Assembly (NCBI GenBank): GCA_944332675.1
Contig: CALVKJ010000002.1
Coordinates: forward strand, 18-64,017
DNA length: 64,000 bases
DNA from: an uncultured Bacilli bacterium
GTDB lineage: Bacteria; Bacillota_I; Bacilli_A; RF39; UBA660
Direction: 5' to 3'
Part shown: one piece after another, positions 1-64,000 of the stretch
Numbering within the stretch: position 1 is the stretch's first letter
How the letters are laid out: every line of letters begins with the position of its first letter
Notes under the pieces: generated by a model
Database searches by the model: none
What the model was told of the DNA's origin: nothing
The model's input: the letters and a program-made list of their open reading frames with translations, nothing else
Made by a program: the position numbers and the translations under genes

Positions 1-1
1 T

Positions 2-223
2 GAAGAAACTGGAGCAACGAAAATTGAAGTAACTCCAGTTAGTGTATATAAAATTAGCACTTTTGCTTTATTGTGTTTTTGTGAAATTTTGGAAATGGAA
101 AAGTTACCAGAAGATTATGAGATGTCAAAAATTATGTTTTCAGATGATTTACCAAATAATCTTACTTATCCAGATACTTTTAGATTATATTTTAAAACAG
201 TTAAGGAAAAAATGGATTTGTGA
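2..223 (+). CDS. 3' end of a CDS that starts left of the window (product unknown)
   Basis: Frame 2 is open from the window edge to TGA at 221-223 (..TKIEVTPVSVYK..LPNNLTYPDTFRLYFKTVKEKMDL*). The listed ORF 42..230 is a low-complexity alternative frame. Confidence 0.4.
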   Translation, partial: EETGATKIEVTPVSVYKISTFALLCFCEILEMEKLPEDYEMSKIMFSDDLPNNLTYPDTFRLYFKTVKEKMDL

Positions 224-233
224 TAAATAAAAA

Positions 234-255
234 TTTTTTTTTTTTTTTTTTTTTT
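234..255. repeat. poly(T) homopolymer, about 22 nt
   Basis: Uninterrupted T run immediately after the stop codon at 221-223 and an A-rich stretch. Confidence 0.9.
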
Positions 256-322
256 GATTAAATTAATGTTTTATATCAAATTAACTCTTTACAAAAAAAA
301 TAAATAGTGTAAAATAAAACTC

Positions 323-707
323 ATGGGAAAAGGTTTTGTTTATGATTATATAAGTGGATTACATTTAGAACTAACAACTAAATGTAATGCTATGTGCCCT
401 ATGTGTAATAGGAATTTTAAAGGCAAGGTGAGAAAGGACTTGTCAATTTTAGAATTGACTTTAAATGATATCAAAAAAATTTTAAAACCTAATTTTATAA
501 GAAATAAACGAACTATATAAGGTCATATTCCATAATACTTTGGTATCTGAAGAAGAAAAAAGAAAATTATTAAAGGAACATATAGAACGAAAATATCCAA
601 TCTTTAAAAGTCTTGATATATCAAAATTAGACATTAACAATGTATGGGATAAATTAGATGAATATAAACAAAAATATGGTGATGAATTTCTTATACAAGC
701 ACTATAA
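323..707 (+). pseudogene. radical SAM enzyme remnant (N-terminal CX3CX2C fragment plus out-of-frame tail)
   Basis: The 65-aa ORF carries LELTTKCNAMCPMCN (CX3CX2C radical SAM cluster motif) but stops at 520. A second open frame, 501-707, continues in another frame. The total is far too short for a radical SAM protein. Confidence 0.45.
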
Positions 708-879
708 AAAAGGTAAAAATTTTATTGTCGCGAAAATGTCGCGAATTAACAAAAATTGCATTAAAATAATGTGACAAAAACACATTATTTTTTTTGAAAA
801 ATTTTAAAAAAATTCAAAAAAAGTCCTTAAAAAGGTCAATTTTTAAATAAAATGAGAATTTTTAAAAATGAAAATATAG

Positions 880-926
880 TTCTCGTAACACATAGGTCGC
901 TGGTTCAAGCCCGGCTTCCAGCACCA
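880..926 (+). tRNA. tRNA 3' remnant only (anticodon-loop-like CTCGTAA, variable AGGTC, T-arm, acceptor 3' strand, CCA); not an intact gene
   Basis: GCTGG-TTCAAGC-CCGGC forms a T-arm, followed by TTCCAGC-A-CCA. No complementary GCTGGAA acceptor 5' strand or D-arm lies upstream. A hairpin terminator follows directly. Confidence 0.5.
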
Positions 927-936
927 TAAGTTGATA

Positions 937-965
937 AAAAGTCCACAAAGTGGGCTTTTATTTTG
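937..965. terminator. bidirectional rho-independent terminator
   Basis: AAAAGTCCAC-AAA-GTGGGCTTTT hairpin with T runs on both strands. It follows the tRNA remnant (+) and overlaps the stop of the minus-strand lipoprotein gene. Confidence 0.6.
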
Positions 966-1494
966 TGCATTCATAAGTAGCTTTCGAGCATTTGATACTT
1001 TCTGTTGGACTAGAAATGCTTTCTTTTCCTTTGTAATAAATAAACTCTTCATCAACGTTTTTTATTGAATATAGCATATATTGGCTATCAAATTTTGATA
1101 GTAAGTCTATTTTTTCTATATTACTGCCATCTAGAGTATATTCTAGCAGAAGACCACCAGAACATCCAGCAACATAAAGCTTATTATCGTAAAAATAAGT
1201 GTATTGAGGATCTTTATAAGAATTAGGATTATCACAAAATCTAATTTCATCGAGTAATACATAGTCATCTTCTGCAACCTTATAAAATAAAGCATTAACA
1301 ATTTCTAGGGTTTCTTCTAAAGTTATATCAGTTATTACATATTCGTGTAAAATACTATCATCATCTGTATAAACATATTTTCTGGAAATGTCATAATCTT
1401 TTAAATCGTAATGCTCAAAGTCATTATATTCATTTTTGCTACAACCACTTAAAAATAAACAAAAAAATAACACTACAATTAAATATTTTTTCAT
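958..1494 (-). CDS. lipoprotein, function unknown
   Basis: Signal peptide with lipobox MKKYLIVVLFFCLFLSG/C. The ATG at 1494 is preceded by a GGTGAT RBS; the track start at 1506 is GTG. Confidence 0.7.
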   Translation of the reverse strand: MKKYLIVVLFFCLFLSGCSKNEYNDFEHYDLKDYDISRKYVYTDDDSILHEYVITDITLEETLEIVNALFYKVAEDDYVLLDEIRFCDNPNSYKDPQYTYFYDNKLYVAGCSGGLLLEYTLDGSNIEKIDLLSKFDSQYMLYSIKNVDEEFIYYKGKESISSPTESIKCSKATYECTK

Positions 1495-1589
1495 ATTGAT
1501 CACCACAATTATTATATCATTTTTAGTTCCTAAGTAATTTAAATTGTTGTACTTTTTTGCTGTTAATAAAAGTCAATACCAAATAAAAT

Positions 1590-2153
1590 CTAATTTAATT
1601 TTGATTTTATATAAGAAAGAAATTCATCGTAGTTATTTAATGTCTTCATTATGTATAAATTTTTGTTCTTTCTCATTTTATTATTATACATATTTGTCAT
1701 ATTAACATTAATCATTAAATAATTTTCATTCTCTTTCAAAAAATTAATTTTATCAATTCTATCATTATAAAATTCCGACGTTTGTAGACTAGTATGCATT
1801 ATTAATTCTAAAATGCTTTCATCTTTCAATCGGTTACTATAATTATCGAATACAAAAAAGGAAAGAGCAGAAGTGGTAATATAATACAAATTATTATCTT
1901 TACCAATAATCCAAGTGTCTAACATTTTATATTTTTTGTGATTTCTACTAATAAAAAATAACACAACAGGAGTCATCATAAGAAAATAAAATAATGTAAA
2001 AGTGTAATACCTTAGTTCTTCATCATCAATTGACACTATTATAAAAAGAAAAAATAATAATAAACCCGTTATTCCTAATCCTATCCACCATTTATCTAGT
2101 GTTGTTAATACCTTGTATTTTCCACCGTTATAATTATAATATCTATCAATCAT
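1590..2153 (-). CDS. membrane protein, function unknown
   Basis: Long ORF with two hydrophobic helices near the N-terminus (WWIGLGITGLLLFFLFIIV, FTLFYFLMMTPVVLFFI). No recognisable motif. Confidence 0.5.
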   Translation of the reverse strand: MIDRYYNYNGGKYKVLTTLDKWWIGLGITGLLLFFLFIIVSIDDEELRYYTFTLFYFLMMTPVVLFFISRNHKKYKMLDTWIIGKDNNLYYITTSALSFFVFDNYSNRLKDESILELIMHTSLQTSEFYNDRIDKINFLKENENYLMINVNMTNMYNNKMRKNKNLYIMKTLNNYDEFLSYIKSKLN

Positions 2154-2162
2154 ACAAACCTC

Positions 2163-2510
2163 CTAAATCCATTGGGGATTAAAATCTTCAGGATTGTCTT
2201 TATTATATAATATAGTAACATCCATTATTGGTAAAGTGCTATCTAGAAATTCTTGAGCATAACCTGGTTCAAACGCATCTTCAACTGCTAATTCCTTTAA
2301 AGGGTTTTCCTTATGTTTAAGATCCTTATTTCTAGCCGTTATATTTTTTTCATCTTTAGTAGTAAATGAGAAAACTGGATAATGAAAGCCATTTTCTTCA
2401 ATAAATTCAACTATTTTCCCATCAACTTTTTCATAATTCCGATTACAAATTTTAACAATTATAACAATAATCAGCACTATAATTACAATACTTAAAGTAA
2501 TATAAAACAT
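2163..2510 (-). CDS. small N-terminally anchored membrane protein
   Basis: N-terminal TM helix (FYITLSIVIIVLIIVIIV) followed by a soluble domain. It sits 9 nt upstream of the 1590..2153 gene on the same strand. Confidence 0.5.
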   Translation of the reverse strand: MFYITLSIVIIVLIIVIIVKICNRNYEKVDGKIVEFIEENGFHYPVFSFTTKDEKNITARNKDLKHKENPLKELAVEDAFEPGYAQEFLDSTLPIMDVTILYNKDNPEDFNPQWI

Positions 2511-2634
2511 ATTAAAATCTCCTTTTACTTTAATCTATTATAACATAAAAAAATGGCATTAAAAACAATAAGTACGTACTTATGAGCTTTTAATTGTTAA
2601 AATATGTTATAATTAAAATAGTAAAGGAGGCAAA

Positions 2635-3177
2635 ATGCAAAAAATTGAATTTGGCTTTGCTAATGATAAAAATCCTAAAGGAACGTGGGAAGGTATTGGT
2701 ATTAGACAAGGTCTATTACTTACTGAAGCAGACTTTTATGGTACAGTTAAAATTGAGAGTAATTCTTATATAGTTGCTAAAGTTACTGAAGATGAATATG
2801 ACCGTTATCCAGAATTGCTAGACAAATTCCTAGTAAGGCCAGCATTAGTGGACCTTTATCCCGATGGATCAGGGACATTATTTATAGATCAAGATGAATC
2901 TTTTGAGGCTTATCAATTAGAAGAATATTTAAATAGTTCCCAAGTTAAAGATAGAATATCTAGCATTGAAGATGTAATTAATTTAAGTAATGGAGTAGTT
3001 CCTGCTGATAAAGCCTTTCAACTTTTAACAGATCAAGATAAAGTAGTAGCAATATCGATTACTCACGATGCTTTTGAAAGAAAAAATAGTGCTTTAAAAA
3101 ATTGCCACTTGTCATTTTCAGAGTTGCAAATGCGTTATGAACAACAACTAGCAGAAAGCCAAAGTGTAAGTAGATAA
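2635..3177 (+). CDS. hypothetical cytoplasmic protein
   Basis: 180-aa ORF with an AAAGGAGG RBS about 6-7 nt upstream of the ATG. No recognisable motif. Confidence 0.55.
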   Translation: MQKIEFGFANDKNPKGTWEGIGIRQGLLLTEADFYGTVKIESNSYIVAKVTEDEYDRYPELLDKFLVRPALVDLYPDGSGTLFIDQDESFEAYQLEEYLNSSQVKDRISSIEDVINLSNGVVPADKAFQLLTDQDKVVAISITHDAFERKNSALKNCHLSFSELQMRYEQQLAESQSVSR

Positions 3178-3242
3178 AATAAAACTTATCTGCTTTTAAT
3201 TTGACTATTATTTTTGTATAATGTTTTTGGAGAGTGCTTACT

Positions 3243-3932
3243 ATGGAAAATGAATATTATAAAGCTTATGATGAAAGATATAAACAAGTCCATGGCAAAA
3301 ATATGTTATGGGCAACACTCAAAAATACTAAAGAAGTAATTGATGCTATAAGAAAGTATAATATATCCAAGACGGATAAAATATTAGATCTTGGTTGTGG
3401 CGAAGGAAGAGATGCTTCATTTCTACTTAATGAAGGATTCAATGTAACAGCTATAGATTATTCAAGTGAAGCCATCAAAAAGTGTAATGAACTTACAAAT
3501 AATAAATATCAAAACAATTTTAAAACATTAGATATATTTGAAGATCACTTAGATGATAAATTTAGATTTATCTATTCAGTTGCAGTATTACATATGTTTG
3601 TTTTAGATGTTCATCGCAATAAATTTTTAGAGTTTATCTATAATCACTTAGAAGACGATGGTATTGCTTTAATTTGTGTTATGGGAGATGGAAAAGAAGA
3701 ATTTCAAACAGATATTAATACATCTTTTAACAATACAAAAAGAAAAATATTACACAATAATCAAACTATAGAAGTTGCAACAACTTCCTGCCGGATTGTA
3801 AATATGGATACTTTCAAAAGAGAATTAACTAACAACGGTTTTTTAATTAAAAAAATATGGATAGCAGAAGATATCCCCGAATTTAACAAATCGATATGTG
3901 CTATAATAAATAAACAATCAAAATTAAAATAA
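3243..3932 (+). CDS. class I SAM-dependent methyltransferase
   Basis: Motif I ILDLGCGEGRD and downstream acidic-loop pattern. The ATG at 3243 has a GGAGAG RBS; the track start at 3234 is GTG. Confidence 0.75.
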   Translation: MENEYYKAYDERYKQVHGKNMLWATLKNTKEVIDAIRKYNISKTDKILDLGCGEGRDASFLLNEGFNVTAIDYSSEAIKKCNELTNNKYQNNFKTLDIFEDHLDDKFRFIYSVAVLHMFVLDVHRNKFLEFIYNHLEDDGIALICVMGDGKEEFQTDINTSFNNTKRKILHNNQTIEVATTSCRIVNMDTFKRELTNNGFLIKKIWIAEDIPEFNKSICAIINKQSKLK

Positions 3933-3950
3933 TGGAAAGTGAGTAATACA

Positions 3951-4265
3951 ATGTCGTATAACAAATTAGTTCGGGATAAAATACCGGAAATTATCAAAAA
4001 TAATAATGAAACACCTATAACCCGAATTTTAAATGATGAAGAATATAAAGTGGAACTTGAAAAGAAATTATATGAAGAATACCAAGAAGTAATTGCATCA
4101 AGTGGTAAGGAGCGTTTAGAAGAACTGGCAGATATGCTCGAAGTAATGATTGCCTTAGCAAATACGCAAAATGCTACTTTAGAAGATATAATTAATATAG
4201 CAGATAAAAAACGCAATAAACGTGGTGGATTTAAAGAAAAAATATTCTTAGAAAGTGTTAAGTAA
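3951..4265 (+). CDS. MazG-like / phosphoribosyl-ATP pyrophosphohydrolase-like NTP pyrophosphatase
   Basis: YNKLVRDKIPEII N-terminus and EELADMLEV helix are typical of this small all-alpha NTP-PPase family. The start is ambiguous between 3939 (GTG) and 3951 (ATG). Confidence 0.6.
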   Translation: MSYNKLVRDKIPEIIKNNNETPITRILNDEEYKVELEKKLYEEYQEVIASSGKERLEELADMLEVMIALANTQNATLEDIINIADKKRNKRGGFKEKIFLESVK

Positions 4266-4323
4266 CTAAGAATTATCTTTTGTCAAAAATTAATTTATTG
4301 TATAATTAACTTATGGTGGTACT

Positions 4324-5283
4324 ATGCAAGTATTATTATTAATAATAGGTTTTATTATAATTATCAAAGCATCTGATCTTTTGGTTGATGCTTCATCTGC
4401 ACTTGCTCTAAATTTTCACGTACCCAAAATGCTTATTGCTCTAACTATTGCTGCTTTTGGAACTTGTGCTCCTGAAATTGCTATATCTTTTCAAAGTGTA
4501 AGTGCGGGCAATGGCGAAATAGCTTTTGCTAATGTTGTTGGTAGTTGTATTGTAAATGTTTTTTTAATTATCGGTTTAGCATCATTTATTCGGCCAATCA
4601 AAGTAAAACACGCAACTATAAAAAAAGAATTACCCATACTTGTAATAATTACTTCTGTTTTTGCAGTTTTAATGCTAGATAGCTTATTTAACCCATTTAC
4701 AAGTGATACTTTTTCCCGCTCTGATGGTATAATTTTATTATTACTATTTGGCTTATTTTTAATATATATAATTCAATTGTTATTTAAAAAAAGTGATTAT
4801 TCGGAAGAAGAGATTGAAAAAATAAAATACAGCCCCATTTTATCTGTAATAATTATCATAGTTTCAATAATTTTAATTATATTTAGTAGTGATTTAATTG
4901 TTGAATGTGCAGAAGCTATTGCCAATCGTCTTAACATTAGTGAAAAATTAATAACAATGTTTGCTATAGTAATTGGTACAAGCTTGCCTGAAATGGTAAT
5001 GACTGTTACTAGCGCTAAAAAAGGGGAATTTGATATAGCTATTGGTAATATTATTGGTACAAATATATTTAACATATGTATAGTTTTAGGTTTGCCAGTA
5101 ATTATTTATGGTGATGTTTTATTAACTGGATTTGGAATAATCGATATTATTGCAGTGTTCTTATCTTCGGCATTATTATTTGCCTTTGCTCGTAGTGAAA
5201 AATTAGTAGATAAAAAAGAAGCCCTGATTATGTTAGCTATATTTGCAATTTATTATATATTTATATTAGTTGAAGGTTACTGA
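4324..5283 (+). CDS. Ca2+/Na+ antiporter, CaCA (YrbG-like) family
   Basis: Polytopic protein with the two alpha-repeat signatures (GTCAPEIAIS..ANVVGSCIVNV and GTSLPEMVMT..GNIIGTNIFNI). Confidence 0.8.
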   Translation: MQVLLLIIGFIIIIKASDLLVDASSALALNFHVPKMLIALTIAAFGTCAPEIAISFQSVSAGNGEIAFANVVGSCIVNVFLIIGLASFIRPIKVKHATIKKELPILVIITSVFAVLMLDSLFNPFTSDTFSRSDGIILLLLFGLFLIYIIQLLFKKSDYSEEEIEKIKYSPILSVIIIIVSIILIIFSSDLIVECAEAIANRLNISEKLITMFAIVIGTSLPEMVMTVTSAKKGEFDIAIGNIIGTNIFNICIVLGLPVIIYGDVLLTGFGIIDIIAVFLSSALLFAFARSEKLVDKKEALIMLAIFAIYYIFILVEGY

Positions 5284-5342
5284 CAAATTTCGACAAAAAT
5301 AGCTGAATATTGTGCTATAATAATTTAAAAAGTGAGGTAATT

Positions 5343-6011
5343 ATGTTAGCTTATGGAGTAAATGTTTTAAAAGAATTAGACAAAAAAAGAATAAAAAAGG
5401 TTATGACTAGTCGTAGGGAAATAATCGATTATTGCAAAGCAAACAAAATCAAATTTGAAGCAGTAGATAATCACACATTAAATAAATTGTCAGACAATAA
5501 TCATCAAGGGGTAATAATTGATATTTACGATTATGAATACTATACTCTTAATGATGTATCTGGGGATTTTGTAGTCATACTTGATCACTTAGAGGACCCT
5601 CACAATTTCGGAGCTATCATTAGAACTTGTGCTGCTGCAGGAATAACTTCGATTATTATTCCTAAGGATCGCTCTGTAAAAGTAACCGATGTTGTTATAA
5701 AAACTAGTGTAGGAACAATTAATTATGTAAAAATTATTATGGTAAGTAATATTGCTGATGCTATTAAAAAGTTAAAAAAGCAAGGCTATTTCATTTATAG
5801 TGCTGATATGCATGGAAAAAATTATCGCAGTATTGATTATAGTGGCAAAAGAGCTTTAGTAATTGGTAACGAAGGTAAAGGAATAAGTAATATTGTTAAA
5901 GAAAATAGCGACTATTTAGTAACTATTCCCATCGATTCAAAAGTTGAAAGCTTAAATGCATCAGTTGCAGCAGGAATCTTAATTTATGCTATGGTAGATA
6001 AAAATGAATGA
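5343..6011 (+). CDS. rlmB: SpoU/TrmH-family rRNA 2'-O-methyltransferase (RlmB-like)
   Basis: LDHLEDPHNFGAIIRT, LVIGNEGKGIS and SLNASVAAGILIY motifs. Its position upstream of sigH-like/secE/nusG matches the Bacillus yacO context. The ATG at 5343 has an AGTGAGG RBS. Confidence 0.7.
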   Translation: MLAYGVNVLKELDKKRIKKVMTSRREIIDYCKANKIKFEAVDNHTLNKLSDNNHQGVIIDIYDYEYYTLNDVSGDFVVILDHLEDPHNFGAIIRTCAAAGITSIIIPKDRSVKVTDVVIKTSVGTINYVKIIMVSNIADAIKKLKKQGYFIYSADMHGKNYRSIDYSGKRALVIGNEGKGISNIVKENSDYLVTIPIDSKVESLNASVAAGILIYAMVDKNE

Positions 6012-6573
6012 ATATGAAATCCTTTATTTAGCGCAAGAACAAAATGAAGATGCTTTATACTTGCTTTATCAAAAATATGAAAGTATTATAAATATGCTAA
6101 TATTTCAAAAAAAGGCTTATATTAGAGCTCTTAATATTGATTATAAGGAATTATATAGTATTTGTTTATTAAATCTTAATGAAGCAATAAGGAAGTATGA
6201 TGCTGATTCCAATGTAACATTTACAACCTTTGTTAGTTCAATTTTTAAAAAAACAATTAACAATTTTATTTATAAACAAAGCTCTCTTAAAAATAGAATT
6301 TTAAATATAAATATTGAATACGATGATAATAATTGTCATATAAAATATTTTACAAACGATCCATATTATATTATGTATTTAACTGAAAAAGGAAATGAAT
6401 TAAAGAAAATTGTAAAATCTCACTTGTCGGATTTTGAGTATCAAGTATATAATTATTTAATTTTAGGGTTATCTTACATTCAAATTGCTCAAAAGTTATC
6501 TAAAAGTCCTAAACAAATAGATAATGCTATACAAAGAATCAAACAAAAGCTAAAAAAGCTTGAAATTAACTAG
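6004..6573 (+). CDS. sigma-70 family factor, SigH-like by context
   Basis: Region 2-like and C-terminal HTH (LSYIQIAQKLSKSPKQIDNAIQRIKQKL). It lies between the rlmB-like gene and secE. Confidence 0.6.
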   Translation: MNEYEILYLAQEQNEDALYLLYQKYESIINMLIFQKKAYIRALNIDYKELYSICLLNLNEAIRKYDADSNVTFTTFVSSIFKKTINNFIYKQSSLKNRILNINIEYDDNNCHIKYFTNDPYYIMYLTEKGNELKKIVKSHLSDFEYQVYNYLILGLSYIQIAQKLSKSPKQIDNAIQRIKQKLKKLEIN

Positions 6574-6630
6574 TGTTTATGGTATATTACTATTGAACAC
6601 GAAAGTGTTTTTTTAAATGGAGGTTAAAAC

Positions 6631-6894
6631 GTGGCGAAAGAAGAAAAGAAAACATTAAAAAAAGATGCCAAAAACAAAAAACAAACTAAAAAAAATGTGG
6701 CCAAAAAAGAAGTAAAGCAACCACAAGAAGGGTATTTTAAACAAGTGCGTAAAGAAATGAAACTTGTCAAATGGCCAAGCGGTAAAGATGTACTAAAGTA
6801 TACAATAGCAACAATTATATTTTGTTTAATTTTATGTTTAATATTTATGGGATTGAATTTAATAATGTCCCTTATTAGAGGATGGGCTGGATAA
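6631..6894 (+). CDS. secE: preprotein translocase subunit SecE
   Basis: Lys-rich N-terminus, then VRKEMKLVKWPS and a single C-terminal TM. GTG start after a GGAGG RBS. Lies immediately upstream of nusG. Confidence 0.8.
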   Translation: MAKEEKKTLKKDAKNKKQTKKNVAKKEVKQPQEGYFKQVRKEMKLVKWPSGKDVLKYTIATIIFCLILCLIFMGLNLIMSLIRGWAG

Positions 6895-7427
6895 TGGAAA
6901 AAGAATGGTATGTAGTAAACACTTACTCAGGTCATGAAAGTAAGGTAAAAGAAAAACTAGAAGCTAGAACTGAATCAATGGGGATGCAAGATTACATATT
7001 CCGAGTAATTATCCCAGAAACTACTGAAGTAGAAGTAAAAGATGGGGTAAAAAAGGAAAAAGTTAAGAAAATGTTTCCTGGTTATGTTCTAGTGGAAATG
7101 ATTATGACTGATGAAGCTTGGTATATTGTAAGAAACACGCCAGGTGTAACAGGGTTTATTGGTTCATCTGGTAAAGGTGCTAAACCAACACCATTATTAC
7201 CCCAAGAAATTGATCGTATTCTTGCTAATATGGGTATGAGTAGAGTAAATATTGAACAAGACCTTAAAGTTGGTGATACAGTTAATATTATTGATGGTCC
7301 ATTCAACGGTATGAGTGGTAAAGTTGATAATATCGATATTGAAAATAATCGTCTTAATATTATCATCGATTTATTTGGTCAAGAAACAAATGTTGATGTT
7401 GAATTATATCAAGTAAGTAAAGTATAA
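6894..7427 (+). CDS. nusG: transcription termination/antitermination factor NusG
   Basis: MEKEWYVVNTYSGHE, FPGYVLVEM and a KOW-like C-terminus. TAATG overlap with the secE stop. Confidence 0.9.
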   Translation: MEKEWYVVNTYSGHESKVKEKLEARTESMGMQDYIFRVIIPETTEVEVKDGVKKEKVKKMFPGYVLVEMIMTDEAWYIVRNTPGVTGFIGSSGKGAKPTPLLPQEIDRILANMGMSRVNIEQDLKVGDTVNIIDGPFNGMSGKVDNIDIENNRLNIIIDLFGQETNVDVELYQVSKV

Positions 7428-7458
7428 AAAAATCTCGTTATTGCACGAGATTTTTGTT
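7427..7458 (+). terminator. rho-independent terminator after nusG
   Basis: AAAAATCTCG-loop-CGAGATTTTT hairpin followed by a T run. Confidence 0.7.
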
Positions 7459-7467
7459 TGCTCTAAA

Positions 7468-8604
7468 TTATGCTTCCTTTTTTCTGTTTAACCATGGAGT
7501 TATAACGTGATCGATTAGGACCATCAAAGCCATTGATAAACCAAGAGTTACAACTACAGTGATTATTGCTAAACAAGGAATATTTGTAATATTAAATGAT
7601 TTATATAAAACTCCGATTATTGGGAAGTGTAACATATAAATATATAATGCTAATTTACCTGGATATTTCCAAATCTTATGATTTAATAACTTAGTTAAAT
7701 AATCTTCATTTAATAATGTTAAGAATATTAATATTGCACATAAAGCATGAATTGTTGTGAAATAGAAGTTAGTTGTAAATAATGTATGATATACAACTAT
7801 ACCTGCACAAATAACTTGAACTATTGTTAATAAAAATTTTGCAGTAGTGCTAAACTTATGAGTTTTTAATTTAGTTATTATTACATTAAATAGTACTCCA
7901 AGTCCCATACATACGAATGCTTGAACAAATGCTTGATTTAAATAACCACCGAGCATTGTTTCATACCACATAGGACTAATTCCATTGATATGGAAATAAC
8001 CATATGCAAGTAAGAATGAAAATGGTGCTATTAAACCAATATATAAGTCTTCACATTTTTCTAGTAAGTAATAAACTAAATAACCAACAATAAATATTGC
8101 TGAAATAAACCATAATGGTCCATTCATTAATGCATGCGCACCATCAGTATATAAGCCATATGCATTATTACCAATACCTAAACTAGTAACAATCGTTCCT
8201 AACCATTCCCAAATAGAATCAATTGCTGTAAATGGCCAATCTTTTATCGGAATCTCACGATAAATATTACTTAATACAAGACCAATAAGTAAAGCAATTA
8301 AGAACGCTGGATAAAGTCCTTTTAATCTTTTTAACAAGTACTTTCCGGCTTCTGCTGCTGGTGTAGACTTCTTGCCCTTTCTCTTTTCTTTGTTTTTCTT
8401 GTAAGATGACATCAAGAAATATCCACTTACAATATAAAATATTATAATGATATCCATTGCCCCAGAACAAGGTATTTTATCCCCAATCATGTATGGTGGA
8501 ATGTGCCAATACATTACTGGATAAATCATAAATACGTGTATTAACATAAAAGTAATACATAAGAAAAATCTCCAAAACTCCACTGAATAGTTTCTTTCTT
8601 GCAT
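7468..8604 (-). CDS. acyltransferase family 3 (membrane O-acyltransferase)
   Basis: About 10 TM helices with the N-terminal RNYSVEFWRFFLCITFMLIHV signature. The ATG at 8604 is preceded by a GGGAGA RBS. Confidence 0.7.
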   Translation of the reverse strand: MQERNYSVEFWRFFLCITFMLIHVFMIYPVMYWHIPPYMIGDKIPCSGAMDIIIIFYIVSGYFLMSSYKKNKEKRKGKKSTPAAEAGKYLLKRLKGLYPAFLIALLIGLVLSNIYREIPIKDWPFTAIDSIWEWLGTIVTSLGIGNNAYGLYTDGAHALMNGPLWFISAIFIVGYLVYYLLEKCEDLYIGLIAPFSFLLAYGYFHINGISPMWYETMLGGYLNQAFVQAFVCMGLGVLFNVIITKLKTHKFSTTAKFLLTIVQVICAGIVVYHTLFTTNFYFTTIHALCAILIFLTLLNEDYLTKLLNHKIWKYPGKLALYIYMLHFPIIGVLYKSFNITNIPCLAIITVVVTLGLSMALMVLIDHVITPWLNRKKEA

Positions 8605-8674
8605 CACTTTCTCCCTTCTGTAAAATACCATTCCTATTTTACAATTATATTGTATCACTTCTATCAATTCTTTT

Positions 8675-9814
8675 TCAATCGTTTTTCACATTTTCTTCAT
8701 CATTTTCAATTTGCACTTCTAAAGTAGTACTAATAATTTTAGTTTTACTCCAAGTTTCATAAAATATTTTTTTGCTAACAGCCAATTTAAAAAAACAAAC
8801 AACATAATAAATAAATATAAATAAACAAAGTAGCAAAACGGAATATACTAGTAAAGTATTACTAAAGTAAGTCAAAATATTTGAACATAGTATTAATACT
8901 AGTAAAGGCATTCCTACATATCCTAAATAGAAAAATAATGTCCTAAGTATCATTTGCATTAGTGTTAACTTTTCACTCTTAGTAGAAACTATTTTAATTT
9001 TCATAAACTTACATCCCAAAGTTTGTCCTTTGAAAAAGTATGGTAATAAAATGAAATATGCTGCAATAAAAATGAGATAATTATAGTTAACTTGGAAATC
9101 AAAGATAATAAATAATATTCCAAATATAAATGTTACAATAAACCAATCGAGCATATAAGCTATACTTCTTCTAACTATTGACACCTTTCGGCCCAATGCT
9201 TTTGCAGTATCATCGATAGTTTCTCTATTTGGTAAAAACTTAAGTAGTAAACTACCAACAAAGTATCCAATTAATCCCCCGCAAGTATTGAGTATCAAAT
9301 CATCAACATCAAACAAACGATATCCTCTCGGATAAATAAAATATAAACCAGTAAGTTGTGTTAATTCAAAAAACAAACTTAATAAAAAAGAATATAGCAC
9401 TGTTTTTTTCAAATTATATTTAAAATAGTAATGTAAATAAGCTCCAAAAGGAATTGTCAATATTAAATTAAATAAAGGTACAATAAATTGATTACTTTTG
9501 ATAGCAGTTAAATATGTAGTAACATCACTTATAACTAAACCACTGTTATTAATAAAATCAGTTATGAAATTAAACGGAATTAATTGCGTTCTTGGAGTAG
9601 TTAATGCGAGGACTTCAGCTCGCGAAGGCAAGGGTAAAATAACTAAAAAATAAGCGGTCAGTAAATATAGTACAAACGAATAAATTATTAAAGCTCTATA
9701 CCAATATACAGATCCATATTTATGATATTCTTTTAAAACATAGGGCATAGTAATTAAAAAAGCAATAAATGGAAATATTATCAAAGCAATTTTTATTATT
9801 GATAAATAGTTCAT
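8675..9814 (-). CDS. VanZ-like / RDD-domain fusion membrane protein
   Basis: The N-terminal half has VanZ-type motifs (PFGAYLHYYF, FDVDDLILNTCGGLIGY). The C-terminal half is RDD-like (RRSIAYMLDWFIV..TLGCKFMKIKIV). Confidence 0.6.
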   Translation of the reverse strand: MNYLSIIKIALIIFPFIAFLITMPYVLKEYHKYGSVYWYRALIIYSFVLYLLTAYFLVILPLPSRAEVLALTTPRTQLIPFNFITDFINNSGLVISDVTTYLTAIKSNQFIVPLFNLILTIPFGAYLHYYFKYNLKKTVLYSFLLSLFFELTQLTGLYFIYPRGYRLFDVDDLILNTCGGLIGYFVGSLLLKFLPNRETIDDTAKALGRKVSIVRRSIAYMLDWFIVTFIFGILFIIFDFQVNYNYLIFIAAYFILLPYFFKGQTLGCKFMKIKIVSTKSEKLTLMQMILRTLFFYLGYVGMPLLVLILCSNILTYFSNTLLVYSVLLLCLFIFIYYVVCFFKLAVSKKIFYETWSKTKIISTTLEVQIENDEENVKND

Positions 9815-9815
9815 T

Positions 9816-10553
9816 CTAATCTTCCTTCTTTAGTTTGTTATTGTTTCCGGTAATTAAAGCTAAATAACCATTTAAGCTATGTAAATCCTTTCGCATAGCA
9901 ACAATTTTATCAGCTCTAGACATAATTCTTCCCTCAATATAAAATGATCTTCTTAAAGAATAGTGTCCAACTTTACCAATTAAAGTTGAAGCTTTCATAA
10001 TTTTTTTATATTTTTCATCTAACAAGTCATATCTATCTTGATTGTTTAATTCTAAATCCGTATCATCAATTGCTCTAACTGGCAATGGATACATATGATG
10101 AATAATTCCATCAATAATTATTAAAGCATTATGACGATCAGAAAAAAATTCTGGAAACCAAGTTATGGCATTAGTAACAGCTTCAATCGGATGAATAAAG
10201 CCATGTTTATTTTTAAATTTTTTATCTTTAGATTTTAAATTATTTTGCCAAGGCTCTTCATATAAATCATGAAACATTGCAATATATATCGCAACATTTA
10301 GGTTAATAAAATCAAATTTTTTTCCTCGTTTTTTAAGTTTCGTTATCAATTTATATGTAACAATAGCATCACATAAAATGTGCTCTCCGATGGTTTTACA
10401 ATCATGATGCCAATAAGGAGCTTTAGTTCTTTTAATGAATTCTTTATGATAACAAATTGGTCTTATTATGTTCCATAGTTTTTTTACATTGTATCCAGTC
10501 AATTTATACTGTTTACAAAAAAACTTGTATTTTTCATAGATTTCTTTTTTCAT
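9816..10553 (-). CDS. HD-domain phosphohydrolase-like protein
   Basis: HHD..GEH and MFHDLYE histidine/aspartate motifs. The internal ATG (M5) has a GAGG RBS; the track start is 10565. Confidence 0.45.
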   Translation of the reverse strand: MKKEIYEKYKFFCKQYKLTGYNVKKLWNIIRPICYHKEFIKRTKAPYWHHDCKTIGEHILCDAIVTYKLITKLKKRGKKFDFINLNVAIYIAMFHDLYEEPWQNNLKSKDKKFKNKHGFIHPIEAVTNAITWFPEFFSDRHNALIIIDGIIHHMYPLPVRAIDDTDLELNNQDRYDLLDEKYKKIMKASTLIGKVGHYSLRRSFYIEGRIMSRADKIVAMRKDLHSLNGYLALITGNNNKLKKED

Positions 10554-10668
10554 AAGATGCCTCATAAAAATTATATTATATAATTGCTTTTATAGCAAAT
10601 CAAATAGTTAATTATCGTTTCTATTCTTGACAGTAATGCATATCTTATATAGAAAGGAGGTTTATAAT

Positions 10669-11607
10669 TTGAACAATTACGAAAGAGCTGTTAAAAAAGT
10701 TCAGTGTGCTGGTGTAAGTGAGCCATGTTGTTGCTGCTTTGGCCCCACCGGTCCGACAGGCCCAGCAGGTCCAGCTACAATTACGGCAGGCTTAACTGTA
10801 ACAACTGCTCCAGGAACCCAAGCTGAAGTAACAAATGTTGGTACTAGTGAAAATGCTGTATTAAGATTTGCAATTCCAGCGGGAGCCACAGGTGCCACAG
10901 GTGCAACTGGTCCGACAGGCCCAACAGGTCCACAAGGAATTGCTGGTACTACTGGTGCCACTGGAGCAACCGGAGCTACAGGCCCAACAGGACCAACAGG
11001 TCCAGCAGGAAATAGTACAACTGGTGCTACAGGTCCAACAGGTCCCACTGGAGCAACTGGAGCCACAGGTCCAACTGGTCCTACAGGAGCCACAGGAGCT
11101 ACTGGACCAACAGGAGCAACTGGAGCTACGGGTCCAACTGGTCCTAGTGTAAATTTAAGCATTGGAACAGTAACTACAGGAGCAACAGCCTCTGCGACTA
11201 TAACGGGTGTTTCACCAAATTTCACTTTAAATTTAGTATTGCCAATTGGTGCCACAGGTGCAACAGGCCCAACCGGAGCATCGGGAGCTACAGGTGCAAC
11301 AGGTCCAACAGGAGCATCAGGAGCTACAGGTGCAACAGGTCCAACAGGAGCATCAGGAGCCACAGGTCCAACAGGCCCAACAGGAGCATCAGGAGCCACA
11401 GGTGCAACAGGTCCAACCGGAGCATCGGGAGCCACGGGTCCAACAGGTCCAACCGGAGCATCGGGAGCCACTGGTCCAACAGGTCCAACAGGAGCATCGG
11501 GAGCCACTGGTCCAACAGGTCCAACAGGAGCATCGGGAGCAACCGGACCAACAGGTCCAACAGGCCCAACAGGAGCAACCGGACCAACAGGTCCAACAGG
11601 CCCATAA
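10669..11607 (+). CDS. collagen-like triple-helix repeat protein (GXT repeats), no globular C-terminal domain
   Basis: Long runs of [22 protein letters not shown] interrupted by a short non-collagen segment ([34 protein letters not shown]). An AAAGGAGG RBS lies 9 nt before an in-frame TTG at 10669; the track start 10627 lacks an RBS. Confidence 0.8.
11234..11604. repeat. near-identical tandem 9/18/27-nt collagen-coding repeats
   Basis: Repeated GGTCCAACAGGAGCATC(G/A)GGAGC(C/T)AC(A/T/G) units. Locally GC-rich relative to the AT-rich flanks. Confidence 0.85.
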
Positions 11608-11616
11608 TAGGAGAGT

Positions 11617-12699
11617 ATGAAAGATTTAAAAATATGTGTTTATGCTATTTGTAAAAACGAAAGCAAATTTATCAAAAGATGGTTAGAATCAATTAAGGAT
11701 GCAGATTATATCTGTGTCCTTGACACTGGTTCAACTGACAATAGCCTAGATTTATTAAAGGAAGCTGGTGTTATTCTAGGAGAAAAACATTTTGAAAAAT
11801 TCAGATTTGACGAAGCAAGAAATGAATCTTTAAAGTTAATTCCTGAAGATGCTGATGTATGCGTTTGTTTAGATATTGATGAAGTAATTATGCCAGGCTG
11901 GAAAGAAGCAATAAAAAAAGTTTGGCAACCTAATACAACTAGACTACGTTATACATATAATTGGAGCTTAGATGAATTTGATAATCCTAAAGTAAGTTTT
12001 TATCAAGATAAAATTCATAATAAAGACTATATTTGGGTAAATGCTGTTCATGAAATATTAAAATATCTTGGGGAACAAGAAGTTTATGCTCAAAGCGAAG
12101 AATTAATTATTAATCATTATCCCGATCCAACAAAATCACGCGGTTCTTATTTGCCATTATTAGAACTAGCAGTGAGTGAAGATCCTGAAAATGATCGCAA
12201 TATGCATTATTTAGGACGTGAATACATGTATTATGGAAAATGGGAAGATGCAATTAAAACATTAAAGAGGCATTTAAATATGAAAAATGCCACTTGGGCT
12301 GATGAAAGATGTGCATCAATGCGATTTATTGCTAGATGTTACAATAATATGGGAGATTTTATTTCTGCTAAAGTATGGTTTGAAGCAGCAATAAAAGAAG
12401 CTCCGCATTTACGTGATCCATTAGTTGAACTCGCTTTGCTTTATTATCAAAAACAGGATTGGCAAAAAGTAATTCACTATTGTGAGATAGCTCAAAGTAT
12501 TCCTTTAAATTATAAAACATATATTAACGAAGTATTTAGCTTTGACGAAACAATCGACGATTTATTGTCTTTAGCATATTATAATATTGATGATATTCCT
12601 AAAGCGATTGAGCATGCTAATAAAGCATTAACTATTAATCCTAATAACGAAAGAATTAAAAATAATCTAGACTTAATGAAAAAAAGTTCTCAAAATTGA
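11617..12699 (+). CDS. glycosyltransferase family 2 domain fused to TPR repeats
   Basis: N-terminal ICVYAICKNESKFIKRWLESIKDADYICVLDTGSTDNS (GT-A fold, DxD-like LDIDE) and C-terminal TPR-like helices. The start is 10 nt after the collagen gene stop, with a GGAGAG RBS. Confidence 0.75.
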   Translation: MKDLKICVYAICKNESKFIKRWLESIKDADYICVLDTGSTDNSLDLLKEAGVILGEKHFEKFRFDEARNESLKLIPEDADVCVCLDIDEVIMPGWKEAIKKVWQPNTTRLRYTYNWSLDEFDNPKVSFYQDKIHNKDYIWVNAVHEILKYLGEQEVYAQSEELIINHYPDPTKSRGSYLPLLELAVSEDPENDRNMHYLGREYMYYGKWEDAIKTLKRHLNMKNATWADERCASMRFIARCYNNMGDFISAKVWFEAAIKEAPHLRDPLVELALLYYQKQDWQKVIHYCEIAQSIPLNYKTYINEVFSFDETIDDLLSLAYYNIDDIPKAIEHANKALTINPNNERIKNNLDLMKKSSQN

Positions 12700-12769
12700 G
12701 AGCTTTTTTGGTTAAAAAAAAGGAAATTCGTCTTTTAAAGTAAATATATAAGGTGAAAGGAGGTAAAAA

Positions 12770-13111
12770 ATGAAAATGACCGAAAAAGAATTTAAGGAAT
12801 CAATAACTAACAAAGGCAAGAGATTATATGTAGAGTTAGCTCTAAGTGATATGCTAGAGATTGATTTTGATGAAATACATAATAAATTAGTTATTGATGA
12901 TCCTGAAATTGTTCAAGACGAAAATATTCCAATATCTAGTCGACCTTACTGCACTATATTTTCTTTTTCAGAATATATTGTAATTATTTTTAAAAATAAT
13001 TCTTTAGAAGAAAAAGAGGATAGTATTTGTTATAAAATTGTTGAAAATATTTCAAAAAAATATCCTGAAATGAAAGTTTGTTCAATTAATTTTAATGAAT
13101 TCGAAGAATAA
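12770..13111 (+). CDS. hypothetical protein
   Basis: 113-aa ORF with an AAAGGAGG RBS. No motif recognised. Confidence 0.5.
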   Translation: MKMTEKEFKESITNKGKRLYVELALSDMLEIDFDEIHNKLVIDDPEIVQDENIPISSRPYCTIFSFSEYIVIIFKNNSLEEKEDSICYKIVENISKKYPEMKVCSINFNEFEE

Positions 13112-13117
13112 TATGAG

Positions 13118-13152
13118 AAAACTACTAGAGGAAGTGAAATCTAGTAGTTTTT
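13118..13152. terminator. bidirectional terminator between convergent genes
   Basis: AAACTACTAGA-loop-TCTAGTAGTTT hairpin flanked by A and T runs. Confidence 0.65.
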
Positions 13153-13155
13153 AAT

Positions 13156-13941
13156 TTAAAATATTCTGTGAATTGAAACGCAAGCAGAATAATTGTCGTT
13201 TGGCACTAAAGAGAAATCTACTTCGGAAGTATTTATTAATCTATAACTAGTTCCACCTGGTGCATAGAAAATAGCATTACCATTTAAAGTTCCAGTATCA
13301 CAACAAGTTAATTTATTGTGAGTCGAAGAGTGAGCAATTAACTCATCTTGTGGCCAATATTGATGAAATTCAACACCTAGAGTTTTGGGCTCACAATTAT
13401 TTTCGTTACTATTAGCATTACGAGCATTTATCCACCAATGTACATTGTATATTCCTTCTTCAGGGATATAGAAATCTCCAGTTGCATTGTTATAAGTAAT
13501 TTTGTTAGATAAATTAGTAGCTTGGAAAAGCAGTGGATTTTGTGCTAATACAGTGGAATTAGTTTCGTCATGCACCATTGCATAACTATTTAAATTTTCA
13601 CCAGCTGGTCCGGTAGGTCCAGTTGCACCAGTAGCGCCAGTAGGTCCTTGAGGTCCAGTAGCGCCAGTAGGTCCTTGAGGTCCAGTTGCACCAGTAGCAC
13701 CAGTAGGTCCTTGAGGTCCAGTTGCACCGGTAGCACCAGTAGGTCCTTGAGGTCCAGTTGCACCAGTAGCACCAGTAGCTCCTCGAGGTCCTGTAGGCCC
13801 CGTAGGTCCAGTTGGTCCTTTTGGTCCGGTAGGTCCAGTACAATTTTTAGTTAAACACTTGATAACTTCGCAAAGGCAATTATTATCTTTATCACCGGTT
13901 CCATTAGTATTAAAGTTAATGTTTTCTAAACAATTTTCTAT
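13156..13941 (-). CDS. BclA-like collagen-like protein with C-terminal globular (C1q/TNF-like BclA_C-type) domain
   Basis: The frame of ORF 13156..13578 stays open upstream to 13956 and encodes [26 protein letters not shown] repeats; I checked codon by codon and found no stops. The C-terminal 140 aa resembles the BclA C-terminal domain. An AAAGGAGG RBS lies 8 nt before an in-frame ATA at 13939-13941, and there is no in-frame ATG/GTG/TTG start. Confidence 0.7.
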
Positions 13942-14077
13942 TTTTCTCGCCTCCTTTCATTAATAGAATATGAGGATTTTGAAAATATGTATATGTGAAT
14001 GTCCAAGCTATCTAATTATTTTTAAGTTAGTAATAAAATTTAGTTGCTATAGTTAATTATTTGTTTGTGATTATATA

Positions 14078-14272
14078 GATAAATTAAAAGAAAATTCAAT
14101 TATTCGAAAAATTCGAATAACTGCTTCTGATGGCAAAGAATATAACACAAATTTCTATAGTTTAAATGCAATATAGAGTTAATTCAAAGGAAGCAATTAG
14201 TTTTAGAATATGGGCAACAAATACATTAAAAGAATATATTAAAAAAGAATATGTTTTAAATACTGAATGATA
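14078..14272 (+). pseudogene. RhuM-family (virulence/Fic-associated) gene remnant
   Basis: Translates to ..IRKIRITASDGKEYNTNFYSLNAI*RVNSKEAISFRIWATNTLKEYIKKEYVLNTE*, matching only the conserved central RhuM block. It has an internal stop and no N- or C-terminal parts. Confidence 0.5.
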
Positions 14273-14294
14273 AAAAAATTCTAGCAATTAAACA

Positions 14295-15083
14295 CTAGAA
14301 TTTTTTAATTAACTTACTTTCAATAAAGATAATTATTTTGTAAAGTATGTAAGAAATAATAATAAGTATTAATATTCCTGCCATAACTAAACTTAGATTA
14401 AATACTTGAGTACCATATATAATTAAATAACCAATTCCTTCTTTACTAACTAGGAATTCTCCCATAATTACTCCAATTAGACTCATTGAAATATTAAGTT
14501 TTAAACTAGAAATAATAGTCTTGTAAGAACTTGGAATAACCAAATGAGTTAATATTTGCGCTTTAGTTGCTCCAAATGATTTTATTAGTTTCATCTTTTT
14601 ATCATCAACATTTACAAAACCATTATAAATTGTAATTATGCTTACTATTAAATTAATAAGCAAAGCCATCACAATTATACTTTTAGTGTTAGCTCCTGCG
14701 ATTATGATAATAAGGGGCCCTAAAGCAACTTTAGGTAAAGAATTAATCATTGTCAAAAATGGATCAACTATTTCCGCAAGTATTGGTATCTCATAGAGAA
14801 TTATAGCTATAATAAATCCTAGTAAAATTCCTAAAACAAAAGCAATTAAAACTTCTTTAAGAGTTGTTAAAATATGATTAAATAAATTATTTTGAGCGAT
14901 AAGCCCCAAAATTGTTTCCCATATTTCACTAGGTTTTGAAAAGACAAATGTATTGATAATATTTTTATTAGCTAAGAATTCCCATAAAGCTAAAAATCCA
15001 ATTACAATTATCACTTGAACTAATATAACAAAGTATTTACGTATCTTTATTTTTTTTAAATACCGTTGTTGCTCTTTAGACAT
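14295..15083 (-). CDS. ABC transporter permease (NitT/TauT, SsuC-like family)
   Basis: Six TM helices and a BPD-type EAA-like loop. Overlaps the ATPase gene by 8 nt. Confidence 0.8.
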   Translation of the reverse strand: MSKEQQRYLKKIKIRKYFVILVQVIIVIGFLALWEFLANKNIINTFVFSKPSEIWETILGLIAQNNLFNHILTTLKEVLIAFVLGILLGFIIAIILYEIPILAEIVDPFLTMINSLPKVALGPLIIIIAGANTKSIIVMALLINLIVSIITIYNGFVNVDDKKMKLIKSFGATKAQILTHLVIPSSYKTIISSLKLNISMSLIGVIMGEFLVSKEGIGYLIIYGTQVFNLSLVMAGILILIIISYILYKIIIFIESKLIKKF

Positions 15084-15819
15084 TTTTATCTAAATCCTTC
15101 CACAATCTATCATACAAATTTGCAAAATTTTTAGCTTTTCTTTTTTCTAGAGGAGTTTCTCCTTCTAAGGATATGTCATAAATACTTTTTATTTTAGCAG
15201 GTCTTTTTGATAAAACGATAATTCTATCTGCTAAACTTAGAGCCTCAGCTATATCATGAGTGATCATTACGACAGTCTTTTTCTCACATTTTATAATGTG
15301 GGCAACATCATTACTGACTGACAACCTTGAAACATAATCTAGAGCTGAAAATGGTTCATCTAAAAATAGAATGTCTGGTCTTGTTGCAAGAGTTCTAATT
15401 AATGCAACTCGTTGGCGCATTCCCCCGGATAATTGGCTAGGGTATTTTTCTAAAAAATCCTTAAGTCCATATTTTTCTAATAACTCTTTAGTATAAGCAA
15501 TGTTTTCTTTTGTTTTTTCATGTCTTATTTCTAGTCCTAATAAAGCATTATCCAAAATATTTAACCAAGGCATCAAAGCATCTTCTTGCAACATATAACC
15601 GATGTTTAAGTTTTCCTTTTTTAATATTTTTCCACTCGACAAATCATCTAAATTAGCAAGTATGTTTAAAAGTGTTGATTTGCCACATCCGCTAGAGCCA
15701 ATAATACATAAAAATTCTTTTTCGTAAACATCAAATGATATATTATCTATTGCAGATATTTCCCCATTTTTAGTATGATACTTTTTACTCAAGTTTTTAA
15801 TTTCTAATAATTTATTCAT
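15076..15819 (-). CDS. ABC transporter ATP-binding protein (SsuB/TauB-like)
   Basis: Walker A GSSGCGKST, signature LSGGMRQR, Walker B ILFLDEPFSALD. Confidence 0.9.
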   Translation of the reverse strand: MNKLLEIKNLSKKYHTKNGEISAIDNISFDVYEKEFLCIIGSSGCGKSTLLNILANLDDLSSGKILKKENLNIGYMLQEDALMPWLNILDNALLGLEIRHEKTKENIAYTKELLEKYGLKDFLEKYPSQLSGGMRQRVALIRTLATRPDILFLDEPFSALDYVSRLSVSNDVAHIIKCEKKTVVMITHDIAEALSLADRIIVLSKRPAKIKSIYDISLEGETPLEKRKAKNFANLYDRLWKDLDKNV

Positions 15820-16807
15820 GATAGAAATTATTAACTAGATCTTCGTATGGAACATACTCATCTATTAAATCAAAATCTATTAAAAAATCTTCTAAGTTAG
15901 TAAATATTTCTTCGCTTACAAATGGATTTTCTAACCAACAATCATATTCTTTATAGCGATCTATCATTAAGGTAAGTTCGGAAACATCTGTATCTGGAAA
16001 TTGTTCAATTATATCTTCAGCAACAATTTTTGAATCATTTTCTAAAGTATATTCTATACCACGAGCTATTGCTTTTGTGAATGCATCAATTACATCACTA
16101 TTTTCTTTAATGTAACTCTTACGGGCATAAAATGCTGTATATGGCACTTCACCACTCATTTCTCCAACACTAGCAACAACTGTACCATAACCTTGTTCTT
16201 CTAAAGAAGTGGCATTAGGTTCAAAAAGATTGACAAAGTCCCCAGTCCCTCCGATAAAAGATCCAGATAATGCTGCAAACTCTACTGAATAATTAATATT
16301 TATTTTATCGATATCTATACCCATATTTTTTAAACCATTCAAGAAATTTAATGCTGGCATTCCTGTGCTTCTTCCAACCAATATTTCTTTACCATACAAC
16401 TCTTCCAATGAAAAATCATCATAATTATCTCTAGCTACAATGAATTGCCCATCTCTTTTAGTAAGACCTGCAAAAATTTGTAAGTAATCTGCTTCATCCT
16501 GATCATAAACATATATTGCTGATTCTGCTCCTGCAAAACCAATTTCTACATCATTTGATAATACTGCAGCACTTACCTTATCAGCTCCGGGAGTTAAAAT
16601 AAGTTCTATTTCTAATCCCTCATCTTCAAAGTAGCCATTTTCTAAAGCAACATAAAGTGGTGTATAAAAAGAACTGTGAGTAACTTCCGCCAAACGGACT
16701 TTGGTAAGTGATGTATCGTCTTTTTTATTAAATACTTTTATTAATATTAAAGAAGCAATTAAAATGATTATAATAATAATTAAAATAATAGTAATTTTCT
16801 TTTTCAA
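15812..16807 (-). CDS. ABC transporter substrate-binding protein (NMT1/THI5-like, SsuA-like), N-terminally anchored
   Basis: N-terminal TM anchor followed by a periplasmic-binding-protein-like domain. First gene of the three-gene operon, with an AGGAGG RBS. Confidence 0.7.
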   Translation of the reverse strand: MKKKITIILIIIIIILIASLILIKVFNKKDDTSLTKVRLAEVTHSSFYTPLYVALENGYFEDEGLEIELILTPGADKVSAAVLSNDVEIGFAGAESAIYVYDQDEADYLQIFAGLTKRDGQFIVARDNYDDFSLEELYGKEILVGRSTGMPALNFLNGLKNMGIDIDKININYSVEFAALSGSFIGGTGDFVNLFEPNATSLEEQGYGTVVASVGEMSGEVPYTAFYARKSYIKENSDVIDAFTKAIARGIEYTLENDSKIVAEDIIEQFPDTDVSELTLMIDRYKEYDCWLENPFVSEEIFTNLEDFLIDFDLIDEYVPYEDLVNNFYHE

Positions 16808-16853
16808 AAAATATTCCTCCTTCTAAAGTAGTATATGAGCCAAGTTTTATTTT

Positions 16854-16878
16854 GGTTATTTTAGTTTTTGTGAAAAAC
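16854..16878. repeat. 25-bp direct repeat, copy 1 (GGTTATTTTAGTTTTTGTGAAAAAC)
   Basis: Identical 25-mer recurs at ~17110-17134. Confidence 0.85.
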
Positions 16879-17110
16879 TGTAAGTTTTTAATACATAAGT
16901 TACAACGTTGGATTAAAAACTTACACTGTGTGTTTCAACACCTTATAGAGTGACTATATGCCGAGAAAACGTAAAATTTTAGGAAGGTTGTGATACACTT
17001 TTTTGTGATTTGCAGTTTTGATACTGCCTTTCTGAAAACTAATCACAACCTGGGTTCATAATATTTTACGGCAAATTGGAATATGTCACGGATCTATTTG
17101 AAACACACAG
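16879..17110 (-). promoter_or_regulatory. highly structured element: 13-bp-stem hairpin plus ~185-nt rod. Candidate leader/attenuator of the ABC operon, ncRNA, or MITE-like insertion
   Basis: Nested inverted repeats: CTGTGTGTTTCAA/TTGAAACACACAG, GTGACTATAT/ATATGTCAC, CGTAAAAT/ATTTTACG, GGTTGTGAT/ATCACAACC. The adjacent hairpin TGTAAGTTTTTAA..TTAAAAACTTACA is followed by GTTTTT only on the minus strand. Confidence 0.35.
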
Positions 17111-17134
17111 GTTATTTTAGTTTTTGTGAAAAAC
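17110..17134. repeat. 25-bp direct repeat, copy 2
   Basis: Identical to 16854-16878. The two copies bracket the structured element. Confidence 0.85.
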
Positions 17135-17138
17135 ATTA

Positions 17139-17167
17139 TTTACAATTTACTTTTTCTTTGCTATAAT
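17139..17167 (+). promoter_or_regulatory. sigma-A-type promoter for the 17194 operon
   Basis: TTTACA-17 nt-TATAAT, about 27 nt upstream of the start codon. Confidence 0.5.
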
Positions 17168-17193
17168 TTATGCAGAATAAAGGGCGTGATTAA

Positions 17194-18474
17194 ATGAAAA
17201 TGTTATCAACTGAAGTAAGAACACTGCTTGATAAGTTGTATAATCTTCGCGGTGAAGATAGTGTTATTCTAACTAAAATGAATAAAGAAAGAGAAGATGC
17301 TATCGAAACTCAAGAAAGAACTAAAAATGAAAAAGAAGTTCTTATCAAGGAAATTGAAAATTTAACTGCAGAGGAAAAAACTTTAGCAGAAGAAGGCGAA
17401 AAATTAACTTCTGTTTTAAGTAGCATCAATAAAGATGATTTTGCTACAGTTTTAGATCGTTTAAATATCGATTTTGATCCTGCAGTAATAAATGAAAAAG
17501 TTAATAGAATGCTTCCAGAAACTATTGCTAAAGTTGTTGCGGAAAATAAAAAGGCTTCTGAAAAACTAGAAAGTGTTGAATCAGAAATGAACAATGCAAT
17601 AACTAAAGTAGAAGAATTAGGAATTCGTAAAGATGAAGCTTTAAGTAATCAAGCAAAATTAAATGAATACTTTGACTTAGCCTTGGCGGGTAATATTAAT
17701 ATAACTCGTGATGAAATAACTTCGTTACTTGAAAAATTTGATTTTTCTGAAAACGAACAAAGAGAAGCTGCGAAAATCTTGATGTTCCCAGAAGATGCTT
17801 TATATGAATATGATGCATCATTTAGAAGTGGTGATAAAGCTAGTGGCAAAACTATAACAGAAGTTTTAGTGGAAGCTAAGAAAGAATCGGAAGTTAAAGA
17901 ACCGCAGACTGAAGTAGTAACTGAACCAAGCAATATTGAACCAGTTAAAGAAAGCGCTAATAAAGATTCAGTTCTAGAAGAAATATTTGACAAAGTAATT
18001 GAAGAAAATACAATTCCAGAAGTAGAACCAACTACTACAGTTTCTCAAAGTTCAATATTTGAAGAATCTACTCCTGCAGTAGCTGAAGAAGCACCAAAAG
18101 AAAATGGACAAAGTGAAAAAGAAATATTATATAAAGTAATGCAAGAAAGTGGTTTAGACCCAGAAGATTATAATGCTAAAACTATTGAAAAACTTTTAGC
18201 AAATTATGATGCTGAAACTTTAAAAAATAATGTAGCTGAATTACGTAGTAAAAATATCGATCTTAAGATATTACGTAACAATATCGAATTGCTATATGAT
18301 AAAGAATTGGCTCAAAAGATTGCAAAATTATTAGAACTTGGAAAAGAAGCTCGTGATATAAGCCTTATGCCAAATGTTTTAGTTAAATATGACTTAAAGG
18401 GTTTAAATAATACGATTAATGTTTTACAAATAAGTGGACTTGATCCAAGAAAGGTACCTTTAATGGCATATTAG
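17194..18474 (+). CDS. coiled-coil protein with acidic linker and C-terminal helical-repeat domain, function unknown
   Basis: N-terminal heptad-rich Glu/Lys sequence, a Pro/Glu/Thr-rich linker and a C-terminal helical region (..ELGKEARDISLMPNVLVKYDLKGLNNTINVLQISGLDPRKV). Confidence 0.55.
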   Translation: MKMLSTEVRTLLDKLYNLRGEDSVILTKMNKEREDAIETQERTKNEKEVLIKEIENLTAEEKTLAEEGEKLTSVLSSINKDDFATVLDRLNIDFDPAVINEKVNRMLPETIAKVVAENKKASEKLESVESEMNNAITKVEELGIRKDEALSNQAKLNEYFDLALAGNINITRDEITSLLEKFDFSENEQREAAKILMFPEDALYEYDASFRSGDKASGKTITEVLVEAKKESEVKEPQTEVVTEPSNIEPVKESANKDSVLEEIFDKVIEENTIPEVEPTTTVSQSSIFEESTPAVAEEAPKENGQSEKEILYKVMQESGLDPEDYNAKTIEKLLANYDAETLKNNVAELRSKNIDLKILRNNIELLYDKELAQKIAKLLELGKEARDISLMPNVLVKYDLKGLNNTINVLQISGLDPRKVPLMAY

Positions 18475-18485
18475 AAAGGAGTTTT

Positions 18486-19154
18486 ATGGAACAAAGAGCA
18501 ATTGAACTAATAAACGAAACTAAAGCAAATTTTAAAGAACAAGATGCCGCACAAATTAATAAATACTGTGTATCCTATGATTTGGCGGATCCAGAATCTT
18601 TAAAAGTTTTAGAAAGCCACGGAATAACAATAAAAAAGCCTTCACAAGCAATAGTTTTAACAGAAGAACCAGCTAACTTGGATAGAAAAATAAAGCTTGC
18701 TGAAGAAATGGGATTTGTTGATGCATACAAACAAAATCCTCGACATTTGTCGCAACCAATTGAAAAAGTAATAAAAAGAATGTCTATGGCTGATGCTAAT
18801 AATATTAGTTATAAAAATGAAAAGGGCGCTTATGCATCATTCTTATTTAGCAATAGAGCTTTTAATTACATAGCTGGCAAAAGCACTTTAACTGAAGGTG
18901 ATAGCCCGGAGCAAGATCTTGATTTAGCTGAAGTGAAAGAAGATGCTTTGCGTATCCTAGAAACTTTTGCAATGGAAGATAAAAAAGATGAAATATATGC
19001 TCGCATCGATGCTATAGCTGATAAGGATTTAAGTGAAAAAGAAATGCTTGTCGAAGCTCTTAAAACACTTGGTGGTGCTGAAAGCGTATTAACTGAAACA
19101 ATTGATACAATATTGCTTCAAAAAGAAGAAATGAAAAGAGGAAGAGTAGCATGA
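18486..19154 (+). CDS. hypothetical helical-repeat protein
   Basis: 222-aa ORF 11 nt after the previous gene, with a GGAG RBS. Contains LAEEMGFVDAYKQNPRHLSQPIEKVIKRM-type helical hairpins. Confidence 0.55.
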   Translation: MEQRAIELINETKANFKEQDAAQINKYCVSYDLADPESLKVLESHGITIKKPSQAIVLTEEPANLDRKIKLAEEMGFVDAYKQNPRHLSQPIEKVIKRMSMADANNISYKNEKGAYASFLFSNRAFNYIAGKSTLTEGDSPEQDLDLAEVKEDALRILETFAMEDKKDEIYARIDAIADKDLSEKEMLVEALKTLGGAESVLTETIDTILLQKEEMKRGRVA

Positions 19155-19438
19155 ATTTTTTAGAAAAATATGGGTTTACTCCAGAAGATATTGAAGAATT
19201 TTTAGATAATACGCCCAAAAAAATCCAAGATGCAATAAAAGAACACGAAGATTTAGTGGAAACTAATCTTAAATTTGTAAAAGATTTAGGAACATCAGTT
19301 TATAAAGAAATATTTATTAATTATCCAGATATATTCTTACTTGATGCTAGTGTTTTTGAAAAGACATTCAGTCAATATGAAACTGCTGAATTAATTGAAA
19401 GTTTAAATAATAATTTTAAAGTAGCTGAATACTTATAA
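19151..19438 (+). CDS. hypothetical small helical-repeat protein
   Basis: ATGA overlap with the previous gene. Contains FLEKYGFTPEDIEEFL and FVKDLGTSVYKEIFINYPDIFLL repeats. Confidence 0.5.
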   Translation: MNFLEKYGFTPEDIEEFLDNTPKKIQDAIKEHEDLVETNLKFVKDLGTSVYKEIFINYPDIFLLDASVFEKTFSQYETAELIESLNNNFKVAEYL

Positions 19439-19444
19439 AAAAAG

Positions 19445-19467
19445 ATTCCTTATTGTAAGGAATTTTT
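19445..19467. terminator. bidirectional terminator
   Basis: ATTCCTTA-TTG-TAAGGAAT hairpin followed by TTTTT, between convergent genes. Confidence 0.55.
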
Positions 19468-20287
19468 AATTGGCTTTTTGTAACCTATATAAATTAATTG
19501 TTGGTTTGTTAAATGCCCTTATATTAAGATTATTATCTGTTCCTAATCCTGCAGATACGTAAAGTTCTGTTTCGTTTACTGTATAATGGTGATCAAGATA
19601 AATATTAGCTCCATCCTTTTTTATTGTTCCGCCGAAAAAAGGAATTCTTATTTGGCCCAATAGAGAATGACCAGCTAAAACTAAATCAACTTGTTTTTCA
19701 GCAATAATATCAATATTATCTGGTTTATGGGTTAGTACTATATTATATACAGTATCTAATTCATCTGCTAAATATAAAGCTGAATCTAATTTATCTATAT
19801 CAGTAATTCCTGTTAGTTTAATTGGTGAAACATCACCATAAAAAATATAGGTTGATTGATCATCTAGCAATATAAAACCGCTATCATTGATTATTTCTTT
19901 GTACAAATCTAAATTTGCTTCATCATTATCTCCGATAACTGCATATTTATATAAAGAACAGTCGAGTAAAGATAATTTTTCTTTTATTATTTCTATTTCT
20001 TCTTCAGTGATGTTATAATCTCTTGCAATCAAATCTCCAGTAAAAACTATTAAATCGGGCTTTAAATTATTGATTTTTTCTGTTATACTATCTAAATCTT
20101 CTACCGTTTTGGTGGAACCGATTAAAAGATCGGAAAATTGAACGATTTTAAAATCATCAAAAGAATCAGGCAAATCTTGAATAGCAATTGCATCTTCAAC
20201 AGTTTTAAAACCGTTAGTATTTATAAAAAACATATATATAACTATTGATATTAGTGCTATAGCTAATATTAAAAGGATTTTTTTCAT
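19466..20287 (-). CDS. membrane-anchored metallophosphoesterase (YkuE-like)
   Basis: Calcineurin-like motifs: FSDLLIG, FTGDLIARD, VIGDNDE, LTHKPD, LAGHSLLGQIRIP. Confidence 0.8.
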   Translation of the reverse strand: MKKILLILAIALISIVIYMFFINTNGFKTVEDAIAIQDLPDSFDDFKIVQFSDLLIGSTKTVEDLDSITEKINNLKPDLIVFTGDLIARDYNITEEEIEIIKEKLSLLDCSLYKYAVIGDNDEANLDLYKEIINDSGFILLDDQSTYIFYGDVSPIKLTGITDIDKLDSALYLADELDTVYNIVLTHKPDNIDIIAEKQVDLVLAGHSLLGQIRIPFFGGTIKKDGANIYLDHHYTVNETELYVSAGLGTDNNLNIRAFNKPTINLYRLQKAN

Positions 20288-20352
20288 TTGACCTCCATTT
20301 TTAATTGTTCAAATAAATAATACCACAATTAGCATTTATAGGCAATTTGCAA

Positions 20353-20381
20353 TTGAAAAAAAACTATATATATGGTAAACT
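20353..20381 (+). promoter_or_regulatory. candidate promoter of the filament operon
   Basis: TTGAAA-17 nt-TAAACT, about 20 nt upstream of the 20403 start. Confidence 0.35.
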
Positions 20382-20402
20382 AAATCATAGGTAGGTGTCG
20401 AA

Positions 20403-21161
20403 ATGTCTAGATATAAATATGTATTATTTTCAATAATTACTTTTGGATTATTTACATTATCAGCAAATGCAGCTAGCTGTAGTTATGAACAAAGGGCTGA
20501 ATTAAATAGTGAAATATCCAATATTACTGCCAACTATGAAGTAATTGAAGTGCCACTTGAAGAAGGAGCAACTCCTCCGGACGCTTTATTAGAATCAGAA
20601 GAGGAAGAATATACATGGATGGTAGAAGCTCTTCAAATAAATATACTAAATTTAACAGAAAATGTTTATGTTGAAGTTACTAATAATTACGACAACCAAA
20701 CTACCGTATATAATTATTCTGATACAGATAATGGAAATATTGCTATAGAATGGAGAACTCTTGGAGAACTAGTAACTTATACTATAAGAGTTTACGCATC
20801 TAGCGCTACTGATTGTGCTGATACATTATTAAGAACCTTACGAGTATCATTGCCAAGGTATAATGACTATGCTACATATGCAGTTTGTGATCAGGTTCCA
20901 GATTATTATTTGTGTCAACGATACGTATTTTTTGATCAAGTAGATTTTAACGAGTTTTCGACCAAAGTTTTAGCGGAAATCGAAAGAGTTGAACAAGAAG
21001 AAGAACAAAACAATGAAGAAGATACCACTTGGTATGAAGAGGTTGGTAATTTTATAAGCGAACATAAAACACCGATAATAATTGGCGTGGTATCTATTTT
21101 AGTTATAGCGGGGGTTATAGTTGTAATAGTAGTAATAAGACGTAGGAGAAGTGAAATATGA
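20403..21161 (+). CDS. secreted protein with C-terminal TM anchor (first gene of filament operon), function unknown
   Basis: Signal peptide (..FTLSANA/AS), acidic segments, and a C-terminal TM plus RRRRSEI stop-transfer tail. ATGA overlap with the next gene. Confidence 0.6.
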   Translation: MSRYKYVLFSIITFGLFTLSANAASCSYEQRAELNSEISNITANYEVIEVPLEEGATPPDALLESEEEEYTWMVEALQINILNLTENVYVEVTNNYDNQTTVYNYSDTDNGNIAIEWRTLGELVTYTIRVYASSATDCADTLLRTLRVSLPRYNDYATYAVCDQVPDYYLCQRYVFFDQVDFNEFSTKVLAEIERVEQEEEQNNEEDTTWYEEVGNFISEHKTPIIIGVVSILVIAGVIVVIVVIRRRRSEI

Positions 21162-24100
21162 AAAAGTTTTTAAAAATTTTAGCAGTTTTTGTAGTATTTT
21201 TCTTTAGTATAAATTCAGCTGAGGCTTTTAGTACTGATACATCAATTGTGTATACTAAAACTAGAGCTGATACAATCAGAATTAACAGTTTAAGGCTTAC
21301 TAACGGTAGTAGTAGCAAAAGTTATTCTACTTACCTTTACAATATGGTGGGTAATGGTGAAACTTATATAACTTATTGTATGGACCCACATAAACCAGCA
21401 GCTACTTATTATACGTTGGACCGTATTTTAGGAGATGCTTCCTATTCTGGTGGAGTTAGAGCATTTGACTATGGGATGTTGGAAATACTTAAACATGCAT
21501 ATACGCAAATTAACAATGAATTTACTACTAGTGATGCAACACCAGAAACCACTCCTGATCCTTTTGTTACAACACTTACTGGTGAAAAACTTTACGCTGC
21601 AGCCAGAATAGCTATTGTATCTTTGAACTCAGCGGTATTCGGCTGGGCTGGTAGAGGTTTAAATGACCAAAGCATGAGAGCAACAGCATCTTCTTATTTA
21701 ACTCGTGGTACATATTGGGCACAATGGCGTGAAGATATTGCTGTTTTTACGGGAACTACTGGTACCACTCCAAGTGAAAGATATAAACAAATAATTAATA
21801 GAAATGAACAATACTATACTTGGTATATGAGTGATTGGGATTTTACTGGTTGGTCTTATGGCAATGATGCTTATGATGTAATTTATGCAGCCAAAGAACT
21901 TTTTGATATTGGTTTGGATGCTGCTGTAGATTTCGTTGAAAATGGCCGTGTTGAATCAAGCATAAGTGGTAGTGTTACTTCAACTGTTCAAGATGGTCAA
22001 AGAACCGAAGATGAAGTTCAAGAATACGTATATATTAATATGGATCTAGTAGACTTTGCGGAAGATGCATATGTCAATAACTTTAATTTCACTTGTAGTA
22101 ATTGCTCAAGTAGTGGTGTAACATACGATTACATGGAATATTACAATGCTGAAAATGAATGGGTAAGATTAACTTCTGATGTTGATATTTCTAAAGTATT
22201 AACACCAGATGAAGATGGCATAAGAAGTGGGACAGTAAGAATCAGAGTTCACTTTACTAAACAAGTATTAGATGAAGAAAATTGTAGCAATGCTTCATTT
22301 ACTGTAACTTACGATTATTATGATCCTAATAAACAATATATTGGAGCTTTATTAAAAAACAAAAATGGTGATTATCAAAGAATGCTTGTTATTGATGAAG
22401 TTTCTGGTGATGTTAATTCCGATGGCATTCCTGGATCTGTTGGTTGTGCTAATCCTGTTTGTGATACACAATTATCAGTTCCAATTTGTAGTGATGATGA
22501 AGACGAAGCAATATCAGAAATTTATGCACCAGAAAATATTAAAAAATGCGTTTTAGATAATCAAGACGATGCTGGAAATAATTATAATTTAGTTGAAGAT
22601 TCTGGTGGAGTTTCTGAAGATAATGCATATTGTCAAGTTTTCTGTAAAGAAGATTACTTTGATGTAATTCAAGAAGAAGGCGGAAATGTCCTTGGTGGTA
22701 TTAAATTGAATCCTGAAATAGAAGATGTTAACTGTGGTGGATATTTCCAATTAACAGCTCACGTAGAAGGTAAGAAAGATTGCTATACTAGTGGCGGAAC
22801 TGAAGATAAAGAAATAAATAGGGAACAATATATTGCCGATATAACAGAAGCTCAAATAACAATGATTAATGCATACAATGAATATTTAAGATGGCAAACT
22901 GCATATGATAGTGTTCCAGAAACAGATAGCAATAAATATCACTCTCTTGAAACAGACCCTTATACTTGTTGCCCTGAGCCACCTGCAACTGGAAGTTGTA
23001 GTTGTGGTTGTGGTATTGATGGATATTGTGTAGGATATAATATCAGCGGAGAAGTTACAGGTTTCTCTTATAGTGATAATGGAGATGGAACGTTAACAAT
23101 TAGTAGAAACCAAACTTTGTCATATAGTTATACAGATGATGGCGGAAGATCAGCAAGTGGCTGTGGTGGAAGTTGTAGTTCTGGATCAACTTCAACATTA
23201 AAAAGGAACCTAAAAGATGATTATTTAGATCCAGCTATAGATGCTTTAAATACTGCAATTAGTAAATATGAACAAATAATTGCTAGCTATAACTCTTGTA
23301 CTACAAATTGGACAAATGAATATCCTTTTGAACAAAAATTGAGTTTCTACTATAGCGAATATCAAGGAAATGAAGATTATAGTCCTTATTACGATTTAAT
23401 TTCTGCAACTGGCGATCCTGATTTATATTATCTTGATCCTGTTGATGAATCATTAGTTGAAGAATATGAAATTGAAATTTGTTTAGATGGTACAACATCA
23501 GAATATGAATGTGAAGGTAGACAATATAATTATGAAGAAATGGATGTTACATTAGGAACTTATAATTATTCTCAAGATTATTCTGAAGTATTCGAACATC
23601 AAGATTATATAAAGTGTAGTGAAAGCGGTTGCTCAATCGATCAAGATGCTTATGTTTCAAATGCAACATTCGTAAAAAAGACTGTTAAAAAATCACAAGA
23701 TTATATAACACCAACTGTGTTCTATCAAATTGAAGCGAATGGACGTATTACTGTAAATAGTGGTTATACTGGAAATGCTTTAACTTTAGATGCACTAATT
23801 AATGCTTTACCAATATCTACTCGTGCTACTGGTGGTGGAGTCTTCAAATTAATGCTTGAAGATTTAGGTGAATTCTATGACCCAAGTGATGCTGTAACTC
23901 AAGCGGATAACTTAGGTAGATTAATAGACTATGGTAGATCGGAAGTTGATGGAGTTAACCACGTTAGAGGAGATAACTACGATAAGAGTGTAGCAGTTGC
24001 TGTAGGAAGAGAAGGAATTGAAACATTTACTGGTGATTACACTTGCTACTACTACTCTGATTGTCGAACTGAAGACTGTCCAGATTGCGACTTTGTCTGT

Positions 24101-24727
24101 GAAGAAGGAGAATGTGAATGGGTATACTGTCCAGATTGTGAATTTGATTGTGTAAACTGTATTTTCAATTTAGATGAATTACAGATAAACTTTAAACCAA
24201 TATCTACTGTAGATGTCGAATCTGCTAATAGAGATTTAGGTTACAACTGGAATGTTAATACAACCCTTGAAGCTCTGGAATTATTGCGAGATAAAGCATC
24301 ACTTACTATTCAAGAAATAGAAACAGAAAATGAAACAATTTACAATAAGACTGGTGATGATTCAGAATTAGACTTTAGTATTAGATTAAATTCTGAAATT
24401 ATCAACTATTTAAAAGAATACAATGGATCTGTTGAAGACGAGGGTGGTTATGCAAATGACTCACTAACTTGCTATTCTGCAACAATTGATGGTAAGAATT
24501 TTGCAAATATCTTCTGTTATAGTGATGTATTAGATGATTTGTATGATCAATATGAAGATCAAATAACATTTGCACCAGGAAGAATTTCTAGAGGTCAAAG
24601 AAATGTAGATTCTGATGGTTCAAGTAATGCCAATGCAAATGGTTATTGGTCATTATGGTCTGGATGGACAGAATCTGAAAAAGTAAATGGTCAATACTCT
24701 GTTATTGGTGGACCATCATGGAAATAG
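21158..24727 (+). CDS. 1189-aa secreted Cys-rich protein (candidate filament-associated adhesin), function unknown
   Basis: Signal peptide MKKFLKILAVFVVFFFSINSAEA/FS; no LPXTG and no C-terminal TM. Cys clusters: CCPEPPATGSCSCGCGIDGYC and DCPDCDFVCEEGECEWVYCPDCEFDCVNC. Confidence 0.65.
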   Translation: MKKFLKILAVFVVFFFSINSAEAFSTDTSIVYTKTRADTIRINSLRLTNGSSSKSYSTYLYNMVGNGETYITYCMDPHKPAATYYTLDRILGDASYSGGVRAFDYGMLEILKHAYTQINNEFTTSDATPETTPDPFVTTLTGEKLYAAARIAIVSLNSAVFGWAGRGLNDQSMRATASSYLTRGTYWAQWREDIAVFTGTTGTTPSERYKQIINRNEQYYTWYMSDWDFTGWSYGNDAYDVIYAAKELFDIGLDAAVDFVENGRVESSISGSVTSTVQDGQRTEDEVQEYVYINMDLVDFAEDAYVNNFNFTCSNCSSSGVTYDYMEYYNAENEWVRLTSDVDISKVLTPDEDGIRSGTVRIRVHFTKQVLDEENCSNASFTVTYDYYDPNKQYIGALLKNKNGDYQRMLVIDEVSGDVNSDGIPGSVGCANPVCDTQLSVPICSDDEDEAISEIYAPENIKKCVLDNQDDAGNNYNLVEDSGGVSEDNAYCQVFCKEDYFDVIQEEGGNVLGGIKLNPEIEDVNCGGYFQLTAHVEGKKDCYTSGGTEDKEINREQYIADITEAQITMINAYNEYLRWQTAYDSVPETDSNKYHSLETDPYTCCPEPPATGSCSCGCGIDGYCVGYNISGEVTGFSYSDNGDGTLTISRNQTLSYSYTDDGGRSASGCGGSCSSGSTSTLKRNLKDDYLDPAIDALNTAISKYEQIIASYNSCTTNWTNEYPFEQKLSFYYSEYQGNEDYSPYYDLISATGDPDLYYLDPVDESLVEEYEIEICLDGTTSEYECEGRQYNYEEMDVTLGTYNYSQDYSEVFEHQDYIKCSESGCSIDQDAYVSNATFVKKTVKKSQDYITPTVFYQIEANGRITVNSGYTGNALTLDALINALPISTRATGGGVFKLMLEDLGEFYDPSDAVTQADNLGRLIDYGRSEVDGVNHVRGDNYDKSVAVAVGREGIETFTGDYTCYYYSDCRTEDCPDCDFVCEEGECEWVYCPDCEFDCVNCIFNLDELQINFKPISTVDVESANRDLGYNWNVNTTLEALELLRDKASLTIQEIETENETIYNKTGDDSELDFSIRLNSEIINYLKEYNGSVEDEGGYANDSLTCYSATIDGKNFANIFCYSDVLDDLYDQYEDQITFAPGRISRGQRNVDSDGSSNANANGYWSLWSGWTESEKVNGQYSVIGGPSWK

Positions 24728-24740
24728 GGGTGAATAGTTA

Positions 24741-25148
24741 ATGAAAAATGCTTTGTGGGGATACTGGTTAGTATTACTTGGAATATTCGTAGTTGTTATA
24801 ATGTTGCTTGTGCAAAATTTAACAACTTCGTCTACCCAAGATTACTATTTAATAAAAGAAATTACGGAAGCAGCTTTAATAGATGCAGTTGACTATTCTT
24901 ACTATCGTACTTTCGGTGAAATTAAAATAAATAAAGAAAAGTTCTATGAAAGTTTTATTCGAAGATTTTCGGAAAACGCTTCAGTTACTACCGACTATAC
25001 AATTAATTTTTACGGAGTTTATGAAGCACCGCCAAAAGCTAGTGTAGAAATTAAAAGTAAATCAAACACATTCAATGTTGTAGGAGATTCGGAATCCTTT
25101 GATATGACTGAAAGAATTGATGCTATTATTGAAGGAAATGCAATATAA
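24741..25148 (+). CDS. pilin-like/pseudopilin-like protein (short leader plus N-terminal hydrophobic helix)
   Basis: MKNALWG then YWLVLLGIFVVVIMLLV, followed by a ~100-aa soluble domain. Same architecture as ORF 32590. Confidence 0.45.
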   Translation: MKNALWGYWLVLLGIFVVVIMLLVQNLTTSSTQDYYLIKEITEAALIDAVDYSYYRTFGEIKINKEKFYESFIRRFSENASVTTDYTINFYGVYEAPPKASVEIKSKSNTFNVVGDSESFDMTERIDAIIEGNAI

Positions 25149-25169
25149 AAATAAAAATGGAGGAATAAA

Positions 25170-25943
25170 ATGGGAAATTTAATAAATACATTTAAAAGAT
25201 TTCTTACAAATAAAACGACAGTTACCATTTTAGGGATAGTAATAGGGATAGCAGTATTATTTTTCTTCTATATGTATCGTGTAAATAATGCTGTTAACCC
25301 TAGAGAAATCCCGGTTGCTACTAGAACAATCGCTGCAACTGAAGAAATTACGCGTGATGATATTAAAATGGTTAGCATCGGAAGTAGTTTTTTAAATGAT
25401 GCTGATGTATATACTAGTGCAGATTCTTTAGTTGGAAAATATGTAAATACTGGTACATCTATTCCAGCTGGAGGAATGTTTTATACTAGCCAAGTGGTTG
25501 AAAAAGAAGAATTGCCAAATTCAATATTTGATGAAATACCTGATGGCTATACAATTTATCAGTTAAGAGTAGATAATGAATCGACTTATGCTAATTCGAT
25601 TTATCCTGGTGATAGAATTGACTTATGGATGTCAACAACGCAAGATGGTTTGGTTTATTATGGTGAATTTATCCACGGAATTGAAGTTTTAGCAGTTCGT
25701 GATTCTAGCGGTGAAAATGTTTTTGATGTAACGAGTGGAAGAACACCAGCTTGGTTACTGTTTGCAGTTCCTACCGATATGTATCGTTATTTAAAAGTTG
25801 CTGAATTTTTATCAGGAGTAACTATAACACCGCTTGTTAGAAATACCAATTATAATTCTGATGTTGGTTCAACTGAAATTACCAATGAAGTATTATTACA
25901 AATGATCGAAAGCAGAATTATGGATATGGGTGGAAGTTACTAG
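25170..25943 (+). CDS. CpaB/RcpC-like Flp pilus assembly protein, copy 1
   Basis: N-terminal TM, then PREIPVATRTIAATEEITRDDI (SAF-like) and a C-terminal beta domain. Paralogue of the next ORF. Confidence 0.65.
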   Translation: MGNLINTFKRFLTNKTTVTILGIVIGIAVLFFFYMYRVNNAVNPREIPVATRTIAATEEITRDDIKMVSIGSSFLNDADVYTSADSLVGKYVNTGTSIPAGGMFYTSQVVEKEELPNSIFDEIPDGYTIYQLRVDNESTYANSIYPGDRIDLWMSTTQDGLVYYGEFIHGIEVLAVRDSSGENVFDVTSGRTPAWLLFAVPTDMYRYLKVAEFLSGVTITPLVRNTNYNSDVGSTEITNEVLLQMIESRIMDMGGSY

Positions 25944-25952
25944 GAGGATAAA

Positions 25953-26741
25953 ATGGGAAATATTTTAAAGAATATTAAAAATGCACTTTTAAATAGAAAT
26001 ACAGTAACTATATTAGCCGTTTTAGCGGGAGTAGTAGTTTTATGGTTTTTCTATAATATGACAGTAAATAATGCCATTAATCCTCAAAGAGTTCCTGTAG
26101 CAACAAGGAACATAACTGCTAAAGAAATGATAACTTCTGAAGATTTTGAGTACGTTGAAATTAATAGTGGATTTTTAGAAAGTGCCAATATTATTACTAA
26201 TGCTAGTCAACTTGTTGGTTACTATGTTAAAAATGAAACTTCGATTGTTGAAGGAGCAATGTTTTACCGCGAACAAGTTGTTGAAAGAAGTGAACTTAAA
26301 GAAAGAGAACAAGAAACTCTACCAGATGGTTACACGATATATTGGCTTCAAGTTGATAACACAAGTACATACGCTAATTCAATTTATCCTGGTGATAAAA
26401 TAGACTTATGGTTGAAAGCTGAAGTTGATGGTCAATTTATTTATGATGAATTTATCAATAGTATCGAAGTAGTTTCTATAAAAAATTCATCTGGAGCTAA
26501 TGTGTTTGATACTCAAACTTCTAGTGAACCAGCTTGGTTATCATTTGCAGTAACTTTCGAAATGGCTGAATACTTAGAGTTAATTGATAGAATAACTGAA
26601 AATAGAATGGAAGTATATCCAGTACCAAGAAATAAATTGTATACAACTGAAGGAGCTGAAGTATCTTATTCGAATGAACTATTATTACAAATGATTGATA
26701 GTTATGCCGGATTTACTCCAGGATCGACAACAACCGAATAA
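25953..26741 (+). CDS. CpaB/RcpC-like Flp pilus assembly protein, copy 2
   Basis: Same layout as copy 1. Shared blocks include DGYTIYWLQVDNTSTYANSIYPGDKIDLW. Confidence 0.65.
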   Translation: MGNILKNIKNALLNRNTVTILAVLAGVVVLWFFYNMTVNNAINPQRVPVATRNITAKEMITSEDFEYVEINSGFLESANIITNASQLVGYYVKNETSIVEGAMFYREQVVERSELKEREQETLPDGYTIYWLQVDNTSTYANSIYPGDKIDLWLKAEVDGQFIYDEFINSIEVVSIKNSSGANVFDTQTSSEPAWLSFAVTFEMAEYLELIDRITENRMEVYPVPRNKLYTTEGAEVSYSNELLLQMIDSYAGFTPGSTTTE

Positions 26742-26769
26742 AAAAGAATTAAATAAGAGGTGGCAAATC

Positions 26770-27876
26770 GTGAATGATGCTATATTTTCACAAATAGATT
26801 TTGGACCTTTAAAAGAGTTTTTAGAGGAAGACAACGTAACTGACGTATCATATTCAAATGGTGGTCAAGTTTGGCTAAAAACTCTTGATAAAGGTGTTTA
26901 TCGCGTAGATAGACCAGAAATAAATAATGCTTTGATGGAAAAGCTTGCTTTTCAATGCTCTAATGTAATGGGTAAAACATTTAATATGGCTCATCCTTTT
27001 TTGGATGCCGAATCAGCTGAGCTTCGTCTTAACTTTGTTCATGAATCAATTGCAACTAATGGTATAGCTTGTGTTATCCGTAAGACGCCTGCCAAAATCC
27101 GTCTTAACAAAGATAAACTTATTAATGAACAATATGTAACTGAAGATTTACATGACTTTTTAATGACTTGCGTTGCAGGGCACTGCAACATAATTGTAAG
27201 TGGAGAAACTGGTTCTGGTAAAACTGAACTTGTTAAATACTTAGCCAGTCATACTAAAGAAAATGAAAAAATTATAACTATTGAAGATACCTTAGAACTA
27301 CACTTAGATAAAATATTCCCACATAGAGATATTGTTGCTATGAAAACAAATAACATTGCCTCATATTCTGATGTTTTGGTAACCTGTATGCGGCAAAACC
27401 CACGTTGGATTTTACTATCCGAAGTTCGTTCTGCTGAAGCGGTTACGGCGGTTCGTAACTCTATATCATCAGGACATAACATCATATCTACAATTCACTC
27501 GGATAGAGCTTTAAATATTCCAATGCGTATGTACAGTTTGCTAGAAAGTAGCCAAGATATTGAACAATTCCTAAATTCAATTCACCGATACGTTCAAATT
27601 GGTATTCACGTAAAAGGTTATATGAGTAAAGAATTAGGCAGATTTCAAAGAGAAATTATTGAAGTTGTTGAGTTCTATGTCGATGAAAACAACGAAGCCA
27701 AAGCCAATATAATATTTAAAAAGAGTCTAGATGGTAAATATAGTTTTAATAATCCAACTAAATATTTAATCGATTACCTTGGAGTTCAAGGGGTAGAGAT
27801 GAAACAAGATTATTTTGAAAAGTCTAAAGGCTCAGTAACAGATATACAACCAGAAAATGCCATTGAAAGTCTATAA
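26770..27876 (+). CDS. TadA/CpaF/VirB11-class type IV filament secretion ATPase
   Basis: Walker A GETGSGKTE, Asp box ITIEDTLEL, Walker B RQNPRWILLSEVR, His box GHNIISTIH. The in-frame GTG at 26770 has a GAGGTGG RBS; the track start 26695 overlaps the previous gene. Confidence 0.85.
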   Translation: MNDAIFSQIDFGPLKEFLEEDNVTDVSYSNGGQVWLKTLDKGVYRVDRPEINNALMEKLAFQCSNVMGKTFNMAHPFLDAESAELRLNFVHESIATNGIACVIRKTPAKIRLNKDKLINEQYVTEDLHDFLMTCVAGHCNIIVSGETGSGKTELVKYLASHTKENEKIITIEDTLELHLDKIFPHRDIVAMKTNNIASYSDVLVTCMRQNPRWILLSEVRSAEAVTAVRNSISSGHNIISTIHSDRALNIPMRMYSLLESSQDIEQFLNSIHRYVQIGIHVKGYMSKELGRFQREIIEVVEFYVDENNEAKANIIFKKSLDGKYSFNNPTKYLIDYLGVQGVEMKQDYFEKSKGSVTDIQPENAIESL

Positions 27877-27891
27877 TAGAAAGGAGTAAAT

Positions 27892-28797
27892 ATGCAAACA
27901 CTTACAGAACTGGTAATTTTACTTATAATAGCTGTAATTGTCCTAATATTTCGGAGAAATCCTGGAGAAAATGTTTATAAATTTGTAGTAGGCAATGTTA
28001 CGCGAATTTATGATAAATATGCTCCGTATTCCTTCAAAATGGTTCGGGAAAAAGCTATTGAATTAGGGCAAGAGTATAATGCACGTCAATATTTAACCCA
28101 AGTTATAATATTTGGGGGTGTCGCAGCCTTAATAGGGTATTTTTACTTCTACAGTATTATAATAGCTGTTATATATGCCATTATTGCTATTGTGTTTATT
28201 CCTTATCTTGCCTACTTACGATGTCAAAGAGTATATAGTGAATATATATTTGAACAAATTCAAACTTATACAACTAACGTTATCATGGAATTTAATACAA
28301 CTCAAAGCTTTGTTAAATCTCTTGAAGGAGTTAGAGATTCTGGAATATTAGAAAATCCGGTATTAGATGATGTTAAAAAGATGATCGATATGTCTTATCA
28401 AAATGGAACAATTGATGAATCTTTACAATATTTCAATGATAAATATCCTTATTATATGGTAAAGAATATGCATCAATTATTCTTGCAAATTACCAAAGAA
28501 GGTGCAAGAGATTCTGGACAAGCTCTAGAAAATATGTCATTAGATATCGATGCCCTAGTTGAAGGTGTATACCGCGATCAAATGGATAGAAAAAACTTCC
28601 ACGGAAGGTTCATTAGGTTTGGTCTAATTCTTTATTTATTAGTGGTTGTTTTAAGATATTTGCTTGGTGAAGAAAATTATATAGCTCTATTAGATATGTG
28701 GTATGTTCAACTTATACTCCATGCCGTAGTAATAATTAATGCTTTTTTCCTAGTTTCGGGAGAAAAATATTATAATGAAGATGTGGGGGTAGAATAA
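27892..28797 (+). CDS. TadB-like platform protein (T2SS-F-type domain)
   Basis: N-terminal TM, central TM pair, a cytoplasmic helical domain and C-terminal TMs. Sits directly after the ATPase gene. Confidence 0.6.
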   Translation: MQTLTELVILLIIAVIVLIFRRNPGENVYKFVVGNVTRIYDKYAPYSFKMVREKAIELGQEYNARQYLTQVIIFGGVAALIGYFYFYSIIIAVIYAIIAIVFIPYLAYLRCQRVYSEYIFEQIQTYTTNVIMEFNTTQSFVKSLEGVRDSGILENPVLDDVKKMIDMSYQNGTIDESLQYFNDKYPYYMVKNMHQLFLQITKEGARDSGQALENMSLDIDALVEGVYRDQMDRKNFHGRFIRFGLILYLLVVVLRYLLGEENYIALLDMWYVQLILHAVVIINAFFLVSGEKYYNEDVGVE

Positions 28798-29585
28798 TGC
28801 AAATAGAAATTATTATTATCGCTGTTATTGTTTTTGTTATTATGACTATCGGCGGACAAATAAATATCAATCAAATGATTAGTGATAATCAAATGCTTTT
28901 CTTAAAGCTTAAAGAAAGTGATTGGGATTTTTTTGTCAGAGCTAGATATGGTAACAGTGTAAACCCTGATGTATTATTTAATAAAAGAATCAAGAACGCT
29001 CTTATTGTAATGGTTTTAGCATTTTTCTTTATGATTCAAGATTTAAATGCTGTTAAAGTTTTAATCATATTTGTTCTCGGTATATTTATATTTAAAATGC
29101 CTTACAATGACATAAAGAAATTTTATAATCAACATATGCATCAAATTGATGCTATGTTACCCCATTATTTAAAGAGCTTGGAAATATTAATACAACACTA
29201 CACTGTACCGGTGGCTATTGGTAAGTCAATGGCAGATGCTCCGGAAATATTTAAAGAAGGATTGCAGGAAATGATCGATGCCATAAATTCTGGTGATGAT
29301 TCCATAGAGCCTTATATGGCTTTTGCTCGTAAATATCCTGTAAGAGATTCAATGCGAATGATGCGGCTTTTATATCGGCTTAGTTTAGGTCGTCAAGAAA
29401 GAAAGCAAGAACAAATTTTAACATTTTCAAGATCGATTTCTAGTTTACAACAAAAAGCCCGGGAAACAAGATATAAAAATCGTTTGGAAAAGATGGAAAG
29501 TAAAACTATGAGTATGCTTATTACAACTGGGTTAGGAGTAATGATTTTACTAATTTTAGCCGTAATGCAACTTATGGGTGCTTAA
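28797..29585 (+). CDS. TadC-like platform protein (T2SS-F-type domain)
   Basis: Same topology as the TadB-like ORF. Contains a helical domain (LPHYLKSLEILIQHYTVPVAIGKSMADAPEIFKEGLQEMIDAINSGDD). Start overlaps the previous stop. Confidence 0.6.
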   Translation: MQIEIIIIAVIVFVIMTIGGQININQMISDNQMLFLKLKESDWDFFVRARYGNSVNPDVLFNKRIKNALIVMVLAFFFMIQDLNAVKVLIIFVLGIFIFKMPYNDIKKFYNQHMHQIDAMLPHYLKSLEILIQHYTVPVAIGKSMADAPEIFKEGLQEMIDAINSGDDSIEPYMAFARKYPVRDSMRMMRLLYRLSLGRQERKQEQILTFSRSISSLQQKARETRYKNRLEKMESKTMSMLITTGLGVMILLILAVMQLMGA

Positions 29586-29612
29586 TTATAGTAAAGTAAA
29601 AAAAATAATTAA

Positions 29613-29641
29613 TTGATATTTAATAAGAAATAAGGTATAAT
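29613..29641 (+). promoter_or_regulatory. internal promoter for the pilin genes
   Basis: TTGATA-17 nt-TATAAT in the only sizeable intergenic gap of the operon, followed by an AAGGAGG RBS. Confidence 0.55.
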
Positions 29642-29671
29642 AAAGATAGGAATAAGGAGGAATTTTAATTT

Positions 29672-29947
29672 ATGAAAGAAGCGACTGGAGAATTAAACAT
29701 GACTGTTGTTACTGTTGTTGCTATAGCAGCTGTTGCAGCATTCTTTTATGCATTTGTTTGGCCAGCAGTTAAAAACCAAATAAATCGTAATACCTACTGT
29801 GCTGCTGCAGTTTCTTGTGGTGAACCAGATGCAGATGGAAATCGTACTTGTCAATATGTTGATGAAGATGGTGATTTACAAGATGTACTTTGTCCTGCAG
29901 ATACTACTACAGGCGGAACTACAGGCGGAACTACAGGTGGTAATTAA
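29672..29947 (+). CDS. pilin-like protein 1 (91 aa, Cys-rich, TTGG-repeat tail)
   Basis: MKEATGELNM leader-like N-terminus, a 22-residue hydrophobic helix, 4 Cys, and a C-terminal TTTGGTTGGTTGGN. Confidence 0.6.
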   Translation: MKEATGELNMTVVTVVAIAAVAAFFYAFVWPAVKNQINRNTYCAAAVSCGEPDADGNRTCQYVDEDGDLQDVLCPADTTTGGTTGGTTGGN

Positions 29948-29976
29948 AGATTAAATTATTAAGTGAGGTAATTTGA

Positions 29977-30222
29977 ATGAAAGAGGCAACCGGGGAACTA
30001 AATATGGCAGTTGTTGTAGCAATATCAATTGCAATCTTGGCGGCCTTTTTTTTCAGTTATTTATGGCCGATTATTAACAATAATTTCTATAGAACATCAC
30101 AATGTGATAAAGCAGCCTGCGACTGCAGTAATATAGAAGTTGTCAATGATGTTGAATATTGCACTCCTTGCTATATAAATGGTGAAGAGATTCCAGGTAT
30201 GAAATGTATTTTTAAAGGGTAG
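29977..30222 (+). CDS. pilin-like protein 2 (81 aa, Cys-rich)
   Basis: First 10 residues identical to pilin 1 although encoded with six synonymous differences. Hydrophobic helix and 7 Cys in the C-terminal half. Confidence 0.6.
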   Translation: MKEATGELNMAVVVAISIAILAAFFFSYLWPIINNNFYRTSQCDKAACDCSNIEVVNDVEYCTPCYINGEEIPGMKCIFKG

Positions 30223-30229
30223 TGGTTAA

Positions 30230-31804
30230 ATGAAAGAATCAGTAAGTGTTACTACAATTTTTCAAATTGTTATACTATTTATTCTATTGTTCACCGCAAT
30301 AATGTGTTTAACAATCAATAATTCTAATGCTTTTGGAGTTAGAGATGAAATTATCAACATTATTGAAATGAACAATGGAAACTATTTGAGTGATGATAAT
30401 TCTGGTTATTTGTCTGAAGAAATTGTTGATGCTATATCAGCTGCTGCCTATAGAACTACAGGTATTTGTGATGCTGAATATACTGGCTTTGAAAGAAATG
30501 GTCAACCAGTTGGATCTGGAGATCTGGCATCAGTATGCATTAGAGAAGTTAGCGTAACTGATGGAATAGATTCTTATTTAGATGAATTATTGGGAGATAC
30601 AGTAGATGCTGAGTTTGTTGAAGGTAAATATTATCAAATAGTTTTGTTTTACCAATTAGATTTACCAGTAATGCGTCAAGTTTACAATTTCCAAACAAAA
30701 GGTGAAACTAAAATCATCTATGAAGAAACTCGTAGTGTAAATACTAGTGGTTCAACAAGTAGTAACAATGGTACTTTGTCAGATATTTTTGATAATAATT
30801 CAAATAATAATACATCTACAGAAACAGGAAATAATAATTCGTCAGGAAATAACAATGAAACGAATAATGGAAACAATATTATGGGGGAGCAATTAGCTTG
30901 TCGTGAAGGTTTAGTTGAATCAGATTTAATAAGTGGTATTCAAGGTGTAGCAATGGCTGTTGTACCTATATATCCCAGTTTAAATGATACAAATAATACC
31001 AGATCGACAAGATTAGATGGAACGAAGTTTTCAATTTTAGGTAATGATGGTACAGCCAACGGTGGAGGCCGTTGGGCCATAATGTATGATGGCGAATGTG
31101 GCTGGGTTGATTCAACTTATATGGCTATTGATGCTACAGATTATTTACCATCTAATGTGAGATTTAATATCACTAATGCAAGTTCTAGTGCTTATTATGC
31201 TTGGGATGGCACGAGTGATGTATGGATTCCCAATTTAACTGGCAAAAGACTATATGATAGTTCCCAATATAACAATTCTTTTGTACCATTAACATTTTCA
31301 TTTGCTCAGAGTTTACGTAATATTGCTCAAAATAATTCAAACAGACAATTTCTTATAAATGATGCTTACAGACCATATTCTGTAACAGTATTAGCTAGAA
31401 ACACTTTAAGCAGTTTAATTAGTAGTAATTCCAATGTTTTAAATGTCGGAATGTCTGGCTGGGGAACTGGCTGGTTTTTAGCTCAAGGGGTTTCTGCTCA
31501 TAATACTGGCTGTGCTGTTGATATTACTTTTGCTGATCTTTCCACAGAACAAATAAGAAATATGCCAAGTGCTATGCACGATTTAAGCAAAAGAGCAGCT
31601 ATTTATACTTATTCTGGTAGTGGTACATACCGTACGGAGTTTACTAACTCTCAAGCATCTACTTTACATAGTATTATGACTGCTGGTGGCTTAGATGACT
31701 TAGCTAGTGAATGGTGGCATTATCAAAGCGATTCTTGCTATAATACAATCCGTAGTCATTCTAGTACAAATGGTGGGCAAAACATTAGTTTTTACGACTT
31801 GTAA
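30230..31804 (+). CDS. fusion protein: TadE-like pseudopilin module + Asn/Ser-rich linker + SH3b-like domain + M15 (VanX/VanY-type LAS) peptidase
   Basis: The N-terminal ~165 aa is paralogous to ORF 32590 (YYQIVLFYQLDLPVMRQVYNFQTKGET vs YYQIIVFYRFNLPVIGDVMTFQVEGTT). The C-terminus has INDAYRPYSV, SAHNTGCAVD and EWWHY zinc-peptidase motifs. Confidence 0.7.
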   Translation: MKESVSVTTIFQIVILFILLFTAIMCLTINNSNAFGVRDEIINIIEMNNGNYLSDDNSGYLSEEIVDAISAAAYRTTGICDAEYTGFERNGQPVGSGDLASVCIREVSVTDGIDSYLDELLGDTVDAEFVEGKYYQIVLFYQLDLPVMRQVYNFQTKGETKIIYEETRSVNTSGSTSSNNGTLSDIFDNNSNNNTSTETGNNNSSGNNNETNNGNNIMGEQLACREGLVESDLISGIQGVAMAVVPIYPSLNDTNNTRSTRLDGTKFSILGNDGTANGGGRWAIMYDGECGWVDSTYMAIDATDYLPSNVRFNITNASSSAYYAWDGTSDVWIPNLTGKRLYDSSQYNNSFVPLTFSFAQSLRNIAQNNSNRQFLINDAYRPYSVTVLARNTLSSLISSNSNVLNVGMSGWGTGWFLAQGVSAHNTGCAVDITFADLSTEQIRNMPSAMHDLSKRAAIYTYSGSGTYRTEFTNSQASTLHSIMTAGGLDDLASEWWHYQSDSCYNTIRSHSSTNGGQNISFYDL

Positions 31805-31813
31805 TAAAAAGGT

Positions 31814-32557
31814 GTGATACACTTGAAAAGAATTGTTTTATTGGGAGCTATCATTTTTCTTCTGAGTGGTTGTACAGTTGATTATAATCTAACTATCGAA
31901 GGAAATTCTTTTAAAGAAGATATTGCAGTTTATACTACTAACGTATCCTCTTTAGATGAAATTCAGCCATCTTATTATAATAGGACTTATAGAACTTTAT
32001 TTGATACTATTAGACAAATGCCAATAGGAATTTATTATGATGCTGATGAACCTTTATATAATCGAACTTTAATCGATGAGGAAAATCGTTATGGTGCTAA
32101 TTTTACAAATGATTTTACTTTTGCTGATTTAGCTCGTTCCAACGCAATAAACAAATGTTACAATCCATCAGATATTATATTAACTGCAGATAGTGATATA
32201 TATACTCTAAGAACTGTATCAAGCTGTCAATTATTCGAATATGAAGAAATTTTTAAAGAATTAAATATTAAAATAACTGTTAATAACTATGTTTTAAGTA
32301 ATAATGCCGATAGTGTTGATGGTAATACTTATACTTGGACTATTAACAGAGATAATTATAATAATAAAACGATAAATATTTCTTATGATACTACAAGGGA
32401 ACCAGTAATAACGAGTACTACTGAGGAAACTAATAGTAATTCGATAATTTCTTGGATTATAGACAATATTCCTATAGTAGCTGGAGGATTATTAGTTATC
32501 ATCACGATAATATGTGTTATAATTATAGATAGTAGAAATAAAAAGAAAATTAATTAG
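31814..32557 (+). CDS. lipoprotein with additional C-terminal TM anchor, function unknown
   Basis: Lipobox IFLLSG/C near the N-terminus and a C-terminal TM (IVAGGLLVIITIICVIII) plus a basic tail. The start is ambiguous between GTG 31814 and TTG 31823. Confidence 0.55.
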   Translation: MIHLKRIVLLGAIIFLLSGCTVDYNLTIEGNSFKEDIAVYTTNVSSLDEIQPSYYNRTYRTLFDTIRQMPIGIYYDADEPLYNRTLIDEENRYGANFTNDFTFADLARSNAINKCYNPSDIILTADSDIYTLRTVSSCQLFEYEEIFKELNIKITVNNYVLSNNADSVDGNTYTWTINRDNYNNKTINISYDTTREPVITSTTEETNSNSIISWIIDNIPIVAGGLLVIITIICVIIIDSRNKKKIN

Positions 32558-32589
32558 TCTGAAGAAATGTAAAGAAAAGGAGATAAAAA

Positions 32590-33036
32590 ATGCGGGAAGT
32601 AACTGGATCTACGTGGGTATTTCAATTGATGATAATTTTTATTCTTATCTTCGCCTGCTTTTTATGTCTAGTTATAAACTACTCTAAAGCTTATCGTGTT
32701 AAGAATGAAGTATTATCGATAATAGAAAAATATGAAGGTATATCTTCGACCTCAGCGGGAATAATTAATAACTATTTAAGAGGAGAATCATATGTAACAA
32801 CAGGATCTTGTCCTGATGGTTATTATGGTATCAAACTTGATAATGATGGTTATGAAGTTGCTCGTAGTGGTCAAAAATATAGTTATTGCTTTAGAGATGA
32901 ATATACAAACGATGGAATGATTTACTATCAAATAATTGTATTTTATCGTTTTAATCTCCCAGTAATCGGAGATGTTATGACATTCCAAGTTGAAGGAACT
33001 ACGGAATCATTCCAAGGAAATGTGGATCGTTATTAG
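32590..33036 (+). CDS. TadE-like pseudopilin
   Basis: MREVTGSTWVFQLMIIFILIFACFLCL N-terminus. Paralogous to the N-terminal module of ORF 30230. Confidence 0.5.
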   Translation: MREVTGSTWVFQLMIIFILIFACFLCLVINYSKAYRVKNEVLSIIEKYEGISSTSAGIINNYLRGESYVTTGSCPDGYYGIKLDNDGYEVARSGQKYSYCFRDEYTNDGMIYYQIIVFYRFNLPVIGDVMTFQVEGTTESFQGNVDRY

Positions 33037-33051
33037 AAAGGAAGATAAAAG

Positions 33052-34044
33052 ATGAACGTAATTATTTCTAACAAATATCAAGCATTGCTGGCTAATTTAG
33101 ATATTGATGTAATAAAAAGTATTAATGGTGAATTTACAGTAGATGAGTTAATTGCTCAATTTTCCAATTTTTATTACAATAAAATGATAATAGATATTAC
33201 TGCTATCAAAGGTTATCAAGATATTAATGTTATTCAACAACTTTCTGTAAACTTTGATATGTCTAAAGTTATTCTTCTTTTAGATGATTCAGAAACCGTT
33301 AATTCTCCAATGTATTTATCGCAATTAGTATCAATGGGTATTTATAATTTTGCTACCAATGTAAATGTTATTAAGTTCTTAATAGATAACCCTAACACTT
33401 ATAAAGACGTAGCTAGTTATCATAACATCAATGGCTTTAAAAAACCGGCGTTAAATGAAAATGTTGTAGATAATACCAAAGGAAAAATAGGACAAAAGAT
33501 TATTGGTTTTAAAAATGTAACAGATCATGCTGGAGCAACAACTTTAGTTTATTTATTAAAACTTCATTTAGAAAAAAATTATAAGGTAAAAGCAGTAGAA
33601 GTCGATGGTAATGACTTTATATTCTTTAATGATGATTCTCTAGAAAGTGTTTCTAGTGTTACATTTAATGATTTTTTAGCCCAAAATATTAATTGCGACG
33701 TTATCTTAGTAGATTTAAATAATAGTTCTGTTGAAAACTATTGCAACGATATTATTTATTTAATTGAACCAGGACGTATCCAATTAAATAAATTAATAAG
33801 AAAAGATAATGAAATATTTGAAAAACTTAAAAACAAAAAGATTGTTTTAAATAGAAGTGTTTTAAATGATAAAGATGTTGATGATTTTGAACGTGAAAGT
33901 GGTAGTAAAGTATTTTATAACTTACCATACCTTGATGATAAATTAGATAATCAACCAATTATTAACAACTTTTTATCTACTTTAGGTTTTAGTAGAGTAG
34001 AAGAAAATAAGGGCGGTTCAGGATTATTTAGTATATTTAAATAA
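33052..34044 (+). CDS. TadZ/CpaE-like protein (receiver-like N-domain plus ParA/MinD-like domain with degenerate Walker A)
   Basis: N-terminal alpha/beta receiver-like segment. The C-terminal segment IGFKNVTDHAGATTLVYLL..VILVDLN occupies the position of the deviant Walker A/B of CpaE-type ATPases but lacks the GKT lysine. Confidence 0.45.
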   Translation: MNVIISNKYQALLANLDIDVIKSINGEFTVDELIAQFSNFYYNKMIIDITAIKGYQDINVIQQLSVNFDMSKVILLLDDSETVNSPMYLSQLVSMGIYNFATNVNVIKFLIDNPNTYKDVASYHNINGFKKPALNENVVDNTKGKIGQKIIGFKNVTDHAGATTLVYLLKLHLEKNYKVKAVEVDGNDFIFFNDDSLESVSSVTFNDFLAQNINCDVILVDLNNSSVENYCNDIIYLIEPGRIQLNKLIRKDNEIFEKLKNKKIVLNRSVLNDKDVDDFERESGSKVFYNLPYLDDKLDNQPIINNFLSTLGFSRVEENKGGSGLFSIFK

Positions 34045-34067
34045 TCAATTGAAGTGAGGTGCGTAAG

Positions 34068-34424
34068 ATGAGTTTTTGTTATAAGACTGCAGTTGTATGG
34101 CAGGTAATTGGTTATGTTTTTTTCATATTGAAAATAGTTATTCCAATGATTTTAATAATCTTAGGAATAATCGATTTTGGTAAAGCGGTTTTATCGAGTG
34201 ATGATAAATCGATAAAAGATGCCGCAATGACTCTTGCCAAAAGATTAATTGCAGGTGTCATAATATTCTTCATTCCAACTGTTATAAATGTCGTATTTAG
34301 TTATATTTCTGGTTTTAGTGAAGATATGCAAGCTGATGCAATGAATTGTATTAATTGTTTAACATCACCGAATGGCTCTTGTGATACAAGTTATGAAGGC
34401 GAAGTTTTTCCAACAGGAAATTGA
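34068..34424 (+). CDS. small 2-TM membrane protein with Cys-rich C-terminal tail, paralogue A
   Basis: Two hydrophobic helices separated by DFGKAVLSSDDKSIKDAA; tail NCINCLTSPNGSCD. The ATG at 34068 has a GAGGTG RBS. Confidence 0.55.
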   Translation: MSFCYKTAVVWQVIGYVFFILKIVIPMILIILGIIDFGKAVLSSDDKSIKDAAMTLAKRLIAGVIIFFIPTVINVVFSYISGFSEDMQADAMNCINCLTSPNGSCDTSYEGEVFPTGN

Positions 34425-34444
34425 CATTTATTTCAAGCAAAATA

Positions 34445-34473
34445 TTGACTTTATTAAGTATATAAGGTAAAAT
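34445..34473 (+). promoter_or_regulatory. candidate promoter for paralogue B
   Basis: TTGACT-17 nt-TAAAAT upstream of an AGGGAGGAG RBS. Confidence 0.4.
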
Positions 34474-34501
34474 GAATGTATATAGGGAGGAGTGCTATAA
34501 T

Positions 34502-34861
34502 ATGGGAAATGTTGATAGTTTTTGTGCACAAACATCAGATATATGGCGTACAATCGGATATTTTTTATTAGTATTTAAAATTGTAATTCCTATTATCTTA
34601 ATAATACTAGGAATGGTTGATTTAGGAAAGGCTGTAATATCAAGTGATGATAAAGCTATTTCTAAAGCTGCAAAGTCATTATTAATGCGTGTAATTGCAG
34701 CTGTAGCAATATTCTTTGTACCAACAATAGTATCATTTGTTATTCAATTAGTTGGTGGTACTGAAGGCGATTATGATGTATGTGCAAAATGTATTTCAAG
34801 TCCAGGTGGCGAAACTTGTACAGATGCATATAACGAATTAAAAGAACTTACTGAAGACTAA
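34502..34861 (+). CDS. small 2-TM membrane protein with Cys-rich C-terminal tail, paralogue B
   Basis: Collinear with paralogue A (LIILGMVDLGKAVISSDDKAISKAA; tail CAKCISSPGGETCTD). The ATG at 34502 has an AGGGAGGAG RBS. Confidence 0.55.
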   Translation: MGNVDSFCAQTSDIWRTIGYFLLVFKIVIPIILIILGMVDLGKAVISSDDKAISKAAKSLLMRVIAAVAIFFVPTIVSFVIQLVGGTEGDYDVCAKCISSPGGETCTDAYNELKELTED

Positions 34862-34871
34862 TTAATAAATT

Positions 34872-34897
34872 ACCACGTTTTAATAACGTGGTTTTTG
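34872..34897 (+). terminator. rho-independent terminator ending the filament operon
   Basis: ACCACGTT-loop-AACGTGGT hairpin followed by TTTTT. Confidence 0.65.
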
Positions 34898-35032
34898 TAT
34901 GGTTATTAATTATACCATATTTAAATATCTCAGCAAATAATTTCATTTATCAATTACAATATAATAAATACTTATAATATTTTATTACAAACTAAAAAGG
35001 ATTGCTATAAGTAACAATCCTTAACTATTATA

Positions 35033-36541
35033 TTATTTATCTTCGTAGATTCCTGTATATTCATATCCATCAAGAGTCTTTTGAGTACTCCATCTATATT
35101 CTGGAGATCTATGCATCCAAGTAGTTTCCTTTTTAGGATTACTAATGCTATATCCATCATATCGATCTTGATTATCTGCTGCATCTCTTACACAATCATC
35201 GTTATATGCAAATGATACATCAAATTTTAGTGGTACAAAATATACATCATAACCTAAATTACTAGCATAATATGGTGTAACGCCATTATGATTTTTATAA
35301 TTTATTGTAACAGTAACTCTATAAACACCACCAGATAAATATACACCACTTACATCAAAAGTAAAGTTATTGCTTTTTAATGATGAGTTTTTATAAGATG
35401 TTACATTACTAATTGCTACATTATATCTATCATTATTTCCTGTCATATATAGGTTTCCACGATTATTTAGATAAGCTCTATAATCAGTATAACCACTAGT
35501 TGAGAAATAAGATTTACTTGAATTTACTACTCCAATAGTAGCATCATTTATATCATCTGGATCTAAATCTAAGAATTGAATTTCATATTCATAGGTACTA
35601 TTTTTCTTTGTACTGTCAGTAACATATCCTGTTGTATAATAAGTTTTTTCAGTATCTTTACAATAATCATAAGTTGTAGTCGTTATCTTTTTATTTTCGT
35701 CATCAGGATCACTTGAATATCCTGTTTTCCAATCAGACCATTTAACAAATTTATACCATCTTGTAGTTTCTTCTGTTGGCTTGTTGTTATCATCATTATT
35801 ATCATTGTCATTATTATTGTTGTTATCATTATCTGGATTACAACTTGTATAACAACATCCTGTAGAACAAGATATTTTAATATTTACTGTAGTTTTAACA
35901 GTGGTAGTAACTTTAGAACTTGTTGAAGAACTTCCCCCAGTAGTAGTTGTACTTGATCCACTATTAGTATTACTATTATTGTTATTATTATTGTTATTAT
36001 TTGTATTACTACTTCCTGAATTATTATCATCATTAGTATCAGTTGGTGTATCATCAACTACAACATCTGTATTAGTTGTATTGTCGCAAGTTCCATTTGT
36101 ACAAGTAGTTTCTTCAATAGTAGTAACAATAAAGTCTGATTTATCACCACAATCCAAACTAACTTTTAAAGCATAATTGCCATCAGCTGTCTTTGTTGTT
36201 TGAACATAACTTGAATTGATATCACAAATATCACCATCTTCAGTAAAGTCGATCAGTAACTTTTGATTTAACATTTGTGATAGTGTCAATTTTTCAGTAC
36301 CACCGACATTTTCTGGTAACTTTGAAGGTGTAAAATATTCAAATGCTGCGTCCTTCATCGCTGTTATGTTGGTAATATATTCGGTATTACCCATTGCTAG
36401 GTTATTATTTGAACTACTGTTATTGCCAGTAAATCTTGTAACAATTAAGCAAACTACAAAAACTACAACTGCCAAGATTACTAACTTAATAGCTAGTCCT
36501 GCCCAATTAAAACTTAATTTTCTGTTTCCTTCTTCGTACAT
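35033..36541 (-). CDS. N-terminally anchored surface protein with poly-Asn/Asp/Thr tracts, function unknown
   Basis: TM anchor (LAIKLVILAVVVFVVCLIV), homopolymeric N runs (NNNNNNNNNSN, NNNNNDNDNNDDNN) and a Tyr/Thr-rich beta-like C-terminal domain. Confidence 0.6.
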   Translation of the reverse strand: MYEEGNRKLSFNWAGLAIKLVILAVVVFVVCLIVTRFTGNNSSSNNNLAMGNTEYITNITAMKDAAFEYFTPSKLPENVGGTEKLTLSQMLNQKLLIDFTEDGDICDINSSYVQTTKTADGNYALKVSLDCGDKSDFIVTTIEETTCTNGTCDNTTNTDVVVDDTPTDTNDDNNSGSSNTNNNNNNNNNSNTNSGSSTTTTGGSSSTSSKVTTTVKTTVNIKISCSTGCCYTSCNPDNDNNNNNDNDNNDDNNKPTEETTRWYKFVKWSDWKTGYSSDPDDENKKITTTTYDYCKDTEKTYYTTGYVTDSTKKNSTYEYEIQFLDLDPDDINDATIGVVNSSKSYFSTSGYTDYRAYLNNRGNLYMTGNNDRYNVAISNVTSYKNSSLKSNNFTFDVSGVYLSGGVYRVTVTINYKNHNGVTPYYASNLGYDVYFVPLKFDVSFAYNDDCVRDAADNQDRYDGYSISNPKKETTWMHRSPEYRWSTQKTLDGYEYTGIYEDK

Positions 36542-36823
36542 AATCGTACCCCCTTTAACTAAGAAAACTATATTCCTTTAAGTCGCTCCTATTTTACCAC
36601 ATTTTGCGAAAAATGTCAAACTTAACATACTTTTGAAACGCCCATTTTACGGGGATTTGTGTTAACATAAGAAACAATTATTAAAATATATTAGAAAAAA
36701 AATAAAAATATGATTGATTTCAAACTAAAGTTCGTGGTAAAATATTTCTGCTGATAATTATTTTTGAAAGTGTATTTTAATTATAAAATATGGTAGAATA
36801 TGTAATGCGAAAGAAGTGATATA

Positions 36824-39631
36824 ATGTCTAATGTAGATAAAATTGTTATTAAAGGAGCCCGTGAAAACAACTTAAAAAATATCGATATAGATATTCCTAA
36901 AAATAAACTTGTCGTTATGACTGGAGTTTCAGGCAGTGGTAAAAGTAGTCTTGCTTTCGATACCATTTATGCGGAAGGTCAAAGAAGATATGTAGAAAGT
37001 CTGTCGGCTTATGCTAGACAATTTATTGGTGTGAATGAAAAACCAGATGTCGATTCTATCGAAGGCTTAAGTCCATCTATTTCAATCGATCAAAAATCAA
37101 CTAATAAAAACCCTCGGTCTACAGTTGGAACTATCACCGAAATTTATGATTACCTTCGTCTTTTATTTGCACGTATCGGTGTTCCATATTGTCCAAATCA
37201 TCATATACCTATAACTAGTCAAAGTATTGAAGAAATGACTAACAAAGTTATGGAATATGATGGTAGTACAGTTACAATTTTGTCCCCGATTGTCCACGGC
37301 GAAAAAGGCACTCATAAAGATTTATTTGATGAGCTACGAAAAGAAGGATATTCCAAAGTCCGTGTTAATGGTAAGATTATGAGTTTAAACGAAGAAATAA
37401 CGCTCGAAAAAAACATCAAGGATAATATTGATATTGTTATGGATAAAGTTACTGTTGATGCCATAGAACGTGGACGTATTTTTGAAGCAATCGAAGAATC
37501 AACAAAGAAAGCTGATGGTAAAGTAATACTCCTTGTTAATGATGAAGAAATTTTAATGAGTGAAAAGTATGCTTGTGTCAAGTGTAATTATTCGATTCCT
37601 GAACTTGAACCTAGACTATTTTCTTTCAATGCCCCATATGGTGCTTGTGAAGAATGTAAAGGTTTAGGAACGAAACTAAAAATTAGTGAAGATTTATTAA
37701 TTCCTGATTGGAACAAATCGATTATGGACGGCGGAATTTCTGCGGTAAGTATGGATTCTTCAACCAATATAACTCAAATTGAAACAGTTTGTAATTACTA
37801 CGGCATTGATATGTATGCACCACTAAAAGATATACCAAGAGAAAAACTAGACTATGTATTATATGGTACTAATGAAACTATGGAATTTAATTATGTTTCT
37901 AAAAATGGTAATACCAGAAATGCTCGTGGTACTTATGAAGGAGTAATTCCTAATTTAGAACGTCGGTATTTAGAAACTAAAAGTGGATGGATTAGAGAAT
38001 GGCTTGATAGTTTTATGGTTGAAACTGAATGTCCTGTTTGTAAAGGAAAACGTCTTCAAAAGTCTGTTCTTTCAATTTATATAAATGATAAAAATATTTT
38101 TGATATGACTGATATGGCTATCGGTGATTTGCTTGAATTCTTAAAAAAACTTAAACTCACCAATGAACAAAAAGAAATAAGTGAATTGATACTTAAAGAA
38201 ATCATTTCTCGTTTAGAATTTTTAAATAATGTTGGTCTATCTTACCTTACATTAACTCGTAGTGCGGGAACTTTATCTGGTGGAGAAGCTCAACGTATTA
38301 GACTTGCAACCCAAATTGGATCTCGTCTTTCTGGTGTCTTGTATGTTTTAGATGAACCATCGATTGGCCTTCACCAAAAAGATAACGAAAAATTAATTAA
38401 TTCCTTAAAAGAAATGCGTGATTTAGGTAACTCTTTAATAGTTGTTGAACACGATACTGATACTATGCTTGCTGCTGATTACTTAATTGATATTGGCCCT
38501 GGCGCTGGTGAATATGGTGGGTGCGTTATGGCTGCAGGTACTCCTGAAGAAGTAATGCACAATCCAAACAGCTTAACTGGTAAATACTTAAGTGGGATAG
38601 AAAAAATTGAAGTTCCTAAAAAACGGCGTAAAGGTAATGGCTTAAAAATATCAATTAAAGGTGCTAAAGAAAACAATTTACGCAATATAAATGTTGATAT
38701 TCCTTTAAATAAATTAGTTGTTGTAACAGGTGTGTCAGGTTCCGGTAAATCATCTTTAATTAATGAAGTACTATATAAAACTTTAGCCAATAAACTATAC
38801 CGTAGTAAAGTAGTTCCTGGTAAACACAAAGAAATAATAGGCCTTGAAAATATCGATAAAGTAGTGCAAATTACTCAAGATGCTATCGGTAGAACTCCAA
38901 GAAGTAATCCCGCAACGTATGTCGGAGTATTTGATGATATTCGTGATATCTTTGCGCAAACTAAAGAAGCAAAAATGCGAGGATATGACAAAGGTAGATT
39001 CTCATTCAATGTTAAGGGCGGAAGATGTGAAAACTGCTGGGGTGATGGTGTTAAGAAAATTGAAATGCACTTTCTAGCAGATGTATATGTTCCATGTGAT
39101 GTATGTAAAGGTAAACGTTATAATAAAGAAACTCTTGAAATAAAATATAAGGGTAAAAACATTAGTGAAGTGCTTGATATGCGTGTTAGTGAAGCTATCG
39201 AATTTTTTGCGAACGTTCCTAAAATTTATAACAAACTTAAAGTTATGATGGATGTTGGTCTTTCATATATTAAATTAGGTCAACCAGCTCCAACACTATC
39301 TGGTGGTGAAGCAGGACGTGTCAAACTTGCTAAGGAATTACAAAAGAAAGCAACAAGTAAATCATTATTTATATTAGATGAACCAACTACTGGACTACAC
39401 ACTGATGACATCAAAAAATTACTTGCAATTTTAAATCGTATTGTTGATAATGGCGATACAGTAATAGTTATTGAACATAACTTAGATGTTATTAAAGTAG
39501 CTGATTATATTATCGACCTCGGTCCAGACGGAGGAAAAAATGGTGGAAAAGTTGTCGTAACAGGAACTCCTGAAGAAGTTGCTAAGTGTTCTAAGTCGTA
39601 TACTGGAGAATTTTTAAAGAAAATATTGTAA
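36824..39631 (+). CDS. uvrA: excinuclease ABC subunit A
   Basis: Duplicated ABC ATPase with GVSGSGKSSL twice, LSGGEAQR/LSGGEAGR signatures and zinc-finger Cys pairs. Confidence 0.97.
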   Translation: MSNVDKIVIKGARENNLKNIDIDIPKNKLVVMTGVSGSGKSSLAFDTIYAEGQRRYVESLSAYARQFIGVNEKPDVDSIEGLSPSISIDQKSTNKNPRSTVGTITEIYDYLRLLFARIGVPYCPNHHIPITSQSIEEMTNKVMEYDGSTVTILSPIVHGEKGTHKDLFDELRKEGYSKVRVNGKIMSLNEEITLEKNIKDNIDIVMDKVTVDAIERGRIFEAIEESTKKADGKVILLVNDEEILMSEKYACVKCNYSIPELEPRLFSFNAPYGACEECKGLGTKLKISEDLLIPDWNKSIMDGGISAVSMDSSTNITQIETVCNYYGIDMYAPLKDIPREKLDYVLYGTNETMEFNYVSKNGNTRNARGTYEGVIPNLERRYLETKSGWIREWLDSFMVETECPVCKGKRLQKSVLSIYINDKNIFDMTDMAIGDLLEFLKKLKLTNEQKEISELILKEIISRLEFLNNVGLSYLTLTRSAGTLSGGEAQRIRLATQIGSRLSGVLYVLDEPSIGLHQKDNEKLINSLKEMRDLGNSLIVVEHDTDTMLAADYLIDIGPGAGEYGGCVMAAGTPEEVMHNPNSLTGKYLSGIEKIEVPKKRRKGNGLKISIKGAKENNLRNINVDIPLNKLVVVTGVSGSGKSSLINEVLYKTLANKLYRSKVVPGKHKEIIGLENIDKVVQITQDAIGRTPRSNPATYVGVFDDIRDIFAQTKEAKMRGYDKGRFSFNVKGGRCENCWGDGVKKIEMHFLADVYVPCDVCKGKRYNKETLEIKYKGKNISEVLDMRVSEAIEFFANVPKIYNKLKVMMDVGLSYIKLGQPAPTLSGGEAGRVKLAKELQKKATSKSLFILDEPTTGLHTDDIKKLLAILNRIVDNGDTVIVIEHNLDVIKVADYIIDLGPDGGKNGGKVVVTGTPEEVAKCSKSYTGEFLKKIL

Positions 39632-39719
39632 CCATTTGTCTAATAAAGTTTTTTGATTGAAAAATACATAGATTTATTACTAGTTTATGATATAATAATT
39701 ACTATAAGGGTGTGATTAA

Positions 39720-40529
39720 ATGGATCGATATATTATTTCGATAGGTAGTGTTAATATTGAATGGTATTCAGTTTTGATTGTAGTTGGAGCAATACTGGCA
39801 ATTATCATGATTATCTTGGAAGCTAAAAGATATGGCTATCCTAAAGATTTTGTATTCAATCTATGTTTTTGGTCAATAATTGTTGGTATAATTGGAGCTA
39901 GACTATATTACGTATTATTTAATTTAGATTTATACACTAATTTTGTTGATGTATTTAAAATATGGGAAGGCGGTTTAGCCATTCATGGAGGTATAATTTT
40001 TGGGTTAATAACATGTTATTTATATTGTAAAAAATATAAAGTACGAACCATTAGAATGCTAGACTTTATTGCTCCTGCTATGCTTCTTGCTCAAGCTATA
40101 GGTAGATGGGGAAATTTCTTTAACCAAGAAGCTCACGGTGCTGTAACAAGTCTACAAACTTTACAAAATCTTCATATTCCCGAATTTATTATTGATGGCA
40201 TGAATATTGGGGGAGTATGTTATCAACCAACATTCCTTTATGAATCATTATGGTGCCTACTAGGAGTTATTATTATATTAATAGTTCGTCGTCTTAAAAT
40301 TACTAAAGTTGGTCAACCATTTGCATTATATTTAATGTGGTATGGTTTAGGTCGATTCTTTATTGAAACGATGCGTACAGATTCTTTGATGCTCGGAGGC
40401 TTTAAAGTAGCACAAATAGTATCAGTAATAATGATTGTGGTTGGTCTAATAATCATTATGATTACTGGACGTAAAGGCCGCTATGAAGATTTGTATGACC
40501 AAGATGAAAATGAAACTGTAAAATTTTAA
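39720..40529 (+). CDS. lgt: prolipoprotein diacylglyceryl transferase
   Basis: GARLYYV, IWEGGLAIHGG and GRWGNFFNQEAHG motifs. Confidence 0.92.
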   Translation: MDRYIISIGSVNIEWYSVLIVVGAILAIIMIILEAKRYGYPKDFVFNLCFWSIIVGIIGARLYYVLFNLDLYTNFVDVFKIWEGGLAIHGGIIFGLITCYLYCKKYKVRTIRMLDFIAPAMLLAQAIGRWGNFFNQEAHGAVTSLQTLQNLHIPEFIIDGMNIGGVCYQPTFLYESLWCLLGVIIILIVRRLKITKVGQPFALYLMWYGLGRFFIETMRTDSLMLGGFKVAQIVSVIMIVVGLIIIMITGRKGRYEDLYDQDENETVKF

Positions 40530-40542
40530 AGGGGGATATTTT

Positions 40543-41418
40543 ATGTATGATATTATTATCATCGGTATGGGAATTAGTGGTATAACTGCTGCAATATATG
40601 CTAAAAGAGCAGGAAAAAATATTTTGTTAATTGATAAATCTGCTCCCGGAGGCTTACTTAACAACATTGATACCATTACCAACTATCCCGGTTTACCTAA
40701 TATAAGTGGACCAGATTTTGCCCTTGCTTTATTAAATCAAATAAATGAATTAGAAATTCCCTATAAAATCGAAGAAGTAATTGACATCTCACTTTCTGGC
40801 AAAGAAAAAACAGTTAAAACTGTATCAAACACTTATAAAGCCCAAAAAATAATCTTGGCTTTAGGTAGGACTCCTAAATTTTTAGGTTTACCTAATGAAG
40901 CATCTCTTTTAGGCAAAGGAGTATCTACTTGTGCTTTATGTGATGCATTTTTCTATAAAAATAAGGATATTGCTGTAGTTGGTACTGGTAATAGTGCTTT
41001 ACAAGAAGCATTATATCTTGCTAATGTTGTTAATAAAATCTATCTTATCAACCGGCGTGATGGCTTCCGAGGAGATGCCTTATTAGTTGATAAAATAAAA
41101 AATAATCCAAAAATTGAAGTAATTTACAATAGTAATATTGAAAGTTTAAATGAATTAGATGGCAAACTAGCTTCTATTACTTTAGATAATGCTACTACTA
41201 TAAATGTATCGGGAGTATTTATCTATATTGGCTTTATACCCGCTACTAAAATAGTGGATCCTAAAATATTAGATGAAAACGGTTATATTAAGGTAAACAA
41301 AAAGCTAGAAACTCCTATCAAAGGGGTTTATGCTATCGGAGATTGCTTAAATAAAGATATTTATCAACTTGTAACTGCTGCCGCTGATGGAGCTAGAGTA
41401 ATAAATAATATTGAATAA
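40543..41418 (+). CDS. trxB: thioredoxin-disulfide reductase-like FAD/NAD(P) oxidoreductase
   Basis: GMGISGITAAIYA FAD motif, redox CALC in the position of CATC, VVGTGNSALQEA NADPH motif and GVYAIGDC. Shorter than typical TrxB. Confidence 0.7.
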   Translation: MYDIIIIGMGISGITAAIYAKRAGKNILLIDKSAPGGLLNNIDTITNYPGLPNISGPDFALALLNQINELEIPYKIEEVIDISLSGKEKTVKTVSNTYKAQKIILALGRTPKFLGLPNEASLLGKGVSTCALCDAFFYKNKDIAVVGTGNSALQEALYLANVVNKIYLINRRDGFRGDALLVDKIKNNPKIEVIYNSNIESLNELDGKLASITLDNATTINVSGVFIYIGFIPATKIVDPKILDENGYIKVNKKLETPIKGVYAIGDCLNKDIYQLVTAAADGARVINNIE

Positions 41419-41446
41419 TCTATATAAATTTGTTATATTATATATG

Positions 41447-41511
41447 TAAGTGTTACCCGTATGGAGTAACGCCTGCATAAATGCTAGAGCGCTATTTTCA
41501 GCGCTTTTTTT
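41447..41511 (+). ncRNA. candidate antisense RNA (or trxB-like 3' UTR) ending at a terminator
   Basis: Possible promoter TTGAAT-17-TATATT (~41411-41439) overlapping the end of the trxB-like gene. Terminator AGAGCGCT-loop-AGCGCTTT plus a T run at ~41486-41511. Fully complementary to the 3' part of the minus-strand transcript. Confidence 0.3.
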
Positions 41512-41578
41512 CATGGCTTCGATCAAGAATGATGAGAACCATAATTATTATTACTTGATAAAATAGATTATCGTTCAT
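41498..41578 (-). CDS. candidate type I toxin-like small hydrophobic peptide (26 aa)
   Basis: ATG..TGA encodes MNDNLFYQVIIIMVLIILDRSHEKKR (hydrophobic core, charged tail). GAGG lies just upstream. Embedded in a GC-rich, highly paired ~220-nt transcript. Too short to appear in the ORF track. Confidence 0.3.
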   Translation of the reverse strand: MNDNLFYQVIIIMVLIILDRSHEKKR

Positions 41579-41677
41579 AACCTCGCCTGGATTCACCCGA
41601 TCTCCCAAAAGTTTCCCCTTGAAAGTGAATTACTCACAAAGAAAAGCAGGCGCCTACCACACAGGTAACGGTTAATT

Positions 41678-41706
41678 ATTCTAAAGTTGATTTGTAAAAA
41701 TTGCAA
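41678..41706 (-). promoter_or_regulatory. promoter for the minus-strand structured transcript
   Basis: On the minus strand: TTGCAA-17 nt-TAGAAT. The predicted start at ~41670 coincides with the first nucleotide of the long-range helix. Confidence 0.45.
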
Positions 41707-41737
41707 GAAAAGTCGTACGACAAAATTCGACATCAAT

Positions 41738-41766
41738 TTGTCATTTTACTAAATTTATGATAAAAT
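41738..41766 (+). promoter_or_regulatory. promoter for ORF 41788
   Basis: TTGTCA-17 nt-TAAAAT. Confidence 0.45.
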
Positions 41767-41787
41767 ATAGCCCAAGGTGCAGGGGTT

Positions 41788-43488
41788 ATGAAGAAAAATA
41801 GTTTTTTAGAATTAATATGTAGTTTAATTGTTATAGTCTTAGTATTAATAGGATTTAAGACTTATGATGAATATATTGAAGCTAACAACAATACTTTAAC
41901 TTATCCATTATTAACATATAATACTGAAGTATCAAACTTTTCTTATATTAATCAAGTAATTTCTCAAAATAAAGTTTATCTTTTATATAATAGTGAAGAT
42001 TATTATTTATTAAAAGAAATAGATATAACTACTAATAAAGAAAACGTTTATTCAGCAATTATTAATAGTACCTGTAAATTACAAAATGAAAATTCTTACC
42101 CTTATATATATTGTTCAGATAATAATACTGTTGAAATCTATGATATTACATTTAATAAGCTAATTACACAAGATATAAGTAGTAATTATAATTATTCTAT
42201 TAATACGAATAATGCTAATATGAGTTTTAGTATTATTGATAATGATATTGCTTATAAATATATTGATGGTTATTATCAAAACAGAAGTAATGCTTTTGTA
42301 TCCCTTGATACTCCTTATATAAAAGATGCCTATTGCACGGATAACTGTTTACTAATTCGTTATAATGACTTAACTGAAATGCTTAGCTTATATCGCGAAA
42401 ATGAATTGTTAGAAACCAATATTGCAGCTTATCAACTTTATAGTAATGGAGTGCTTACTTATAATAATTCTAAGATCAAAATTTATGATGAAAACACCGA
42501 TGAATATAAAGAATTTAATAGTCCAATCGCTGATTTAATAAATACTACTTTTACCCTTGGGGCTAATGACTATTACCTTTATGTTTTAAATGACAATATA
42601 ATAAACGTCTATAATTTGTATAATTCTGCCAATTTTACAAATATCGACATCAGCAAAGTAAAATATGATGTTAATAACTTAACAGTTAATAACAATTATC
42701 TTTATTTATTTACTGATAGTATTTTATATGTCTATGACATTCGCGAAATTGAATTTGACAATTCGGCCTCTAGTTATGAAGACGAATTAATCAACAGTAA
42801 AATTGCTTATTATAATGACATATATAATGTAAATATAAATATTAATAGTGATCCTAGTAATTTAAGTAGTAATTATAATATTACACCAACTACTAATTAT
42901 AATGATATAATTGATGCTCTAGAAGATTTAGAACGTTATTTCCTAGTTTTTAATGCTGACTTTTTTCAAAGGTTTACAGGTTATGGTATGGATGGACTTG
43001 AAATATACTTAGTTGATGATATTACATCTACTACTAAAAATGAATTTGGTAATGCTGATGTAGTAGGGGTATTTGTTCGAAAAAATAATAAGTATAATAT
43101 AATATTAAAAGTAAATAGTGAAGAAAATATTAACACTATTGCTTTCCATGAAACTTTCCATGCTATCGAAGATTATTTAGCATCCTTTAATATTACTTTT
43201 GCTAATTGGGATAATCTAAATCCTGATAACTTTACATATTCCAATATTTATTATACTAATCAAATATTTACGGACACATTAAATAATAATAAATATAATA
43301 ATGGTATTTATTTTATTGATAACTATGCTCGTAGTAATGCTTTAGAAGACCGAGCTAGAACATTTGAATATATTTGCCAAGGTGAAGACTTTAGTGAATA
43401 TCCGCACCTTCAAGCTAAGGTTAAGTATATTAAACAAATAGTATTAGCAAATTTTCCAGAGTTATATAATTCTAGTTATTTTATATAA
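41788..43488 (+). CDS. membrane-anchored Asn/Tyr-rich protein with C-terminal HExxH (putative zinc metallopeptidase) domain
   Basis: N-terminal TM (LELICSLIVIVLVLIGF), a long N/Y-rich beta-like region, and IAFHETFHAIEDY (HExxH) with a downstream Glu/Asp-rich segment. Confidence 0.45.
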   Translation: MKKNSFLELICSLIVIVLVLIGFKTYDEYIEANNNTLTYPLLTYNTEVSNFSYINQVISQNKVYLLYNSEDYYLLKEIDITTNKENVYSAIINSTCKLQNENSYPYIYCSDNNTVEIYDITFNKLITQDISSNYNYSINTNNANMSFSIIDNDIAYKYIDGYYQNRSNAFVSLDTPYIKDAYCTDNCLLIRYNDLTEMLSLYRENELLETNIAAYQLYSNGVLTYNNSKIKIYDENTDEYKEFNSPIADLINTTFTLGANDYYLYVLNDNIINVYNLYNSANFTNIDISKVKYDVNNLTVNNNYLYLFTDSILYVYDIREIEFDNSASSYEDELINSKIAYYNDIYNVNININSDPSNLSSNYNITPTTNYNDIIDALEDLERYFLVFNADFFQRFTGYGMDGLEIYLVDDITSTTKNEFGNADVVGVFVRKNNKYNIILKVNSEENINTIAFHETFHAIEDYLASFNITFANWDNLNPDNFTYSNIYYTNQIFTDTLNNNKYNNGIYFIDNYARSNALEDRARTFEYICQGEDFSEYPHLQAKVKYIKQIVLANFPELYNSSYFI

Positions 43489-43517
43489 ATTAATTCATAA
43501 AATTTACTAGTGATATT

Positions 43518-43760
43518 ATGTTTAGAAGAAGACTATATGAAAGTGAAAACATGAAAATTTATCGTCGAGGATTTTTAGATGGTATAACTTTTACTACTGA
43601 ATTTTTAAAACATACTAATTATGAAGAAACGCTAACTTTTCTTCATAATACTTTGAATAATCTTGATAAATATTCTAAAAAATATCAAATGAACAAAAGA
43701 GATTTAAAGAAAAATACTGAAGTACTAATTCGCACACTTCAGTATTTTTATGATGAATAA
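43518..43760 (+). CDS. hypothetical small protein
   Basis: 80-aa ORF, no motif. The start is uncertain (alternative M12). Confidence 0.35.
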   Translation: MFRRRLYESENMKIYRRGFLDGITFTTEFLKHTNYEETLTFLHNTLNNLDKYSKKYQMNKRDLKKNTEVLIRTLQYFYDE

Positions 43761-43991
43761 CTATTTTATAATTGATTTGGGATAAGGTTTTCTTTCGTCT
43801 GTTTTTCCCAGTAAATAGTCGATAGATGTGTCATAAAAAATTGCTAATTCATATAAGTAATTAATTGGTATTAGTCGCTTACCTATTTCGTATTCGCTAT
43901 ATTGCTGTTGCTTTATACCTAAAACACTAGCAACTTCACTTTGTTTTAAGTCTTTATCTTCTCTTATTTCCCTTAATCTTTGTATGTTCAA
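43761..43991 (-). CDS. XRE-family helix-turn-helix transcriptional regulator
   Basis: LREIREDKDLKQSEVASVLGIKQQQYSEYEIGKR is a typical Cro/C1 HTH. Divergent from the FN3 surface protein gene. Confidence 0.85.
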   Translation of the reverse strand: MNIQRLREIREDKDLKQSEVASVLGIKQQQYSEYEIGKRLIPINYLYELAIFYDTSIDYLLGKTDERKPYPKSIIK

Positions 43992-44029
43992 AATGTATCA
44001 CCTAATATAATTGTTACAAACAAAACAAT

Positions 44030-44065
44030 TTTTGTATTGATTATACAAAACATCTTTTGTATAAT
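44030..44065 (+). promoter_or_regulatory. promoter with overlapping palindromic operator candidate
   Basis: TTGATT-17 nt-TATAAT. The inverted repeat TTTTGTAT-5 nt-ATACAAAA spans the -35, and a third TTTTGTAT half-site overlaps the -10. Confidence 0.45.
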
Positions 44066-44099
44066 TGAAATATATTATAGAGTATATGGAGGAAATATA

Positions 44100-46712
44100 A
44101 TGAAGTCCAAAGTGGTTATAAATAATTTTAAAGAAAAGGTAAAAAATCATATCACAAAGTTTGAAAGTATGAAAAATAAGAAAAATATAGTGTTTATGGC
44201 AATCGGAGCAATAACGCTAATTGCAGTAACACTCGGAGCAACATATGCTTATTTCACAGCCCAAAGCGGTGGTGGAGCAAATATTGATACAAATGTTATA
44301 ACAGGAACAACTGATAATTTATCATTTTCTTTTGGTAGTGAGATAAATATTCAAGCAAATGAAGAAAATTTTGCTCAAGGTATGGGAAACTTATCCGATA
44401 GTACAACAGCCCAAGCCATATTAAGAGCCAATAATACTTCAAATAAAGCAACAGCTAATTATAATATTTATTTAATAATTGAATCTAATAATTTTGAATA
44501 TACAACAGAAAATCAAACTCCAGAAATACTTTTAAATGTAACGGATCCGAATGGTAACCCTGTAGAAAATATTACTGGGTTAGTCAATTATGAAGATGGC
44601 TTTGATATAACAACAAGAACTGGAGGATATCTTCTAGTACCCGATTATGAAATAAGTGCAACAAATGTCCAAACAATCCAAGATTGGAATATCGAAGTAA
44701 CATTTGTCAATTTAAATAGTGATCAAAATGCCAATACCAATAAAACATTGACAGGTAAATTATATTTAACCCAAGAACAAATGAGTAGTTATGAGCTAAC
44801 CCAAATAAGTAACATCGATGCAACAACTACTTACAATAGTATCGATGCAACATTAGATATAACCAATGGAAGTGCAGCAGTAAGTAAATATTATTATGGG
44901 ATAGAAAAAACAAGTGAAGCAATAGCATACAATAATACTAATTCTTTAAAAAAGCTGAGTAATACTTTAGCATCAGCAGAAGATGTAGAATATGTTGAAA
45001 GTGATACACCAAATTATGAATTTACTAATCTAGAAGCCAATACAGAATACACTATATATAGTTATGTAGAAGATGAAAATAAGATAAAATCAAATGTGTA
45101 TTCAACAAATATAACAACAAGTGAATATGAAATACCAAAAATAGATAGTGTAAGTCATAGCGTAACATTAAATAGTATAACGGTTAATGTAACAGCAAGT
45201 AATGGAAGTAATGAAATAGTAAAATATATGTATAGTAAAGATAATGGAGCGAGTTGGGAGGAAAACACATCAAATACTTACACATTTGATGGATTAACAG
45301 ATTCAACTGAATATAAGATAAAAGTAAAAGTAGTTGATAGTGAAGGTAATGAGTCCACTGAGTATTATGAAGCAATAACAACTGAAATATATATCTTACC
45401 AGTAGTAGCAAGTGTGGATGCTACAACAACTTGGAACTCAATTACTTTAACACCAAGTGGAACTAATGGAACAAATACAATAGATCATTATGAATACTCA
45501 ATAGATAATGGAGTATATCAAACAAGTAATGTATTTAATAATCTAACAGATAATAAAGAATATACAATAAGAGTAAAAGCAATAGATAGCGCGGGAAGAG
45601 AATTCAATGTATATGAAACAACAGTAACAACAGATACATACGATTTACCAGTGATAAATAATGTAACAGTCGATAGTACATCAAATAGTATAACGATAAA
45701 TGTTAATGCCACTGGTGGAGATGGAAGTATAGTAAGTTATCATTATTCCAGAGATGATGGAAGTAACTATCAATCAAGTAACAATAACAGTTACACATTT
45801 GATAATTTAACAAGTGGTACAACATTTTATATAAAAGTATATGTAACAGATAGTAATGGAAGAGTATCAAGTGAATATAGCACGAGTGTTGCAACTAAAA
45901 CAACATTGACTAATTATATAGTAAATACAGTATATACTGGGGTAGATGGTGATAACGGACTTTATTATCACGATGGAATAGGAAGCTATACTAATGCTAA
46001 CCAAGAAGCGGGAGATAATAGTTATCGCTATGCTGGAGCTAACCCAAATAACTATGTGTGTTTTGGAGCAACTGGTGCATATTGCCAAAATGAAGATAAC
46101 CAATATAGAATAATCGGCGTATTTAATGACCAAGTGAAATTAATCAAAGCAACGAGTATTGGAAATTATGTTTGGGATGCAGATAGTGTTAATATCTGGG
46201 ATGCAAGTACAAAGCCTGATATATATGCAACATTAAATACAACATACTATAATACATTAGGAAATGAATGGCAAAATCTAATAGCAGAATCAGCTTGGCA
46301 AGTCGGAGGAATGGAACCATATTATGATTATAGTGTACAACAATATTATGATGTAGAAGTAGGAACGGGACAAAGTGGTTATGAAGAAACAATGAAAATA
46401 GGACTAATATATGTATCAGATTATGGATATGGCGCTAGTCCGGAAAATTGGGCAACAGCATTATGGAATTATGATAGTGCGACAAATTCAAATTGGATGT
46501 TTTTAGGATTAAGTGAGTGGACAATATCACGTTTATCTGCGCTGAAAGAACAAGCTTTTAAAATTAATGGTACTGGTTTTGTATTTAGCGACGAAGCTTT
46601 TGATTATGTTTCAAGTGGTGATAATATACGTCCCGTCTTATATCTCAATCCTAATGTCTATGTTCTCGATGGCGATGGTTCAATCTCAGATCCCTACATC
46701 ATAGGAATGTGA
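44100..46712 (+). CDS. secreted surface protein with SipW-type (TasA/camelysin-like) signal, five FN3-like repeats and a C-terminal globular domain
   Basis: The ATG at 44100 has a GGAGG RBS; the track start 43980 overlaps the regulator gene. Signal ..AVTLGATYAYFTAQS. Five ~95-aa repeats, four ending ..TEYxIxVxxxDxxG..S; ..YRIIGVF..VKLIKA.. lies in the C-terminal domain. Confidence 0.75.
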   Translation: MKSKVVINNFKEKVKNHITKFESMKNKKNIVFMAIGAITLIAVTLGATYAYFTAQSGGGANIDTNVITGTTDNLSFSFGSEINIQANEENFAQGMGNLSDSTTAQAILRANNTSNKATANYNIYLIIESNNFEYTTENQTPEILLNVTDPNGNPVENITGLVNYEDGFDITTRTGGYLLVPDYEISATNVQTIQDWNIEVTFVNLNSDQNANTNKTLTGKLYLTQEQMSSYELTQISNIDATTTYNSIDATLDITNGSAAVSKYYYGIEKTSEAIAYNNTNSLKKLSNTLASAEDVEYVESDTPNYEFTNLEANTEYTIYSYVEDENKIKSNVYSTNITTSEYEIPKIDSVSHSVTLNSITVNVTASNGSNEIVKYMYSKDNGASWEENTSNTYTFDGLTDSTEYKIKVKVVDSEGNESTEYYEAITTEIYILPVVASVDATTTWNSITLTPSGTNGTNTIDHYEYSIDNGVYQTSNVFNNLTDNKEYTIRVKAIDSAGREFNVYETTVTTDTYDLPVINNVTVDSTSNSITINVNATGGDGSIVSYHYSRDDGSNYQSSNNNSYTFDNLTSGTTFYIKVYVTDSNGRVSSEYSTSVATKTTLTNYIVNTVYTGVDGDNGLYYHDGIGSYTNANQEAGDNSYRYAGANPNNYVCFGATGAYCQNEDNQYRIIGVFNDQVKLIKATSIGNYVWDADSVNIWDASTKPDIYATLNTTYYNTLGNEWQNLIAESAWQVGGMEPYYDYSVQQYYDVEVGTGQSGYEETMKIGLIYVSDYGYGASPENWATALWNYDSATNSNWMFLGLSEWTISRLSALKEQAFKINGTGFVFSDEAFDYVSSGDNIRPVLYLNPNVYVLDGDGSISDPYIIGM

Positions 46713-46766
46713 AAATCATTCCTTTTTTTATTTTTCTATGATAAAATAAGGGTGGAGTTGAAAATT

Positions 46767-48185
46767 ATGAAAGTTAGAACACGTTATGCACCTAGTCCAA
46801 CTGGGTATATGCATATTGGAAATTTAAGAACAGCAATATTTGAATATTTGCTAGCTAAAAAATATGATGGATTGTTTATTCTTCGCATTGAAGATACTGA
46901 CCAACAACGTGAAGTCGAGGGTGCAATTGACTTTATATATAAAACTTTAGAATTGTGTGGCTTTGTTATTGATGAAGGACCAAATAATGATAAAGGATAT
47001 GGTCCTTATATTCAAAGTGAACGTAAAGCTATTTACAAAAAGTATGCCGAAGAATTGGTAGAAAAGGGTAAAGCTTACTATTGTTTTTGTAGTGAAGAAG
47101 AACTAAATGCTATGCGCGAAAGAGCAAATCAGCGCCACAAACCATTCCTTTACGATGGACGATGTTCGCGTCTTAGTAAAGAAAAAATCGCAGAAAATTT
47201 AGCTAATGGAGTTCCTTATGTTATCAGACAAAAAATGCCTAAAACTGGTGTTACAGTTGTTGATGATATTATCTATGGTAAAATAAAAATTGACAATAGT
47301 ATTCTTGATGACCAAATTCTTCTTAAAAGTGATGGTTTTCCAACTTATAATTTTGCTAATGTAATTGATGATCATTTAATGGAAATAACCCATGTAATCC
47401 GTGGTAAAGAATATTTAGATCAAACTGCTAAGTACAATTTGTTATATGAAGCATTTGGCTGGGAAAAGCCAATCTATGCCCATGTTGCTATGGTTCTAGG
47501 TGAAGATGGTAATAAGTTATCTAAACGTAATGGTGATGCCTCATTTATGGATCTATATAATGAAGGTTACTTACCAGCAGCTATTGTCAACTACTTAAGC
47601 TTACTTGGCTGGAGTCCAACTACTAACCAAGAAGTATTCACAATGGATGAACTAATTAAAAATTTTGATGAAACAAGAATTAGTAAATCCTCAAGTCAAT
47701 ATGATGTAAAGAAATTAAAGTGGTTTAATGCTCAATATATAAAGAAAATGAGTGATGAAGAATACTTGAATTGGATAAAAAAATTCTTTACTCAAGATGT
47801 ATCTGATAAGAGCGAAGACTGGATTGATAAACTTTTATTAATCTATAAAGATCATTTAAATTATGGTAATGAAATAAATGAACTTACCCAAAATTTCTTT
47901 ATTGATTCCATTTCTTTAGATCAAGAAGCTGAAGAATTCTTAAATAGTGATCCTATAACTAAAGATGTAACTGATTGCTTTGCTAGTGAAGTAGAAAAAA
48001 TAAATGATTGGAATACTGATAATATTAATGCCGCAATAAATAATGTTAAGACTACTCTTGGAGTGAAAGGTAAATTACTTTATATGCCAATCCGTATTAA
48101 AGCCAGTGGTTTTATGCACGGCCCAGAGCTTGCAGATACTATCTATTTAATTGGTAAAGATACAGTATTAGAAAGATTAAAATGA
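46767..48185 (+). CDS. gltX: glutamate--tRNA ligase
   Basis: RYAPSPTGYMHIGN (HIGH) and KLSKR (KMSKS) motifs. The ATG at 46767 follows a GGTGGAG RBS. Confidence 0.95.
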   Translation: MKVRTRYAPSPTGYMHIGNLRTAIFEYLLAKKYDGLFILRIEDTDQQREVEGAIDFIYKTLELCGFVIDEGPNNDKGYGPYIQSERKAIYKKYAEELVEKGKAYYCFCSEEELNAMRERANQRHKPFLYDGRCSRLSKEKIAENLANGVPYVIRQKMPKTGVTVVDDIIYGKIKIDNSILDDQILLKSDGFPTYNFANVIDDHLMEITHVIRGKEYLDQTAKYNLLYEAFGWEKPIYAHVAMVLGEDGNKLSKRNGDASFMDLYNEGYLPAAIVNYLSLLGWSPTTNQEVFTMDELIKNFDETRISKSSSQYDVKKLKWFNAQYIKKMSDEEYLNWIKKFFTQDVSDKSEDWIDKLLLIYKDHLNYGNEINELTQNFFIDSISLDQEAEEFLNSDPITKDVTDCFASEVEKINDWNTDNINAAINNVKTTLGVKGKLLYMPIRIKASGFMHGPELADTIYLIGKDTVLERLK

Positions 48186-48562
48186 AGAAATTTATATGGA
48201 TAATAGGGTGGGTTGTGGTATTAGGATTACTAGGATTTGGTATATATAAGTTTTTCATAGATTGTGAAAAAGTCAATACATATTTTGATCGATATTTTAC
48301 TTTAGATGAAATGGATTATGCTGTAGTAGAAGATGCTGTAACAGTAAAGTTATTAGATATTAAAGATGATGAAAATGAAGGACAATATATAGTTAAATTA
48401 TTAGTGTTAAACGATGCTAAAATAGCATACGTTGAATTAGGGAGTATAGATCCATTGTCGGTAGAAATAGATAAATTAAACTTAGAATATACAATTAATT
48501 TAATTAGAGTAGATGACGATGGAGCAACACTTACTATTCACCCAACTACAGATGAGGAGTAA
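48182..48562 (+). CDS. N-terminally anchored hypothetical protein
   Basis: ATGA overlap with gltX. Single TM (FIWIIGWVVVLGLLGFGIY). Confidence 0.5.
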   Translation: MKKFIWIIGWVVVLGLLGFGIYKFFIDCEKVNTYFDRYFTLDEMDYAVVEDAVTVKLLDIKDDENEGQYIVKLLVLNDAKIAYVELGSIDPLSVEIDKLNLEYTINLIRVDDDGATLTIHPTTDEE

Positions 48563-48566
48563 AATT

Positions 48567-49955
48567 ATGAAAATTTATAATACTTTAACAAGGAAAGTTG
48601 AAGAGTTTGTTCCTTGGAATGGCAATGATGTGGGCTTTTATACTTGTGGACCAACTGTATATCACTATGCTCACATAGGTAACATGCGCAATTATATCGG
48701 CCATGACATACTTGATAAAACTCTAAGATATTTAGGATATAATGTAAAAAGAGTAATGAATATCACTGATGTGGGACATTTGACAAGTGATTCTGACTCT
48801 GGTGATGATAAAATGGTTGCTAGTGCGAAAAAAGAAAATAAAACAGTTATGGATATAGCTAGATTTTATACTGATGCTTTTTTCCAAGATTTTGAAGCTT
48901 TAAATAATCGAATACCTGATATTGTTAGTCCTGCCACAGCTAACATCGATGAATATATTAAAATAATTACTAAATTACTCGATACTGGATATGCTTATGA
49001 ATCTGGTGGTAATATCTATTTTGACACAACAAAACTTGATGATTACTACAAGCTTACTAACCACAAAGCTGATGAAATGGTTGTAGGGGTTCGCGAAGGT
49101 GTCGAAGAAGATGCATCCAAGAAAAATCAAAATGACTTTGTTTTATGGTTTACTAAATCGAAGTTTGAATCGCAAGAATTAAAGTGGGATAGTCCTTGGG
49201 GGCTAGGTTATCCGGGCTGGCATATTGAATGTACTGGTATAAGCATCAAATACCTAGGTGAATACTTAGATATCCATGGTGGTGGAGTAGATAACATATT
49301 TCCTCATCATACTAATGAAATTGCTCAAAGTGAATCCTACTTGGGCCATAAATGGTGCAACTATTGGTTTCATAATGAACACTTAAATGATGAAACTGGT
49401 AAGATGAGTAAAAGTAGTGGAGCAATTTTAACGGTAAGTGTCCTAAAAGAAAAGGGGTATAATCCGCTAGCTTTTAGATATATGTGCTTACTTAGTCATT
49501 ATCGCCGCCAACTAGTGTTTTCTTATGCATCCCTAGATGGTGCAGAAAATGCTTATAAAAAATTATTAAGTAGAACTTATGCTTTAAAGTTTGGTGAAAA
49601 TGTTAATAATGAACTTTTCGAAGAATGGAACGATAAATTTAAGTCTTGCTTAGAAGATGATTTAAATACAGCTAATGCTATTACAGTTTTATATGACTTA
49701 CTTAAAAGTGATGTTGATAATGATACTAAATACCACTTAGTTAGCTCTTGGGATGAAGTATTAAGCCTAGATTTGCTTAAAAAAGATCAACCAAAAATAG
49801 AAAATGAAGAATATATTTTAAATAAGATCAAAGAAAGAGATGAAGCTAAGAAAAATAAAGATTATCAAACTGCTGATGCTATTCGTGAAGAACTATTAAA
49901 TAAAGGAATTGTTTTAAAAGACACAAGGGAAGGAACAATCTACGAACTTAAATAA
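48567..49955 (+). CDS. cysS: cysteine--tRNA ligase
   Basis: [13 protein letters not shown] and KMSKS motifs. The ATG at 48567 follows a GAGGAG RBS. Confidence 0.95.
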
Positions 49956-51136
49956 TGAAGAAGTTATCTAAAATATTTATAATACTATTTATTGTTTTTG
50001 CCCCAACCATTGTCTTTGCAGCTTCATTTGATATCACTGGTAAAAATGTTATTCTTTATAATTTAAATGATGATACCGTTTTATATGAACAAAATAGTAA
50101 TGAAAAAACAAGTATTGCTAGTTTAACCAAAATAATGACAACTTTAGTAGCTTTAGAAAATATTTCTGATTTAGATGAAACTGTTGTTATTACTGCCGAA
50201 GATTTTTCTGGTACCGATGGCTATTCTAAAGCAGGATTTAGTATTGGTGATGAAGTAACATATTTAGATTTACTTTATGGTATAATTCTTCCTAGTGGTG
50301 CGGAAGCTGTTAATGCTGTAGTTAATAATACTTTGGGGTATGATGATTTTGTGACCGAAATGAATAATCTAGCCCAAGAAATAGGTTTAAAAAACACTTC
50401 ATTTTCCAATCCAATTGGTAAAGATAATGTAAATAACTATTCGACTGCTAGTGATATTGCAACCATTTTAAAATTTGCTTTAAATAACGAAACGTTTAAA
50501 AAAATATTTACTACCAAAGTGTATACAACATCTAATGGCATCGATCTAGAATGTACTTTATATCCCTATAAAGACATTTTAGAAATCGACAAAATAACAG
50601 GTTCTAAAAGTGGTTTTACAAAAGAAGCTGGAAGATGTTTAGCATCAATTACAACATTAAATGGGGTAGATTATTTACTAGTAGTTATCAATTCTACTAC
50701 TGCTCAAAATTATAGTGCAGTATTAGATACTATAACCATATATGATTATTATAGCGATAATTATAGTTATCAAACAGTTCTTACCCCTAAGGATGTTTTA
50801 GCTACCGTTCCTGTAAAGTGGAGTAACCAAAAAACTTATAATATAACTATTGATGATACAGTTAAATTATATTTAGAAAATGATGCAATTGATAATTTAG
50901 AAATCGACTATGATGGAGTTAATGAAATAGCAGAGTTTACTAAAAAAGGTACTAAACTAGGGACAGTTACTATATCTGATGGTAATGAAATATTATATAC
51001 TGCTGATATAACTTTAGATGCTGATATATCTTATTATAATCCCATAATATTTGCTGTTGGAATACTTTTAGTCTTATTAATTATTATTATTTTTCTAAAA
51101 AGAAAGAAAAGAAAACGTCGTCGCAAGAGAAGATAG
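49955..51136 (+). CDS. D-alanyl-D-alanine carboxypeptidase (S11, PBP5-like) with C-terminal anchor
   Basis: Signal peptide, SIASLTKIM (SxxK), KSGFT (KTG-like), and a C-terminal TM plus KRKKRKRRRKRR. Confidence 0.85.
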   Translation: MKKLSKIFIILFIVFAPTIVFAASFDITGKNVILYNLNDDTVLYEQNSNEKTSIASLTKIMTTLVALENISDLDETVVITAEDFSGTDGYSKAGFSIGDEVTYLDLLYGIILPSGAEAVNAVVNNTLGYDDFVTEMNNLAQEIGLKNTSFSNPIGKDNVNNYSTASDIATILKFALNNETFKKIFTTKVYTTSNGIDLECTLYPYKDILEIDKITGSKSGFTKEAGRCLASITTLNGVDYLLVVINSTTAQNYSAVLDTITIYDYYSDNYSYQTVLTPKDVLATVPVKWSNQKTYNITIDDTVKLYLENDAIDNLEIDYDGVNEIAEFTKKGTKLGTVTISDGNEILYTADITLDADISYYNPIIFAVGILLVLLIIIIFLKRKKRKRRRKRR

Positions 51137-51203
51137 TGTAAAGTTATTTACAAATAATATCTTTTCTTTTTTTCTTAGTGTATAATATATGAAAGGAGAA
51201 ATT

Positions 51204-51905
51204 ATGACAAAATTAAATCATTTAGGAATAATTGTTGATGGTAATGGTCGCTGGGCAAAAGAGCGAGGATTATCTCGCAGTGAAGGACATAAAGCTGGTG
51301 CGGAGGCACTTAAGAATATAATTCTTTATTTATCTCGTGAAAAATTAGTAAAGTTTTTAAGCCTTTATGTTTTTTCCACTGAAAACTTTGGTAGACCAGC
51401 TGAGGAAGTAAATTATTTAATGGATTTATTTTTAAAATGGTTTACTACAGTAAAAAAAGAATATCGTAAGGAAAATATCAAAATATATTTTTCTGGTCGT
51501 AAAGAATATTTAAAACCTAACATTGTTAAAGCAATGGATACTTTAGAGGAAGAAACTAAAAACAATACTGGCTTAGTAGTAAACTTTTGTCTAGGTTATG
51601 GTGGTCGTGCTGAAATAGTTGATGCTACTAAAAAAATTGTTAAGAAAGTTCAAAATAACGAAATAACTATCGATGATATTGATGAAAAATTATTTGCTAA
51701 AAACTTATATCACGAACTACCTGATGTTGACTTTCTGATTCGCACTAGTGGAGAAAATAGGATTAGTAACTTTATGCTATGGCAAATTTCTTATGCAGAA
51801 TTTTATATTCCTAAAGTTTATTTCCCTGACTTTGATATTAAAGAGTTAGATAAAGCTCTATTAGAATATGAAAATAGAGATCGTCGTTTTGGCAAGGTAA
51901 AATAA
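51204..51905 (+). CDS. uppS: isoprenyl transferase (undecaprenyl diphosphate synthase)
   Basis: HLGIIVDGNGRWA, FSTENFGRP and RTSGENRISNFMLWQ motifs. AAAGGAG RBS before the ATG at 51204. Confidence 0.92.
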   Translation: MTKLNHLGIIVDGNGRWAKERGLSRSEGHKAGAEALKNIILYLSREKLVKFLSLYVFSTENFGRPAEEVNYLMDLFLKWFTTVKKEYRKENIKIYFSGRKEYLKPNIVKAMDTLEEETKNNTGLVVNFCLGYGGRAEIVDATKKIVKKVQNNEITIDDIDEKLFAKNLYHELPDVDFLIRTSGENRISNFMLWQISYAEFYIPKVYFPDFDIKELDKALLEYENRDRRFGKVK

Positions 51906-51906
51906 T

Positions 51907-52332
51907 ATGGATTTATATAGTAAAATATTAAATATAAATAACAAAAACATTGAATATGCTATTATCTCTGCTATTGAAGAAGTAAAAAAAGAGTTATCTG
52001 GTCTGGATTATGAAAGAATGTGTCTTGTATATAATAGTTATTTATATGAAGCTTTACTAAAAAGGCACGTTCTAGTTCATATGGTTGATACTAAAGATTT
52101 AGGTTTATCTTATAATCATCGTTTTTTAATTGCTTTTGATGGCACCAATTATTATTTGTGTGATTTAACGTATTCGCAGTTTTTAAATGATGATTTTCCA
52201 AGCCTGCAAAAAAGCGGTTATCAAAAATGTGATGATGATTTAATAAAGACTTACCTAAAAACTATAGATGATCAAGAAATAAATATAGGTATGAATGAAG
52301 TATTTACAAGTAATAATAATTATAGGAAGTGA
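51907..52332 (+). CDS. hypothetical protein
   Basis: 141-aa ORF tightly packed between uppS and ldh. Confidence 0.5.
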   Translation: MDLYSKILNINNKNIEYAIISAIEEVKKELSGLDYERMCLVYNSYLYEALLKRHVLVHMVDTKDLGLSYNHRFLIAFDGTNYYLCDLTYSQFLNDDFPSLQKSGYQKCDDDLIKTYLKTIDDQEINIGMNEVFTSNNNYRK

Positions 52333-52335
52333 AAT

Positions 52336-53229
52336 ATGAATAAAATAGTTATAATTGGTTGTGGTAATGTTGGTATGAGTTATGCCTATGCCTTAGTTAA
52401 TCAAAAATGTAATGTTGATGAACTTGTTTTAGTGGATATTAACGAAGATAAAGCTATCGGTGAAGCAGCTGATTTAAATCATAGTATTCCATATTCTCCA
52501 AATAACTTAACTATTAAAGCGGGAGATTATTCTGATTGTAAAGATGCATCTATTGTTATGATTGCAGCTGGAGCTAATCAAGATGTTGGTGAAACAAGAC
52601 TAGATTTAATTCACAAAAATACTAAAATATTTAAAAGCATAATTGATAATGTCTTGGCATCAGGATTTAATAACATATTTTTAATTGCTACTAATCCTGT
52701 TGATGCTATGAGTTATATTACTTATAAAAATTCTAATTTGCCAGCATCTAAAATAATTGGTACGGGAACAAGTCTTGATACTGCTAGACTCCGTTATATT
52801 TTATCAAGACGATTTGAAATAATGCCCCAAAATGTTCATGCCTATGTTTTAGGAGAGCACGGCGACTCAGAATTTGTTGCTTGGAGTAGTGCAATGATTG
52901 GTTCAGTGAAAATTGATTCCTTATTAAGTAAAAAGGAAAAAGAAGAAATTAGTGATAGTGTGCGTAATTCTGCTTATGAAATAATTAAGAAAAAAGGTAA
53001 TACTTCTTATGGTATTGGAATGTGCTTAGTACGTATTACAAATGCTATATTAAATGATGAAAATGCTATCATTACTGTATCGGCTTTTGACAAAGATGTC
53101 TATATAAGTAGTCCTTGCATTATCAACAAAAAAGGCATTAAAAGAAGATTGAAAATTGAACTAACGGATCAAGAACAAGAATTATATAACAAATCTAAAG
53201 AAGTAATTAGAAATTCTTTAAATCGTTAA
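52336..53229 (+). CDS. ldh: L-lactate dehydrogenase
   Basis: IIGCGNVGMSYAY, GETRLDL, ATNPVD, GTGTSLDTAR and GEHGDSE motifs. Confidence 0.85.
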   Translation: MNKIVIIGCGNVGMSYAYALVNQKCNVDELVLVDINEDKAIGEAADLNHSIPYSPNNLTIKAGDYSDCKDASIVMIAAGANQDVGETRLDLIHKNTKIFKSIIDNVLASGFNNIFLIATNPVDAMSYITYKNSNLPASKIIGTGTSLDTARLRYILSRRFEIMPQNVHAYVLGEHGDSEFVAWSSAMIGSVKIDSLLSKKEKEEISDSVRNSAYEIIKKKGNTSYGIGMCLVRITNAILNDENAIITVSAFDKDVYISSPCIINKKGIKRRLKIELTDQEQELYNKSKEVIRNSLNR

Positions 53230-53235
53230 CTAATG

Positions 53236-53269
53236 ACTATTGACGTAAATAAACGTGTCAATAGTTTTT
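53236..53269 (+). terminator. terminator after ldh
   Basis: ACTATTGACG..CGTGTCAATAGT hairpin (2-nt bulge) followed by TTTTT. Confidence 0.5.
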
Positions 53270-53299
53270 ATTTTATGCTAAAATATAAATGGAGGATAT

Positions 53300-54352
53300 A
53301 TGAAAGTAAGTATAATTGTACCAGTATATAATAGTGAATCTTATTTAAGAGATTGCTTGGATTCTTTAGTTAACCAAACACTAAAAGAAATAGAAATAAT
53401 TGCAATTGATGATGCATCAACTGATAAAAGCCTCGAAATTTTACTAGAGTATGCGAAAAAATATTCTGGTAAAATTAAAGTATTTGCAAATGAACAAAAC
53501 AAAGGTCAAGGAGCATCGAGAAATATTGGCTTATCTATTGCAAACGGTGAATATGTAGGTTTCTTAGATAGTGATGATTATGTTGCCCCCACAATGTATG
53601 AAGAATTATATGAAACCGCCAAAGAAAAAAGAGCAGATATAGTATCTACGAGATTAACATTTGTTAAAGATAGCAGCTATTTAGGTAAAAAATTTGAAAC
53701 CTATGGTAAAGGAGAAAGTTATAGCCCAATTGAAAAACCCGAATTAGTATTAGATGAATCTCCTTCGGTATGTAATAAAATATTTAAGAAAGATTCTATT
53801 AGCAATAATTTCTTAGAAAATTGTATGTGGGAAGATGTAGCCTTTACTTATGCCAGTTTATTTAATGCTAATAGAATTGTTCATCTTAATAATATGGGGT
53901 ATTATTATCGTAAAAGTGCTACCTCCGGAGTATCGGCGAAAGGTTTCAAATATAATCCAAGTTTATTAGACACTTTCAAAGTTGCTGATAGATTAGAAAA
54001 TGATACATTAAAAACTGGACGTTTTGAAAAGTTAAAAGAAAGTATTAGATATATGCAGATAGTAACAACTCTCCAAAGAGTAGCAGAAGTACTTAATTGG
54101 GACGAACCAGAGGATCGGAAAGAAGCATTAATATATGCTATGCATAGGTTAATAACTTGGAAATATGGTGACTGGCGAAACATGGATTTAGCTTCACTTT
54201 CTATGCGGGTAGGAATTCTTGAATTAGATAAAATAAGAAGTATTGTAGAAAAATATGAAGCAAAATTGGCTGAAATGAGAAAAACAGAACCTAACTTAGA
54301 GATGCCGTTCTTACTTTCTGATGAACCAAATAATTTTCCACCCAAAAGATAA
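53300..54352 (+). CDS. family 2 glycosyltransferase
   Basis: VSIIVPVYNSESYLRDCLDSLVNQT..IIAIDDASTDKS and the FLDSDD (DxD) motif. Confidence 0.85.
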   Translation: MKVSIIVPVYNSESYLRDCLDSLVNQTLKEIEIIAIDDASTDKSLEILLEYAKKYSGKIKVFANEQNKGQGASRNIGLSIANGEYVGFLDSDDYVAPTMYEELYETAKEKRADIVSTRLTFVKDSSYLGKKFETYGKGESYSPIEKPELVLDESPSVCNKIFKKDSISNNFLENCMWEDVAFTYASLFNANRIVHLNNMGYYYRKSATSGVSAKGFKYNPSLLDTFKVADRLENDTLKTGRFEKLKESIRYMQIVTTLQRVAEVLNWDEPEDRKEALIYAMHRLITWKYGDWRNMDLASLSMRVGILELDKIRSIVEKYEAKLAEMRKTEPNLEMPFLLSDEPNNFPPKR

Positions 54353-54405
54353 AACACTTGACTTGGAGCAAGGTCCATCTGCTATTATAAAATTATGGTG
54401 ATGAA

Positions 54406-54753
54406 ATGAAGATAAGTGAAGTAAGTAAAAAGTACAATTTACCAGCGGATACCCTTAGGTATTATGAAAAATTAGGATTAATTAATAATGTTTCTAAAGA
54501 ATCTGGGGTAAGAAATTATAGCGAGGAAGATTGCTCACGGATAGAATTTATCATTTGTATGAAACATGCCGGTCTTAGTTTAGAAGATATCAAAAGATTT
54601 ATCGATTTAAATAAATTAGGAGATAAAACTATTCCTGAAAGACTAGAAATATTAGAACACCAGAAAGTAATATTAGAAGCAGAAATAAAAAAGAAAGAAG
54701 AAACATTAGATTATTTAAATTATAAAATAAATTTATATAAAGGAAAGAGATGA
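54406..54753 (+). CDS. MerR-family transcriptional regulator
   Basis: MKISEVSKKYNLPADTLRYYEKLGLI HTH and a C-terminal coiled coil. Confidence 0.85.
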   Translation: MKISEVSKKYNLPADTLRYYEKLGLINNVSKESGVRNYSEEDCSRIEFIICMKHAGLSLEDIKRFIDLNKLGDKTIPERLEILEHQKVILEAEIKKKEETLDYLNYKINLYKGKR

Positions 54754-54757
54754 AAAT

Positions 54758-55246
54758 ATGCAATTAGTAGTTTACTTTAGTTATACAGGGCATACTAAAT
54801 TAATAGCTGAAAAAATAAAAGACAAGTTAAACTGCGATATCCTAGAGTTAAAAAGAGTAGAACCATACTCTAGTGATTACAATGAAGTAGTAAATGATGA
54901 ACAAAATGGGGAAAACAGTAATATTATTTCCGAAATAGAAGATATTAATATTGATTTAAGTAAATATGATGAAATCATTTTAGGTACTCCCGTATGGTGG
55001 TATCGTCCTGCCCCAGTTGTAAGAGCATTCCTGAAAAAATATGATTTATCGGGTAAAACAATTATTCCATTTGCTACAAATGCTGGATGGTTAGGTAGAA
55101 CTTTCGCTGAAATAAAAAGTCTATGTCTTAGTTCTACAGTAACAGACGAAATGGATATTGTCTTTACTACTGATTATGCGGAAAATAAAACGGTTACCAA
55201 AACATCAGAGATTGATGCTTGGATAGATAATTTAAGAAAGGACTAA
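54758..55246 (+). CDS. flavodoxin-like protein
   Basis: VVYFSYTGHTKLIAEKI FMN-phosphate loop and PVWWYRPAP. Confidence 0.75.
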   Translation: MQLVVYFSYTGHTKLIAEKIKDKLNCDILELKRVEPYSSDYNEVVNDEQNGENSNIISEIEDINIDLSKYDEIILGTPVWWYRPAPVVRAFLKKYDLSGKTIIPFATNAGWLGRTFAEIKSLCLSSTVTDEMDIVFTTDYAENKTVTKTSEIDAWIDNLRKD

Positions 55247-55250
55247 TAAA

Positions 55251-55826
55251 ATGGCTAAAAAAGATTTAGGTGTAAAACCATATTTATTTCCTATGCCTGT
55301 TTTAATGATTGCAACATATAACGAAGATGATACTGTTGATGTTATGAACATGGCTTGGGGAGGAATTTGTGATAATGATAAGGTAGCTCTAAACCTATCG
55401 GAAAATCACAAGACTTGTGAAAACTTGAAGAAAAGAGGAGCTTTCACAATTAGTGTTGCAGATGTTGCTCACTTAGAAGAATCTGACTTCTTTGGTACTG
55501 CATCAGGTAATACTATGAAAGATAAGTTTGAACGTACTGGTATGCATGCTACTAAAAGTACGTGGGTTGATGCACCAATTATTGATGAATACCCAATAAC
55601 ACTAGAATGCACTGTTGATAAGATTGGGAATGAAGATGGCGAATTTAGAGTAGTTGGTAAGATTTTAAATGTTTTGGCAGATGAATCCATTTTAGATGAA
55701 TCTGGCAAGGTTGATCCAACTAAAATAAATGCCTTTGTTTTTGATCAATTTCAAAATGGTTATTATCGCATTGGTGAAAAAGTTGGTATAGCTTGGAATA
55801 GTGGTAGAAAATTTATGAATAAGTAA
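55251..55826 (+). CDS. flavin reductase-like FMN-binding protein
   Basis: PMPVLMIATYNEDDTVDVMNMAWGG is typical of the flavin reductase-like split-barrel family. Confidence 0.7.
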   Translation: MAKKDLGVKPYLFPMPVLMIATYNEDDTVDVMNMAWGGICDNDKVALNLSENHKTCENLKKRGAFTISVADVAHLEESDFFGTASGNTMKDKFERTGMHATKSTWVDAPIIDEYPITLECTVDKIGNEDGEFRVVGKILNVLADESILDESGKVDPTKINAFVFDQFQNGYYRIGEKVGIAWNSGRKFMNK

Positions 55827-55836
55827 GGAGAAAAGT

Positions 55837-56580
55837 ATGGTAAAACAAACTGCAGGAAGAGATAACTTAGGTGATTTTGCTCCGAAATTTGCTGAACTAA
55901 ATGACGATGTTTTATTTGGTGAAGTATGGAGTAGAGAGGATAAATTATCCCTTAAAACTAGATCGATGATTACAGTGGTTGCTCTAATGTCGAAAGGAAT
56001 ATTTGATAGTTCCTTAAAAAGCCATATCGAAAATGCTAAGAGAAATGGTATAACTAAAAGTGAAATGGCTGAAATTATTACCCATGCGGCATTCTATGCT
56101 GGTTGGCCAAATGCTTGGGCAGTATTTAAAGTTGCTAAGGAAGTTTATGCTGATAGTGATGCATTAGAAGTTCATGGTGGTATGTTTGGTTTAGGAGAAC
56201 CTAATACGAATTTTGCTCAATATTTTATTGGTAATTCTTATCTTAATCCATTAACTAAACCAGGTGAAGGATCAGTCTTCTTAGCCAATGTAACCTTTGA
56301 ACCAGGTTGCCGCAATAATTGGCATATTCATCATTCAACTAAAAATGGTGGACAAATTCTTATCTGCGTTGATGGTGAAGGTTGGTATCAAGAAGAAGGC
56401 AAACCAGCAAGAAGTCTAAAACCAGGAGATGTTGTGGTAATACCAGCAAATGTAAAACACTGGCATGGCGCTAAAAAAGATTCATGGTTTAGTCATATTG
56501 CTGTTGAAGTACCTGGAGAAAACACCTCAAATGAATGGTGTGAACCGGTAACCGATGAAGAATATAATAAATTAAATTGA
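55837..56580 (+). CDS. carboxymuconolactone decarboxylase-family domain fused to a cupin domain
   Basis: N-terminal FGEVWSREDKLSLKTRSMITV..HAAFYAGWPNA (CMD). C-terminal NNWHIHH..GDVVVIPANVKHWHGA (cupin). Confidence 0.7.
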   Translation: MVKQTAGRDNLGDFAPKFAELNDDVLFGEVWSREDKLSLKTRSMITVVALMSKGIFDSSLKSHIENAKRNGITKSEMAEIITHAAFYAGWPNAWAVFKVAKEVYADSDALEVHGGMFGLGEPNTNFAQYFIGNSYLNPLTKPGEGSVFLANVTFEPGCRNNWHIHHSTKNGGQILICVDGEGWYQEEGKPARSLKPGDVVVIPANVKHWHGAKKDSWFSHIAVEVPGENTSNEWCEPVTDEEYNKLN

Positions 56581-56607
56581 TTTTGCTAAAAGAAAGGAAT
56601 GATTATT

Positions 56608-57489
56608 ATGAAATCAAAAGTTTATTTTATTAAGGATATAACTCCTGAAAACATTATTAAAGCGTATGAAGCTTTAGGAAAGAAACTAGAAGGAAAAGTT
56701 GCTATCAAAATGCATTCTGGTGAAGCTGGTAACCAAAACTATCTAAGACCAGAATTTGTTCAAGATGTTATTAAATATGTTGGTGGTACAGTAGTAGAAT
56801 GTAATACAGCTTATGCTGGTGCTAGAAATACAACTGAAAAGCATCGTGAACTAATTAAGGAACATGAATGGGAAAAATATTTTCCATTTGACTTAATGGA
56901 TGCTGAAGGACCAGACTTAGAATTAGATGTACCAAATGGTAAGATTTTGAAGAAAAACTATGTTGGTAAAAATTTAGCTAATTATGATTCAATGATGGTT
57001 CTATCACACTTTAAAGGTCATGCTATGGGTGGCTTTGGCGGGTCTTTAAAACAACTTTCTATTGGTTGTGCATCATCTGCTGGTAAAACACTAATTCATA
57101 CTGCTGGTGTAACTGATAATCAATATGAATTATTTAATAACTTACCAGCTCAAGATCACTTCCTAGAAGCAATGGCTGATGCTGCCTCAAGCATAGTAAA
57201 TCACTTTAATGGTAACATGGTATTTATAAATGTTATGAAAAATATCTCTGTTGATTGCGACTGTGACGGTAATGCATCTGCTCCATGTATGGCTGATATT
57301 GGTATTCTTGCGAGTTTAGATCCAGTTGCAGTAGATCAAGCATGCTTAGATTTAGTTTATAATTCTACTGATCCAGGTAAAGATAAACTAATTGAAAGAA
57401 TTGAATCTCTTCACGGAGTACATACTGTTGAAGCTGCTGCTGATCTTGGCGTAGGTTCTCGTGAATATGAACTTATAACAATTGAATAA
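56608..57489 (+). CDS. DUF362-like iron-sulfur-associated protein
   Basis: VAIKMHSGEAGN..ECNTAY..DCDCDG pattern resembles DUF362. The ATG at 56608 is the likely start. Confidence 0.5.
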   Translation: MKSKVYFIKDITPENIIKAYEALGKKLEGKVAIKMHSGEAGNQNYLRPEFVQDVIKYVGGTVVECNTAYAGARNTTEKHRELIKEHEWEKYFPFDLMDAEGPDLELDVPNGKILKKNYVGKNLANYDSMMVLSHFKGHAMGGFGGSLKQLSIGCASSAGKTLIHTAGVTDNQYELFNNLPAQDHFLEAMADAASSIVNHFNGNMVFINVMKNISVDCDCDGNASAPCMADIGILASLDPVAVDQACLDLVYNSTDPGKDKLIERIESLHGVHTVEAAADLGVGSREYELITIE

Positions 57490-57498
57490 TTAACTAAT

Positions 57499-57528
57499 AA
57501 CTGTTACATTTTTGTAGCAGTTTTTTAT
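57499..57528 (+). terminator. rho-independent terminator
   Basis: AACTGTTACA-TTTT-TGTAGCAGTT hairpin followed by a T run. Confidence 0.6.
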
Positions 57529-57562
57529 TTCTCAAAAAATTTCAAAAAAACAAATTTACACA

Positions 57563-57591
57563 TTGAAAACGAACAAATGTTATGATATACT
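57563..57591 (+). promoter_or_regulatory. promoter with LexA (Cheo) box-like sequence in the spacer
   Basis: TTGAAA-17 nt-TATACT. The spacer contains CGAACAAATGTTAT, which matches GAAC-N4-GTT of the Bacillus-type SOS box CGAAC-N4-GTTCG. Confidence 0.4.
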
Positions 57592-57616
57592 GTATTTAGT
57601 TATAGGGGGGTAAAAA

Positions 57617-58492
57617 ATGAATAATCTAGTAAAAGATGAAACAAACATTGAAAACTTAATTTATGAAATCCGGGGAGTGCAAGTAATGCTAGATAGCGAT
57701 TTAGCAAAAATTTATGAATGCGTTAATGGGACAAAGTCTATAAATTTAGCAGTTAAAAGACACATTAACAGATTCCCAGAAAGATTTATGTTTCAATTAA
57801 CCAAAGATGAATATTGGAATATTCTAAGGTTTCAATCTGAAACCTTAGAATTGGAACAAGGAAAATATTCTAAATATTTGCCTTATGCTTTCACAGAACA
57901 AGGTGTAGCTATGCTTGCAACAGTACTTAGAACTCCTGTTGCAGAAGAAGTAAGTATCAAAATAATGGATGCTTTTGTTGCAATGCGTAAATATATATCA
58001 ACAAACTTACTTGAGCAAAAATATATAAACAATTTAGTTATAGAACATGATTCAAAAATAAAACTATTACAAGAATCATTTGAAAAATTTAATGAAGAAA
58101 AGAAAGTTAATGAAATATATTTTGACGGTCAAATATATGATGCTTATTCCAAGATACAAGAAATATTTAAAGAAGCCAAGACCAAATTAGTAATAATTGA
58201 TGGCTATGCCGATAATACCATATTAGATATTATTAAAAGATTAAATATACAAGTAACAATTGTAACTAAGCCAAATAATTTATTAACAACACAAGATATA
58301 ACAAGGTATAATGGGCAATATAATAATTTAACAGTAAAATATGATAATACATTTCATGATAGATACTTTATATTAGATGATAGTGTAGTATATCATTGTG
58401 GTGCTAGTATAAATAGAATAGGTTATAAAACATTTTCAATAACTAAAATAAATGATGATGAAGTATGTAAGGCATTGATCAACAAAATATAG
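57617..58492 (+). CDS. ORF6N-domain (KilA-N-like, phage antirepressor-type) protein, full length
   Basis: IYEIRGVQVMLDSDLAKIYE..KRHINRFPERFMFQL..LPYAFTEQGVAMLATVL is the ORF6N signature. Has a C-terminal extension domain. Confidence 0.8.
   Translation: MNNLVKDETNIENLIYEIRGVQVMLDSDLAKIYECVNGTKSINLAVKRHINRFPERFMFQLTKDEYWNILRFQSETLELEQGKYSKYLPYAFTEQGVAMLATVLRTPVAEEVSIKIMDAFVAMRKYISTNLLEQKYINNLVIEHDSKIKLLQESFEKFNEEKKVNEIYFDGQIYDAYSKIQEIFKEAKTKLVIIDGYADNTILDIIKRLNIQVTIVTKPNNLLTTQDITRYNGQYNNLTVKYDNTFHDRYFILDDSVVYHCGASINRIGYKTFSITKINDDEVCKALINKI
57821..57851. repeat. perfect 13-bp-arm inverted repeat inside ORF6N copy 1
   Basis: ATTCTAAGGTTTC-AATCT-GAAACCTTAGAAT. Confidence 0.85.
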
Positions 58493-58504
58493 GAGATAAA
58501 CAAA

Positions 58505-58954
58505 ATGAACAATCTAGTAAAAGACGAAACAAATATTGAAAAATTAATTTATGAAATTCGCGGAGTACAGGTGATGCTTGATTCAGATTTAGCAAGACTT
58601 TATGAGTGCGCTAATGGAACAAAGACAATTAACCAAGCTATAAAAAGAAATTTAGAAAGATTTCCAAATGATTTTTACTTTCAACTAACTAAAGAAGAAT
58701 TATTTGACTTGAAGTCCCAAATTGGGACTTCAAGTTGGAATAGTTATGGTGGTGTTCGTAAGTTACCTTATGCATTCACAGAACAGAGAGTAGCAATGCT
58801 TGCAACAGTTATTAAAACGTCTATTGCTGCCGGTATGAGCGTTAATATAATGAGAGCCTTTGTAGCCATGCGTAAATATATTTCAAAAAACTTAATCGAA
58901 CAAAATAATATTAACAACTTAGTTTTAGAGGATCACACTATTATTGGAAAATAG
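58505..58954 (+). CDS. ORF6N-domain protein, truncated tandem paralogue
   Basis: N-terminal 140 aa collinear with copy 1, then a stop. Downstream DNA still aligns to the copy 1 C-terminal coding sequence. Confidence 0.65.
   Translation: MNNLVKDETNIEKLIYEIRGVQVMLDSDLARLYECANGTKTINQAIKRNLERFPNDFYFQLTKEELFDLKSQIGTSSWNSYGGVRKLPYAFTEQRVAMLATVIKTSIAAGMSVNIMRAFVAMRKYISKNLIEQNNINNLVLEDHTIIGK
58707..58735. repeat. perfect 14-bp-arm palindrome inside ORF6N copy 2
   Basis: ACTTGAAGTCCCAA-A-TTGGGACTTCAAGT. Confidence 0.85.
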
Positions 58955-58989
58955 AAAAAGAATTAGTTTAATTTAAGAATTTTTAATAA

Positions 58990-59215
58990 AGTTTGAAGAA
59001 AAGTAAAAGGTAAGTGAGATATATTTTGATGGCCAAATATACGATGCATATTCTAAAATACAATAAAAATTTAAGGAATCCAAAAATAAGCTAGTAATAA
59101 TTGATAGTTATGCTGATACAACAAATCTTGATATTATTAAAAGATTGAATATAATGAAATTCAAGGTCCCAACTTGGGACCTTGAATTGAAAATATTTAT
59201 CTTATATATTTACTG
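58990..59215 (+). pseudogene. decayed remainder of ORF6N copy 2 plus a fragment of a third copy
   Basis: ..EIYFDGQIYDAYSKIQ*..KLVIIDSYADTTNLDIIKRLNI aligns to copy 1 residues with stops. It abuts a fragment (MKFKVPTWDLELKIFILY..FTEQG) that begins at another palindrome. Confidence 0.6.
59158..59188. repeat. perfect 15-bp-arm palindrome in the third ORF6N fragment
   Basis: AATTCAAGGTCCCAA-C-TTGGGACCTTGAATT. Confidence 0.85.
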
Positions 59216-59275
59216 AACAAGGTTCCAAATTGAAAACTTAAAATTATTAACAAATAAAATTAAACAAATTTAAAC

Positions 59276-59300
59276 TTGAAGTCAAAAATTTCGACTTCAA
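59276..59300. repeat. degenerate copy of the same palindrome family
   Basis: TTGAAGTC-AAAAATTTC-GACTTCAA. Confidence 0.6.
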
Positions 59301-59358
59301 AAATAGTAAATTAATTGTTATTTAGCTATATTAATGGTAAAATTAGATTGTGATGTAT

Positions 59359-59721
59359 ATGAAAAACAAAAAATTAATTAATAGCTTTAAATATGCTTTT
59401 AAGGGAATTGGCTCATCTTTTTTTAGCGAACGTAACATGAAAATTCATGTTTCCATTATGTTAATTGTAATAATTATGGGAATAATATTAAAAATTAGCT
59501 TTTGGGAATGGATAATTTGTATAGGATGGTTTGCCTTAGTTATTGGTGGTGAAATGTTTAATACAGCGATTGAACAGGTAGTAGATATTGCGATGCCTAA
59601 AAAAGACCCAAGAGCTAAACTAGCAAAAGATGTATCAGCTGGAGGAGTTCTGGTTTTTGCCATTGGTTCAGCAATAGTAGGTTTACTTATTTTTATTCCC
59701 AAAATAATAGCTATTTTTTAA
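59359..59721 (+). CDS. dgkA: diacylglycerol/undecaprenol kinase (DgkA family)
   Basis: FKYAFKGI..ERNMKIH, GGEMFNTAIEQVVD and AKDVSAGGVLV motifs; three TM helices. Confidence 0.85.
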   Translation: MKNKKLINSFKYAFKGIGSSFFSERNMKIHVSIMLIVIIMGIILKISFWEWIICIGWFALVIGGEMFNTAIEQVVDIAMPKKDPRAKLAKDVSAGGVLVFAIGSAIVGLLIFIPKIIAIF

Positions 59722-59733
59722 TGGAGGGATAGT

Positions 59734-60231
59734 ATGTCTGAAGTGAAATTTGGTACAATCGGTGGTATTGAACCTAGTAAAATTCAAAAAATTAAACTTA
59801 ATGTCATGGATTATATATTTAATTATAAGGGAATAGATTTAAATCGAGCGTATTTAGAATATTATTTTGATAAAATGAAAACAGTAAATTATAAAGATGG
59901 TATTAAACAAGAAGAAAAGTATACGCCAATTATTTTCTTTGATATTACAGCTCAATTAAATAATAAAGAGTATTCTTTTTCATTTGCTTTAGAAATGGGT
60001 TTAGAACAGTTAAATAATTTAGGAAATAAGCCAACAAATATCAACAATTATATTAACCAAGGAGAAATATTTTTCTCTGAGGATATAGATTTAAATTTTT
60101 ATTTAAATGAAAATCCATATACGTTTCAACCAAGTTATGTAGTTACAAAACTAGAAAAAAACAAATTTGTATTTAAAGTTCAATATCAACTATTGTTCAT
60201 TTGGTTCGTTGTAAAGTTTAATGAGATTTAA
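59734..60231 (+). CDS. hypothetical protein
   Basis: 165-aa ORF with a GGAGGG RBS. No motif recognised. Confidence 0.5.
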   Translation: MSEVKFGTIGGIEPSKIQKIKLNVMDYIFNYKGIDLNRAYLEYYFDKMKTVNYKDGIKQEEKYTPIIFFDITAQLNNKEYSFSFALEMGLEQLNNLGNKPTNINNYINQGEIFFSEDIDLNFYLNENPYTFQPSYVVTKLEKNKFVFKVQYQLLFIWFVVKFNEI

Positions 60232-60365
60232 AATCTTAAAAAATAAAAAGTAAGGTATAATTAATAAAATATCTTTAATAATATTTATGTGTTTGTTATT
60301 GTTAAAATTAATAAAAAATGCTAGAATATTTTCGCTAAATTTCTTTTCTTAAAGGAGGATTTTTT

Positions 60366-62312
60366 ATGTTTGAATTAGTATCAAAATTTAAGCCCAGCGG
60401 AGATCAACCAGAAGCTATAAAAGAACTTACTGATGGAGTAAATAGTGGTAAAAAAGAACAAGTTTTACTTGGAGCAACAGGAACTGGTAAGACTTTTACT
60501 ATTGCGAATGTCATTAAAAATGTAGGAAAACCTACACTTGTTTTAGCTCATAATAAAACTCTCGCTGGCCAACTCTATGCGGAATTAAAAGAATTTTTTC
60601 CAAATAATCATGTTGAATATTTTGTTTCATACTATGACTATTACCAACCAGAAGCATATGTTCCAAGTAGTGATACCTATATTGAAAAAGATGCATCTAT
60701 TAATGATGAAATTGATGAACTAAGACATGCTGCAACTTCAGCTTTGATTAACTATCGCGATGTTATAGTTGTTGCTTCCGTTTCTTGTATTTATGGTATT
60801 GGAGAAAAAGAAGAATACGAAAAAAATATGTTAATTTTAAATATTGGGGATTCTATTTCTCGTAATAAAATTTTAAATCGTTTAATTGACATGACTTATG
60901 AACGAAGTGATTTAGATTTTCATCGCGGAACATTTCGAGTTCGGGGTAATAATATCGATATTGTCCCTGTAAATGAACATGCAAGTGGTATTCGCATTTC
61001 TTTAGAAGATGATAAAGTGGAATCAATTGCCTTATTTGATCCTTTAACTGGAGTGGTTACACAAAATAAAAAAAGTATTACGATATCTCCCGCTTCTCAC
61101 TTTGTTACCAGTAAAGATAAGTTGGATATTGCCATATCTCGTATTGAAGCTGAATTAAAGGATAGATTAGAAGAATTAAAAAATCAAAACAAATTAATCG
61201 AAGAACAACGATTACGAGAACGAACTAATTATGATATTGAAATGCTTCGGGAAACTGGCTTTTGCAATGGTGTTGAAAATTATTCAAGACATCTAGCCCT
61301 TAGAGATGCCGGTGAAACTCCCAGCTGTTTAATCGATTTCTTCCCTAAGGATTTTTTACTAGTGGTCGATGAATCACACGTAACATTACCGCAAGTTCGT
61401 GGTATGTATAATGGCGATAGACAACGTAAACAAACTTTAGTTGATTATGGATTCCGTCTTCCAAGCGCTCTTGATAATAGACCACTTACATTTGATGAAT
61501 TTAACCAAAAAATAAACCAAGCAATTTACGTATCAGCAACACCTGGGGACTATGAACTTGAAAAAACGAGTGGTAAGTTTGTTGAACAAATTATCAGACC
61601 GACCGGACTTCTTGACCCAATCATTGAAGTGCGTAAAACTGAAGGCCAGATTGATGACATTATTAGTGAAATTAGAGATAGAATTGAAAAAAATGAAAGA
61701 GTTTTAATTACGACCCTAACTATTAGAATGAGTGAGGAATTAACAAATTATTTAAAAGAAATGAATATCAAAGTAGCTTATCTACACAGTGAAATAAAAA
61801 CATTAGAGCGTCTTAAAATTATCCAAGATCTCCGCCTTGGCACTTATGATTGTGTAGTAGGTATCAATCTTTTACGGGAAGGGCTAGATATTCCCGAAGT
61901 AAGTTTAATTTGCATATTAGATGCCGACAAGCAAGGATTCTTGCGAAGTGGCAGAAGCCTTATTCAAACAATAGGTAGATGTGCTCGTAATGAACATGGT
62001 AAAGTAATCATGTATGCTGATGAAGTTAGTGAAGCAATGGATGAAGCTATTAAAGAAACGAAAAGAAGAAGAGAAATTCAAGAACGTTATAATGAAGAAC
62101 ATGGAATTACTCCAAAAACAATTGTTAAAGAAATTAAAGAAGTAGTAACTAATAATATGGTTACTGACGAAAAGAAGAAAAAAGTAAGTAAGAAAGAAAA
62201 AGAAAAGATGATTTTACAAATTGAAGATGAAATGAAAGAAGCAGCTCGCAATTTAGACTTTGAACGAGCAATGGAACTTCGGGATATATTATTTGAAATG
62301 AAAGGTATTTAA
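60366..62312 (+). CDS. uvrB: excinuclease ABC subunit B
   Basis: [19 protein letters not shown], a DESH box and a C-terminal UVR domain ([15 protein letters not shown]). Confidence 0.97.
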
Positions 62313-62358
62313 AAAAGCCTTATATTATGGTAAAATCAATGAAGTAGTGAGGTGTATT

Positions 62359-63978
62359 ATGACAACATTTATTTTTGGACATAAAAATCCCGATACTGAT
62401 ACAGTGTGTTCAAGTATCGCATTATCTTATTTAAAAAATGAACTTGGAGGAAAAACAATGCCTAAAGTTTTAGGCAACATTAATAATGAAACAAAATTTG
62501 TTTTAGATCATTTTAAAGTACCAGTTCCTAGTTATTTAAATGATGTACGAGTACGTATAAAAAATATAAAATATGATAAAAAAGCCTATATTAACGAATA
62601 TTCATCAATTGATGCAGCATTTAAATTAATGCAAAAGCAAAATATTACAGCTATTCCCTTAGTGGATGAAAAACGCAAATTAACAGGTTATGTCACTTTA
62701 AAAGAAATTGCTAGATATTTAATTAATGGTAATAAAGAAATTGTTAATACAACATTAGATAATATAATTGATACATTAAATGCTAAAGTTATCACTAAAT
62801 TTGATGACTTAATTTCTGGAGATATCTTAATTGCTGGTTTAGAAGATCGAACTTTAAAAAAATCTATTGAATTATCTTCAAAAGACATTTTAATCGTCGG
62901 AGACCGTTCCAAAGTATTAGAATATGCAATTGAATCCAAAGTTAAATTAATTATTTTGCCATTAAATATAAATATAGATAAAAAAATAATAAAAAAAGCC
63001 GAATTAAATCATATTAATATTATTGCTTCAGAACTAGATAGTTTTCAAATAGCTAGCAAAATACTTTTAAGTAATTATATTAAAAATATTAATACTAATA
63101 AAAGTCCAGTGACAGTTAATAATGATGATTATTTTACCGACTTTAAAACCATGACTCATAAAGTAAATCATACTAATTATCCAGTAATAAATAATAAAAA
63201 CGAATGTTTAGGCTTAATTAGACTTACTGGACCAAATGACTATGAAAAGCAAAAAGTTATTTTAGTTGATCACAATAATTTGGCTCAATCTGTTGATGGC
63301 ATTGAAGAAGCGGACATTTTAGAAATTATCGATCATCACAATCTTGGAGCTATTGGTACATCAGTTCCTATTAATTTCCGTTCTAAACCAGTAGGATGTA
63401 CTTCAACTATGCTTTATGATTTATTTGTTGAAGAAAAAGTAAGTATTCCTAAAAATATAGCTGGTCTTATGCTTTCAGCAATCCTTTCGGATACTCTTTT
63501 ATTAACTAGTCCTACAACTACCGAAGATGATCGCTTTGCGGCAGTTAAGTTAGCCAATATTGCTAAAGTTGATATTGATACATATGGCCTAGAAATGTTA
63601 AAAGCAGCAAGTTCAATTGCTGGAAAATCTGTAGCAGAACTTATAAATATGGATTTAAAAACATATAGTGTTGGCAATAAGACACTAGGAATAAGTCAAA
63701 TAATGACAATGGACTTTGATACAATCAAAGAAAACATAGATGAATTTATAAATAAACTAAATGAAATGGTTAATACTAACTATAGTATTGTTGTAATATT
63801 TATAACTGATATTATAAAAAATGGTTCATATGTTTTATATAATACTAAATCTGCTGATATTATTGCTGATAGTTTTGGTATCAAAAATATTCATCAAGGA
63901 GTATTTTTACCAAAAATGGTATCTCGTAAAAAACAAATATTACCTGCAATATTAAATACTGTTGATAATGAAAACTAG
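62359..63978 (+). CDS. ppaC: family II (DHH) manganese-dependent inorganic pyrophosphatase with CBS-domain insertion
   Basis: FGHKNPDTDTVCSSIA (DHH motif I), DHHN, DHHA2-type SAILSDTLLLTSPTTT, and an inserted CBS pair region. Confidence 0.88.
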   Translation: MTTFIFGHKNPDTDTVCSSIALSYLKNELGGKTMPKVLGNINNETKFVLDHFKVPVPSYLNDVRVRIKNIKYDKKAYINEYSSIDAAFKLMQKQNITAIPLVDEKRKLTGYVTLKEIARYLINGNKEIVNTTLDNIIDTLNAKVITKFDDLISGDILIAGLEDRTLKKSIELSSKDILIVGDRSKVLEYAIESKVKLIILPLNINIDKKIIKKAELNHINIIASELDSFQIASKILLSNYIKNINTNKSPVTVNNDDYFTDFKTMTHKVNHTNYPVINNKNECLGLIRLTGPNDYEKQKVILVDHNNLAQSVDGIEEADILEIIDHHNLGAIGTSVPINFRSKPVGCTSTMLYDLFVEEKVSIPKNIAGLMLSAILSDTLLLTSPTTTEDDRFAAVKLANIAKVDIDTYGLEMLKAASSIAGKSVAELINMDLKTYSVGNKTLGISQIMTMDFDTIKENIDEFINKLNEMVNTNYSIVVIFITDIIKNGSYVLYNTKSADIIADSFGIKNIHQGVFLPKMVSRKKQILPAILNTVDNEN

Positions 63979-64000
63979 GTGACTTATGAAATGTTTAATA

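Follow-up and report, generated by a model that had tools for sequence, protein, structure and literature searches.

A predicted Tad-like filament cluster with a probable thioester-domain adhesin in uncultured gut Bacilli resembles a module of the conjugation operons of pLS20 and pXO2

Between positions 20403 and 34861 of the window, the 64-kb stretch of DNA that was analysed as a whole, sixteen ORFs on the + strand were confirmed as real, in agreement with an earlier note that had described a same-strand run with tiny gaps or overlaps. From ORF1 to ORF16, the intergenic gaps are -4, 13, 21, 9, 28, 15, -1, 86, 29, 7, 9, 32, 15, 14, and 47 nt, the negative values being an ATGA overlap at 21158-21161 and a 1-nt overlap at 28797, both as described before, and purine-rich Shine-Dalgarno-like sequences lie upstream of most starts. 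A terminator-like hairpin of 8 bp with 4 GC (34872-34892) begins 10 nt past the ORF16 stop codon and is followed by TTTTTGT (34872..34900, +), in line with the hairpin and T-run noted previously. The promoter-like TTGAAA-17-TAAACT (20353..20381, +; with TG, 9/12 matches), which had been proposed upstream of ORF1, is indeed present, but sites of this type are no commoner than chance (83 found versus 85 expected from shuffled sequence), and it is weak evidence for an ORF1 promoter. Another promoter-like site, TTGATA-17-TATAAT (29613..29641, +; 11/12 matches, joint-best in the region), occupies the 86-nt gap, the only long gap in the cluster, and provides the first pilin gene, ORF9, with a site of its own. 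Since unrelated genes (YfhO, LDH, ORF6N, amidoligase, and AAA_14) are inserted exactly at this ORF8/ORF9 junction in other genomes, the data suggest two transcription units, split before the pilin genes.

The most readily recognised protein is ORF6 (26770..27876, +; 368 aa), a secretion ATPase of the CpaF/VirB11/FlaI group (T2SSE, E 1e-28), for which the GTG start at 26770, as in gene callers, was preferred over the TTG at 26695. The four ATPase motifs listed in the earlier note, GETGSGKTE, ITIEDTLEL, RQNPRWILLSEVR, and GHNIISTIH, could all be read, and the median identity across relatives is 85%. Among solved structures, CpaF was the best relative (71.6 bits), followed by VirB11 (60 bits) and FlaI (59.8 bits). 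The best NCBIfam matches were VirB11, conjugal TadA, and TrbB, and the nearest annotated relatives, encoded on Priestia, pLS20, pXO2, and Listeria plasmids, are 'VirB11-like' ATPases from conjugation operons of Gram-positive bacteria. A small NJ tree placed ORF6 in one clade with these relatives, among them the product of pLS20 gene 37 and the ATPase of pXO2 (100% bootstrap), whereas grouping of this clade with CpaF or VirB11 received only 1% and 2%, respectively. The tree points to a Firmicutes-specific clade that joins neither CpaF nor VirB11; grouping with conjugative type IV secretion systems (T4SS), raised as a possible objection to a filament, applies only to the nearest relatives and not to VirB11.

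Two predicted platform proteins are encoded directly downstream. ORF7 (27892..28797, +; 301 aa), polytopic and TadB-like (divergent T2SSF), gave no direct match to Pfam; in hhalign it aligned over 237 columns with a Priestia 'type II secretion system F family protein' (94.9%, E 4e-8), which itself matched PF00482 with E 3.4e-5 and 24.2 bits, not reaching the cut-off of 25.2. The TadC-like ORF8 (28797..29585, +; 262 aa) belongs to a family of 449 clusters, some of them fusions of roughly 500 aa whose C-terminal half corresponds to ORF8. Its broad profile, A10, matched pLS20 gene 39 (96.2%, E 2.4e-9), the pXO2 equivalent of that gene (96.6%, E 6e-10), and the T2SSF region of a Priestia TadB-like protein (89%, E 2.3e-6), and a T2SSF match was found in 4 of 48 remote ORF8 relatives. 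These transitive profile comparisons suggest that ORF7 and ORF8 form a T2SSF-type platform.

Upstream of the ATPase gene lie two tandem CpaB/RcpC-like paralogues, ORF4 (25170..25943, +; 257 aa), with an N-terminal TM helix, a SAF domain, and an RcpC-like domain, and ORF5 (25953..26741, +; 262 aa). This earlier assignment is supported by matches to SAF (ORF4, 24.7 bits, passing the cut-off of 21; ORF5, E 5e-4 and 20.9 bits, just short of it), RcpC (E 3e-4, below cut-off, and E 9e-3), and TIGR03177 CpaB (E 5e-9, below cut-off, and E 1.2e-8), and the sole PDB match of the ORF4 family profile was RcpC (9GZR, E 0.45). Relatives carry 1 to 3 such copies. For ORF14 (33052..34044, +; 330 aa; median identity among relatives 63%) neither a sequence-family match nor a PDB sequence match was obtained, and its description as TadZ/CpaE-like is based on an AF2 model of moderate quality (pLDDT 76.6; both AF2 models together, 72-77). 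The model has an N-terminal alpha/beta receiver-like domain and a ParA/MinD-fold domain with a degenerate Walker A (KNVTDHAGATT), and Foldseek matched it to HypB, ParA, MinD, and ParF (E 1e-4 to 3e-3) with target-normalised TM-scores of 0.42-0.54, kept low by the partial nature of the matches. Thus, of the labels TadB/C, pilin, TadE-like, and TadZ given before, none found a Pfam or NCBIfam match; TadB/C is upheld by profiles and TadZ by fold.

Five pilin-like proteins (ORF3, ORF9, ORF10, ORF11, and ORF13) have a common M-K/R-E-x-x-G leader, a short charged segment with Gly or Ser as its last residue, and then a hydrophobic helix. The candidate major pilin is ORF9 (29672..29947, +; 91 aa), which starts with MKEATG followed by ELNMTVVTVVAIAAV; its N-terminal ~30 residues are near invariant across relatives and the remainder, a Cys-containing C-terminal part, is divergent, and no Pfam match was found. 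ORF10 (29977..30222, +; 81 aa) is its paralogue, shares the MKEATGELNM leader, and contains 6 Cys. ORF3 (24741..25148, +; 135 aa) is a DUF5411 protein (PF17424, E 5e-57) with an N-terminal MK(E/N)xxWG leader and TM helix, present in 82 related loci with a median identity of 62%, and is a candidate minor pilin or assembly factor. ORF11 (30230..31804, +; 524 aa) is a predicted modular minor pilin, in which a Ser/Asn linker joins a pilin-like N-domain of ~165 aa to a C-terminal Peptidase_M15 domain (VanX/LAS-type metallopeptidase; residues 335-500, E 3e-13). The zinc/catalytic motifs SAHNTGCAVD and EWWH can be read in its translation, and it corresponds to the pseudopilin-tethered peptidoglycan hydrolase of the earlier note. 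Most relatives have the roughly 165-aa N-domain alone, and the M15 fusion recurs in near relatives (loci L001, L007, L009, L022, L025, and L029). The N-domain is paralogous to ORF13 (32590..33036, +; 148 aa; MREVTG followed by STWVFQ), as found with hhalign (A6 versus A5, 99.96%, E 9e-39); ORF13 itself gave no TadE match and no detectable link to DUF4320. In ORF3, ORF13, and the ORF11 N-domain, the common leader lacks the acidic residue after the Gly.

It could be argued that no filament is built from these small N-helix proteins, and that the cluster encodes a membrane complex reusing the ATPase and platform. No pilin HMM matches any of the five, by sequence no fold relative of DUF5411 is known, and neither Flp_Fap, TadE, nor peptidase A24 matched any cluster protein, leaving the labels 'TadE-like' and 'Flp-like' without HMM backing; moreover, the leader differs from the Flp motif G/XXXXEY. 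No A24-like ORF was found in the 64-kb window or, among 86 relatives, at up to ~10 kb from the cluster, and leader cleavage is therefore putative. Gram-positive Tad loci, however, normally have no secretin, sortase, or in-cluster peptidase, and in Bifidobacterium breve TadV is encoded elsewhere, so that the absence of these genes, correctly observed before, is not the anomaly it was taken for. A short charged leader and hydrophobic helix in five proteins, with conserved N-terminus and variable C-terminus, is the classic pilin pattern, and the position of the small proteins, directly after the ATPase and platform, is the one seen in all type IV filament systems. We consider a non-filament complex improbable and retain the pilin reading. 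Between these genes lies a variable accessory gene, ORF12 (31814..32557, +; 247 aa), with an LSGC lipobox and a C-terminal TM helix, matching the doubly anchored lipoprotein described before; it has no family match and is present in only 6 loci, mostly near-identical (median identity 99%).

The cluster opens with ORF1 (20403..21161, +; 252 aa), which has a signal peptide, four conserved Cys, an acidic stretch, and a C-terminal TM helix with RRRR, but no family match, and the Cys-rich giant ORF2 (21158..24727, +; 1189 aa), which has a Sec-type signal peptide and no LPXTG, TM helix, or anchor; an LPXTG-like motif is, as reported earlier, absent from all 16 proteins. Over residues 30-265 the AF2 model of ORF2, of moderate quality as a whole, reaches a pLDDT of about 90, and Foldseek assigns it a class II thioester-domain (TED) fold, with 6FWY (EfmTIE86 TED; E 6.6e-7, prob 1.0) as top match and 6FWV (BaTIE; E 3e-4) next. 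Cys74, located in YCMD, is invariant, 38 of 39 sequences retain Gln407, and YCMD agrees with the TED motif [YFL]C-phi-pi (PMC8092201; for fold and motif see also PMC6194298). In hhalign, YCMDPHKP aligned with YCIDPDKP (Cys68) of the pLS20 TIE mating adhesin (E 0.001), a thioester-domain protein required for mating in liquid. ORF2 is thus probably a class II thioester-domain adhesin, in which fold and motif predict a Cys74-Gln bond. Its C-terminus is a near-invariant GGPSWK. ORF1 (median identity about 32%) always adjoins the giant, directly upstream, and the pair is co-duplicated in L078, L080, and L086, making ORF1 the probable membrane-anchored partner. Conserved gene order suggests that the adhesin is linked to the filament.

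An unanchored giant with a Sec-type signal peptide, short pilins with several minor pilins that resemble type II secretion pseudopili, and a CpaB ring that could serve as wall conduit might also point to a pseudopilus that exports the giant and the hydrolase, rather than to a long adhesive pilus. We judge this very unlikely, as the signal peptides of ORF1 and ORF2 are ordinary, a single membrane requires no special exporter, and in pLS20 the thioester-domain homologue works on the cell surface, in contact between cells (PMC8092201).

The two terminal 2-TM, Cys-tailed paralogues were identified as PF18895 (T4SS_pilin, VirB2-like) relatives. ORF15 (34059..34424, +; 121 aa; E 0.01) has one conserved N-terminal and three C-terminal Cys, and 20 of 28 members of its family match PF18895 (best E 4.6e-7); ORF16 (34472..34861, +; 129 aa; E 9e-5) also matches the Mbov_0395 ICE pilin-like family (E 2e-3). 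Relatives have 1 to 4 copies, some of 458-491 aa. The same family is matched by pLS20 gene 45 (E 1.3e-7), and DUF5411 by pLS20 gene 36 (E 1.4e-5) and by a Priestia plasmid homologue annotated as such. With genes 37 and 39 as counterparts of ORF6 and ORF8, five or six components are common to the cluster and pLS20 genes 34-45, in order, and by these comparisons the module is homologous and collinear; the same gene set and order occurs in the pXO2 conjugation operon and partly on the Priestia plasmid. The parts thought lineage-specific are therefore mostly not so, since the thioester adhesin, DUF5411, and the PF18895 set also occur on plasmids, whereas the hydrolase fusion and lipoprotein are confined to near relatives.

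This collinearity, together with the 'VirB11-like' ATPase relatives and the T4SS-pilin family, raises the possibility that a pLS20/pXO2-type conjugative element uses the cluster as its front end for mating-pair formation, the cluster being either part of an integrated element or a domesticated remnant that still serves DNA transfer along with genes located elsewhere in the genome. However, the module here stands without DNA-transfer genes: the cluster proteins and 30 other window ORFs gave no Pfam match to VirB4, VirD4, relaxase, VirB6, or integrase. The cluster is flanked by ABC transporter and phosphoesterase genes upstream and by uvrA, lgt, a trxB-like gene, gltX, and cysS downstream, close relatives keep it in the same housekeeping neighbourhood, and its GC content is that of the rest of the window, pointing to a chromosomal locus. 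Among uncultured gut Bacilli, at least 554 species-level genomes encode ATPase relatives with 78-97% identity, indicating long vertical inheritance; the architecture was seen again in the 80 related loci fetched, and 12 to 15 genes keep the same order in those extending far enough. In addition, CpaB, a T2SSF-type platform, and TadZ belong to type IV filaments and not to T4SS. We therefore regard a conjugative role as unlikely and favour the filament.

RF39 genomes are small and auxotrophic, and the conservation in many species of the lineage would also suit a pilus for DNA uptake (competence) or nutrient scavenging, replacing or complementing ComG in a reduced genome. In Micrococcus luteus, Tad/Flp pili drive transformation (PMC4322843), and they have been implicated in it in Liberibacter as well (PMC8513845); CpaF-type motors can be bidirectional (PMC11300603). 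However, no Pfam match to ComEA, ComEC, or DprA was found in the cluster or the other window ORFs scanned, a DNA-binding domain was detected in none of the pilins, and among the accessory genes the largest and most constant one encodes an adhesin-type thioester-domain protein, which points to attachment. An uptake pilus thus seems unlikely.

Taken together, the cluster probably encodes, although we say this with moderate confidence, a chromosomal, vertically inherited Gram-positive Tad-like machine of the type IV filament superfamily coupled to a thioester adhesin, of a Firmicutes-specific 'DUF5411 type'. The core proposal of a monoderm Tad-type filament, probably adhesive, holds on the ATPase, CpaB, platform, TadZ fold, and pilin leaders. 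In such a machine, the ORF6 ATPase would energise the ORF7/ORF8 membrane platform and may be positioned by ORF14, which, given its degenerate Walker A, probably does not hydrolyse nucleotides. By analogy with RcpC, one or both CpaB/RcpC-like proteins may build an extramembrane ring or conduit. ORF9 and ORF10, with their near-invariant MKEATG-ELNM N-terminus, would be pulled from the membrane and polymerised, ORF3, ORF13, and the ORF11 N-domain would prime or cap the filament, and the M15 peptidase, its motifs intact, may open peptidoglycan locally in this sub-lineage. ORF15 and ORF16, the PF18895 proteins, are conserved in the module. ORF1 and/or the filament tip would keep the secreted ORF2 at the surface, where its Cys74-Gln thioester would attach it covalently to a target. 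The Bacillus plasmids pLS20 and pXO2 carry the same, hitherto unrecognised, module inside their transfer operons, and the cluster is most likely an adhesion filament related to this mating-contact module, with which uncultured gut Bacilli may attach to host material or other cells.

All sixteen + strand ORFs of the cluster (ORF1 to ORF16, 20403-34861) were found where the earlier note had placed them, with intergenic gaps of -4 to 47 nt and a single exception of 86 nt before ORF9. Both overlaps (ATGA at 21158-21161, and 1 nt at 28797) and the hairpin with T-run at 34872-34892 are likewise present. The promoter-like site described at 20353 exists as well, but in this AT-rich DNA promoter-like matches occur at chance frequency (83 found versus 85 expected). 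A stronger match, TTGATA-17-TATAAT, lies at 29613-29641, inside the 86-nt gap. In other species, unrelated insertions (YfhO, LDH, ORF6N, amidoligase, AAA_14) are found at the junction between ORF8 and the pilin genes. These insertions and the internal promoter-like site point to two transcription units. The window has a GC content of about 30% and is chromosomal. The cluster is preceded by genes for an ABC transporter and a phosphoesterase, and followed by uvrA, lgt, a thioredoxin-reductase-like gene, gltX, cysS, a PBP5-type carboxypeptidase gene, uppS, ldh, and uvrB. Scans of the window for tRNA genes and Rfam families gave nothing. A megablast search of the whole cluster against plasmids and phages was also empty, and the cluster being a known mobile element was therefore dropped.

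Several other genes in the window deserve mention. The only GC-rich spot (10627-12699, 0.40 versus ~0.29) encodes a 326-aa protein with collagen triple-helix repeats (PF01391, E 5e-30), followed by a glycosyltransferase-2 protein with TPR repeats, and the two could form a BclA-like glycosylated surface-fibre pair. Shortly before the cluster, at 17194-19438, there are genes for a 426-aa coiled-coil protein and for proteins of 222 and 95 aa, none with a significant family match, which accompany the cluster in 24-26 closer relatives; the tad operon of Bulleidia also has coiled-coil genes (PMC12786226). On the - strand, a 502-aa ORF at 35033-36541 converges on the cluster terminator. It has no Pfam or NCBIfam match and is conserved in about 26 related loci with a median identity of 58%. 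Further downstream, at 41788-46712, a 566-aa protein without family match precedes a 910-aa protein with fibronectin-III and Ig-like domains, both candidates for further surface proteins near the cluster. A gene of the ORF6N/Rha type (phage antirepressor-like) is located at 57617-58492, and in another species a homologous gene of this type is inserted between ORF8 and the pilin genes (locus L081, 13162-14061).

Many gut-metagenome contigs carry identical or near-identical clusters, and a scan with one genome per species detected the ATPase (ORF6) with at least 78% identity in at least 554 genomes, labelled 'uncultured Bacilli/Tenericutes bacterium', 'Clostridium sp. CAG:609', and 'Candidatus Onthocola'. 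The latter is listed in the NCBI taxonomy under Bacilli incertae sedis, and the lineage as a whole is presumably GTDB order RF39. Comparison of 86 related loci (80 genome loci and six metagenome contigs) revealed a conserved gene order, which starts with an anchored protein of ~250 aa and a giant protein of 930-1480 aa, followed by DUF5411, one to three copies of CpaB, the ATPase, ORF7, and ORF8. After a variable insertion point come two pilins, two paralogous minor pilins, ORF14, and one to four PF18895 genes. The anchored protein and the giant are duplicated together in some relatives, as in loci L078, L080, and L086. Only near relatives of the window have the lipoprotein ORF12 and an ORF11 with the M15 extension. 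Median identities among relatives are 85% for the ATPase, 74% for ORF7, 68% for ORF8, 63% for ORF14, and 62% for DUF5411, but only ~32% for the giant and its partner ORF1, the difference commonly seen between the parts of a machine and those that are exposed. Pfam and NCBIfam searches with the 16 cluster proteins gave no match for ORF1, 7, 8, 9, 10, 12, 13, and 14.

For the ATPase, ORF6, gene callers place the start at a GTG codon (26770) with a good ribosome-binding site, resulting in a protein of 368 aa. All four ATPase motifs named in the earlier note are present, and the protein matches T2SSE with an E-value of 1e-28. Its best solved relatives in the PDB are CpaF (71.6 bits), VirB11 (60 bits), and FlaI (59.8 bits). 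The best annotated matches are encoded on Firmicutes plasmids, with the ATPase of a Priestia plasmid as the best of these (34% identity, E 1e-52) and gene 37 of plasmid pLS20 showing 33% identity. In a small neighbor-joining tree (298 columns, 200 bootstraps), constructed without Gram-positive TadA or archaeal references, the ATPases of the lineage, Priestia, pLS20, and pXO2 formed one clade with 100% bootstrap support. This clade joined CpaF in 1% and VirB11 in 2% of the bootstraps, and in this tree, lacking Gram-positive TadA, it lies outside proteobacterial CpaF and also apart from TrbB. As to a grouping with conjugative type IV secretion systems, which had been considered before, the ATPase clustered in this tree with the 'VirB11-like' proteins of pLS20 and pXO2, but not with true VirB11 or TrbB.

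The assignment of ORF4 and ORF5 as CpaB/RcpC-like proteins was confirmed, with ORF4 scoring above the SAF cut-off and ORF5 0.1 bit under it. Both gave significant matches to RcpC and TIGR03177, under the cut-offs of these models, and the only PDB match of the CpaB family profile was RcpC (9GZR), at a non-significant E-value of 0.45. ORF7 and ORF8, previously described as TadB- and TadC-like platform proteins, did not match these families directly, but a connection to T2SSF could be made by way of the Priestia plasmid. ORF7 aligned with a 'type II secretion system F family protein' of this plasmid (hhalign, 94.9%), which itself matches PF00482 with an E-value of 3.4e-5. For ORF8, a broad profile was made from 449 representative relatives, some of which are fusion proteins of ~500 aa, and this profile matched the T2SSF region of the Priestia protein (89%, E 2.3e-6); 4 of 48 remote ORF8 relatives also matched T2SSF. 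By this transitive comparison, ORF7 and ORF8 would be two platform proteins, each with one T2SSF domain. No paralogy between the two was detected by hhalign with narrow profiles, and the alignment of ORF7 with the broad ORF8 profile (30.7%, E 5e-4) is suggestive only. Searches of PDB sequences with narrow in-lineage profiles of ORF14, ORF7, and ORF8, and with the broad ORF8 and DUF5411 profiles, yielded nothing.

ORF14 gave no sequence-family match, and its proposed resemblance to TadZ/CpaE is borne out by fold alone. The AF2 model (pLDDT 76.6), which like that of the giant is of moderate quality, comprises a receiver-like N-terminal alpha/beta domain and a C-terminal ParA/MinD-type domain, for which Foldseek returned HypB, ParA, MinD, and ParF with E-values of 1e-4 to 3e-3. 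The modeled structure is therefore consistent with a TadZ/CpaE architecture, with a degenerate Walker A motif (KNVTDHAGATT). The TadZ of E. rectale, which we take to be PDB entry 3FKQ, was absent among the top 50 Foldseek matches listed for ORF14.

ORF9, ORF10, ORF11, ORF13, and the DUF5411 protein ORF3 have a common leader, M-K/R-E-x-x-G/S, followed by a hydrophobic helix of ~20 residues, which fits the general pattern of type IV filament pilins with a putative leader cleavage. Within the lineage, the first ~30 residues of ORF9 and ORF10 (MKEATGELNMTVVTVVAIAAV...) hardly vary, and the Cys-containing remainder is variable. More specific assignments did not hold. The supposed Flp-like pilins ORF9 and ORF10 do not match Flp_Fap, and their leader (MKEATG|ELNM) has neither EY nor G/XXXXEY. 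Nor did the suggested TadE-like modules in ORF3, ORF11, and ORF13 match TadE (PF07811), so that these proteins appear pilin-like by leader and helix only. If cleavage occurs after the Gly, ORF3, ORF13, and the N-domain of ORF11 would lack the acidic +1 residue of ORF9 and ORF10. ORF13 and the N-domain of ORF11 are paralogues (hhalign, 99.96%), and no link was found between them and the DUF4320 protein of the Priestia plasmid. The C-terminus of ORF11 matches M15 peptidases (PF01427, E 3e-13), and the SAHNTGCAVD and EWWH sequences, presumably the zinc-ligand and catalytic motifs (SxHxxGxAxD ... ExxH) in view of what is known of VanX, are intact. Modular type IV pilins with a functional domain on the C-terminus occur in Streptococcus sanguinis (PilB and PilC). 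ORF11 resembles these in being a pilin module with a grafted C-terminal domain, but it differs in that this domain is a cell-wall peptidase rather than an adhesin and is found in one sub-lineage only.

The cluster had been reported to be without a prepilin peptidase, and indeed none of its proteins matches A24. The search combined a motif scan, Pfam on the multi-TM ORFs, and a phmmer comparison with GspO. It covered 1.55 Mb of window and related loci, and revealed no A24 peptidase in the cluster, the 64-kb window, or ~10 kb on either side in the 86 relatives. In monoderms, the peptidase is commonly encoded elsewhere. The Priestia plasmid has, upstream of its cluster (locus L087, 4461-4979), a 172-aa multi-TM ORF with a 'PGDTK' motif reminiscent of A24 peptidases; it was dropped as a TadV-like candidate after showing no Pfam match and no similarity to GspO. 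Because there is no pilin HMM match and no prepilin peptidase in the 1.55 Mb, two other readings have to be kept in mind, namely that the cluster encodes a secretion pseudopilus, which we consider very improbable, or that it does not make a filament at all, which seems unlikely. Taking the data together, a Tad-like filament machine is the most likely function of the cluster.

The cysteines of the cluster are almost entirely confined to predicted extracytoplasmic proteins or parts. There are 4 in ORF1, 37 in ORF2, 4 in ORF9, 6 in ORF10, 7 in ORF11, 4 in ORF13, 4 in ORF15, and 5 in ORF16, one in ORF7, and none in DUF5411, CpaB, and ORF8. Judged from these predicted locations, this distribution would imply extensive disulfide bonding in a presumed anaerobe. 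The thioredoxin-reductase-like gene is located at 40543-41418.

The giant, ORF2 (1189 aa), was analyzed by aligning 39 homologues with 26-96% identity. Cys74, in the sequence YCMDP, is invariant in all 39 sequences, many Cys pairs are conserved, and the C-terminus ends in a near-invariant GGPSWK. The AF2 model reaches a pLDDT of ~90 over residues 30-265, and the sole strong Foldseek matches are two class II thioester domains, that of E. faecium TIE86 (6FWY, E 6.6e-7) and that of B. anthracis TIE (6FWV, E 3e-4), both with a Foldseek probability of 1.0. The predicted structure thus has the fold of a class II thioester domain (TED). The thioester motif has been defined as [YFL]C-phi-pi (PMC8092201), to which YCMD of the giant conforms, and hhalign aligned YCMDPHKP of the giant with YCIDPDKP around Cys68 of the pLS20 adhesin TIE (E 0.001). 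The only candidate partner glutamine within residues 1-470 is Gln407, conserved in 38 of the 39 sequences. As in the TIE adhesins (BaTIE 6FWV, EfmTIE86 6FWY, and TIEpLS20), the domain is N-terminal, right behind the signal peptide, with the same fold match and an invariant Cys in the motif. No LPXTG or other anchor was found in the giant, and TIEpLS20 is also without LPXTG (PMC8092201), so that the two are alike in lacking a sorting signal. There are also differences. The giant gives no Pfam TED match, its spacing between Cys and candidate Gln is 333 residues (Q407) versus 188 in TIEpLS20, which implies an insertion, and the remainder of the protein does not consist of CnaB repeats but is Cys-rich, with conserved CxxC clusters and the GGPSWK end.

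The cluster ends with ORF15 and ORF16, 2-TM proteins with conserved cysteines on the predicted outside-facing ends, FC near the N-terminus and CxxC...C in the tail. PF18895 (T4SS_pilin) is matched by 20 of 28 family members (best E 4.6e-7), with both window copies under the cut-off. Related loci contain arrays of up to four PF18895 copies (L081, 17263-20145; L057, 15306-17376), in which members of 458 and 491 aa have large extra domains without Pfam match. PF18895 and VirB2-like pilin arrays have been described in Patescibacteria (bioRxiv 10.1101/2025.01.22.634366). The present proteins resemble these and the 'Mbov_0395' proteins of the Mycoplasma ICE in that they are small 2-TM proteins, in tandem variable arrays, of small-genome bacteria, and in giving weak HMM matches, but the conserved Cys at both predicted extracellular ends sets the ORF15/ORF16 type apart. 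Moreover, PF18895 adjoins VirB4 there, whereas here its neighbor is a Tad-like machine, and the window has no VirB4.

The plasmid matches of the ATPase made it possible to compare gene orders. In the Priestia koreensis plasmid (NZ_CP061869), genes for large surface proteins are followed by DUF5411, SAF/CpaB, a ParA-like gene, the ATPase, the T2SSF protein, a second platform protein, and DUF4320. Apart from the ParA-like gene and DUF4320, these components thus occur in the same order as in our cluster. The Priestia cluster differs by the ParA-like gene (AAA_31) between CpaB and the ATPase, by an SLH protein and the DUF4320 protein, and in that no PF18895 gene was seen; no thioester domain was shown for its 993-aa surface protein. 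DUF5411-containing CpaF/PilC 'secretion-related' operons have also been predicted computationally in Roseburia, Ruminococcus, and Eubacterium (Miller et al. 2022, PMC9523054), and both these Clostridia operons and the Priestia cluster are known from genes or prediction alone.

The similarity extends to conjugative plasmids. The matching ATPase of pLS20, gene 37, has been annotated as 'putative VirB11' of the conjugation operon (PMC8557374). Gene 34 of this plasmid encodes the thioester adhesin TIE, gene 36 DUF5411 (E 1.4e-5), gene 39 a protein that aligns with ORF8 (96.2%, E 2.4e-9), gene 40 a weak DUF4320 match (E 0.006), and gene 45 a PF18895 protein above the cut-off (E 1.3e-7). The comparison of ORF7 with gene 38 was not significant (6%, E 0.006). 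Small N-helix proteins are also found among the genes around gene 37. The layout of plasmid pXO2 is the same and includes a 'TrbC/VirB2 family protein', to which the PF18895 family showed no link. Cluster and plasmids (pLS20 genes 34-45 and pXO2) therefore have in common, in the same relative order, a thioester adhesin with YC(I/M)DP(D/H)KP and no LPXTG, DUF5411, the ATPase, two membrane proteins, small N-helix proteins, and a PF18895 protein. In view of this shared order and the 100% ATPase clade, the cluster is homologous to, and collinear with, the first half of the pLS20/pXO2 conjugation operons. The plasmids differ in that the stretch seen contains neither CpaB nor a TadZ-like gene, and their small proteins start with MLD or MLE instead of MKE. 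Among the pilin-like proteins of pLS20 and pXO2, all of which start with MLD or MLE without a Gly-terminated leader, are proteins of 47-49 aa (MLDQNADRMYWVIGAVLVVGAL...; pLS20 locus L088, 13140-13283; pXO2 locus L089, 8098-8247 and 12074-12220) that resemble very short Flp-type pilins and have no Pfam match.

This homology raises the question whether the cluster is a true conjugation module. On the plasmids, the shared module is followed by VirD4, VirB6-like, VirB4, VirB8-like, and VirB1-like genes for DNA transfer, none of which is present here: no Pfam family for VirB4, VirD4, VirB6, VirB8, VirB1, or relaxase was found among the 16 cluster proteins and the 30 other window ORFs scanned. Since DNA-transfer genes were not found among the ORFs scanned, and the cluster has a stable place among housekeeping genes and is deeply conserved, we disfavor a conjugative function and regard it as unlikely. 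A DNA-uptake pilus is another possibility, as Tad pili serve this purpose in Micrococcus (PMC4322843), but Com genes are absent nearby and the main accessory protein is an adhesin, which makes this function rather improbable.

Compared with Tad/Flp (type IVc) systems, the Tad-like machine has an ATPase of the CpaF/VirB11/FlaI group, two separate single-domain platform proteins, a CpaB/RcpC-like SAF protein, a ParA-fold TadZ-like protein, and short pilins with larger minor pilins, and like those of monoderms it has no secretin. As monoderm references we used Bifidobacterium breve tad, the Eubacterium rectale TadZ locus, the TANB77 cluster (PMC11680825), and Bulleidia extructa tad (PMC12786226). 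Diversity among the Tad loci of Gram-positive bacteria has been described (PMC3244431, PMC11680825, PMC12786226). The missing secretin, sortase, and in-cluster peptidase, which the earlier note had viewed as departures from the tad model, are therefore absent as noted, but ordinary for such loci. Differences from the Tad/Flp systems are the lack of Flp_Fap and TadE matches and of G/XXXXEY, the duplicated CpaB, the absence of a detectable prepilin peptidase nearby, and the TadZ-like gene with its degenerate Walker A at the far end. In addition, the cluster contains the DUF5411 protein, the thioester-domain adhesin, PF18895 proteins, and the pilin-hydrolase fusion. What is new, as far as can be read from the sequences, is that Flp, TadE, and TadV membership fails and that the ATPase falls in its own clade. 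Further new elements are the thioester adhesin and PF18895 proteins as constant module members, the pilin-hydrolase fusion in one sub-lineage, and a module that is recognizably the same as pLS20/pXO2 genes 34-45. In the literature we found no paper on such a system in this lineage.

In a Tad-like filament machine, ORF7 and ORF8 would form the platform, with ORF6 as motor, ORF14 as TadZ-like organizer, and the CpaB proteins as outer ring. ORF9 and ORF10 would be polymerized by this machine, and ORF3, ORF13, and the N-domain of ORF11 may act as priming or tip pilins. In the sub-lineage of the window, the tethered M15 peptidase could open the wall. The giant would be held by ORF1, the anchored partner that is duplicated along with it, by the filament tip, or by both, and may bind its target covalently through the putative thioester.

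A broader interpretation, which we put forward tentatively and which is more likely to fail than to hold, is that of a Firmicutes-specific adhesin-presenting filament that doubles as the mating pilus, so far overlooked, of pLS20-type plasmids and possibly needs no peptidase. The cluster and pLS20/pXO2 genes 34-45 may then represent an unrecognized Tad-derived class of Firmicutes filaments. The pilin-like proteins of all three systems begin with M-x-(D/E), and, judging from these leaders, such a class might need no dedicated prepilin peptidase. If true, its task would be to present a covalent thioester adhesin, and on plasmids it would be the 'missing' Gram-positive mating pilus. In the present gut lineage it would have become domesticated on the chromosome for cell-to-cell or host attachment. 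The PF18895 'T4SS pilins' would then belong to the filament machine and not to a VirB4 channel.

TIE and its Cys68 are needed for efficient liquid conjugation of pLS20, and how TIE attaches to the cell is unknown (PMC8092201). In 2024 Gram-positive conjugation systems were still described as pilus-less (PMC11730352). The homology with pLS20 and pXO2 leads to a testable hypothesis for how donors make contact in liquid although these systems are said to be pilus-less (PMC11730352), and for the retention of the unanchored TIE (PMC8092201), and pLS20 is genetically tractable. With its separate ATPase clade, the unusual leader of its pilins, the pilin-hydrolase fusion, and the association with PF18895, the cluster also extends the known diversity of monoderm type IV filaments. 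With the ATPase in at least 554 species-level genomes and the gene set recurring in relatives, the machine is therefore likely central to attachment. The carriers are abundant, uncultured Bacilli of the human and animal gut, and the machine could help to explain their lifestyle or guide their cultivation.

Follow-up and report, generated by a model that had tools for sequence, protein, structure and literature searches.

Twin MKEATGELNM proteins as probable subunits of a strongly diverged Tad-like filament machine in gut Bacilli and Erysipelotrichia

Two tandem genes in the 64-kb window (the whole stretch of DNA analysed here) encode small proteins, pilins A and B, that are probably the structural subunits of a strongly diverged, chromosomal filament machine of Tad-like (type IVc-like) character, which gut Bacilli and Erysipelotrichia have conserved. 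We call them pilin-like because they are small, carry a short hydrophilic leader with Gly at its end and combine an N-terminal helix that hardly varies with a variable head stabilised by Cys. In the literature we found this pilin family described nowhere; our searches returned only related predicted systems together with an unrelated classical tad locus in Bulleidia. Most likely, the two proteins build an undescribed surface filament that is very widespread among gut Bacilli.

The initial annotation had proposed two tandem genes for proteins of 91 and 81 residues, each with MKEATGELNM at the N-terminus ahead of a ~22-residue hydrophobic helix, and both reading frames were recovered on the forward strand (Table 1), with a hydrophobic stretch of 22 residues at positions 10-31 in either protein. 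Pilin A ends in TTTGGTTGGTTGGN, as had been described, and this tail is shortened or frameshifted in strains of the same species. The annotated number of Cys residues is right for pilin A (four) but not for pilin B, which was credited with seven and contains six (positions 43, 48, 50, 62, 65 and 77). The number of Cys residues is even in 96% of the family members, and the heads most likely carry two or three disulfides. The C-terminal halves of both proteins had been taken to be unrelated, which does not agree with the family alignment, as C43, C60 and C74 are invariant and A46 is nearly invariant in A and B types alike; judged by this alignment, the two halves are homologous and have a Cys scaffold in common.

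Table 1. Features of the pilin locus, with positions in the window.
Feature	Position	Strand	Description and evidence
Surface proteins, operon-proximal	20403..24727	+	252 aa (signal peptide, C-terminal anchor) and 1189 aa, Cys-rich, secreted; syntenic in 33/80 loci
DUF5411 protein	24741..25148	+	135 aa, MKNALWGYW; N-terminally anchored accessory component; PF17424 E=5.3e-57
Two CpaB/RcpC-like proteins	25170-25943, 25953-26741	+	SAF 24.7 bits vs gathering score 21
CpaF/TadA/VirB11-type secretion ATPase	26770..27876	+	PF00437 (T2SSE) E=1.3e-28
TadB-like platform protein candidate	27892..28797	+	301 aa, polytopic; BLASTP E=4e-12 to Priestia plasmid protein
TadC-like platform protein candidate	28797..29585	+	262 aa; BLASTP E=4e-13 to Priestia neighbour
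Sigma-70-type promoter, pilin operon	29613..29641	+	TTGATA-N17-TATAAT; 11/12 consensus match
Shine-Dalgarno, pilin A	29654..29660	+	AAGGAGG, from sequence; AGGAGG-type sites in nearly all orthologous upstream regions
Pilin type A	29672..29947	+	91 aa; leader MKEATG, E7 = putative +1; helix 10-44; 4 Cys; disordered Thr/Gly tail
Tandem repeat	29906..29937	+	12-nt unit ACTACAGGCGGA x2.7; codes for (TTGG)n tail of pilin A
Shine-Dalgarno, pilin B	29965..29968	+	GAGG, from sequence
Pilin type B	29977..30222	+	81 aa; leader as in A; 6 Cys; conserved C-terminal C-x-(W/F/Y)-K-G
Accessory (minor) pilin-like protein fused to M15 D-Ala-D-Ala peptidase domain	30230..31804	+	PF01427 E=3.1e-13, residues 335-500
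Second accessory pilin-like protein	32590..33036	+	148 aa, MREVTGSTW; paralogue of 30230..31804 protein by alignment
Conserved 330-aa protein	33052..34044	+	in 77/80 loci; GxxxxxxAGATT motif
Two small 2-TM Cys-tailed proteins	34059-34424, 34472-34861	+	weakly VirB2/T4SS-pilin-like; sub-threshold model matches
Intrinsic terminator-like hairpin, end of pilin operon	34872..34892	+	–

Homolog searches with the two pilins yielded 1896 and 123 clusters, and the family comprises at least 588 clusters at 50% identity, with relatives in at least 551 species-representative genomes (genomic loci) of Bacilli and Erysipelotrichia. Based on these cluster and locus counts, the pattern lies far beyond chance. 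The order A-then-B is kept in at least 45 of 80 loci. The carriers belong to abundant, poorly known gut lineages, namely Erysipelotrichales and Bacilli MAGs labelled Tenericutes or Mycoplasma CAG. Every member of the family is unannotated ("hypothetical"), Pfam and NCBIfam have no model for it and yielded no meaningful match to either pilin, and a search of the pilin profile against PDB sequences returned transmembrane-helix noise only, for example ATP synthase b and PsbJ. The AlphaFold2 model of the pilin (mean pLDDT 78, block means of 85-95 over residues 11-70) consists of a helix (residues 10-44) and a two-stranded beta-hairpin, which is consistent with a "lollipop" fold (a long N-terminal helix packed against a beta-sheet head) but minimal, and Foldseek found no match for it in the PDB at E<=0.001 and no pilin. 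The locus is flanked by housekeeping genes, a tblastn search of pilin A against plasmid and phage collections gave no match, and the pilin machine is chromosomally encoded.

Conservation within the family is highest at the very N-terminus and falls from 91% identity in residues 1-10 to 58% in residues 11-31 and 35% in residues 32-46, with each of the leader positions 2-9 being 95-99% invariant. Between the genes of pilins A and B, six of the codons 3-9 differ and all changes are synonymous, as the initial annotation had stated; it had also placed all of them at third positions, which is incorrect for TTA/CTA, a difference at the first codon position. The silent nature of these changes together with the identity across the family supports, on sequence grounds, the earlier proposal that purifying selection acts on the protein sequence of the leader. 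The motif M-(K/R)-E-(A/S)-x-G is common to the pilins and two accessory pilin-like proteins, and the DUF5411 protein carries it shifted by one residue, its orthologues beginning with M(K/R)ESYWGYW. The related short leaders that had been reported nearby are all present, namely MREVTGSTW (32590), MKESVSVTT (30230) and MKNALWGYW (24741).

Like a class III signal peptide, the sequence MKEATG ends in Gly and has a hydrophobic stretch downstream, with E-L-N as a polar spacer of three residues between Gly6 and the hydrophobic core. Among 327 members, position 6 is Gly in 95%, Ser in 3% and Ala in 0.3% (99% together), and Gln6 is a rare variant of three B-type clusters. Glu5 is a hallmark of bacterial type IV pilins. 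In the A/B family, a Glu at +5 of the predicted mature pilin is absent, this position being Thr or Ala11, and the conserved acidic residue is E7 (+1), present in 96% of the members. The Flp model PF04964 did not match the pilins at E<=0.1, and the G/XXXXEY motif is absent; hence the observation that the motif resembles neither the Flp site nor the type IVa site G/FTLIE holds. As read from its residues, the leader does not fit the known rules for recognition and trimming of pilin subunits.

This brings up the question of which enzyme, if any, removes the leader. The Gly, Ser or Ala residue found at position 6 in 99% of the members would suit an ordinary A24 prepilin peptidase whose gene lies elsewhere in the genome, and we give cleavage after Gly6 by such an enzyme slightly less than an even chance. 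Using a strict and a loose regular expression, we found no credible A24 motif (GxGDxK-type polytopic ORF) in the window and the 80 loci (1.31 Mb), which span about 10 kb on each side of the pilin genes. Genes for prepilin peptidases frequently lie outside pilus loci. Nevertheless, the near-invariant positions 2-5 and 7-9, the Gln6 variants and the lack of an A24-like gene in the loci leave room for atypical readings, and simple A24 cleavage explains neither the near-invariance of the whole decapeptide nor Gln6 in three B-type clusters. The known A24 specificity makes no demand for an invariant decapeptide.

One such reading is that A and B are filament subunits whose decapeptide is not removed by an A24 enzyme, but is retained or processed by an unrelated enzyme and acts as a sequence-specific assembly tag; these would then be type IV-like filaments of a branch that needs no prepilin peptidase. 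In line with this, positions 2-9 are conserved above the level of the membrane helix, the predicted helix begins at residue 10 and not at residue 7, none of the 81 loci holds an A24 motif, and the tandem 47-aa pilin-like genes of pLS20-type plasmids also have a conserved N-terminus, the Gly-less MLDQN(A/T)DR. However, position 6 looks like the -1 site of a peptidase, the search covered only about 10 kb on each side of genes whose peptidase may well be distant, and a pilus core would hardly accommodate an extension that is charged and left uncleaved, so that we consider this reading rather unlikely.

Returning to the Tad-like filament machine, the pilin module has its own regulatory signals. 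The promoter TTGATA-N17-TATAAT, which had been claimed for the pilin genes and was found again, is among the three best promoter-like sites in 17 kb. In this AT-rich stretch the number of promoter-like sites is at chance level (98 found, 103 expected), and a match to the consensus is therefore no proof by itself. We hold the promoter to be real because of its phylogenetic footprint: of 81 sequences (80 loci plus the window), 56 have exactly these hexamers at this spacing ahead of the ATG of pilin A. Its distance to the pilin A start is 25-39 nt in the tabulated loci, and the flanks of the promoter are unconserved. Besides, in at least about 25 loci of the synteny table, five of which were inspected, the pilin module lies apart from the ATPase module and begins at the promoter. 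The ribosome-binding sites postulated for both genes are likewise in place (Table 1). A scan of the whole window with Rfam found no RNA element, and therefore no riboswitch ahead of the pilins.

The operon is strongly syntenic across the 80 loci and runs from i) the DUF5411 protein via ii) the CpaB-like proteins, iii) the CpaF/VirB11-type ATPase and iv) two TadB/TadC-like candidates to v) the pilins and the genes downstream of them, which code for two accessory pilin-like proteins, a candidate for TadZ by position, and small VirB2-like proteins. The ATPase scores best with the VirB11, TadA and TrbB models and lower with the ComGA model; its start was set to 26770 according to sister contigs (368 aa), the mechanical ORF start being 26695. 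The CpaB/RcpC-like proteins matched the RcpC and TIGR03177 models below the cut-offs. For the two surface proteins encoded next to the operon no family matches were found, and the Cys-rich protein of 1189 aa would be a candidate adhesin.

The 301-aa and 262-aa membrane proteins are candidates for TadB/TadC-like platform proteins by transitive similarity only. The Priestia plasmid "T2SS F family" protein matched by the former matches PF00482 (E=3.4e-5), and for the latter hhalign gave a probability of 84.6% (E=6.8e-6) to a protein of the pLS20-type module and E=3.3e-4 to a T2SSF-family protein of B. badius. Direct Pfam and PDB profile searches with both proteins gave no match, nor did a Pfam scan of all aligned members of the two families detect T2SSF, and hhalign showed no paralogy between them, with shallow profiles (Neff ~1.6). 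Homolog searches with the 301-aa protein retrieved close relatives of at least 83% identity and no Pfam-annotated bridge; its AlphaFold2 model, built on an alignment of these relatives only, is unusable (pLDDT 54.6). The associated membrane protein amounts to at least 7991 clusters at 90% identity.

Downstream of the pilins, the N-terminal ~170 aa of the M15 peptidase fusion are homologous to a minor pilin family beginning with M(K/R)EAIGG, and the profiles of pilins and minor pilins match over the N-terminal 26 residues (hhalign, E=9.4e-5), while neither TadE nor DUF4320 came up when the accessory family was scanned with Pfam. The 330-aa protein, which matched nothing in Pfam or by profile in the PDB, is possibly a TadZ/CpaE-like degenerate P-loop protein, an assignment we infer from its position and the GxxxxxxAGATT motif only. 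Matches of the two small Cys-tailed proteins to PF18895 (22.9 bits against a cut-off of 26.6; E=9.1e-5) and to NF045849 (E=2e-3) stayed under the thresholds. Models for TadV, Flp and TadE/F found nothing at the locus, and neither VirB4 nor VirD4 is encoded within the window.

This context also bears on two readings in which A and B form no filament. They might stay unpolymerised, as small bitopic proteins of the membrane or surface, and serve as stators, anchors or chaperones for the Cys-rich secreted protein or the ATPase complex; K34 and R39 place positive charge C-terminal of the helix, which makes the topology ambiguous, and the proteins lack any detectable likeness to known pilins as well as a peptidase gene at the locus. 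We regard this as improbable, because an invariant N-terminal helix next to a hypervariable head and tail is the conservation gradient typical of pilins, tandem paralogues occur together with accessory genes for the same N-terminal module, and the conserved consensus promoter and strong ribosome-binding site point to a high copy number. Twin small Cys-rich products with an identical N-terminal leader and variable C-terminal parts could further suggest that the genes code for the precursors of a two-peptide bacteriocin, or of a signalling peptide, secreted by way of the adjoining ATPase system. Yet the invariant part includes a 22-residue membrane helix that would be discarded with a leader, the operon is of the secretion-ATPase/CpaB type, the genes are a chromosomal core feature conserved across hundreds of species, and the locus contains no double-glycine leader, peptidase-domain ABC transporter, immunity or modification genes, which makes such precursors extremely improbable. 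Context and architecture led us to reject both the bacteriocin reading and an assignment to VirB2.

For the preferred Tad-like filament, we propose the following sequence of events. The dedicated, conserved promoter would drive high expression of the pilin module, its strength being presumed, and the invariant hydrophobic helix would insert the pilins N-in/C-out into the membrane. The shared M-(K/R)-E-(A/S)-x-G tag may then act as a family-specific, class-III-like signal that marks the substrates of the machine. Cleavage after Gly6 by an A24 peptidase from elsewhere in the genome would expose the mature N-terminus ELNMTVV, and the mature Glu1 could pair with the charge of the N-terminal amine in place of the canonical Glu5. 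Extrusion of the filament, with the conserved helices as its core, would be the task of the CpaF-type ATPase together with the TadB/C-like platform, leaving the small variable heads and the repeat tail of pilin A exposed on the surface. The filament likely functions in adhesion or cell-cell contact, although it might instead serve DNA uptake or secretion. Counting against this explanation are the missing detectable similarity to known pilins in sequence or fold, the missing Glu5, the lack of a peptidase motif at the loci and the transitive platform assignment.

If the proteins form surface filaments, these are prime candidates for attachment to the host or to partner cells, with the variable heads as exposed antigens. 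As the family lacks Glu5, it would be missed by motif-based pilin finders that require this residue, and its invariant tag with Glu at +1 provides a clean test of the subunit features that type IV machinery must recognise. It is conceivable, although we think it unlikely, that the MKEATGELNM proteins form one filament branch with the MLDQNxDR mini-pilins of the pLS20 type, in which an invariant tag is recognised and no canonical A24 peptidase takes part. If true, such a tag-read, A24-independent branch would mean that type IV filaments can do without one of their four supposedly universal components, and few surface structures would be as conserved in the uncultured gut Bacilli with small genomes.

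Compared to known systems, the locus is similar to Tad/Flp (type IVc) systems, such as Caulobacter CpaF-PilA, Aggregatibacter Flp1 and the Tad pili of Bifidobacterium breve, in the CpaF/TadA-like ATPase, the SAF-domain CpaB-like protein, two half-size polytopic membrane proteins right behind the ATPase, and small, often tandem pilins accompanied by accessory pilin-like proteins with a common N-terminal module. In contrast to them, it has neither PF04964 nor TadE matches, Glu at +1 without Tyr6 or G/XXXXEY, no TadV at the locus, TadB/C and TadZ equivalents that Pfam does not recognise, and additional DUF5411 and VirB2-like small proteins; moreover, Flp is essentially a bare helix, whereas the pilins here bear a Cys-stabilised beta-hairpin head. 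With type IVa pilins such as P. aeruginosa PilA (MKAQKG/FTLIE), A and B have in common a six-residue leader ending in Gly, a hydrophobic helix of ~22 residues and a disulfide-bonded C-terminal head, variable behind a conserved N-terminus. They differ by the absence of Phe1 and Glu5, a tiny head (~45 residues), a near-invariant leader and a Tad-like machine instead of PilB/PilC/PilMNOPQ. The class III signals of archaeal type IV pilins and archaellins, cut by PibD, FlaK or EppA, are also alike in Gly, Ala or Ser at -1 and a dispensable Glu5, but usually carry K/R at -2, while the bacterial proteins here have charged residues at -5 and -4; homology to the archaeal proteins was not detected. Tad systems are reportedly derived from archaeal Epd-like pili. 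A competence pilin of the ComGC type was rejected, as there is no KGF/TLxE motif and no Pfam/NCBIfam pilin match, and the ATPase is weaker on ComGA than on VirB11/TadA. The same applies to a VirB2/TrbC T4SS pilin, since A and B have a single TM segment and no PF18895/PF04956 match, and VirB4/VirD4 are lacking in the window.

Other gut Firmicutes are reported to have divergent Tad-like clusters whose pilins are unrecognisable (PMC9523054, PMC11680825). Miller et al. 2022 (PMC9523054) predicted by computation a "secretion-related" operon with DUF5411 in Roseburia, Ruminococcus and Eubacterium. The TANB77 pilus cluster (PMC11680825) is likewise a computational prediction, of which one minor pilin was tested on immune cells. 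Both resemble our locus in the gut Firmicutes host, the CpaF ATPase, a GspF-like protein, for which our locus has candidates, and several unannotatable single-TM pilin-like genes, and DUF5411 is common to our locus and the Miller operon, but not to the TANB77 cluster. Both differ from it in belonging to Clostridia lineages and in having a recognisable platform protein, and neither study describes the MKEATGELNM family.

Tad-like modules also lie inside the pLS20-type conjugation operons of Bacillus and Paraclostridium plasmids. These and other Firmicute plasmids carry the plasmid-borne ATPase homologues closest to ours (31-33% identity for the pLS20 type; top match 34%, on a Priestia plasmid). 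The pLS20-type modules differ in being plasmid-borne beside VirD4 and VirB4, whereas our chromosomal locus has no T4SS genes, and in pilins of 47 aa without Cys that begin with MLDQN(A/T)DR and contain no Gly at all. Nevertheless, both modules contain homologous TadC-like proteins and an accessory protein that is DUF4320-like. In both, tiny pilin-like genes stand as a tandem pair and share a conserved N-terminus of non-canonical type, with a small VirB2-like protein encoded downstream and an adhesin gene, a candidate one in our locus, upstream, and this kinship bears on the question of pili in Gram-positive conjugation.

The initial annotation had described twin genes with a common leader and hydrophobic helix, and both reading frames are indeed found in tandem (see table), each starting with MKEATGELNM and continuing into a hydrophobic stretch over residues 10-31. 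Between codons 3 and 9 the two genes differ in six codons, all synonymously, and therefore the identity of the leaders is maintained by protein-level selection and not through recent gene conversion, in agreement with the purifying selection proposed at the outset. Two details need correction: five of the changes fall on the third position and one (TTA/CTA) on the first, not all six on the third, and the four cysteines reported for A are present, but B has six instead of seven.

Promoter, ribosome-binding sites and reading frames of the tandem genes for the putative pilins A and B (positions in the window)
Feature	Position	Strand	Basis
TTGATA-17-TATAAT promoter	29613-29641	+	phylogenetic conservation upstream of pilin A
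Ribosome-binding site AAGGAGG of A	29654-29660	+	
Pilin A ORF, 91 aa	29672-29947	+	sequence reading
Ribosome-binding site GAGG of B	29965-29968	+	
Pilin B ORF, 81 aa	29977-30222	+	sequence reading

A strong promoter belonging to the pilins themselves, also predicted in the initial annotation, is well supported by comparative sequence data. Promoter-like sites are no commoner than chance in this AT-rich DNA, but 56 of 81 sequences, representing 54 distinct contexts, keep the exact TTGATA-N17-TATAAT ahead of the pilin A start codon (ATG), at a spacing of 25-39 nt in the tabulated loci and with flanks that are unconserved. According to the synteny table, at least about 25 of the 80 orthologous loci, five of which were inspected, have a pilin module that lies apart from the ATPase module and starts at this promoter. 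In such loci, L011, L024, L031, L037 and L076 among them, the module has unrelated housekeeping genes as neighbours and consists of both pilins, the two accessory pilins, the 330-aa protein and small two-TM proteins. Nowhere in the window (1-64000) did an Rfam match reach the gathering score of its family.

The pilin family is real and very large. Homologue searches returned 1896 clusters at 90% identity with A and 123 with B, all unnamed and without Pfam domains, while searching 1.84 billion representatives with a profile yielded at least 588 clusters at E<=1e-3 and a one-genome-per-species scan at least 551 pilin loci. Carriers are Bacilli MAGs, Erysipelotrichaceae, MAGs labelled Tenericutes or Mycoplasma sp. 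CAG:776/472, Coprobacillus sp. CAG:605, Candidatus Caccenecus and Ventrenecus; in the A search, a single cluster stems from a MAG classified as Thomasclavelia spiroformis. Plasmid and phage collections yielded no copy of the family, and the window is chromosomal, with uvrA, uvrB, lgt, gltX, cysS and nusG close by. Elsewhere in it, a 910-aa protein (43980-46712) has several fibronectin type III repeats and, past a transmembrane segment in its N-terminus, the motif GATYAYFTA, which presumably resembles SipW/TasA-type signal peptides. The ORF at 10627-11607 consists almost entirely of collagen-like G-x-T/G-P-T triplets, has a long overlapping ORF antisense to it and lies in the sole GC-rich stretch of the window (GC 0.40 versus about 0.29). 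Two adjacent paralogous ORFs (57617-58492 and 58505-58954, the latter truncated) are near-identical over the N-terminal ~140 aa (MNNLVKDETNIE.LIYEIRGVQVMLDSDLA...).

Contrary to the initial view that the C-terminal halves of A and B are unrelated, an alignment of both types reveals homology, with C43, C60 and C74 invariant and A46 nearly so. The C-terminus of type B reads C-x-(W/F/Y)-K-G; that of type A is a polar tail of low complexity. The cysteine number is even in 96% of members (mostly 4 or 6), which is consistent with fully paired disulfides. Mean pairwise identity falls from 91% (residues 1-10) over 58% (11-31) to 35% (32-46), and an AlphaFold2 model (mean pLDDT 78) places a helix at 10-44 between a disordered 1-9 and a beta-hairpin (57-63/69-75) followed by a disordered tail. 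Such a combination, an invariant N-terminal helix carrying a small, variable and exposed head, is what marks a filament subunit. The tail of pilin A, (TTGG)n encoded by a 12-nt tandem repeat (29906-29937), is hypervariable within one species: strains with identical B protein have fewer repeats or a tail altered by frameshift (TTAELPA...), as seen in L085, L087 and L088 around 9900-9960.

In a set of 327 pilins, residue 6 is G in 312, S in 11, A in one and Q in three; E7 is conserved at 96% and positions 2-5 and 8-9 at 96% or more each. Cleavage after Gly6 would fit the restriction of this position to G/S/A, a six-residue leader matching type IVa pilins in length and the conservation of a 'mature' N-terminus ELNMTVV, and we consider it a serious candidate that falls just short of probable. 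Several features speak against ordinary cleavage or are at least left unexplained by it: K2-E3-A4-T5 hardly vary, some members have Gln6, Glu stands at +1 rather than +5, and, in a parallel case, pLS20-type modules keep MLDQN(A/T)DR without any Gly. A polytopic ORF with the A24 peptidase motif GxGDxK was found neither in the window nor in the 1.31 Mb of loci; that the leader is a tag, uncleaved or processed by a non-A24 enzyme, appears rather unlikely to us. Recognition of the N-terminus and its mode of processing are the most interesting point about these pilins.

As had been noted initially, neighbouring pilin-like proteins carry related short leaders: orthologues of the accessory proteins start with M(K/R)E(A/S)(I/V)G(G/S)TW(L/I)FQ, DUF5411 proteins with M(K/R)ES(Y/F)WGYW, and pilin and accessory profiles align over the first 26 residues (hhalign, E=9.4e-5). 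Hence M-(K/R)-E-(A/S)-x-G plus a membrane helix is common to four protein families of the operon, which parallels the class III signal peptide common to major and minor pilins in type IV systems. The two accessory proteins (starting at 30230 and 32590) are paralogues of each other. In this lineage the first (30230-31804) carries a fused peptidase domain of the M15 family (VanX-type, D-Ala-D-Ala; PF01427, E=3.1e-13) that may provide built-in peptidoglycan remodelling for filament passage; its orthologue has about 150-180 aa without M15 in most other loci, and one sister contig has the gene in two parts.

The gene order conserved across the 80 loci begins with an anchored protein of 250 aa and a Cys-rich one of about 1200 aa. 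DUF5411 comes next, then one or two CpaB-like proteins, the ATPase, the 301-aa and the 262-aa membrane protein, pilin A, pilin B, the two accessory proteins, the 330-aa protein and finally one to four small two-TM proteins. The ATPase matches T2SSE (PF00437, E=1.3e-28) with VirB11, TadA and TrbB as top-scoring models, and the CpaB-like proteins score above the gathering cut-off of SAF, with RcpC and TIGR03177 matches below threshold. For the two membrane proteins, Pfam and PDB searches gave no direct match. A syntenic Priestia koreensis plasmid cluster (DUF5411, SAF protein, AAA_31, CpaF/VirB11, 'type II secretion system F family protein', another membrane protein) matches both by BLASTP (E=4e-12 and 4e-13), and its F-family protein scores 24.2 bits against PF00482 (E=3.4e-5; gathering score 25.2). 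The 262-aa protein further aligns with its equivalent in a pLS20-type plasmid module (hhalign 84.6%, E=6.8e-6) and weakly with a B. badius T2SSF-family protein (E=3.3e-4). Both are thus indirectly, via plasmid homologues, candidates for a Tad-like platform, and together with the ATPase and CpaB-like matches this leads us to interpret the machinery as Tad-like but diverged. Conservation of the 301-aa protein (27892-28797) is extraordinary: it has at least 7991 clusters, the best 120 of which share 83-98% identity, and between loci it keeps 69-83% where the pilins reach only 40-65%. Some copies lie on ~1.0-1.2 Mb contigs, and small genomes and a core function are suggested. Two small two-TM proteins with Cys-rich tails close the operon (34059-34424, 34472-34861); at other loci some of the one to four copies have large N-terminal domains fused. 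Their matches to T4SS_pilin (PF18895, E=9e-5) and the Mbov_0395 pilin-like conjugal transfer model (E=2e-3) are below threshold.

A Tad-like module also lies within pLS20-type conjugation operons (L082, a B. subtilis plasmid, 10992-12647; L083, a Paraclostridium plasmid, 11713-13297), a module for which no description turned up in the literature searched. It contains an adhesin, an ATPase (in L082 as a fusion with a TadB-like domain), a TadC-like and a DUF4320-like protein, followed by two tandem 47-aa pilin-like genes whose start is common to Bacillus and Paraclostridium, and ends with a VirB2-like 75-79-aa protein immediately ahead of VirD4. The 2021 pLS20 paper states that Gram-positive T4SS seem not to develop pili, and 'VirB11', 'Tad' and 'Flp' are absent from its text (PMC8092201).

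A MKEATGELNM pilin family was likewise not described in the literature searched. The nearest described systems are a 'secretion-related operon' with DUF5411 that has been predicted for Roseburia, Ruminococcus and Eubacterium (PMC9523054) and the divergent Tad-like cluster of TANB77 (PMC11680825), whereas the classical tad locus with tadV in Bulleidia (PMC12786226) is a different system. The machine of the window probably works like the Tad/type IVc pilus, and A and B are probably filament subunits of this Tad-like system. In contrast to Flp pilins, they have neither a PF04964 match nor the G/XXXXEY motif, which bears out the initial reading of the leader, and with Glu at +1 they also lack the Glu5 of bacterial type IV pilins. 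A and B are probably new pilins, and the machine a new variant of a known machine type.

Follow-up and report, generated by a model that had tools for sequence, protein, structure and literature searches.

A VanX-type peptidase tethered to a pilin-like protein in an unusual Tad-type operon of an uncultured Bacilli bacterium

How type IV filaments cross the wall of monoderm bacteria is an open question (PMC6916266). In Streptococcus sanguinis, the free hydrolase LytF raises the extracellular level of ComGC, the major Com pilin, and the authors of that study take it to promote pilus extrusion (PMC12424861). The locus described here was found in a 64,000-nucleotide stretch of DNA from an uncultured Bacilli bacterium (the window). 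A zinc cell-wall peptidase is fused there, through a floppy linker, to a small protein that resembles pilins and belongs to an unusual Tad-type operon. A fusion of this kind was not found in our literature searches, and it offers a testable clue to the passage of a pilus through the thick Gram-positive wall.

Domain architecture of the fused protein

The gene (30230..31804, plus strand; coordinates as in the first-pass annotation) starts with ATG in the open reading frame list and encodes 524 amino acids. Its product was 99% identical to a cluster (P0001) of 30 sequences from 9 contigs. The full-length AlphaFold2 model had a mean pLDDT of 87.9, and a second independent run gave 86.7. From the open reading frame and these models, the protein was divided into a pilin-like N-terminal module, a linker predicted to be disordered, an SH3b domain and an M15 peptidase domain.

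The C-terminal domain (residues ~310-520; 31157..31789, plus strand) is a peptidase M15 of the VanX/DdpX type (LAS fold). The LAS/M15 signatures reported for it in the first-pass annotation were borne out, since Pfam PF01427 (Peptidase_M15) matched residues 335-500 with 50.4 bits against a gathering score of 27 and the motifs align with VanX. A phmmer search of the PDB retrieved VanX 1r44 with an E value of 9.7e-6. In the alignment with 1r44, from which the VanX residue numbers given here were taken, SAHNTGCAVD fell on SSHSRGSAID and EWWHY on EWWHY. His424 (31499-31501) and Asp431 (31520-31522) were aligned with H116 and D123, Glu494 and His497 (Glu494-Trp-Trp-His497, 31709-31720) with E181 and H184, and Arg381 (31370-31372) with the Arg of the YRP motif, all on the plus strand. 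We take these residues to be the zinc ligands, the catalytic Glu and the substrate-binding Arg, the last presumably corresponding to VanX Arg71 and binding the carboxylate of the substrate. In 22 fused homologues, Arg, His-Asp and Glu-x-x-His were all invariant, and the active site, as read from the sequence, is intact.

The NCBIfam equivalog scores were far under the cut-offs for DdpX (PRK10178, 41.9 against 176) and VanX (dipept_VanX, 36.9 against 320), indicating that the domain is an orthologue of neither. Foldseek with the full model recovered SH3 and weak phage Peptidase M15B matches and did not recover VanX, so the M15 assignment rests on sequence. To our knowledge, the PF01427 enzymes characterised so far, VanX and DdpX, are D-Ala-D-Ala dipeptidases and not wall hydrolases. 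The target shares with them (MEROPS M15D, PF01427; 1r44) the aligned motifs, the YRP Arg and a Pfam score above gathering, but it differs in being extracytoplasmic, tethered and preceded by an SH3b domain. The fusion suggests that the wall itself may be a substrate for some VanX-type M15 domains, in addition to free D-Ala-D-Ala.

The preceding domain (residues ~222-305; 30893..31144, plus strand) was assigned as a bacterial SH3_3-like SH3b domain from a family profile, Pfam searches with homologues and Foldseek. The target segment alone did not match Pfam SH3_3 (PF08239), its sole match being SH3_2 with an E value of 0.088. However, 25 of the 30 aligned homologous segments matched PF08239 individually (best 6.7e-14), and the family profile matched the solved Clostridium perfringens SH3_3 domains 2kyb (3.3e-8), 2kt8 and 2krs, as well as 2kq8, a chain deposited as 'Cell wall hydrolase'. 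When the beta-barrel of the model was submitted to Foldseek, SH3 topped the list (probability 0.98, E 0.019), and the phiSM101 endolysin 4krt was also matched (probability 0.82). The SH3b-like segment noticed earlier is thus real by the family profile, the PF08239 homologues and the structural match, although the target on its own misses SH3_3. Cys224 and Cys290 were invariant. Compared by eye with the homologues matching PF08239, a loop of the target carries the extra residues NDGTANGGGR.

A flexible tether rich in Asn, Ser, Thr and Gly (residues ~166-221; 30725..30892, plus strand) was delimited by AlphaFold pLDDT and comparison of homologues. Its composition and the disorder predicted by AlphaFold for residues 173-214 (pLDDT <50) both agree with the Asn/Ser/Thr-rich linker described previously. 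The length and composition of the tether vary freely among homologues, being N/S/T-rich in the target and Glu-rich in clade B.

The N-terminal module (residues 1-165; 30230..30724, plus strand) consists of the leader MKESVS, a helix and an alpha/beta head, as determined by BLASTP and DSSP. In two AF2 models of high confidence, DSSP assigned a helix of 46 residues (2-47, the first part hydrophobic), a second helix (63-71) and four strands; Cys80 and Cys103 were invariant among homologues. Paralogy had been claimed with a stand-alone open reading frame further downstream (paralogue 2; 32590..33036, plus strand; 148 aa, leader MREVTG). BLASTP of the two proteins gave a single alignment of residues 1-161 with 1-139 at 33% identity and an E value of 1e-23, which is far above chance and extends over the whole module, beyond the hydrophobic helix alone. 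The shared blocks quoted in support of the claim, YYQIVLFYQLDLPV and YYQIIVFYRFNLPV, fall within this alignment.

The statement that both proteins have the same leader did not hold, as position 6 is Gly in paralogue 2 and Ser in the target. Gly was found at this position in 43 of 53 stand-alone family members, paralogue 2 included, whereas Ser was found in the target and in 29 of the 29 hydrolase-fused members of the family. A Gly-to-Ser change caused by the fusion was ruled out, since the unfused paralogue-1 orthologues of two related loci (L007 and L008) also have Ser; the Ser at the leader end is a trait of paralogue 1 in the target's clade. Gly is kept in the fusions of the module to the domain Flg_new and in an internally expanded family member (P0122).

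A class III signal peptide has a short leader whose last residue is Gly or Ala, and ~20 hydrophobic residues come next; the target sequence MKESVS-VTTIFQ has the hydrophobic stretch and a leader that ends in Ser. No acidic residue, and thus no Glu at +5 of the mature protein, was present in the first 20 post-leader residues of the target; minor pilins of known systems sometimes lack this Glu. Pfam gave no match of the target to TadE (PF07811), Tad (PF13400) or N_methyl and no family for the module, and nothing in NCBIfam or Pfam reached threshold for it in either the target or paralogue 2. Sub-threshold matches to PF13400 were obtained for 10 of 69 family members (best E 0.028). The probability given by hhalign for the module against canonical TadE was 2.9%. 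Foldseek of the module model against the PDB returned no pilin and no match at E 0.001, the top ones being noise such as TRPML1. The label of TadE-like family membership was dropped in view of the empty Pfam and NCBIfam searches, the few weak Tad matches and the hhalign result. What stood of the earlier 'TadE-like pseudopilin' was the predicted helix/beta-sheet topology, the leader motif of the family and the gene position, on which the putative pilin character of the module rests; the Pfam, hhalign and Foldseek results and the missing leader Gly of the target spoke against it.

Since the target lacks the Gly before the prepilin-peptidase cut, the evidence favours 'filament-tethered' no more than 'membrane-anchored at the machine' as a description. 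The leader's Ser, at the family's Gly position, suggests that the protein may stay unprocessed and membrane-anchored. No A24 prepilin peptidase was found in the window by a crude screen and Pfam, or in the gene tables of the related loci L001, L005, L007, L008 and L052.

The surrounding operon and its known counterparts

The gene lies within a Tad-like operon that also encodes an ATPase of the CpaF kind, a pair of CpaB-like proteins and small candidate pilins. All genes of the operon lie on the plus strand. The first two (20403..24727), assigned to it by synteny, encode a 252-aa protein and a 1189-aa Cys-rich protein; neither had a family match, and their order is kept in L001, L007-L009 and L052. 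By eye, the N-terminus of the 1189-aa protein resembles a secretion signal, and the protein is a possible adhesin. The third gene encodes a DUF5411 protein of 135 aa (24741..25148; PF17424, 191.9 bits) with the leader MKNALWG-YWLV, representing a second kind of pilin-like subunit. Homology of DUF5411 with the N-terminal module was considered and dropped at an hhalign probability of 0.1%, leaving two unrelated carriers.

Two CpaB/RcpC-like proteins of 257 and 262 aa (25170..26741) reached Pfam SAF at or near its gathering score, with RcpC and NCBIfam TIGR03177 matches sub-threshold (35.8 and 34.6 against 71 bits). The secretion ATPase (26695..27876; PF00437 T2SSE, 100 bits) belongs to the CpaF/TadA/VirB11 group, and its nearest solved relative in the PDB is CpaF 8rkd (6.7e-20); every NCBIfam match was under cut-off. 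Two polytopic membrane proteins of 301 and 262 aa (27892..29585) occupy the TadB/TadC position, from which their probable identity is taken. They were 65-95% identical across loci and had no match in Pfam, NCBIfam or, by phmmer, the PDB.

Two small pilin candidates of 91 and 81 aa (29672..30222), recognised from their translations, both start with MKEATG-ELNM and continue with a hydrophobic helix and a Cys-rich tail. They keep the same position in related loci and had no Pfam or NCBIfam match. A promoter-like site (29613-29641) and an AAGGAGG motif lie upstream of them. The target gene begins 7 nt past the second pilin gene, with no terminator in between, and forms as paralogue 1 a tandem pair with paralogue 2. 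This position after the small pilins is held by TadE/TadF in monoderm Tad operons. In the wider families, a short leader ending in Gly or Ala is common to the two small pilin candidates and the three pilin-like proteins. Distal conserved genes (33052..34861), also assigned by synteny, encode a 330-aa protein, for which no Pfam, NCBIfam or PDB phmmer match was obtained, and two small membrane proteins with weak T4SS_pilin matches (PF18895, 16.4 and 22.9 against 26.6 bits). A terminator-like hairpin was seen at 34872-34892, and an Rfam scan of the window found nothing.

With Tad systems (type IVc; Flp, TadE/TadF, CpaF/TadA, CpaB/RcpC, TadB/C and TadZ) the window shares the ATPase nearest to CpaF, two CpaB-like proteins, a gene order in which a pair of paralogous pilin-like proteins comes after the small pilins, and two polytopic membrane proteins after the ATPase. 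In contrast to Tad systems, no window component matched the Flp, TadE, T2SSF or A24 families, and all NCBIfam scores were under their cut-offs. The window also adds the conserved protein of ~1200 aa, DUF5411 and the two T4SS_pilin-like proteins.

The operon is of the same type as the 'predicted secretion-related operon' of Roseburia, Ruminococcus and Eubacterium (Miller et al. 2022, PMC9523054), to which two of the related loci, L001 and L053, belong. That operon was flagged by machine learning and contains a CpaF-like ATPase, a PilC/GspF-like membrane protein, a DUF5411 protein and a large invasion-like protein (PMC9523054). We infer that the PilC/GspF-type protein, a shared component of this operon type (PMC9523054), corresponds to the two polytopic open reading frames of the window. 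Neither an M15 cassette nor any other wall hydrolase is mentioned in PMC9523054. Compared with that operon, the window represents a Bacilli variant with extra distal genes and with the cassette on a different subunit. The fusion gives a first hint of function for an operon that abounds in the gut metagenomes of humans and animals and that so far only machine learning has flagged (PMC9523054).

Distribution of the fusion and movement of the cassette

The locus lies at a conserved site upstream of uvrA-lgt, and uvrA-lgt-trxB are its neighbours in many species. An origin from a mobile element or prophage was ruled out by this conserved chromosomal site, by the lack of PHROGs matches and by the absence of relaxase and VirB4 families from the window genes scanned. 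A wall-less host, in line with the 'Tenericutes' labels on some MAGs, was ruled out for the window by the Peptidase_S11 DD-carboxypeptidase and Lgt that it encodes.

Among 43 species-level genomes with the same site, M15 was fused to paralogue 1 in 6 and CHAP was fused at the same point in 1, while approximately 34 lacked a fusion and had neither M15 nor CHAP within 10 kb. At this site, L007 and L008 carry a stand-alone paralogue 1 of 164-165 aa. The fusion is a derived, optional improvement, the module being unfused in most relatives, and the large unfused share indicates that the machine can do without it. In the carrier module, fused orthologues were 57-80% identical to unfused ones at the same site, indicating that the carrier keeps its original role. 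One genome (L006) has a canonical Tad locus alongside the target-type system.

The cassette of SH3b and M15 was also found on the other carrier. In L052, which has the same operon type at the same site, and in the Ruminococcus-type operons L001 and L053, it is joined to DUF5411. Among the closest 120 of 665 matches to DUF5411, 119 were stand-alone proteins of ~135 aa. One fused homologue (P0010) has an N-terminal module 79% identical to that of the target, but its cassette was 70% identical to one borne by DUF5411, against only 53% for the cassette of the target; this mismatch indicates that the cassette moves between carriers.

A wall-hydrolase domain is thus found inside the machine operon, at a conserved position, attached to one of two operon-specific proteins, with a CHAP swap in one lineage. 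Two unrelated wall-hydrolase folds on two unrelated machine-specific carriers argue that selection has favoured the attachment of a wall hydrolase to this machine. These comparative data, the strongest evidence available, much strengthened the link in function proposed in the first-pass annotation, as the cassette hops between two pilin-like subunits and CHAP can replace M15. The locus can be regarded as a Rosetta-stone case in which evolution repeatedly welded a wall hydrolase onto subunits of one Tad-like machine, and the fusions point to subunits located where the wall must open.

Possible roles of the tethered hydrolase

The explanation we favour, with a probability of roughly 0.55, is that the product of the gene remodels peptidoglycan as a dedicated subunit of an atypical machine, CpaF/CpaB-type and Tad/type-IV-filament-like, in uncultured gut Bacilli. 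The pilin-like module would insert the protein in the membrane through its hydrophobic helix at the N-terminus, and it would dock the enzyme in the assembly complex, either at its base or in a minor-pilin complex responsible for priming and capping the filament. The disordered tether of ~50 residues would let SH3b-M15 reach the wall directly over the machine, where SH3b may bind the cell wall and M15 may trim or cleave stem peptides, locally opening the thick wall for the filament. Running counter to this explanation are the missing pilin family match, the Ser leader, the lack of Glu at +5, the failure to find an A24 peptidase in the window and the related loci inspected, the lack of any search match for the putative platform proteins, the D-Ala-D-Ala dipeptidase activity of VanX and DdpX, and a machine that evidently works unfused in most species.

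The logic would be the same as that of FlgJ, VirB1 and the hydrolases of Gram-positive conjugation. FlgJ joins a rod-capping domain to a muramidase, and PrgK and TraG carry hydrolase domains, CHAP among them, behind an N-terminal membrane anchor. By analogy, the target may be likened to FlgJ, VirB1-type proteins, PrgK, TraG and TcpG as an operon-encoded wall hydrolase attached to a structural or anchoring part of an envelope-spanning machine. It differs from the FlgJ/VirB1/PrgK class in its carrier, a pilin-like module of a CpaF/CpaB-type system and not a rod cap or T4SS component, and in its enzyme, a VanX-type M15 with SH3b and not a muramidase or lytic transglycosylase; the fusion is moreover optional within the lineage.

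No peptidoglycan hydrolase has been reported with Tad pili according to a 2025 structural paper (PMC12307814). We propose tentatively, at somewhat short of even odds, that the cassette (SH3b-M15 or CHAP), tethered to minor-pilin-like subunits and moving between them in a widespread filament system of gut Firmicutes, is the first peptidoglycan hydrolase to form part of a subunit in a Tad/type-IV-filament-like machine. If the carrier subunits form a priming or tip complex, the filament would itself carry a drill for the thick monoderm wall, in the way that FlgJ serves the flagellum.

A rather unlikely alternative is a filament-displayed effector, or 'modular pilin': the module would be a genuine minor pilin, polymerised at the tip or along the filament, and SH3b-M15 would face outward to bind or cut the walls of bacteria other than the producer. 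It could then serve in adhesion to neighbours, in competition or in releasing DNA or nutrients, and opening of the producer's wall would not be part of its role. The arrangement of carrier, flexible linker and functional module is that of PilB of S. sanguinis, and the modular type IV pilins PilB and PilC have the same small N-terminal module, linker and variable graft (PMC8179133), the graft being M15, CHAP or Flg_new in the present family. That study counted 264 architectures of modular pilins, peptidase modules included; the peptidase modules in the main text of that paper are S74 and M26 only, and none of six chosen M15, CHAP and SH3 domain identifiers was present in the supplementary files examined (PMC8179133). 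Unlike these pilins, the target module has no IPR012902/N-methyl signature, Glu5, pre-cleavage Gly or match to a solved pilin, and its graft is a wall hydrolase.

Display of the graft, as opposed to wall opening, is what the fusions to the surface-repeat domain Flg_new look like (P0309, P0316 and L006). Among the best 120 of the 170 database matches of the N-module family, no Pfam family was found except in two Flg_new fusions. The fusion is also dispensable for the machine, as an accessory effector would be, the hosts are small-genome uncultured gut Bacilli in dense communities, and a Tad-like apparatus is needed for the contact-dependent killing by Myxococcus, in which the prey wall is degraded locally (PMC8460266). 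However, the Gly before the prepilin-peptidase cut, kept in the Flg_new fusions and P0122, is absent from the target and every hydrolase-fused member; Foldseek found no pilin fold, and Pfam and NCBIfam revealed no immunity genes or toxin-like neighbours in the operon. An enzyme at the tip would first have to cross the producer's own wall, so outward display and wall opening are not exclusive.

It appears improbable that the protein is an ordinary membrane-anchored autolysin or carboxypeptidase. In that case the N-terminal module would be no more than a signal-anchor bearing a small extracellular domain, the enzyme would act in wall turnover or growth in general, and the operon location would be incidental or a matter of co-regulation. 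The SH3b-M15 cassette does occur widely behind plain signal peptides or other anchors, in proteins that have no pilin-like carrier (P0048, P0051, P0064 and P0075), VanX-type enzymes act on D-Ala-D-Ala, and none of the pilin tests of the module with Pfam, hhalign and Foldseek came out positive. Chance co-location, however, does not predict repeated capture by two unrelated operon-only proteins or the CHAP swap at one site. The identity of the carrier between fused and unfused orthologues and the short, terminator-free gap to the second pilin gene also argue against it.

That M15 removes terminal D-Ala near the machine as a wall-editing signal or regulator, lowering local cross-linking in new wall or marking the site while leaving existing cross-links uncut, seems improbable: the nearest characterised relatives are D-Ala-D-Ala dipeptidases, and the Arg at the VanX YRP motif, whose probable carboxylate-binding role is assigned by analogy with VanX Arg71, is invariant in the fused family, but the CHAP that replaces M15 in one lineage is an amidase/endopeptidase fold and not a carboxypeptidase, so the selected function is more likely bond cleavage within the wall.

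Domain structure and active site of the target protein

The target at 30230..31804 (+) was confirmed as a real ORF of 524 residues, starting 7 nt past the end of the preceding gene within a series of genes on one strand that extends from about 20403 to 34861. A strong promoter-like site (29613-29641, 11/12 matches) lies directly before the two small genes preceding the target, and a terminator-like hairpin was found at 34872-34892; both are consensus matches only. The G+C content of the window was about 30%. Since housekeeping genes flanked the operon on both sides (uvrA, lgt, gltX, cysS, ldh, uvrB and a Peptidase_S11 DD-carboxypeptidase), the locus is chromosomal and belongs to a peptidoglycan-making host.

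The M15 peptidase domain proposed in the first-pass annotation was borne out by PF01427, with 50.4 bits against a gathering score of 27. When the domain was aligned to VanX (1r44), SAHNTGCAVD fell on the H116/D123 zinc motif, EWWHY on E181/H184 and the YRP of the target on the conserved VanX YRP motif, and all of these residues were invariant in 22 fused homologues. The functional roles of the aligned residues in VanX are known, the YRP arginine being Arg71. Orthology to VanX or DdpX was rejected, the NCBIfam equivalog scores being far below cut-off. The SH3b assignment also held, 25 of 30 homologous segments matching PF08239, though the target segment itself missed that family. The segment profile matched solved bacterial SH3 domains (2kyb at 3.3e-8, 2kt8 and 2krs) as well as 2kq8, a chain deposited as 'Cell wall hydrolase', and SH3 domains headed the Foldseek list for this part of the model. 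The linker (residues 173-214) had pLDDT below 50 in AlphaFold2 and varied freely in length and composition among homologues. Invariant cysteine pairs were seen in the extracytoplasmic parts (homologue alignments A2 and A4), namely C224/C290 flanking SH3b and C80/C103 in the N-terminal module (N-module), the latter invariant across the N-module family. These could be disulfides or metal sites, and the host is presumed to be a strict anaerobe. The two small pilin candidates at 29672..30222 (+) are also Cys-rich, with 4 and 6 Cys.

Distribution and exchange of hydrolase fusions

A scan of one genome per species yielded 43 loci with the N-module, in which the state of paralogue 1 (the N-module of the target or its orthologues) was determined by tblastn census. 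The loci belonged to uncultured Bacilli of the gut, a number of them under the labels 'Tenericutes', Clostridium sp. CAG:609 or Candidatus Onthocola, and the sample sources included Hadza people, chicken, 'Lapin' (rabbit, judged by sample name) and 'BRZ'. Paralogue 1 was a stand-alone protein of 164-180 aa in about 34 loci, with paralogue 2 (ORF 32590..33036 in the window) directly after it and no M15 or CHAP within 10 kb. It was fused to SH3b-M15 in 6 loci (L009-L012, L037 and L047), fused to CHAP at the same junction in L013 and in protein cluster P0018 of L002-L004, and cut by the contig end in L050. As L007 and L008 have the unfused state at the identical site, upstream of uvrA-lgt-trxB, fusion of a hydrolase to paralogue 1 is, on this sequence comparison, derived and optional.

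DUF5411, a pilin-like subunit of the same operon, also served as carrier. In L052, whose operon is of the same type and also sits at the uvrA site, both paralogues were free and the SH3b-M15 cassette was fused to DUF5411, as it was in the Clostridia-type operons L001 and L053; DUF5411 plus M15 occurred in about 25 protein clusters (90% identity clustering). The hydrolase-fused proteins are already in public databases, without a name or as 'DUF5411 family protein'. P0010 of L005 has an N-module 79% identical to that of the target, and its cassette shares 70% identity with one carried by DUF5411 (P0030) and just 53% with that of the target. Judged by these identities, cassettes move between carriers. 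'Clade B' fused proteins carried a third cassette lineage (31-35% identical), and the cassette is also widespread behind ordinary signal peptides. Two unrelated hydrolase folds, two unrelated operon-only carriers and repeated exchange are hard to explain other than by selection for a wall hydrolase attached to this machine.

The N-module and the Tad-related machine

Paralogy of the N-module to ORF 32590 was upheld by BLASTP (33% identity across the whole module, E 1e-23). The accompanying label 'TadE-like' was not: no TadE, Tad or N-methyl match was obtained at threshold, and hhalign to canonical TadE gave 2.9%. Neither the target N-module nor ORF 32590 matched a Pfam or NCBIfam family at threshold. 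The family has 170 database matches, most of which stand alone, are 145-190 aa long and bear the name 'hypothetical protein [Bacilli bacterium]', and, two Flg_new fusions aside, no precomputed Pfam domain was present among the 120 matches listed of 170. Homology of the N-module to DUF5411 was rejected (hhalign 0.1%).

AlphaFold2 runs of the full-length protein (pLDDT 87.9) and of the N-module alone (pLDDT 86.7) agreed on a continuous helix 2-47, a short helix and four beta-strands. This predicted helix-plus-sheet topology counts for a pseudopilin, as does the gene order at the target, two small pilin candidates followed by two paralogous modules. A comparable order in monoderm Tad loci is flp-tadE-tadF. 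The small pilin candidates start with MKEATG-ELNM, the N-module family with M[KR]E[AS][IY]G(G) (Gly at position 6 in 43/53 stand-alone members) and DUF5411 with M-x4-W-[G/A]-YW; a leader logic common to all three appears likely and is a further point for a pseudopilin. Against a pseudopilin, pilins were not among the Foldseek matches of the N-module, Glu5 was not present in the target N-module, and an A24 peptidase was found neither in the window nor in the related loci inspected. Position 6 is Ser, not Gly, in the target and in 29/29 hydrolase-fused members. Because the unfused paralogue-1 orthologues of L007 and L008 also have Ser, the residue characterises paralogue 1 of this clade and not the fusion. 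Given such mixed evidence from sequence and model, we call the N-module 'pilin-like', not TadE.

The ATPase gene (26695, +) encodes a T2SSE protein whose nearest solved relative was CpaF (6.7e-20). With its listed TTG start the ORF has a 47-nt overlap with the gene before it, the alignments with homologues begin only at about residue 20-26, and called genes in relatives encode 362-372 aa; translation probably starts some 20 codons further downstream. DUF5411 (24741) scored 192 bits, and the genes at 25170 and 25953 gave sub-threshold CpaB/RcpC signals. Searches of Pfam, NCBIfam and PDB assigned neither the membrane proteins at 27892 and 28797 (301 and 262 aa) nor the 330-aa protein. Two small paralogous membrane proteins (34059..34424 and 34472..34861, +) gave sub-threshold PF18895 signals (T4SS_pilin, VirB2-like; 16.4 and 22.9 bits vs 26.6). 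This pair (108-139 aa) is kept at the operon end in L002, L005, L007, L008 and L052. The operon mixes Tad-like and T4SS-like small subunits.

The sole literature mention of DUF5411 that we found concerns this operon type in Roseburia, Ruminococcus and Eubacterium, which the paper predicts to be a new system related to secretion; the components named there are CpaF, PilC/GspF, DUF5411 and a large internalin-like protein, with no mention of a peptidase (PMC9523054). L006, a Bacilli MAG, has the distal genes of the atypical system and a separate canonical Tad locus (Flp, TadE, CbiA-type TadZ, T2SSE and two T2SSF); therefore the atypical system is a distinct relative of Tad, not Tad itself. In L006 the atypical system does not have its ATPase part adjacent, and paralogue 2 is fused to a Flg_new (PF09479) repeat, about 4 kb from the canonical Tad locus; fusion and Tad locus together take up 9475..11767 and 14454..19304. 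Between the Bacilli loci and two loci with a shorter gene order, L001 (labelled Ruminococcus sp.) and L053 (a JGI metagenome contig), identity was 80% for the ATPase (L001), 68-70% for the 301-aa protein and 65% for the 262-aa protein (L053), but just 27% for the large protein of about 1200 aa. Such unusual conservation of the core points to lateral transfer of the operon from one class to another, or else to very strong constraint on these proteins.

Possible role of the hydrolase and neighbouring genes

Machine-dedicated wall hydrolases and modular pilins are each already known; in the literature searched, no Tad-like system combining the two came up. According to a 2025 paper, no peptidoglycan hydrolase has been reported for Tad pili (PMC12307814), and a 2019 review counted among the open questions how type IV filaments of monoderms cross the wall (PMC6916266). 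The free hydrolase LytF raises the extracellular major Com pilin ComGC, which the authors read as promoting pilus extrusion across the wall (2025 preprint, PMC12424861).

The analysis establishes how the domains are ordered, that the active site is intact and the tether flexible, that the gene belongs to the operon and that fusions recur. We infer that the N-module would dock in the assembly complex, SH3b would bind the wall above it, and M15 would cut or trim stem peptides, allowing filament passage. To our knowledge, characterised PF01427 enzymes are dipeptidases; the replacement of M15 by CHAP argues for cleavage within the wall. The missing Gly in the leader slightly favours a protein that would stay in the membrane at the base, and alternatively it may travel with minor pilins as part of a priming or tip complex. 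The main rival, a modular pilin displayed outward that acts on other cells, seems rather unlikely, though it has precedents in modular pilins (PMC8179133) and Myxococcus Kil (PMC8460266) and would fit the Flg_new fusions of the same N-module. Wall passage and outward display are not mutually exclusive. The hydrolase-carrier fusion offers good leverage for experiments, its least secure points being whether the carrier is a pilin and what the enzyme acts on.

Between the target and paralogue 2 lies a gene (31814..32557, +) for a predicted 247-aa lipoprotein with lipobox LLSGC, a C-terminal hydrophobic anchor and a KKK tail. The closest related loci (L005, L009 and L002) lack it at this position, and L041, L044 and L048 have weak homologues (31-33% identity) several kb upstream; it looks like a lineage-specific insertion into the operon. 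The 502-aa protein at 35033..36541 (-) had no family match, C-terminal part included; visual inspection suggested a membrane helix at its N-terminus and a long low-complexity stretch of Asn/Ser/Thr/Asp. In L005, L007 and L008 the corresponding position between operon and uvrA is taken by a gene for 509-512 aa. Farther away, a 910-aa protein (43980..46712, +) with a fibronectin type III domain and otherwise no family match is preceded by a 566-aa protein (41788..43488). A collagen triple-helix-repeat gene (10627..12699, +; PF01391, 103 bits) causes a local G+C peak of 0.40 vs about 0.30. Next after it comes a glycosyltransferase-2 protein with TPR repeats, and the Ruminococcus locus L001 has a gene similar to this one upstream of its operon.
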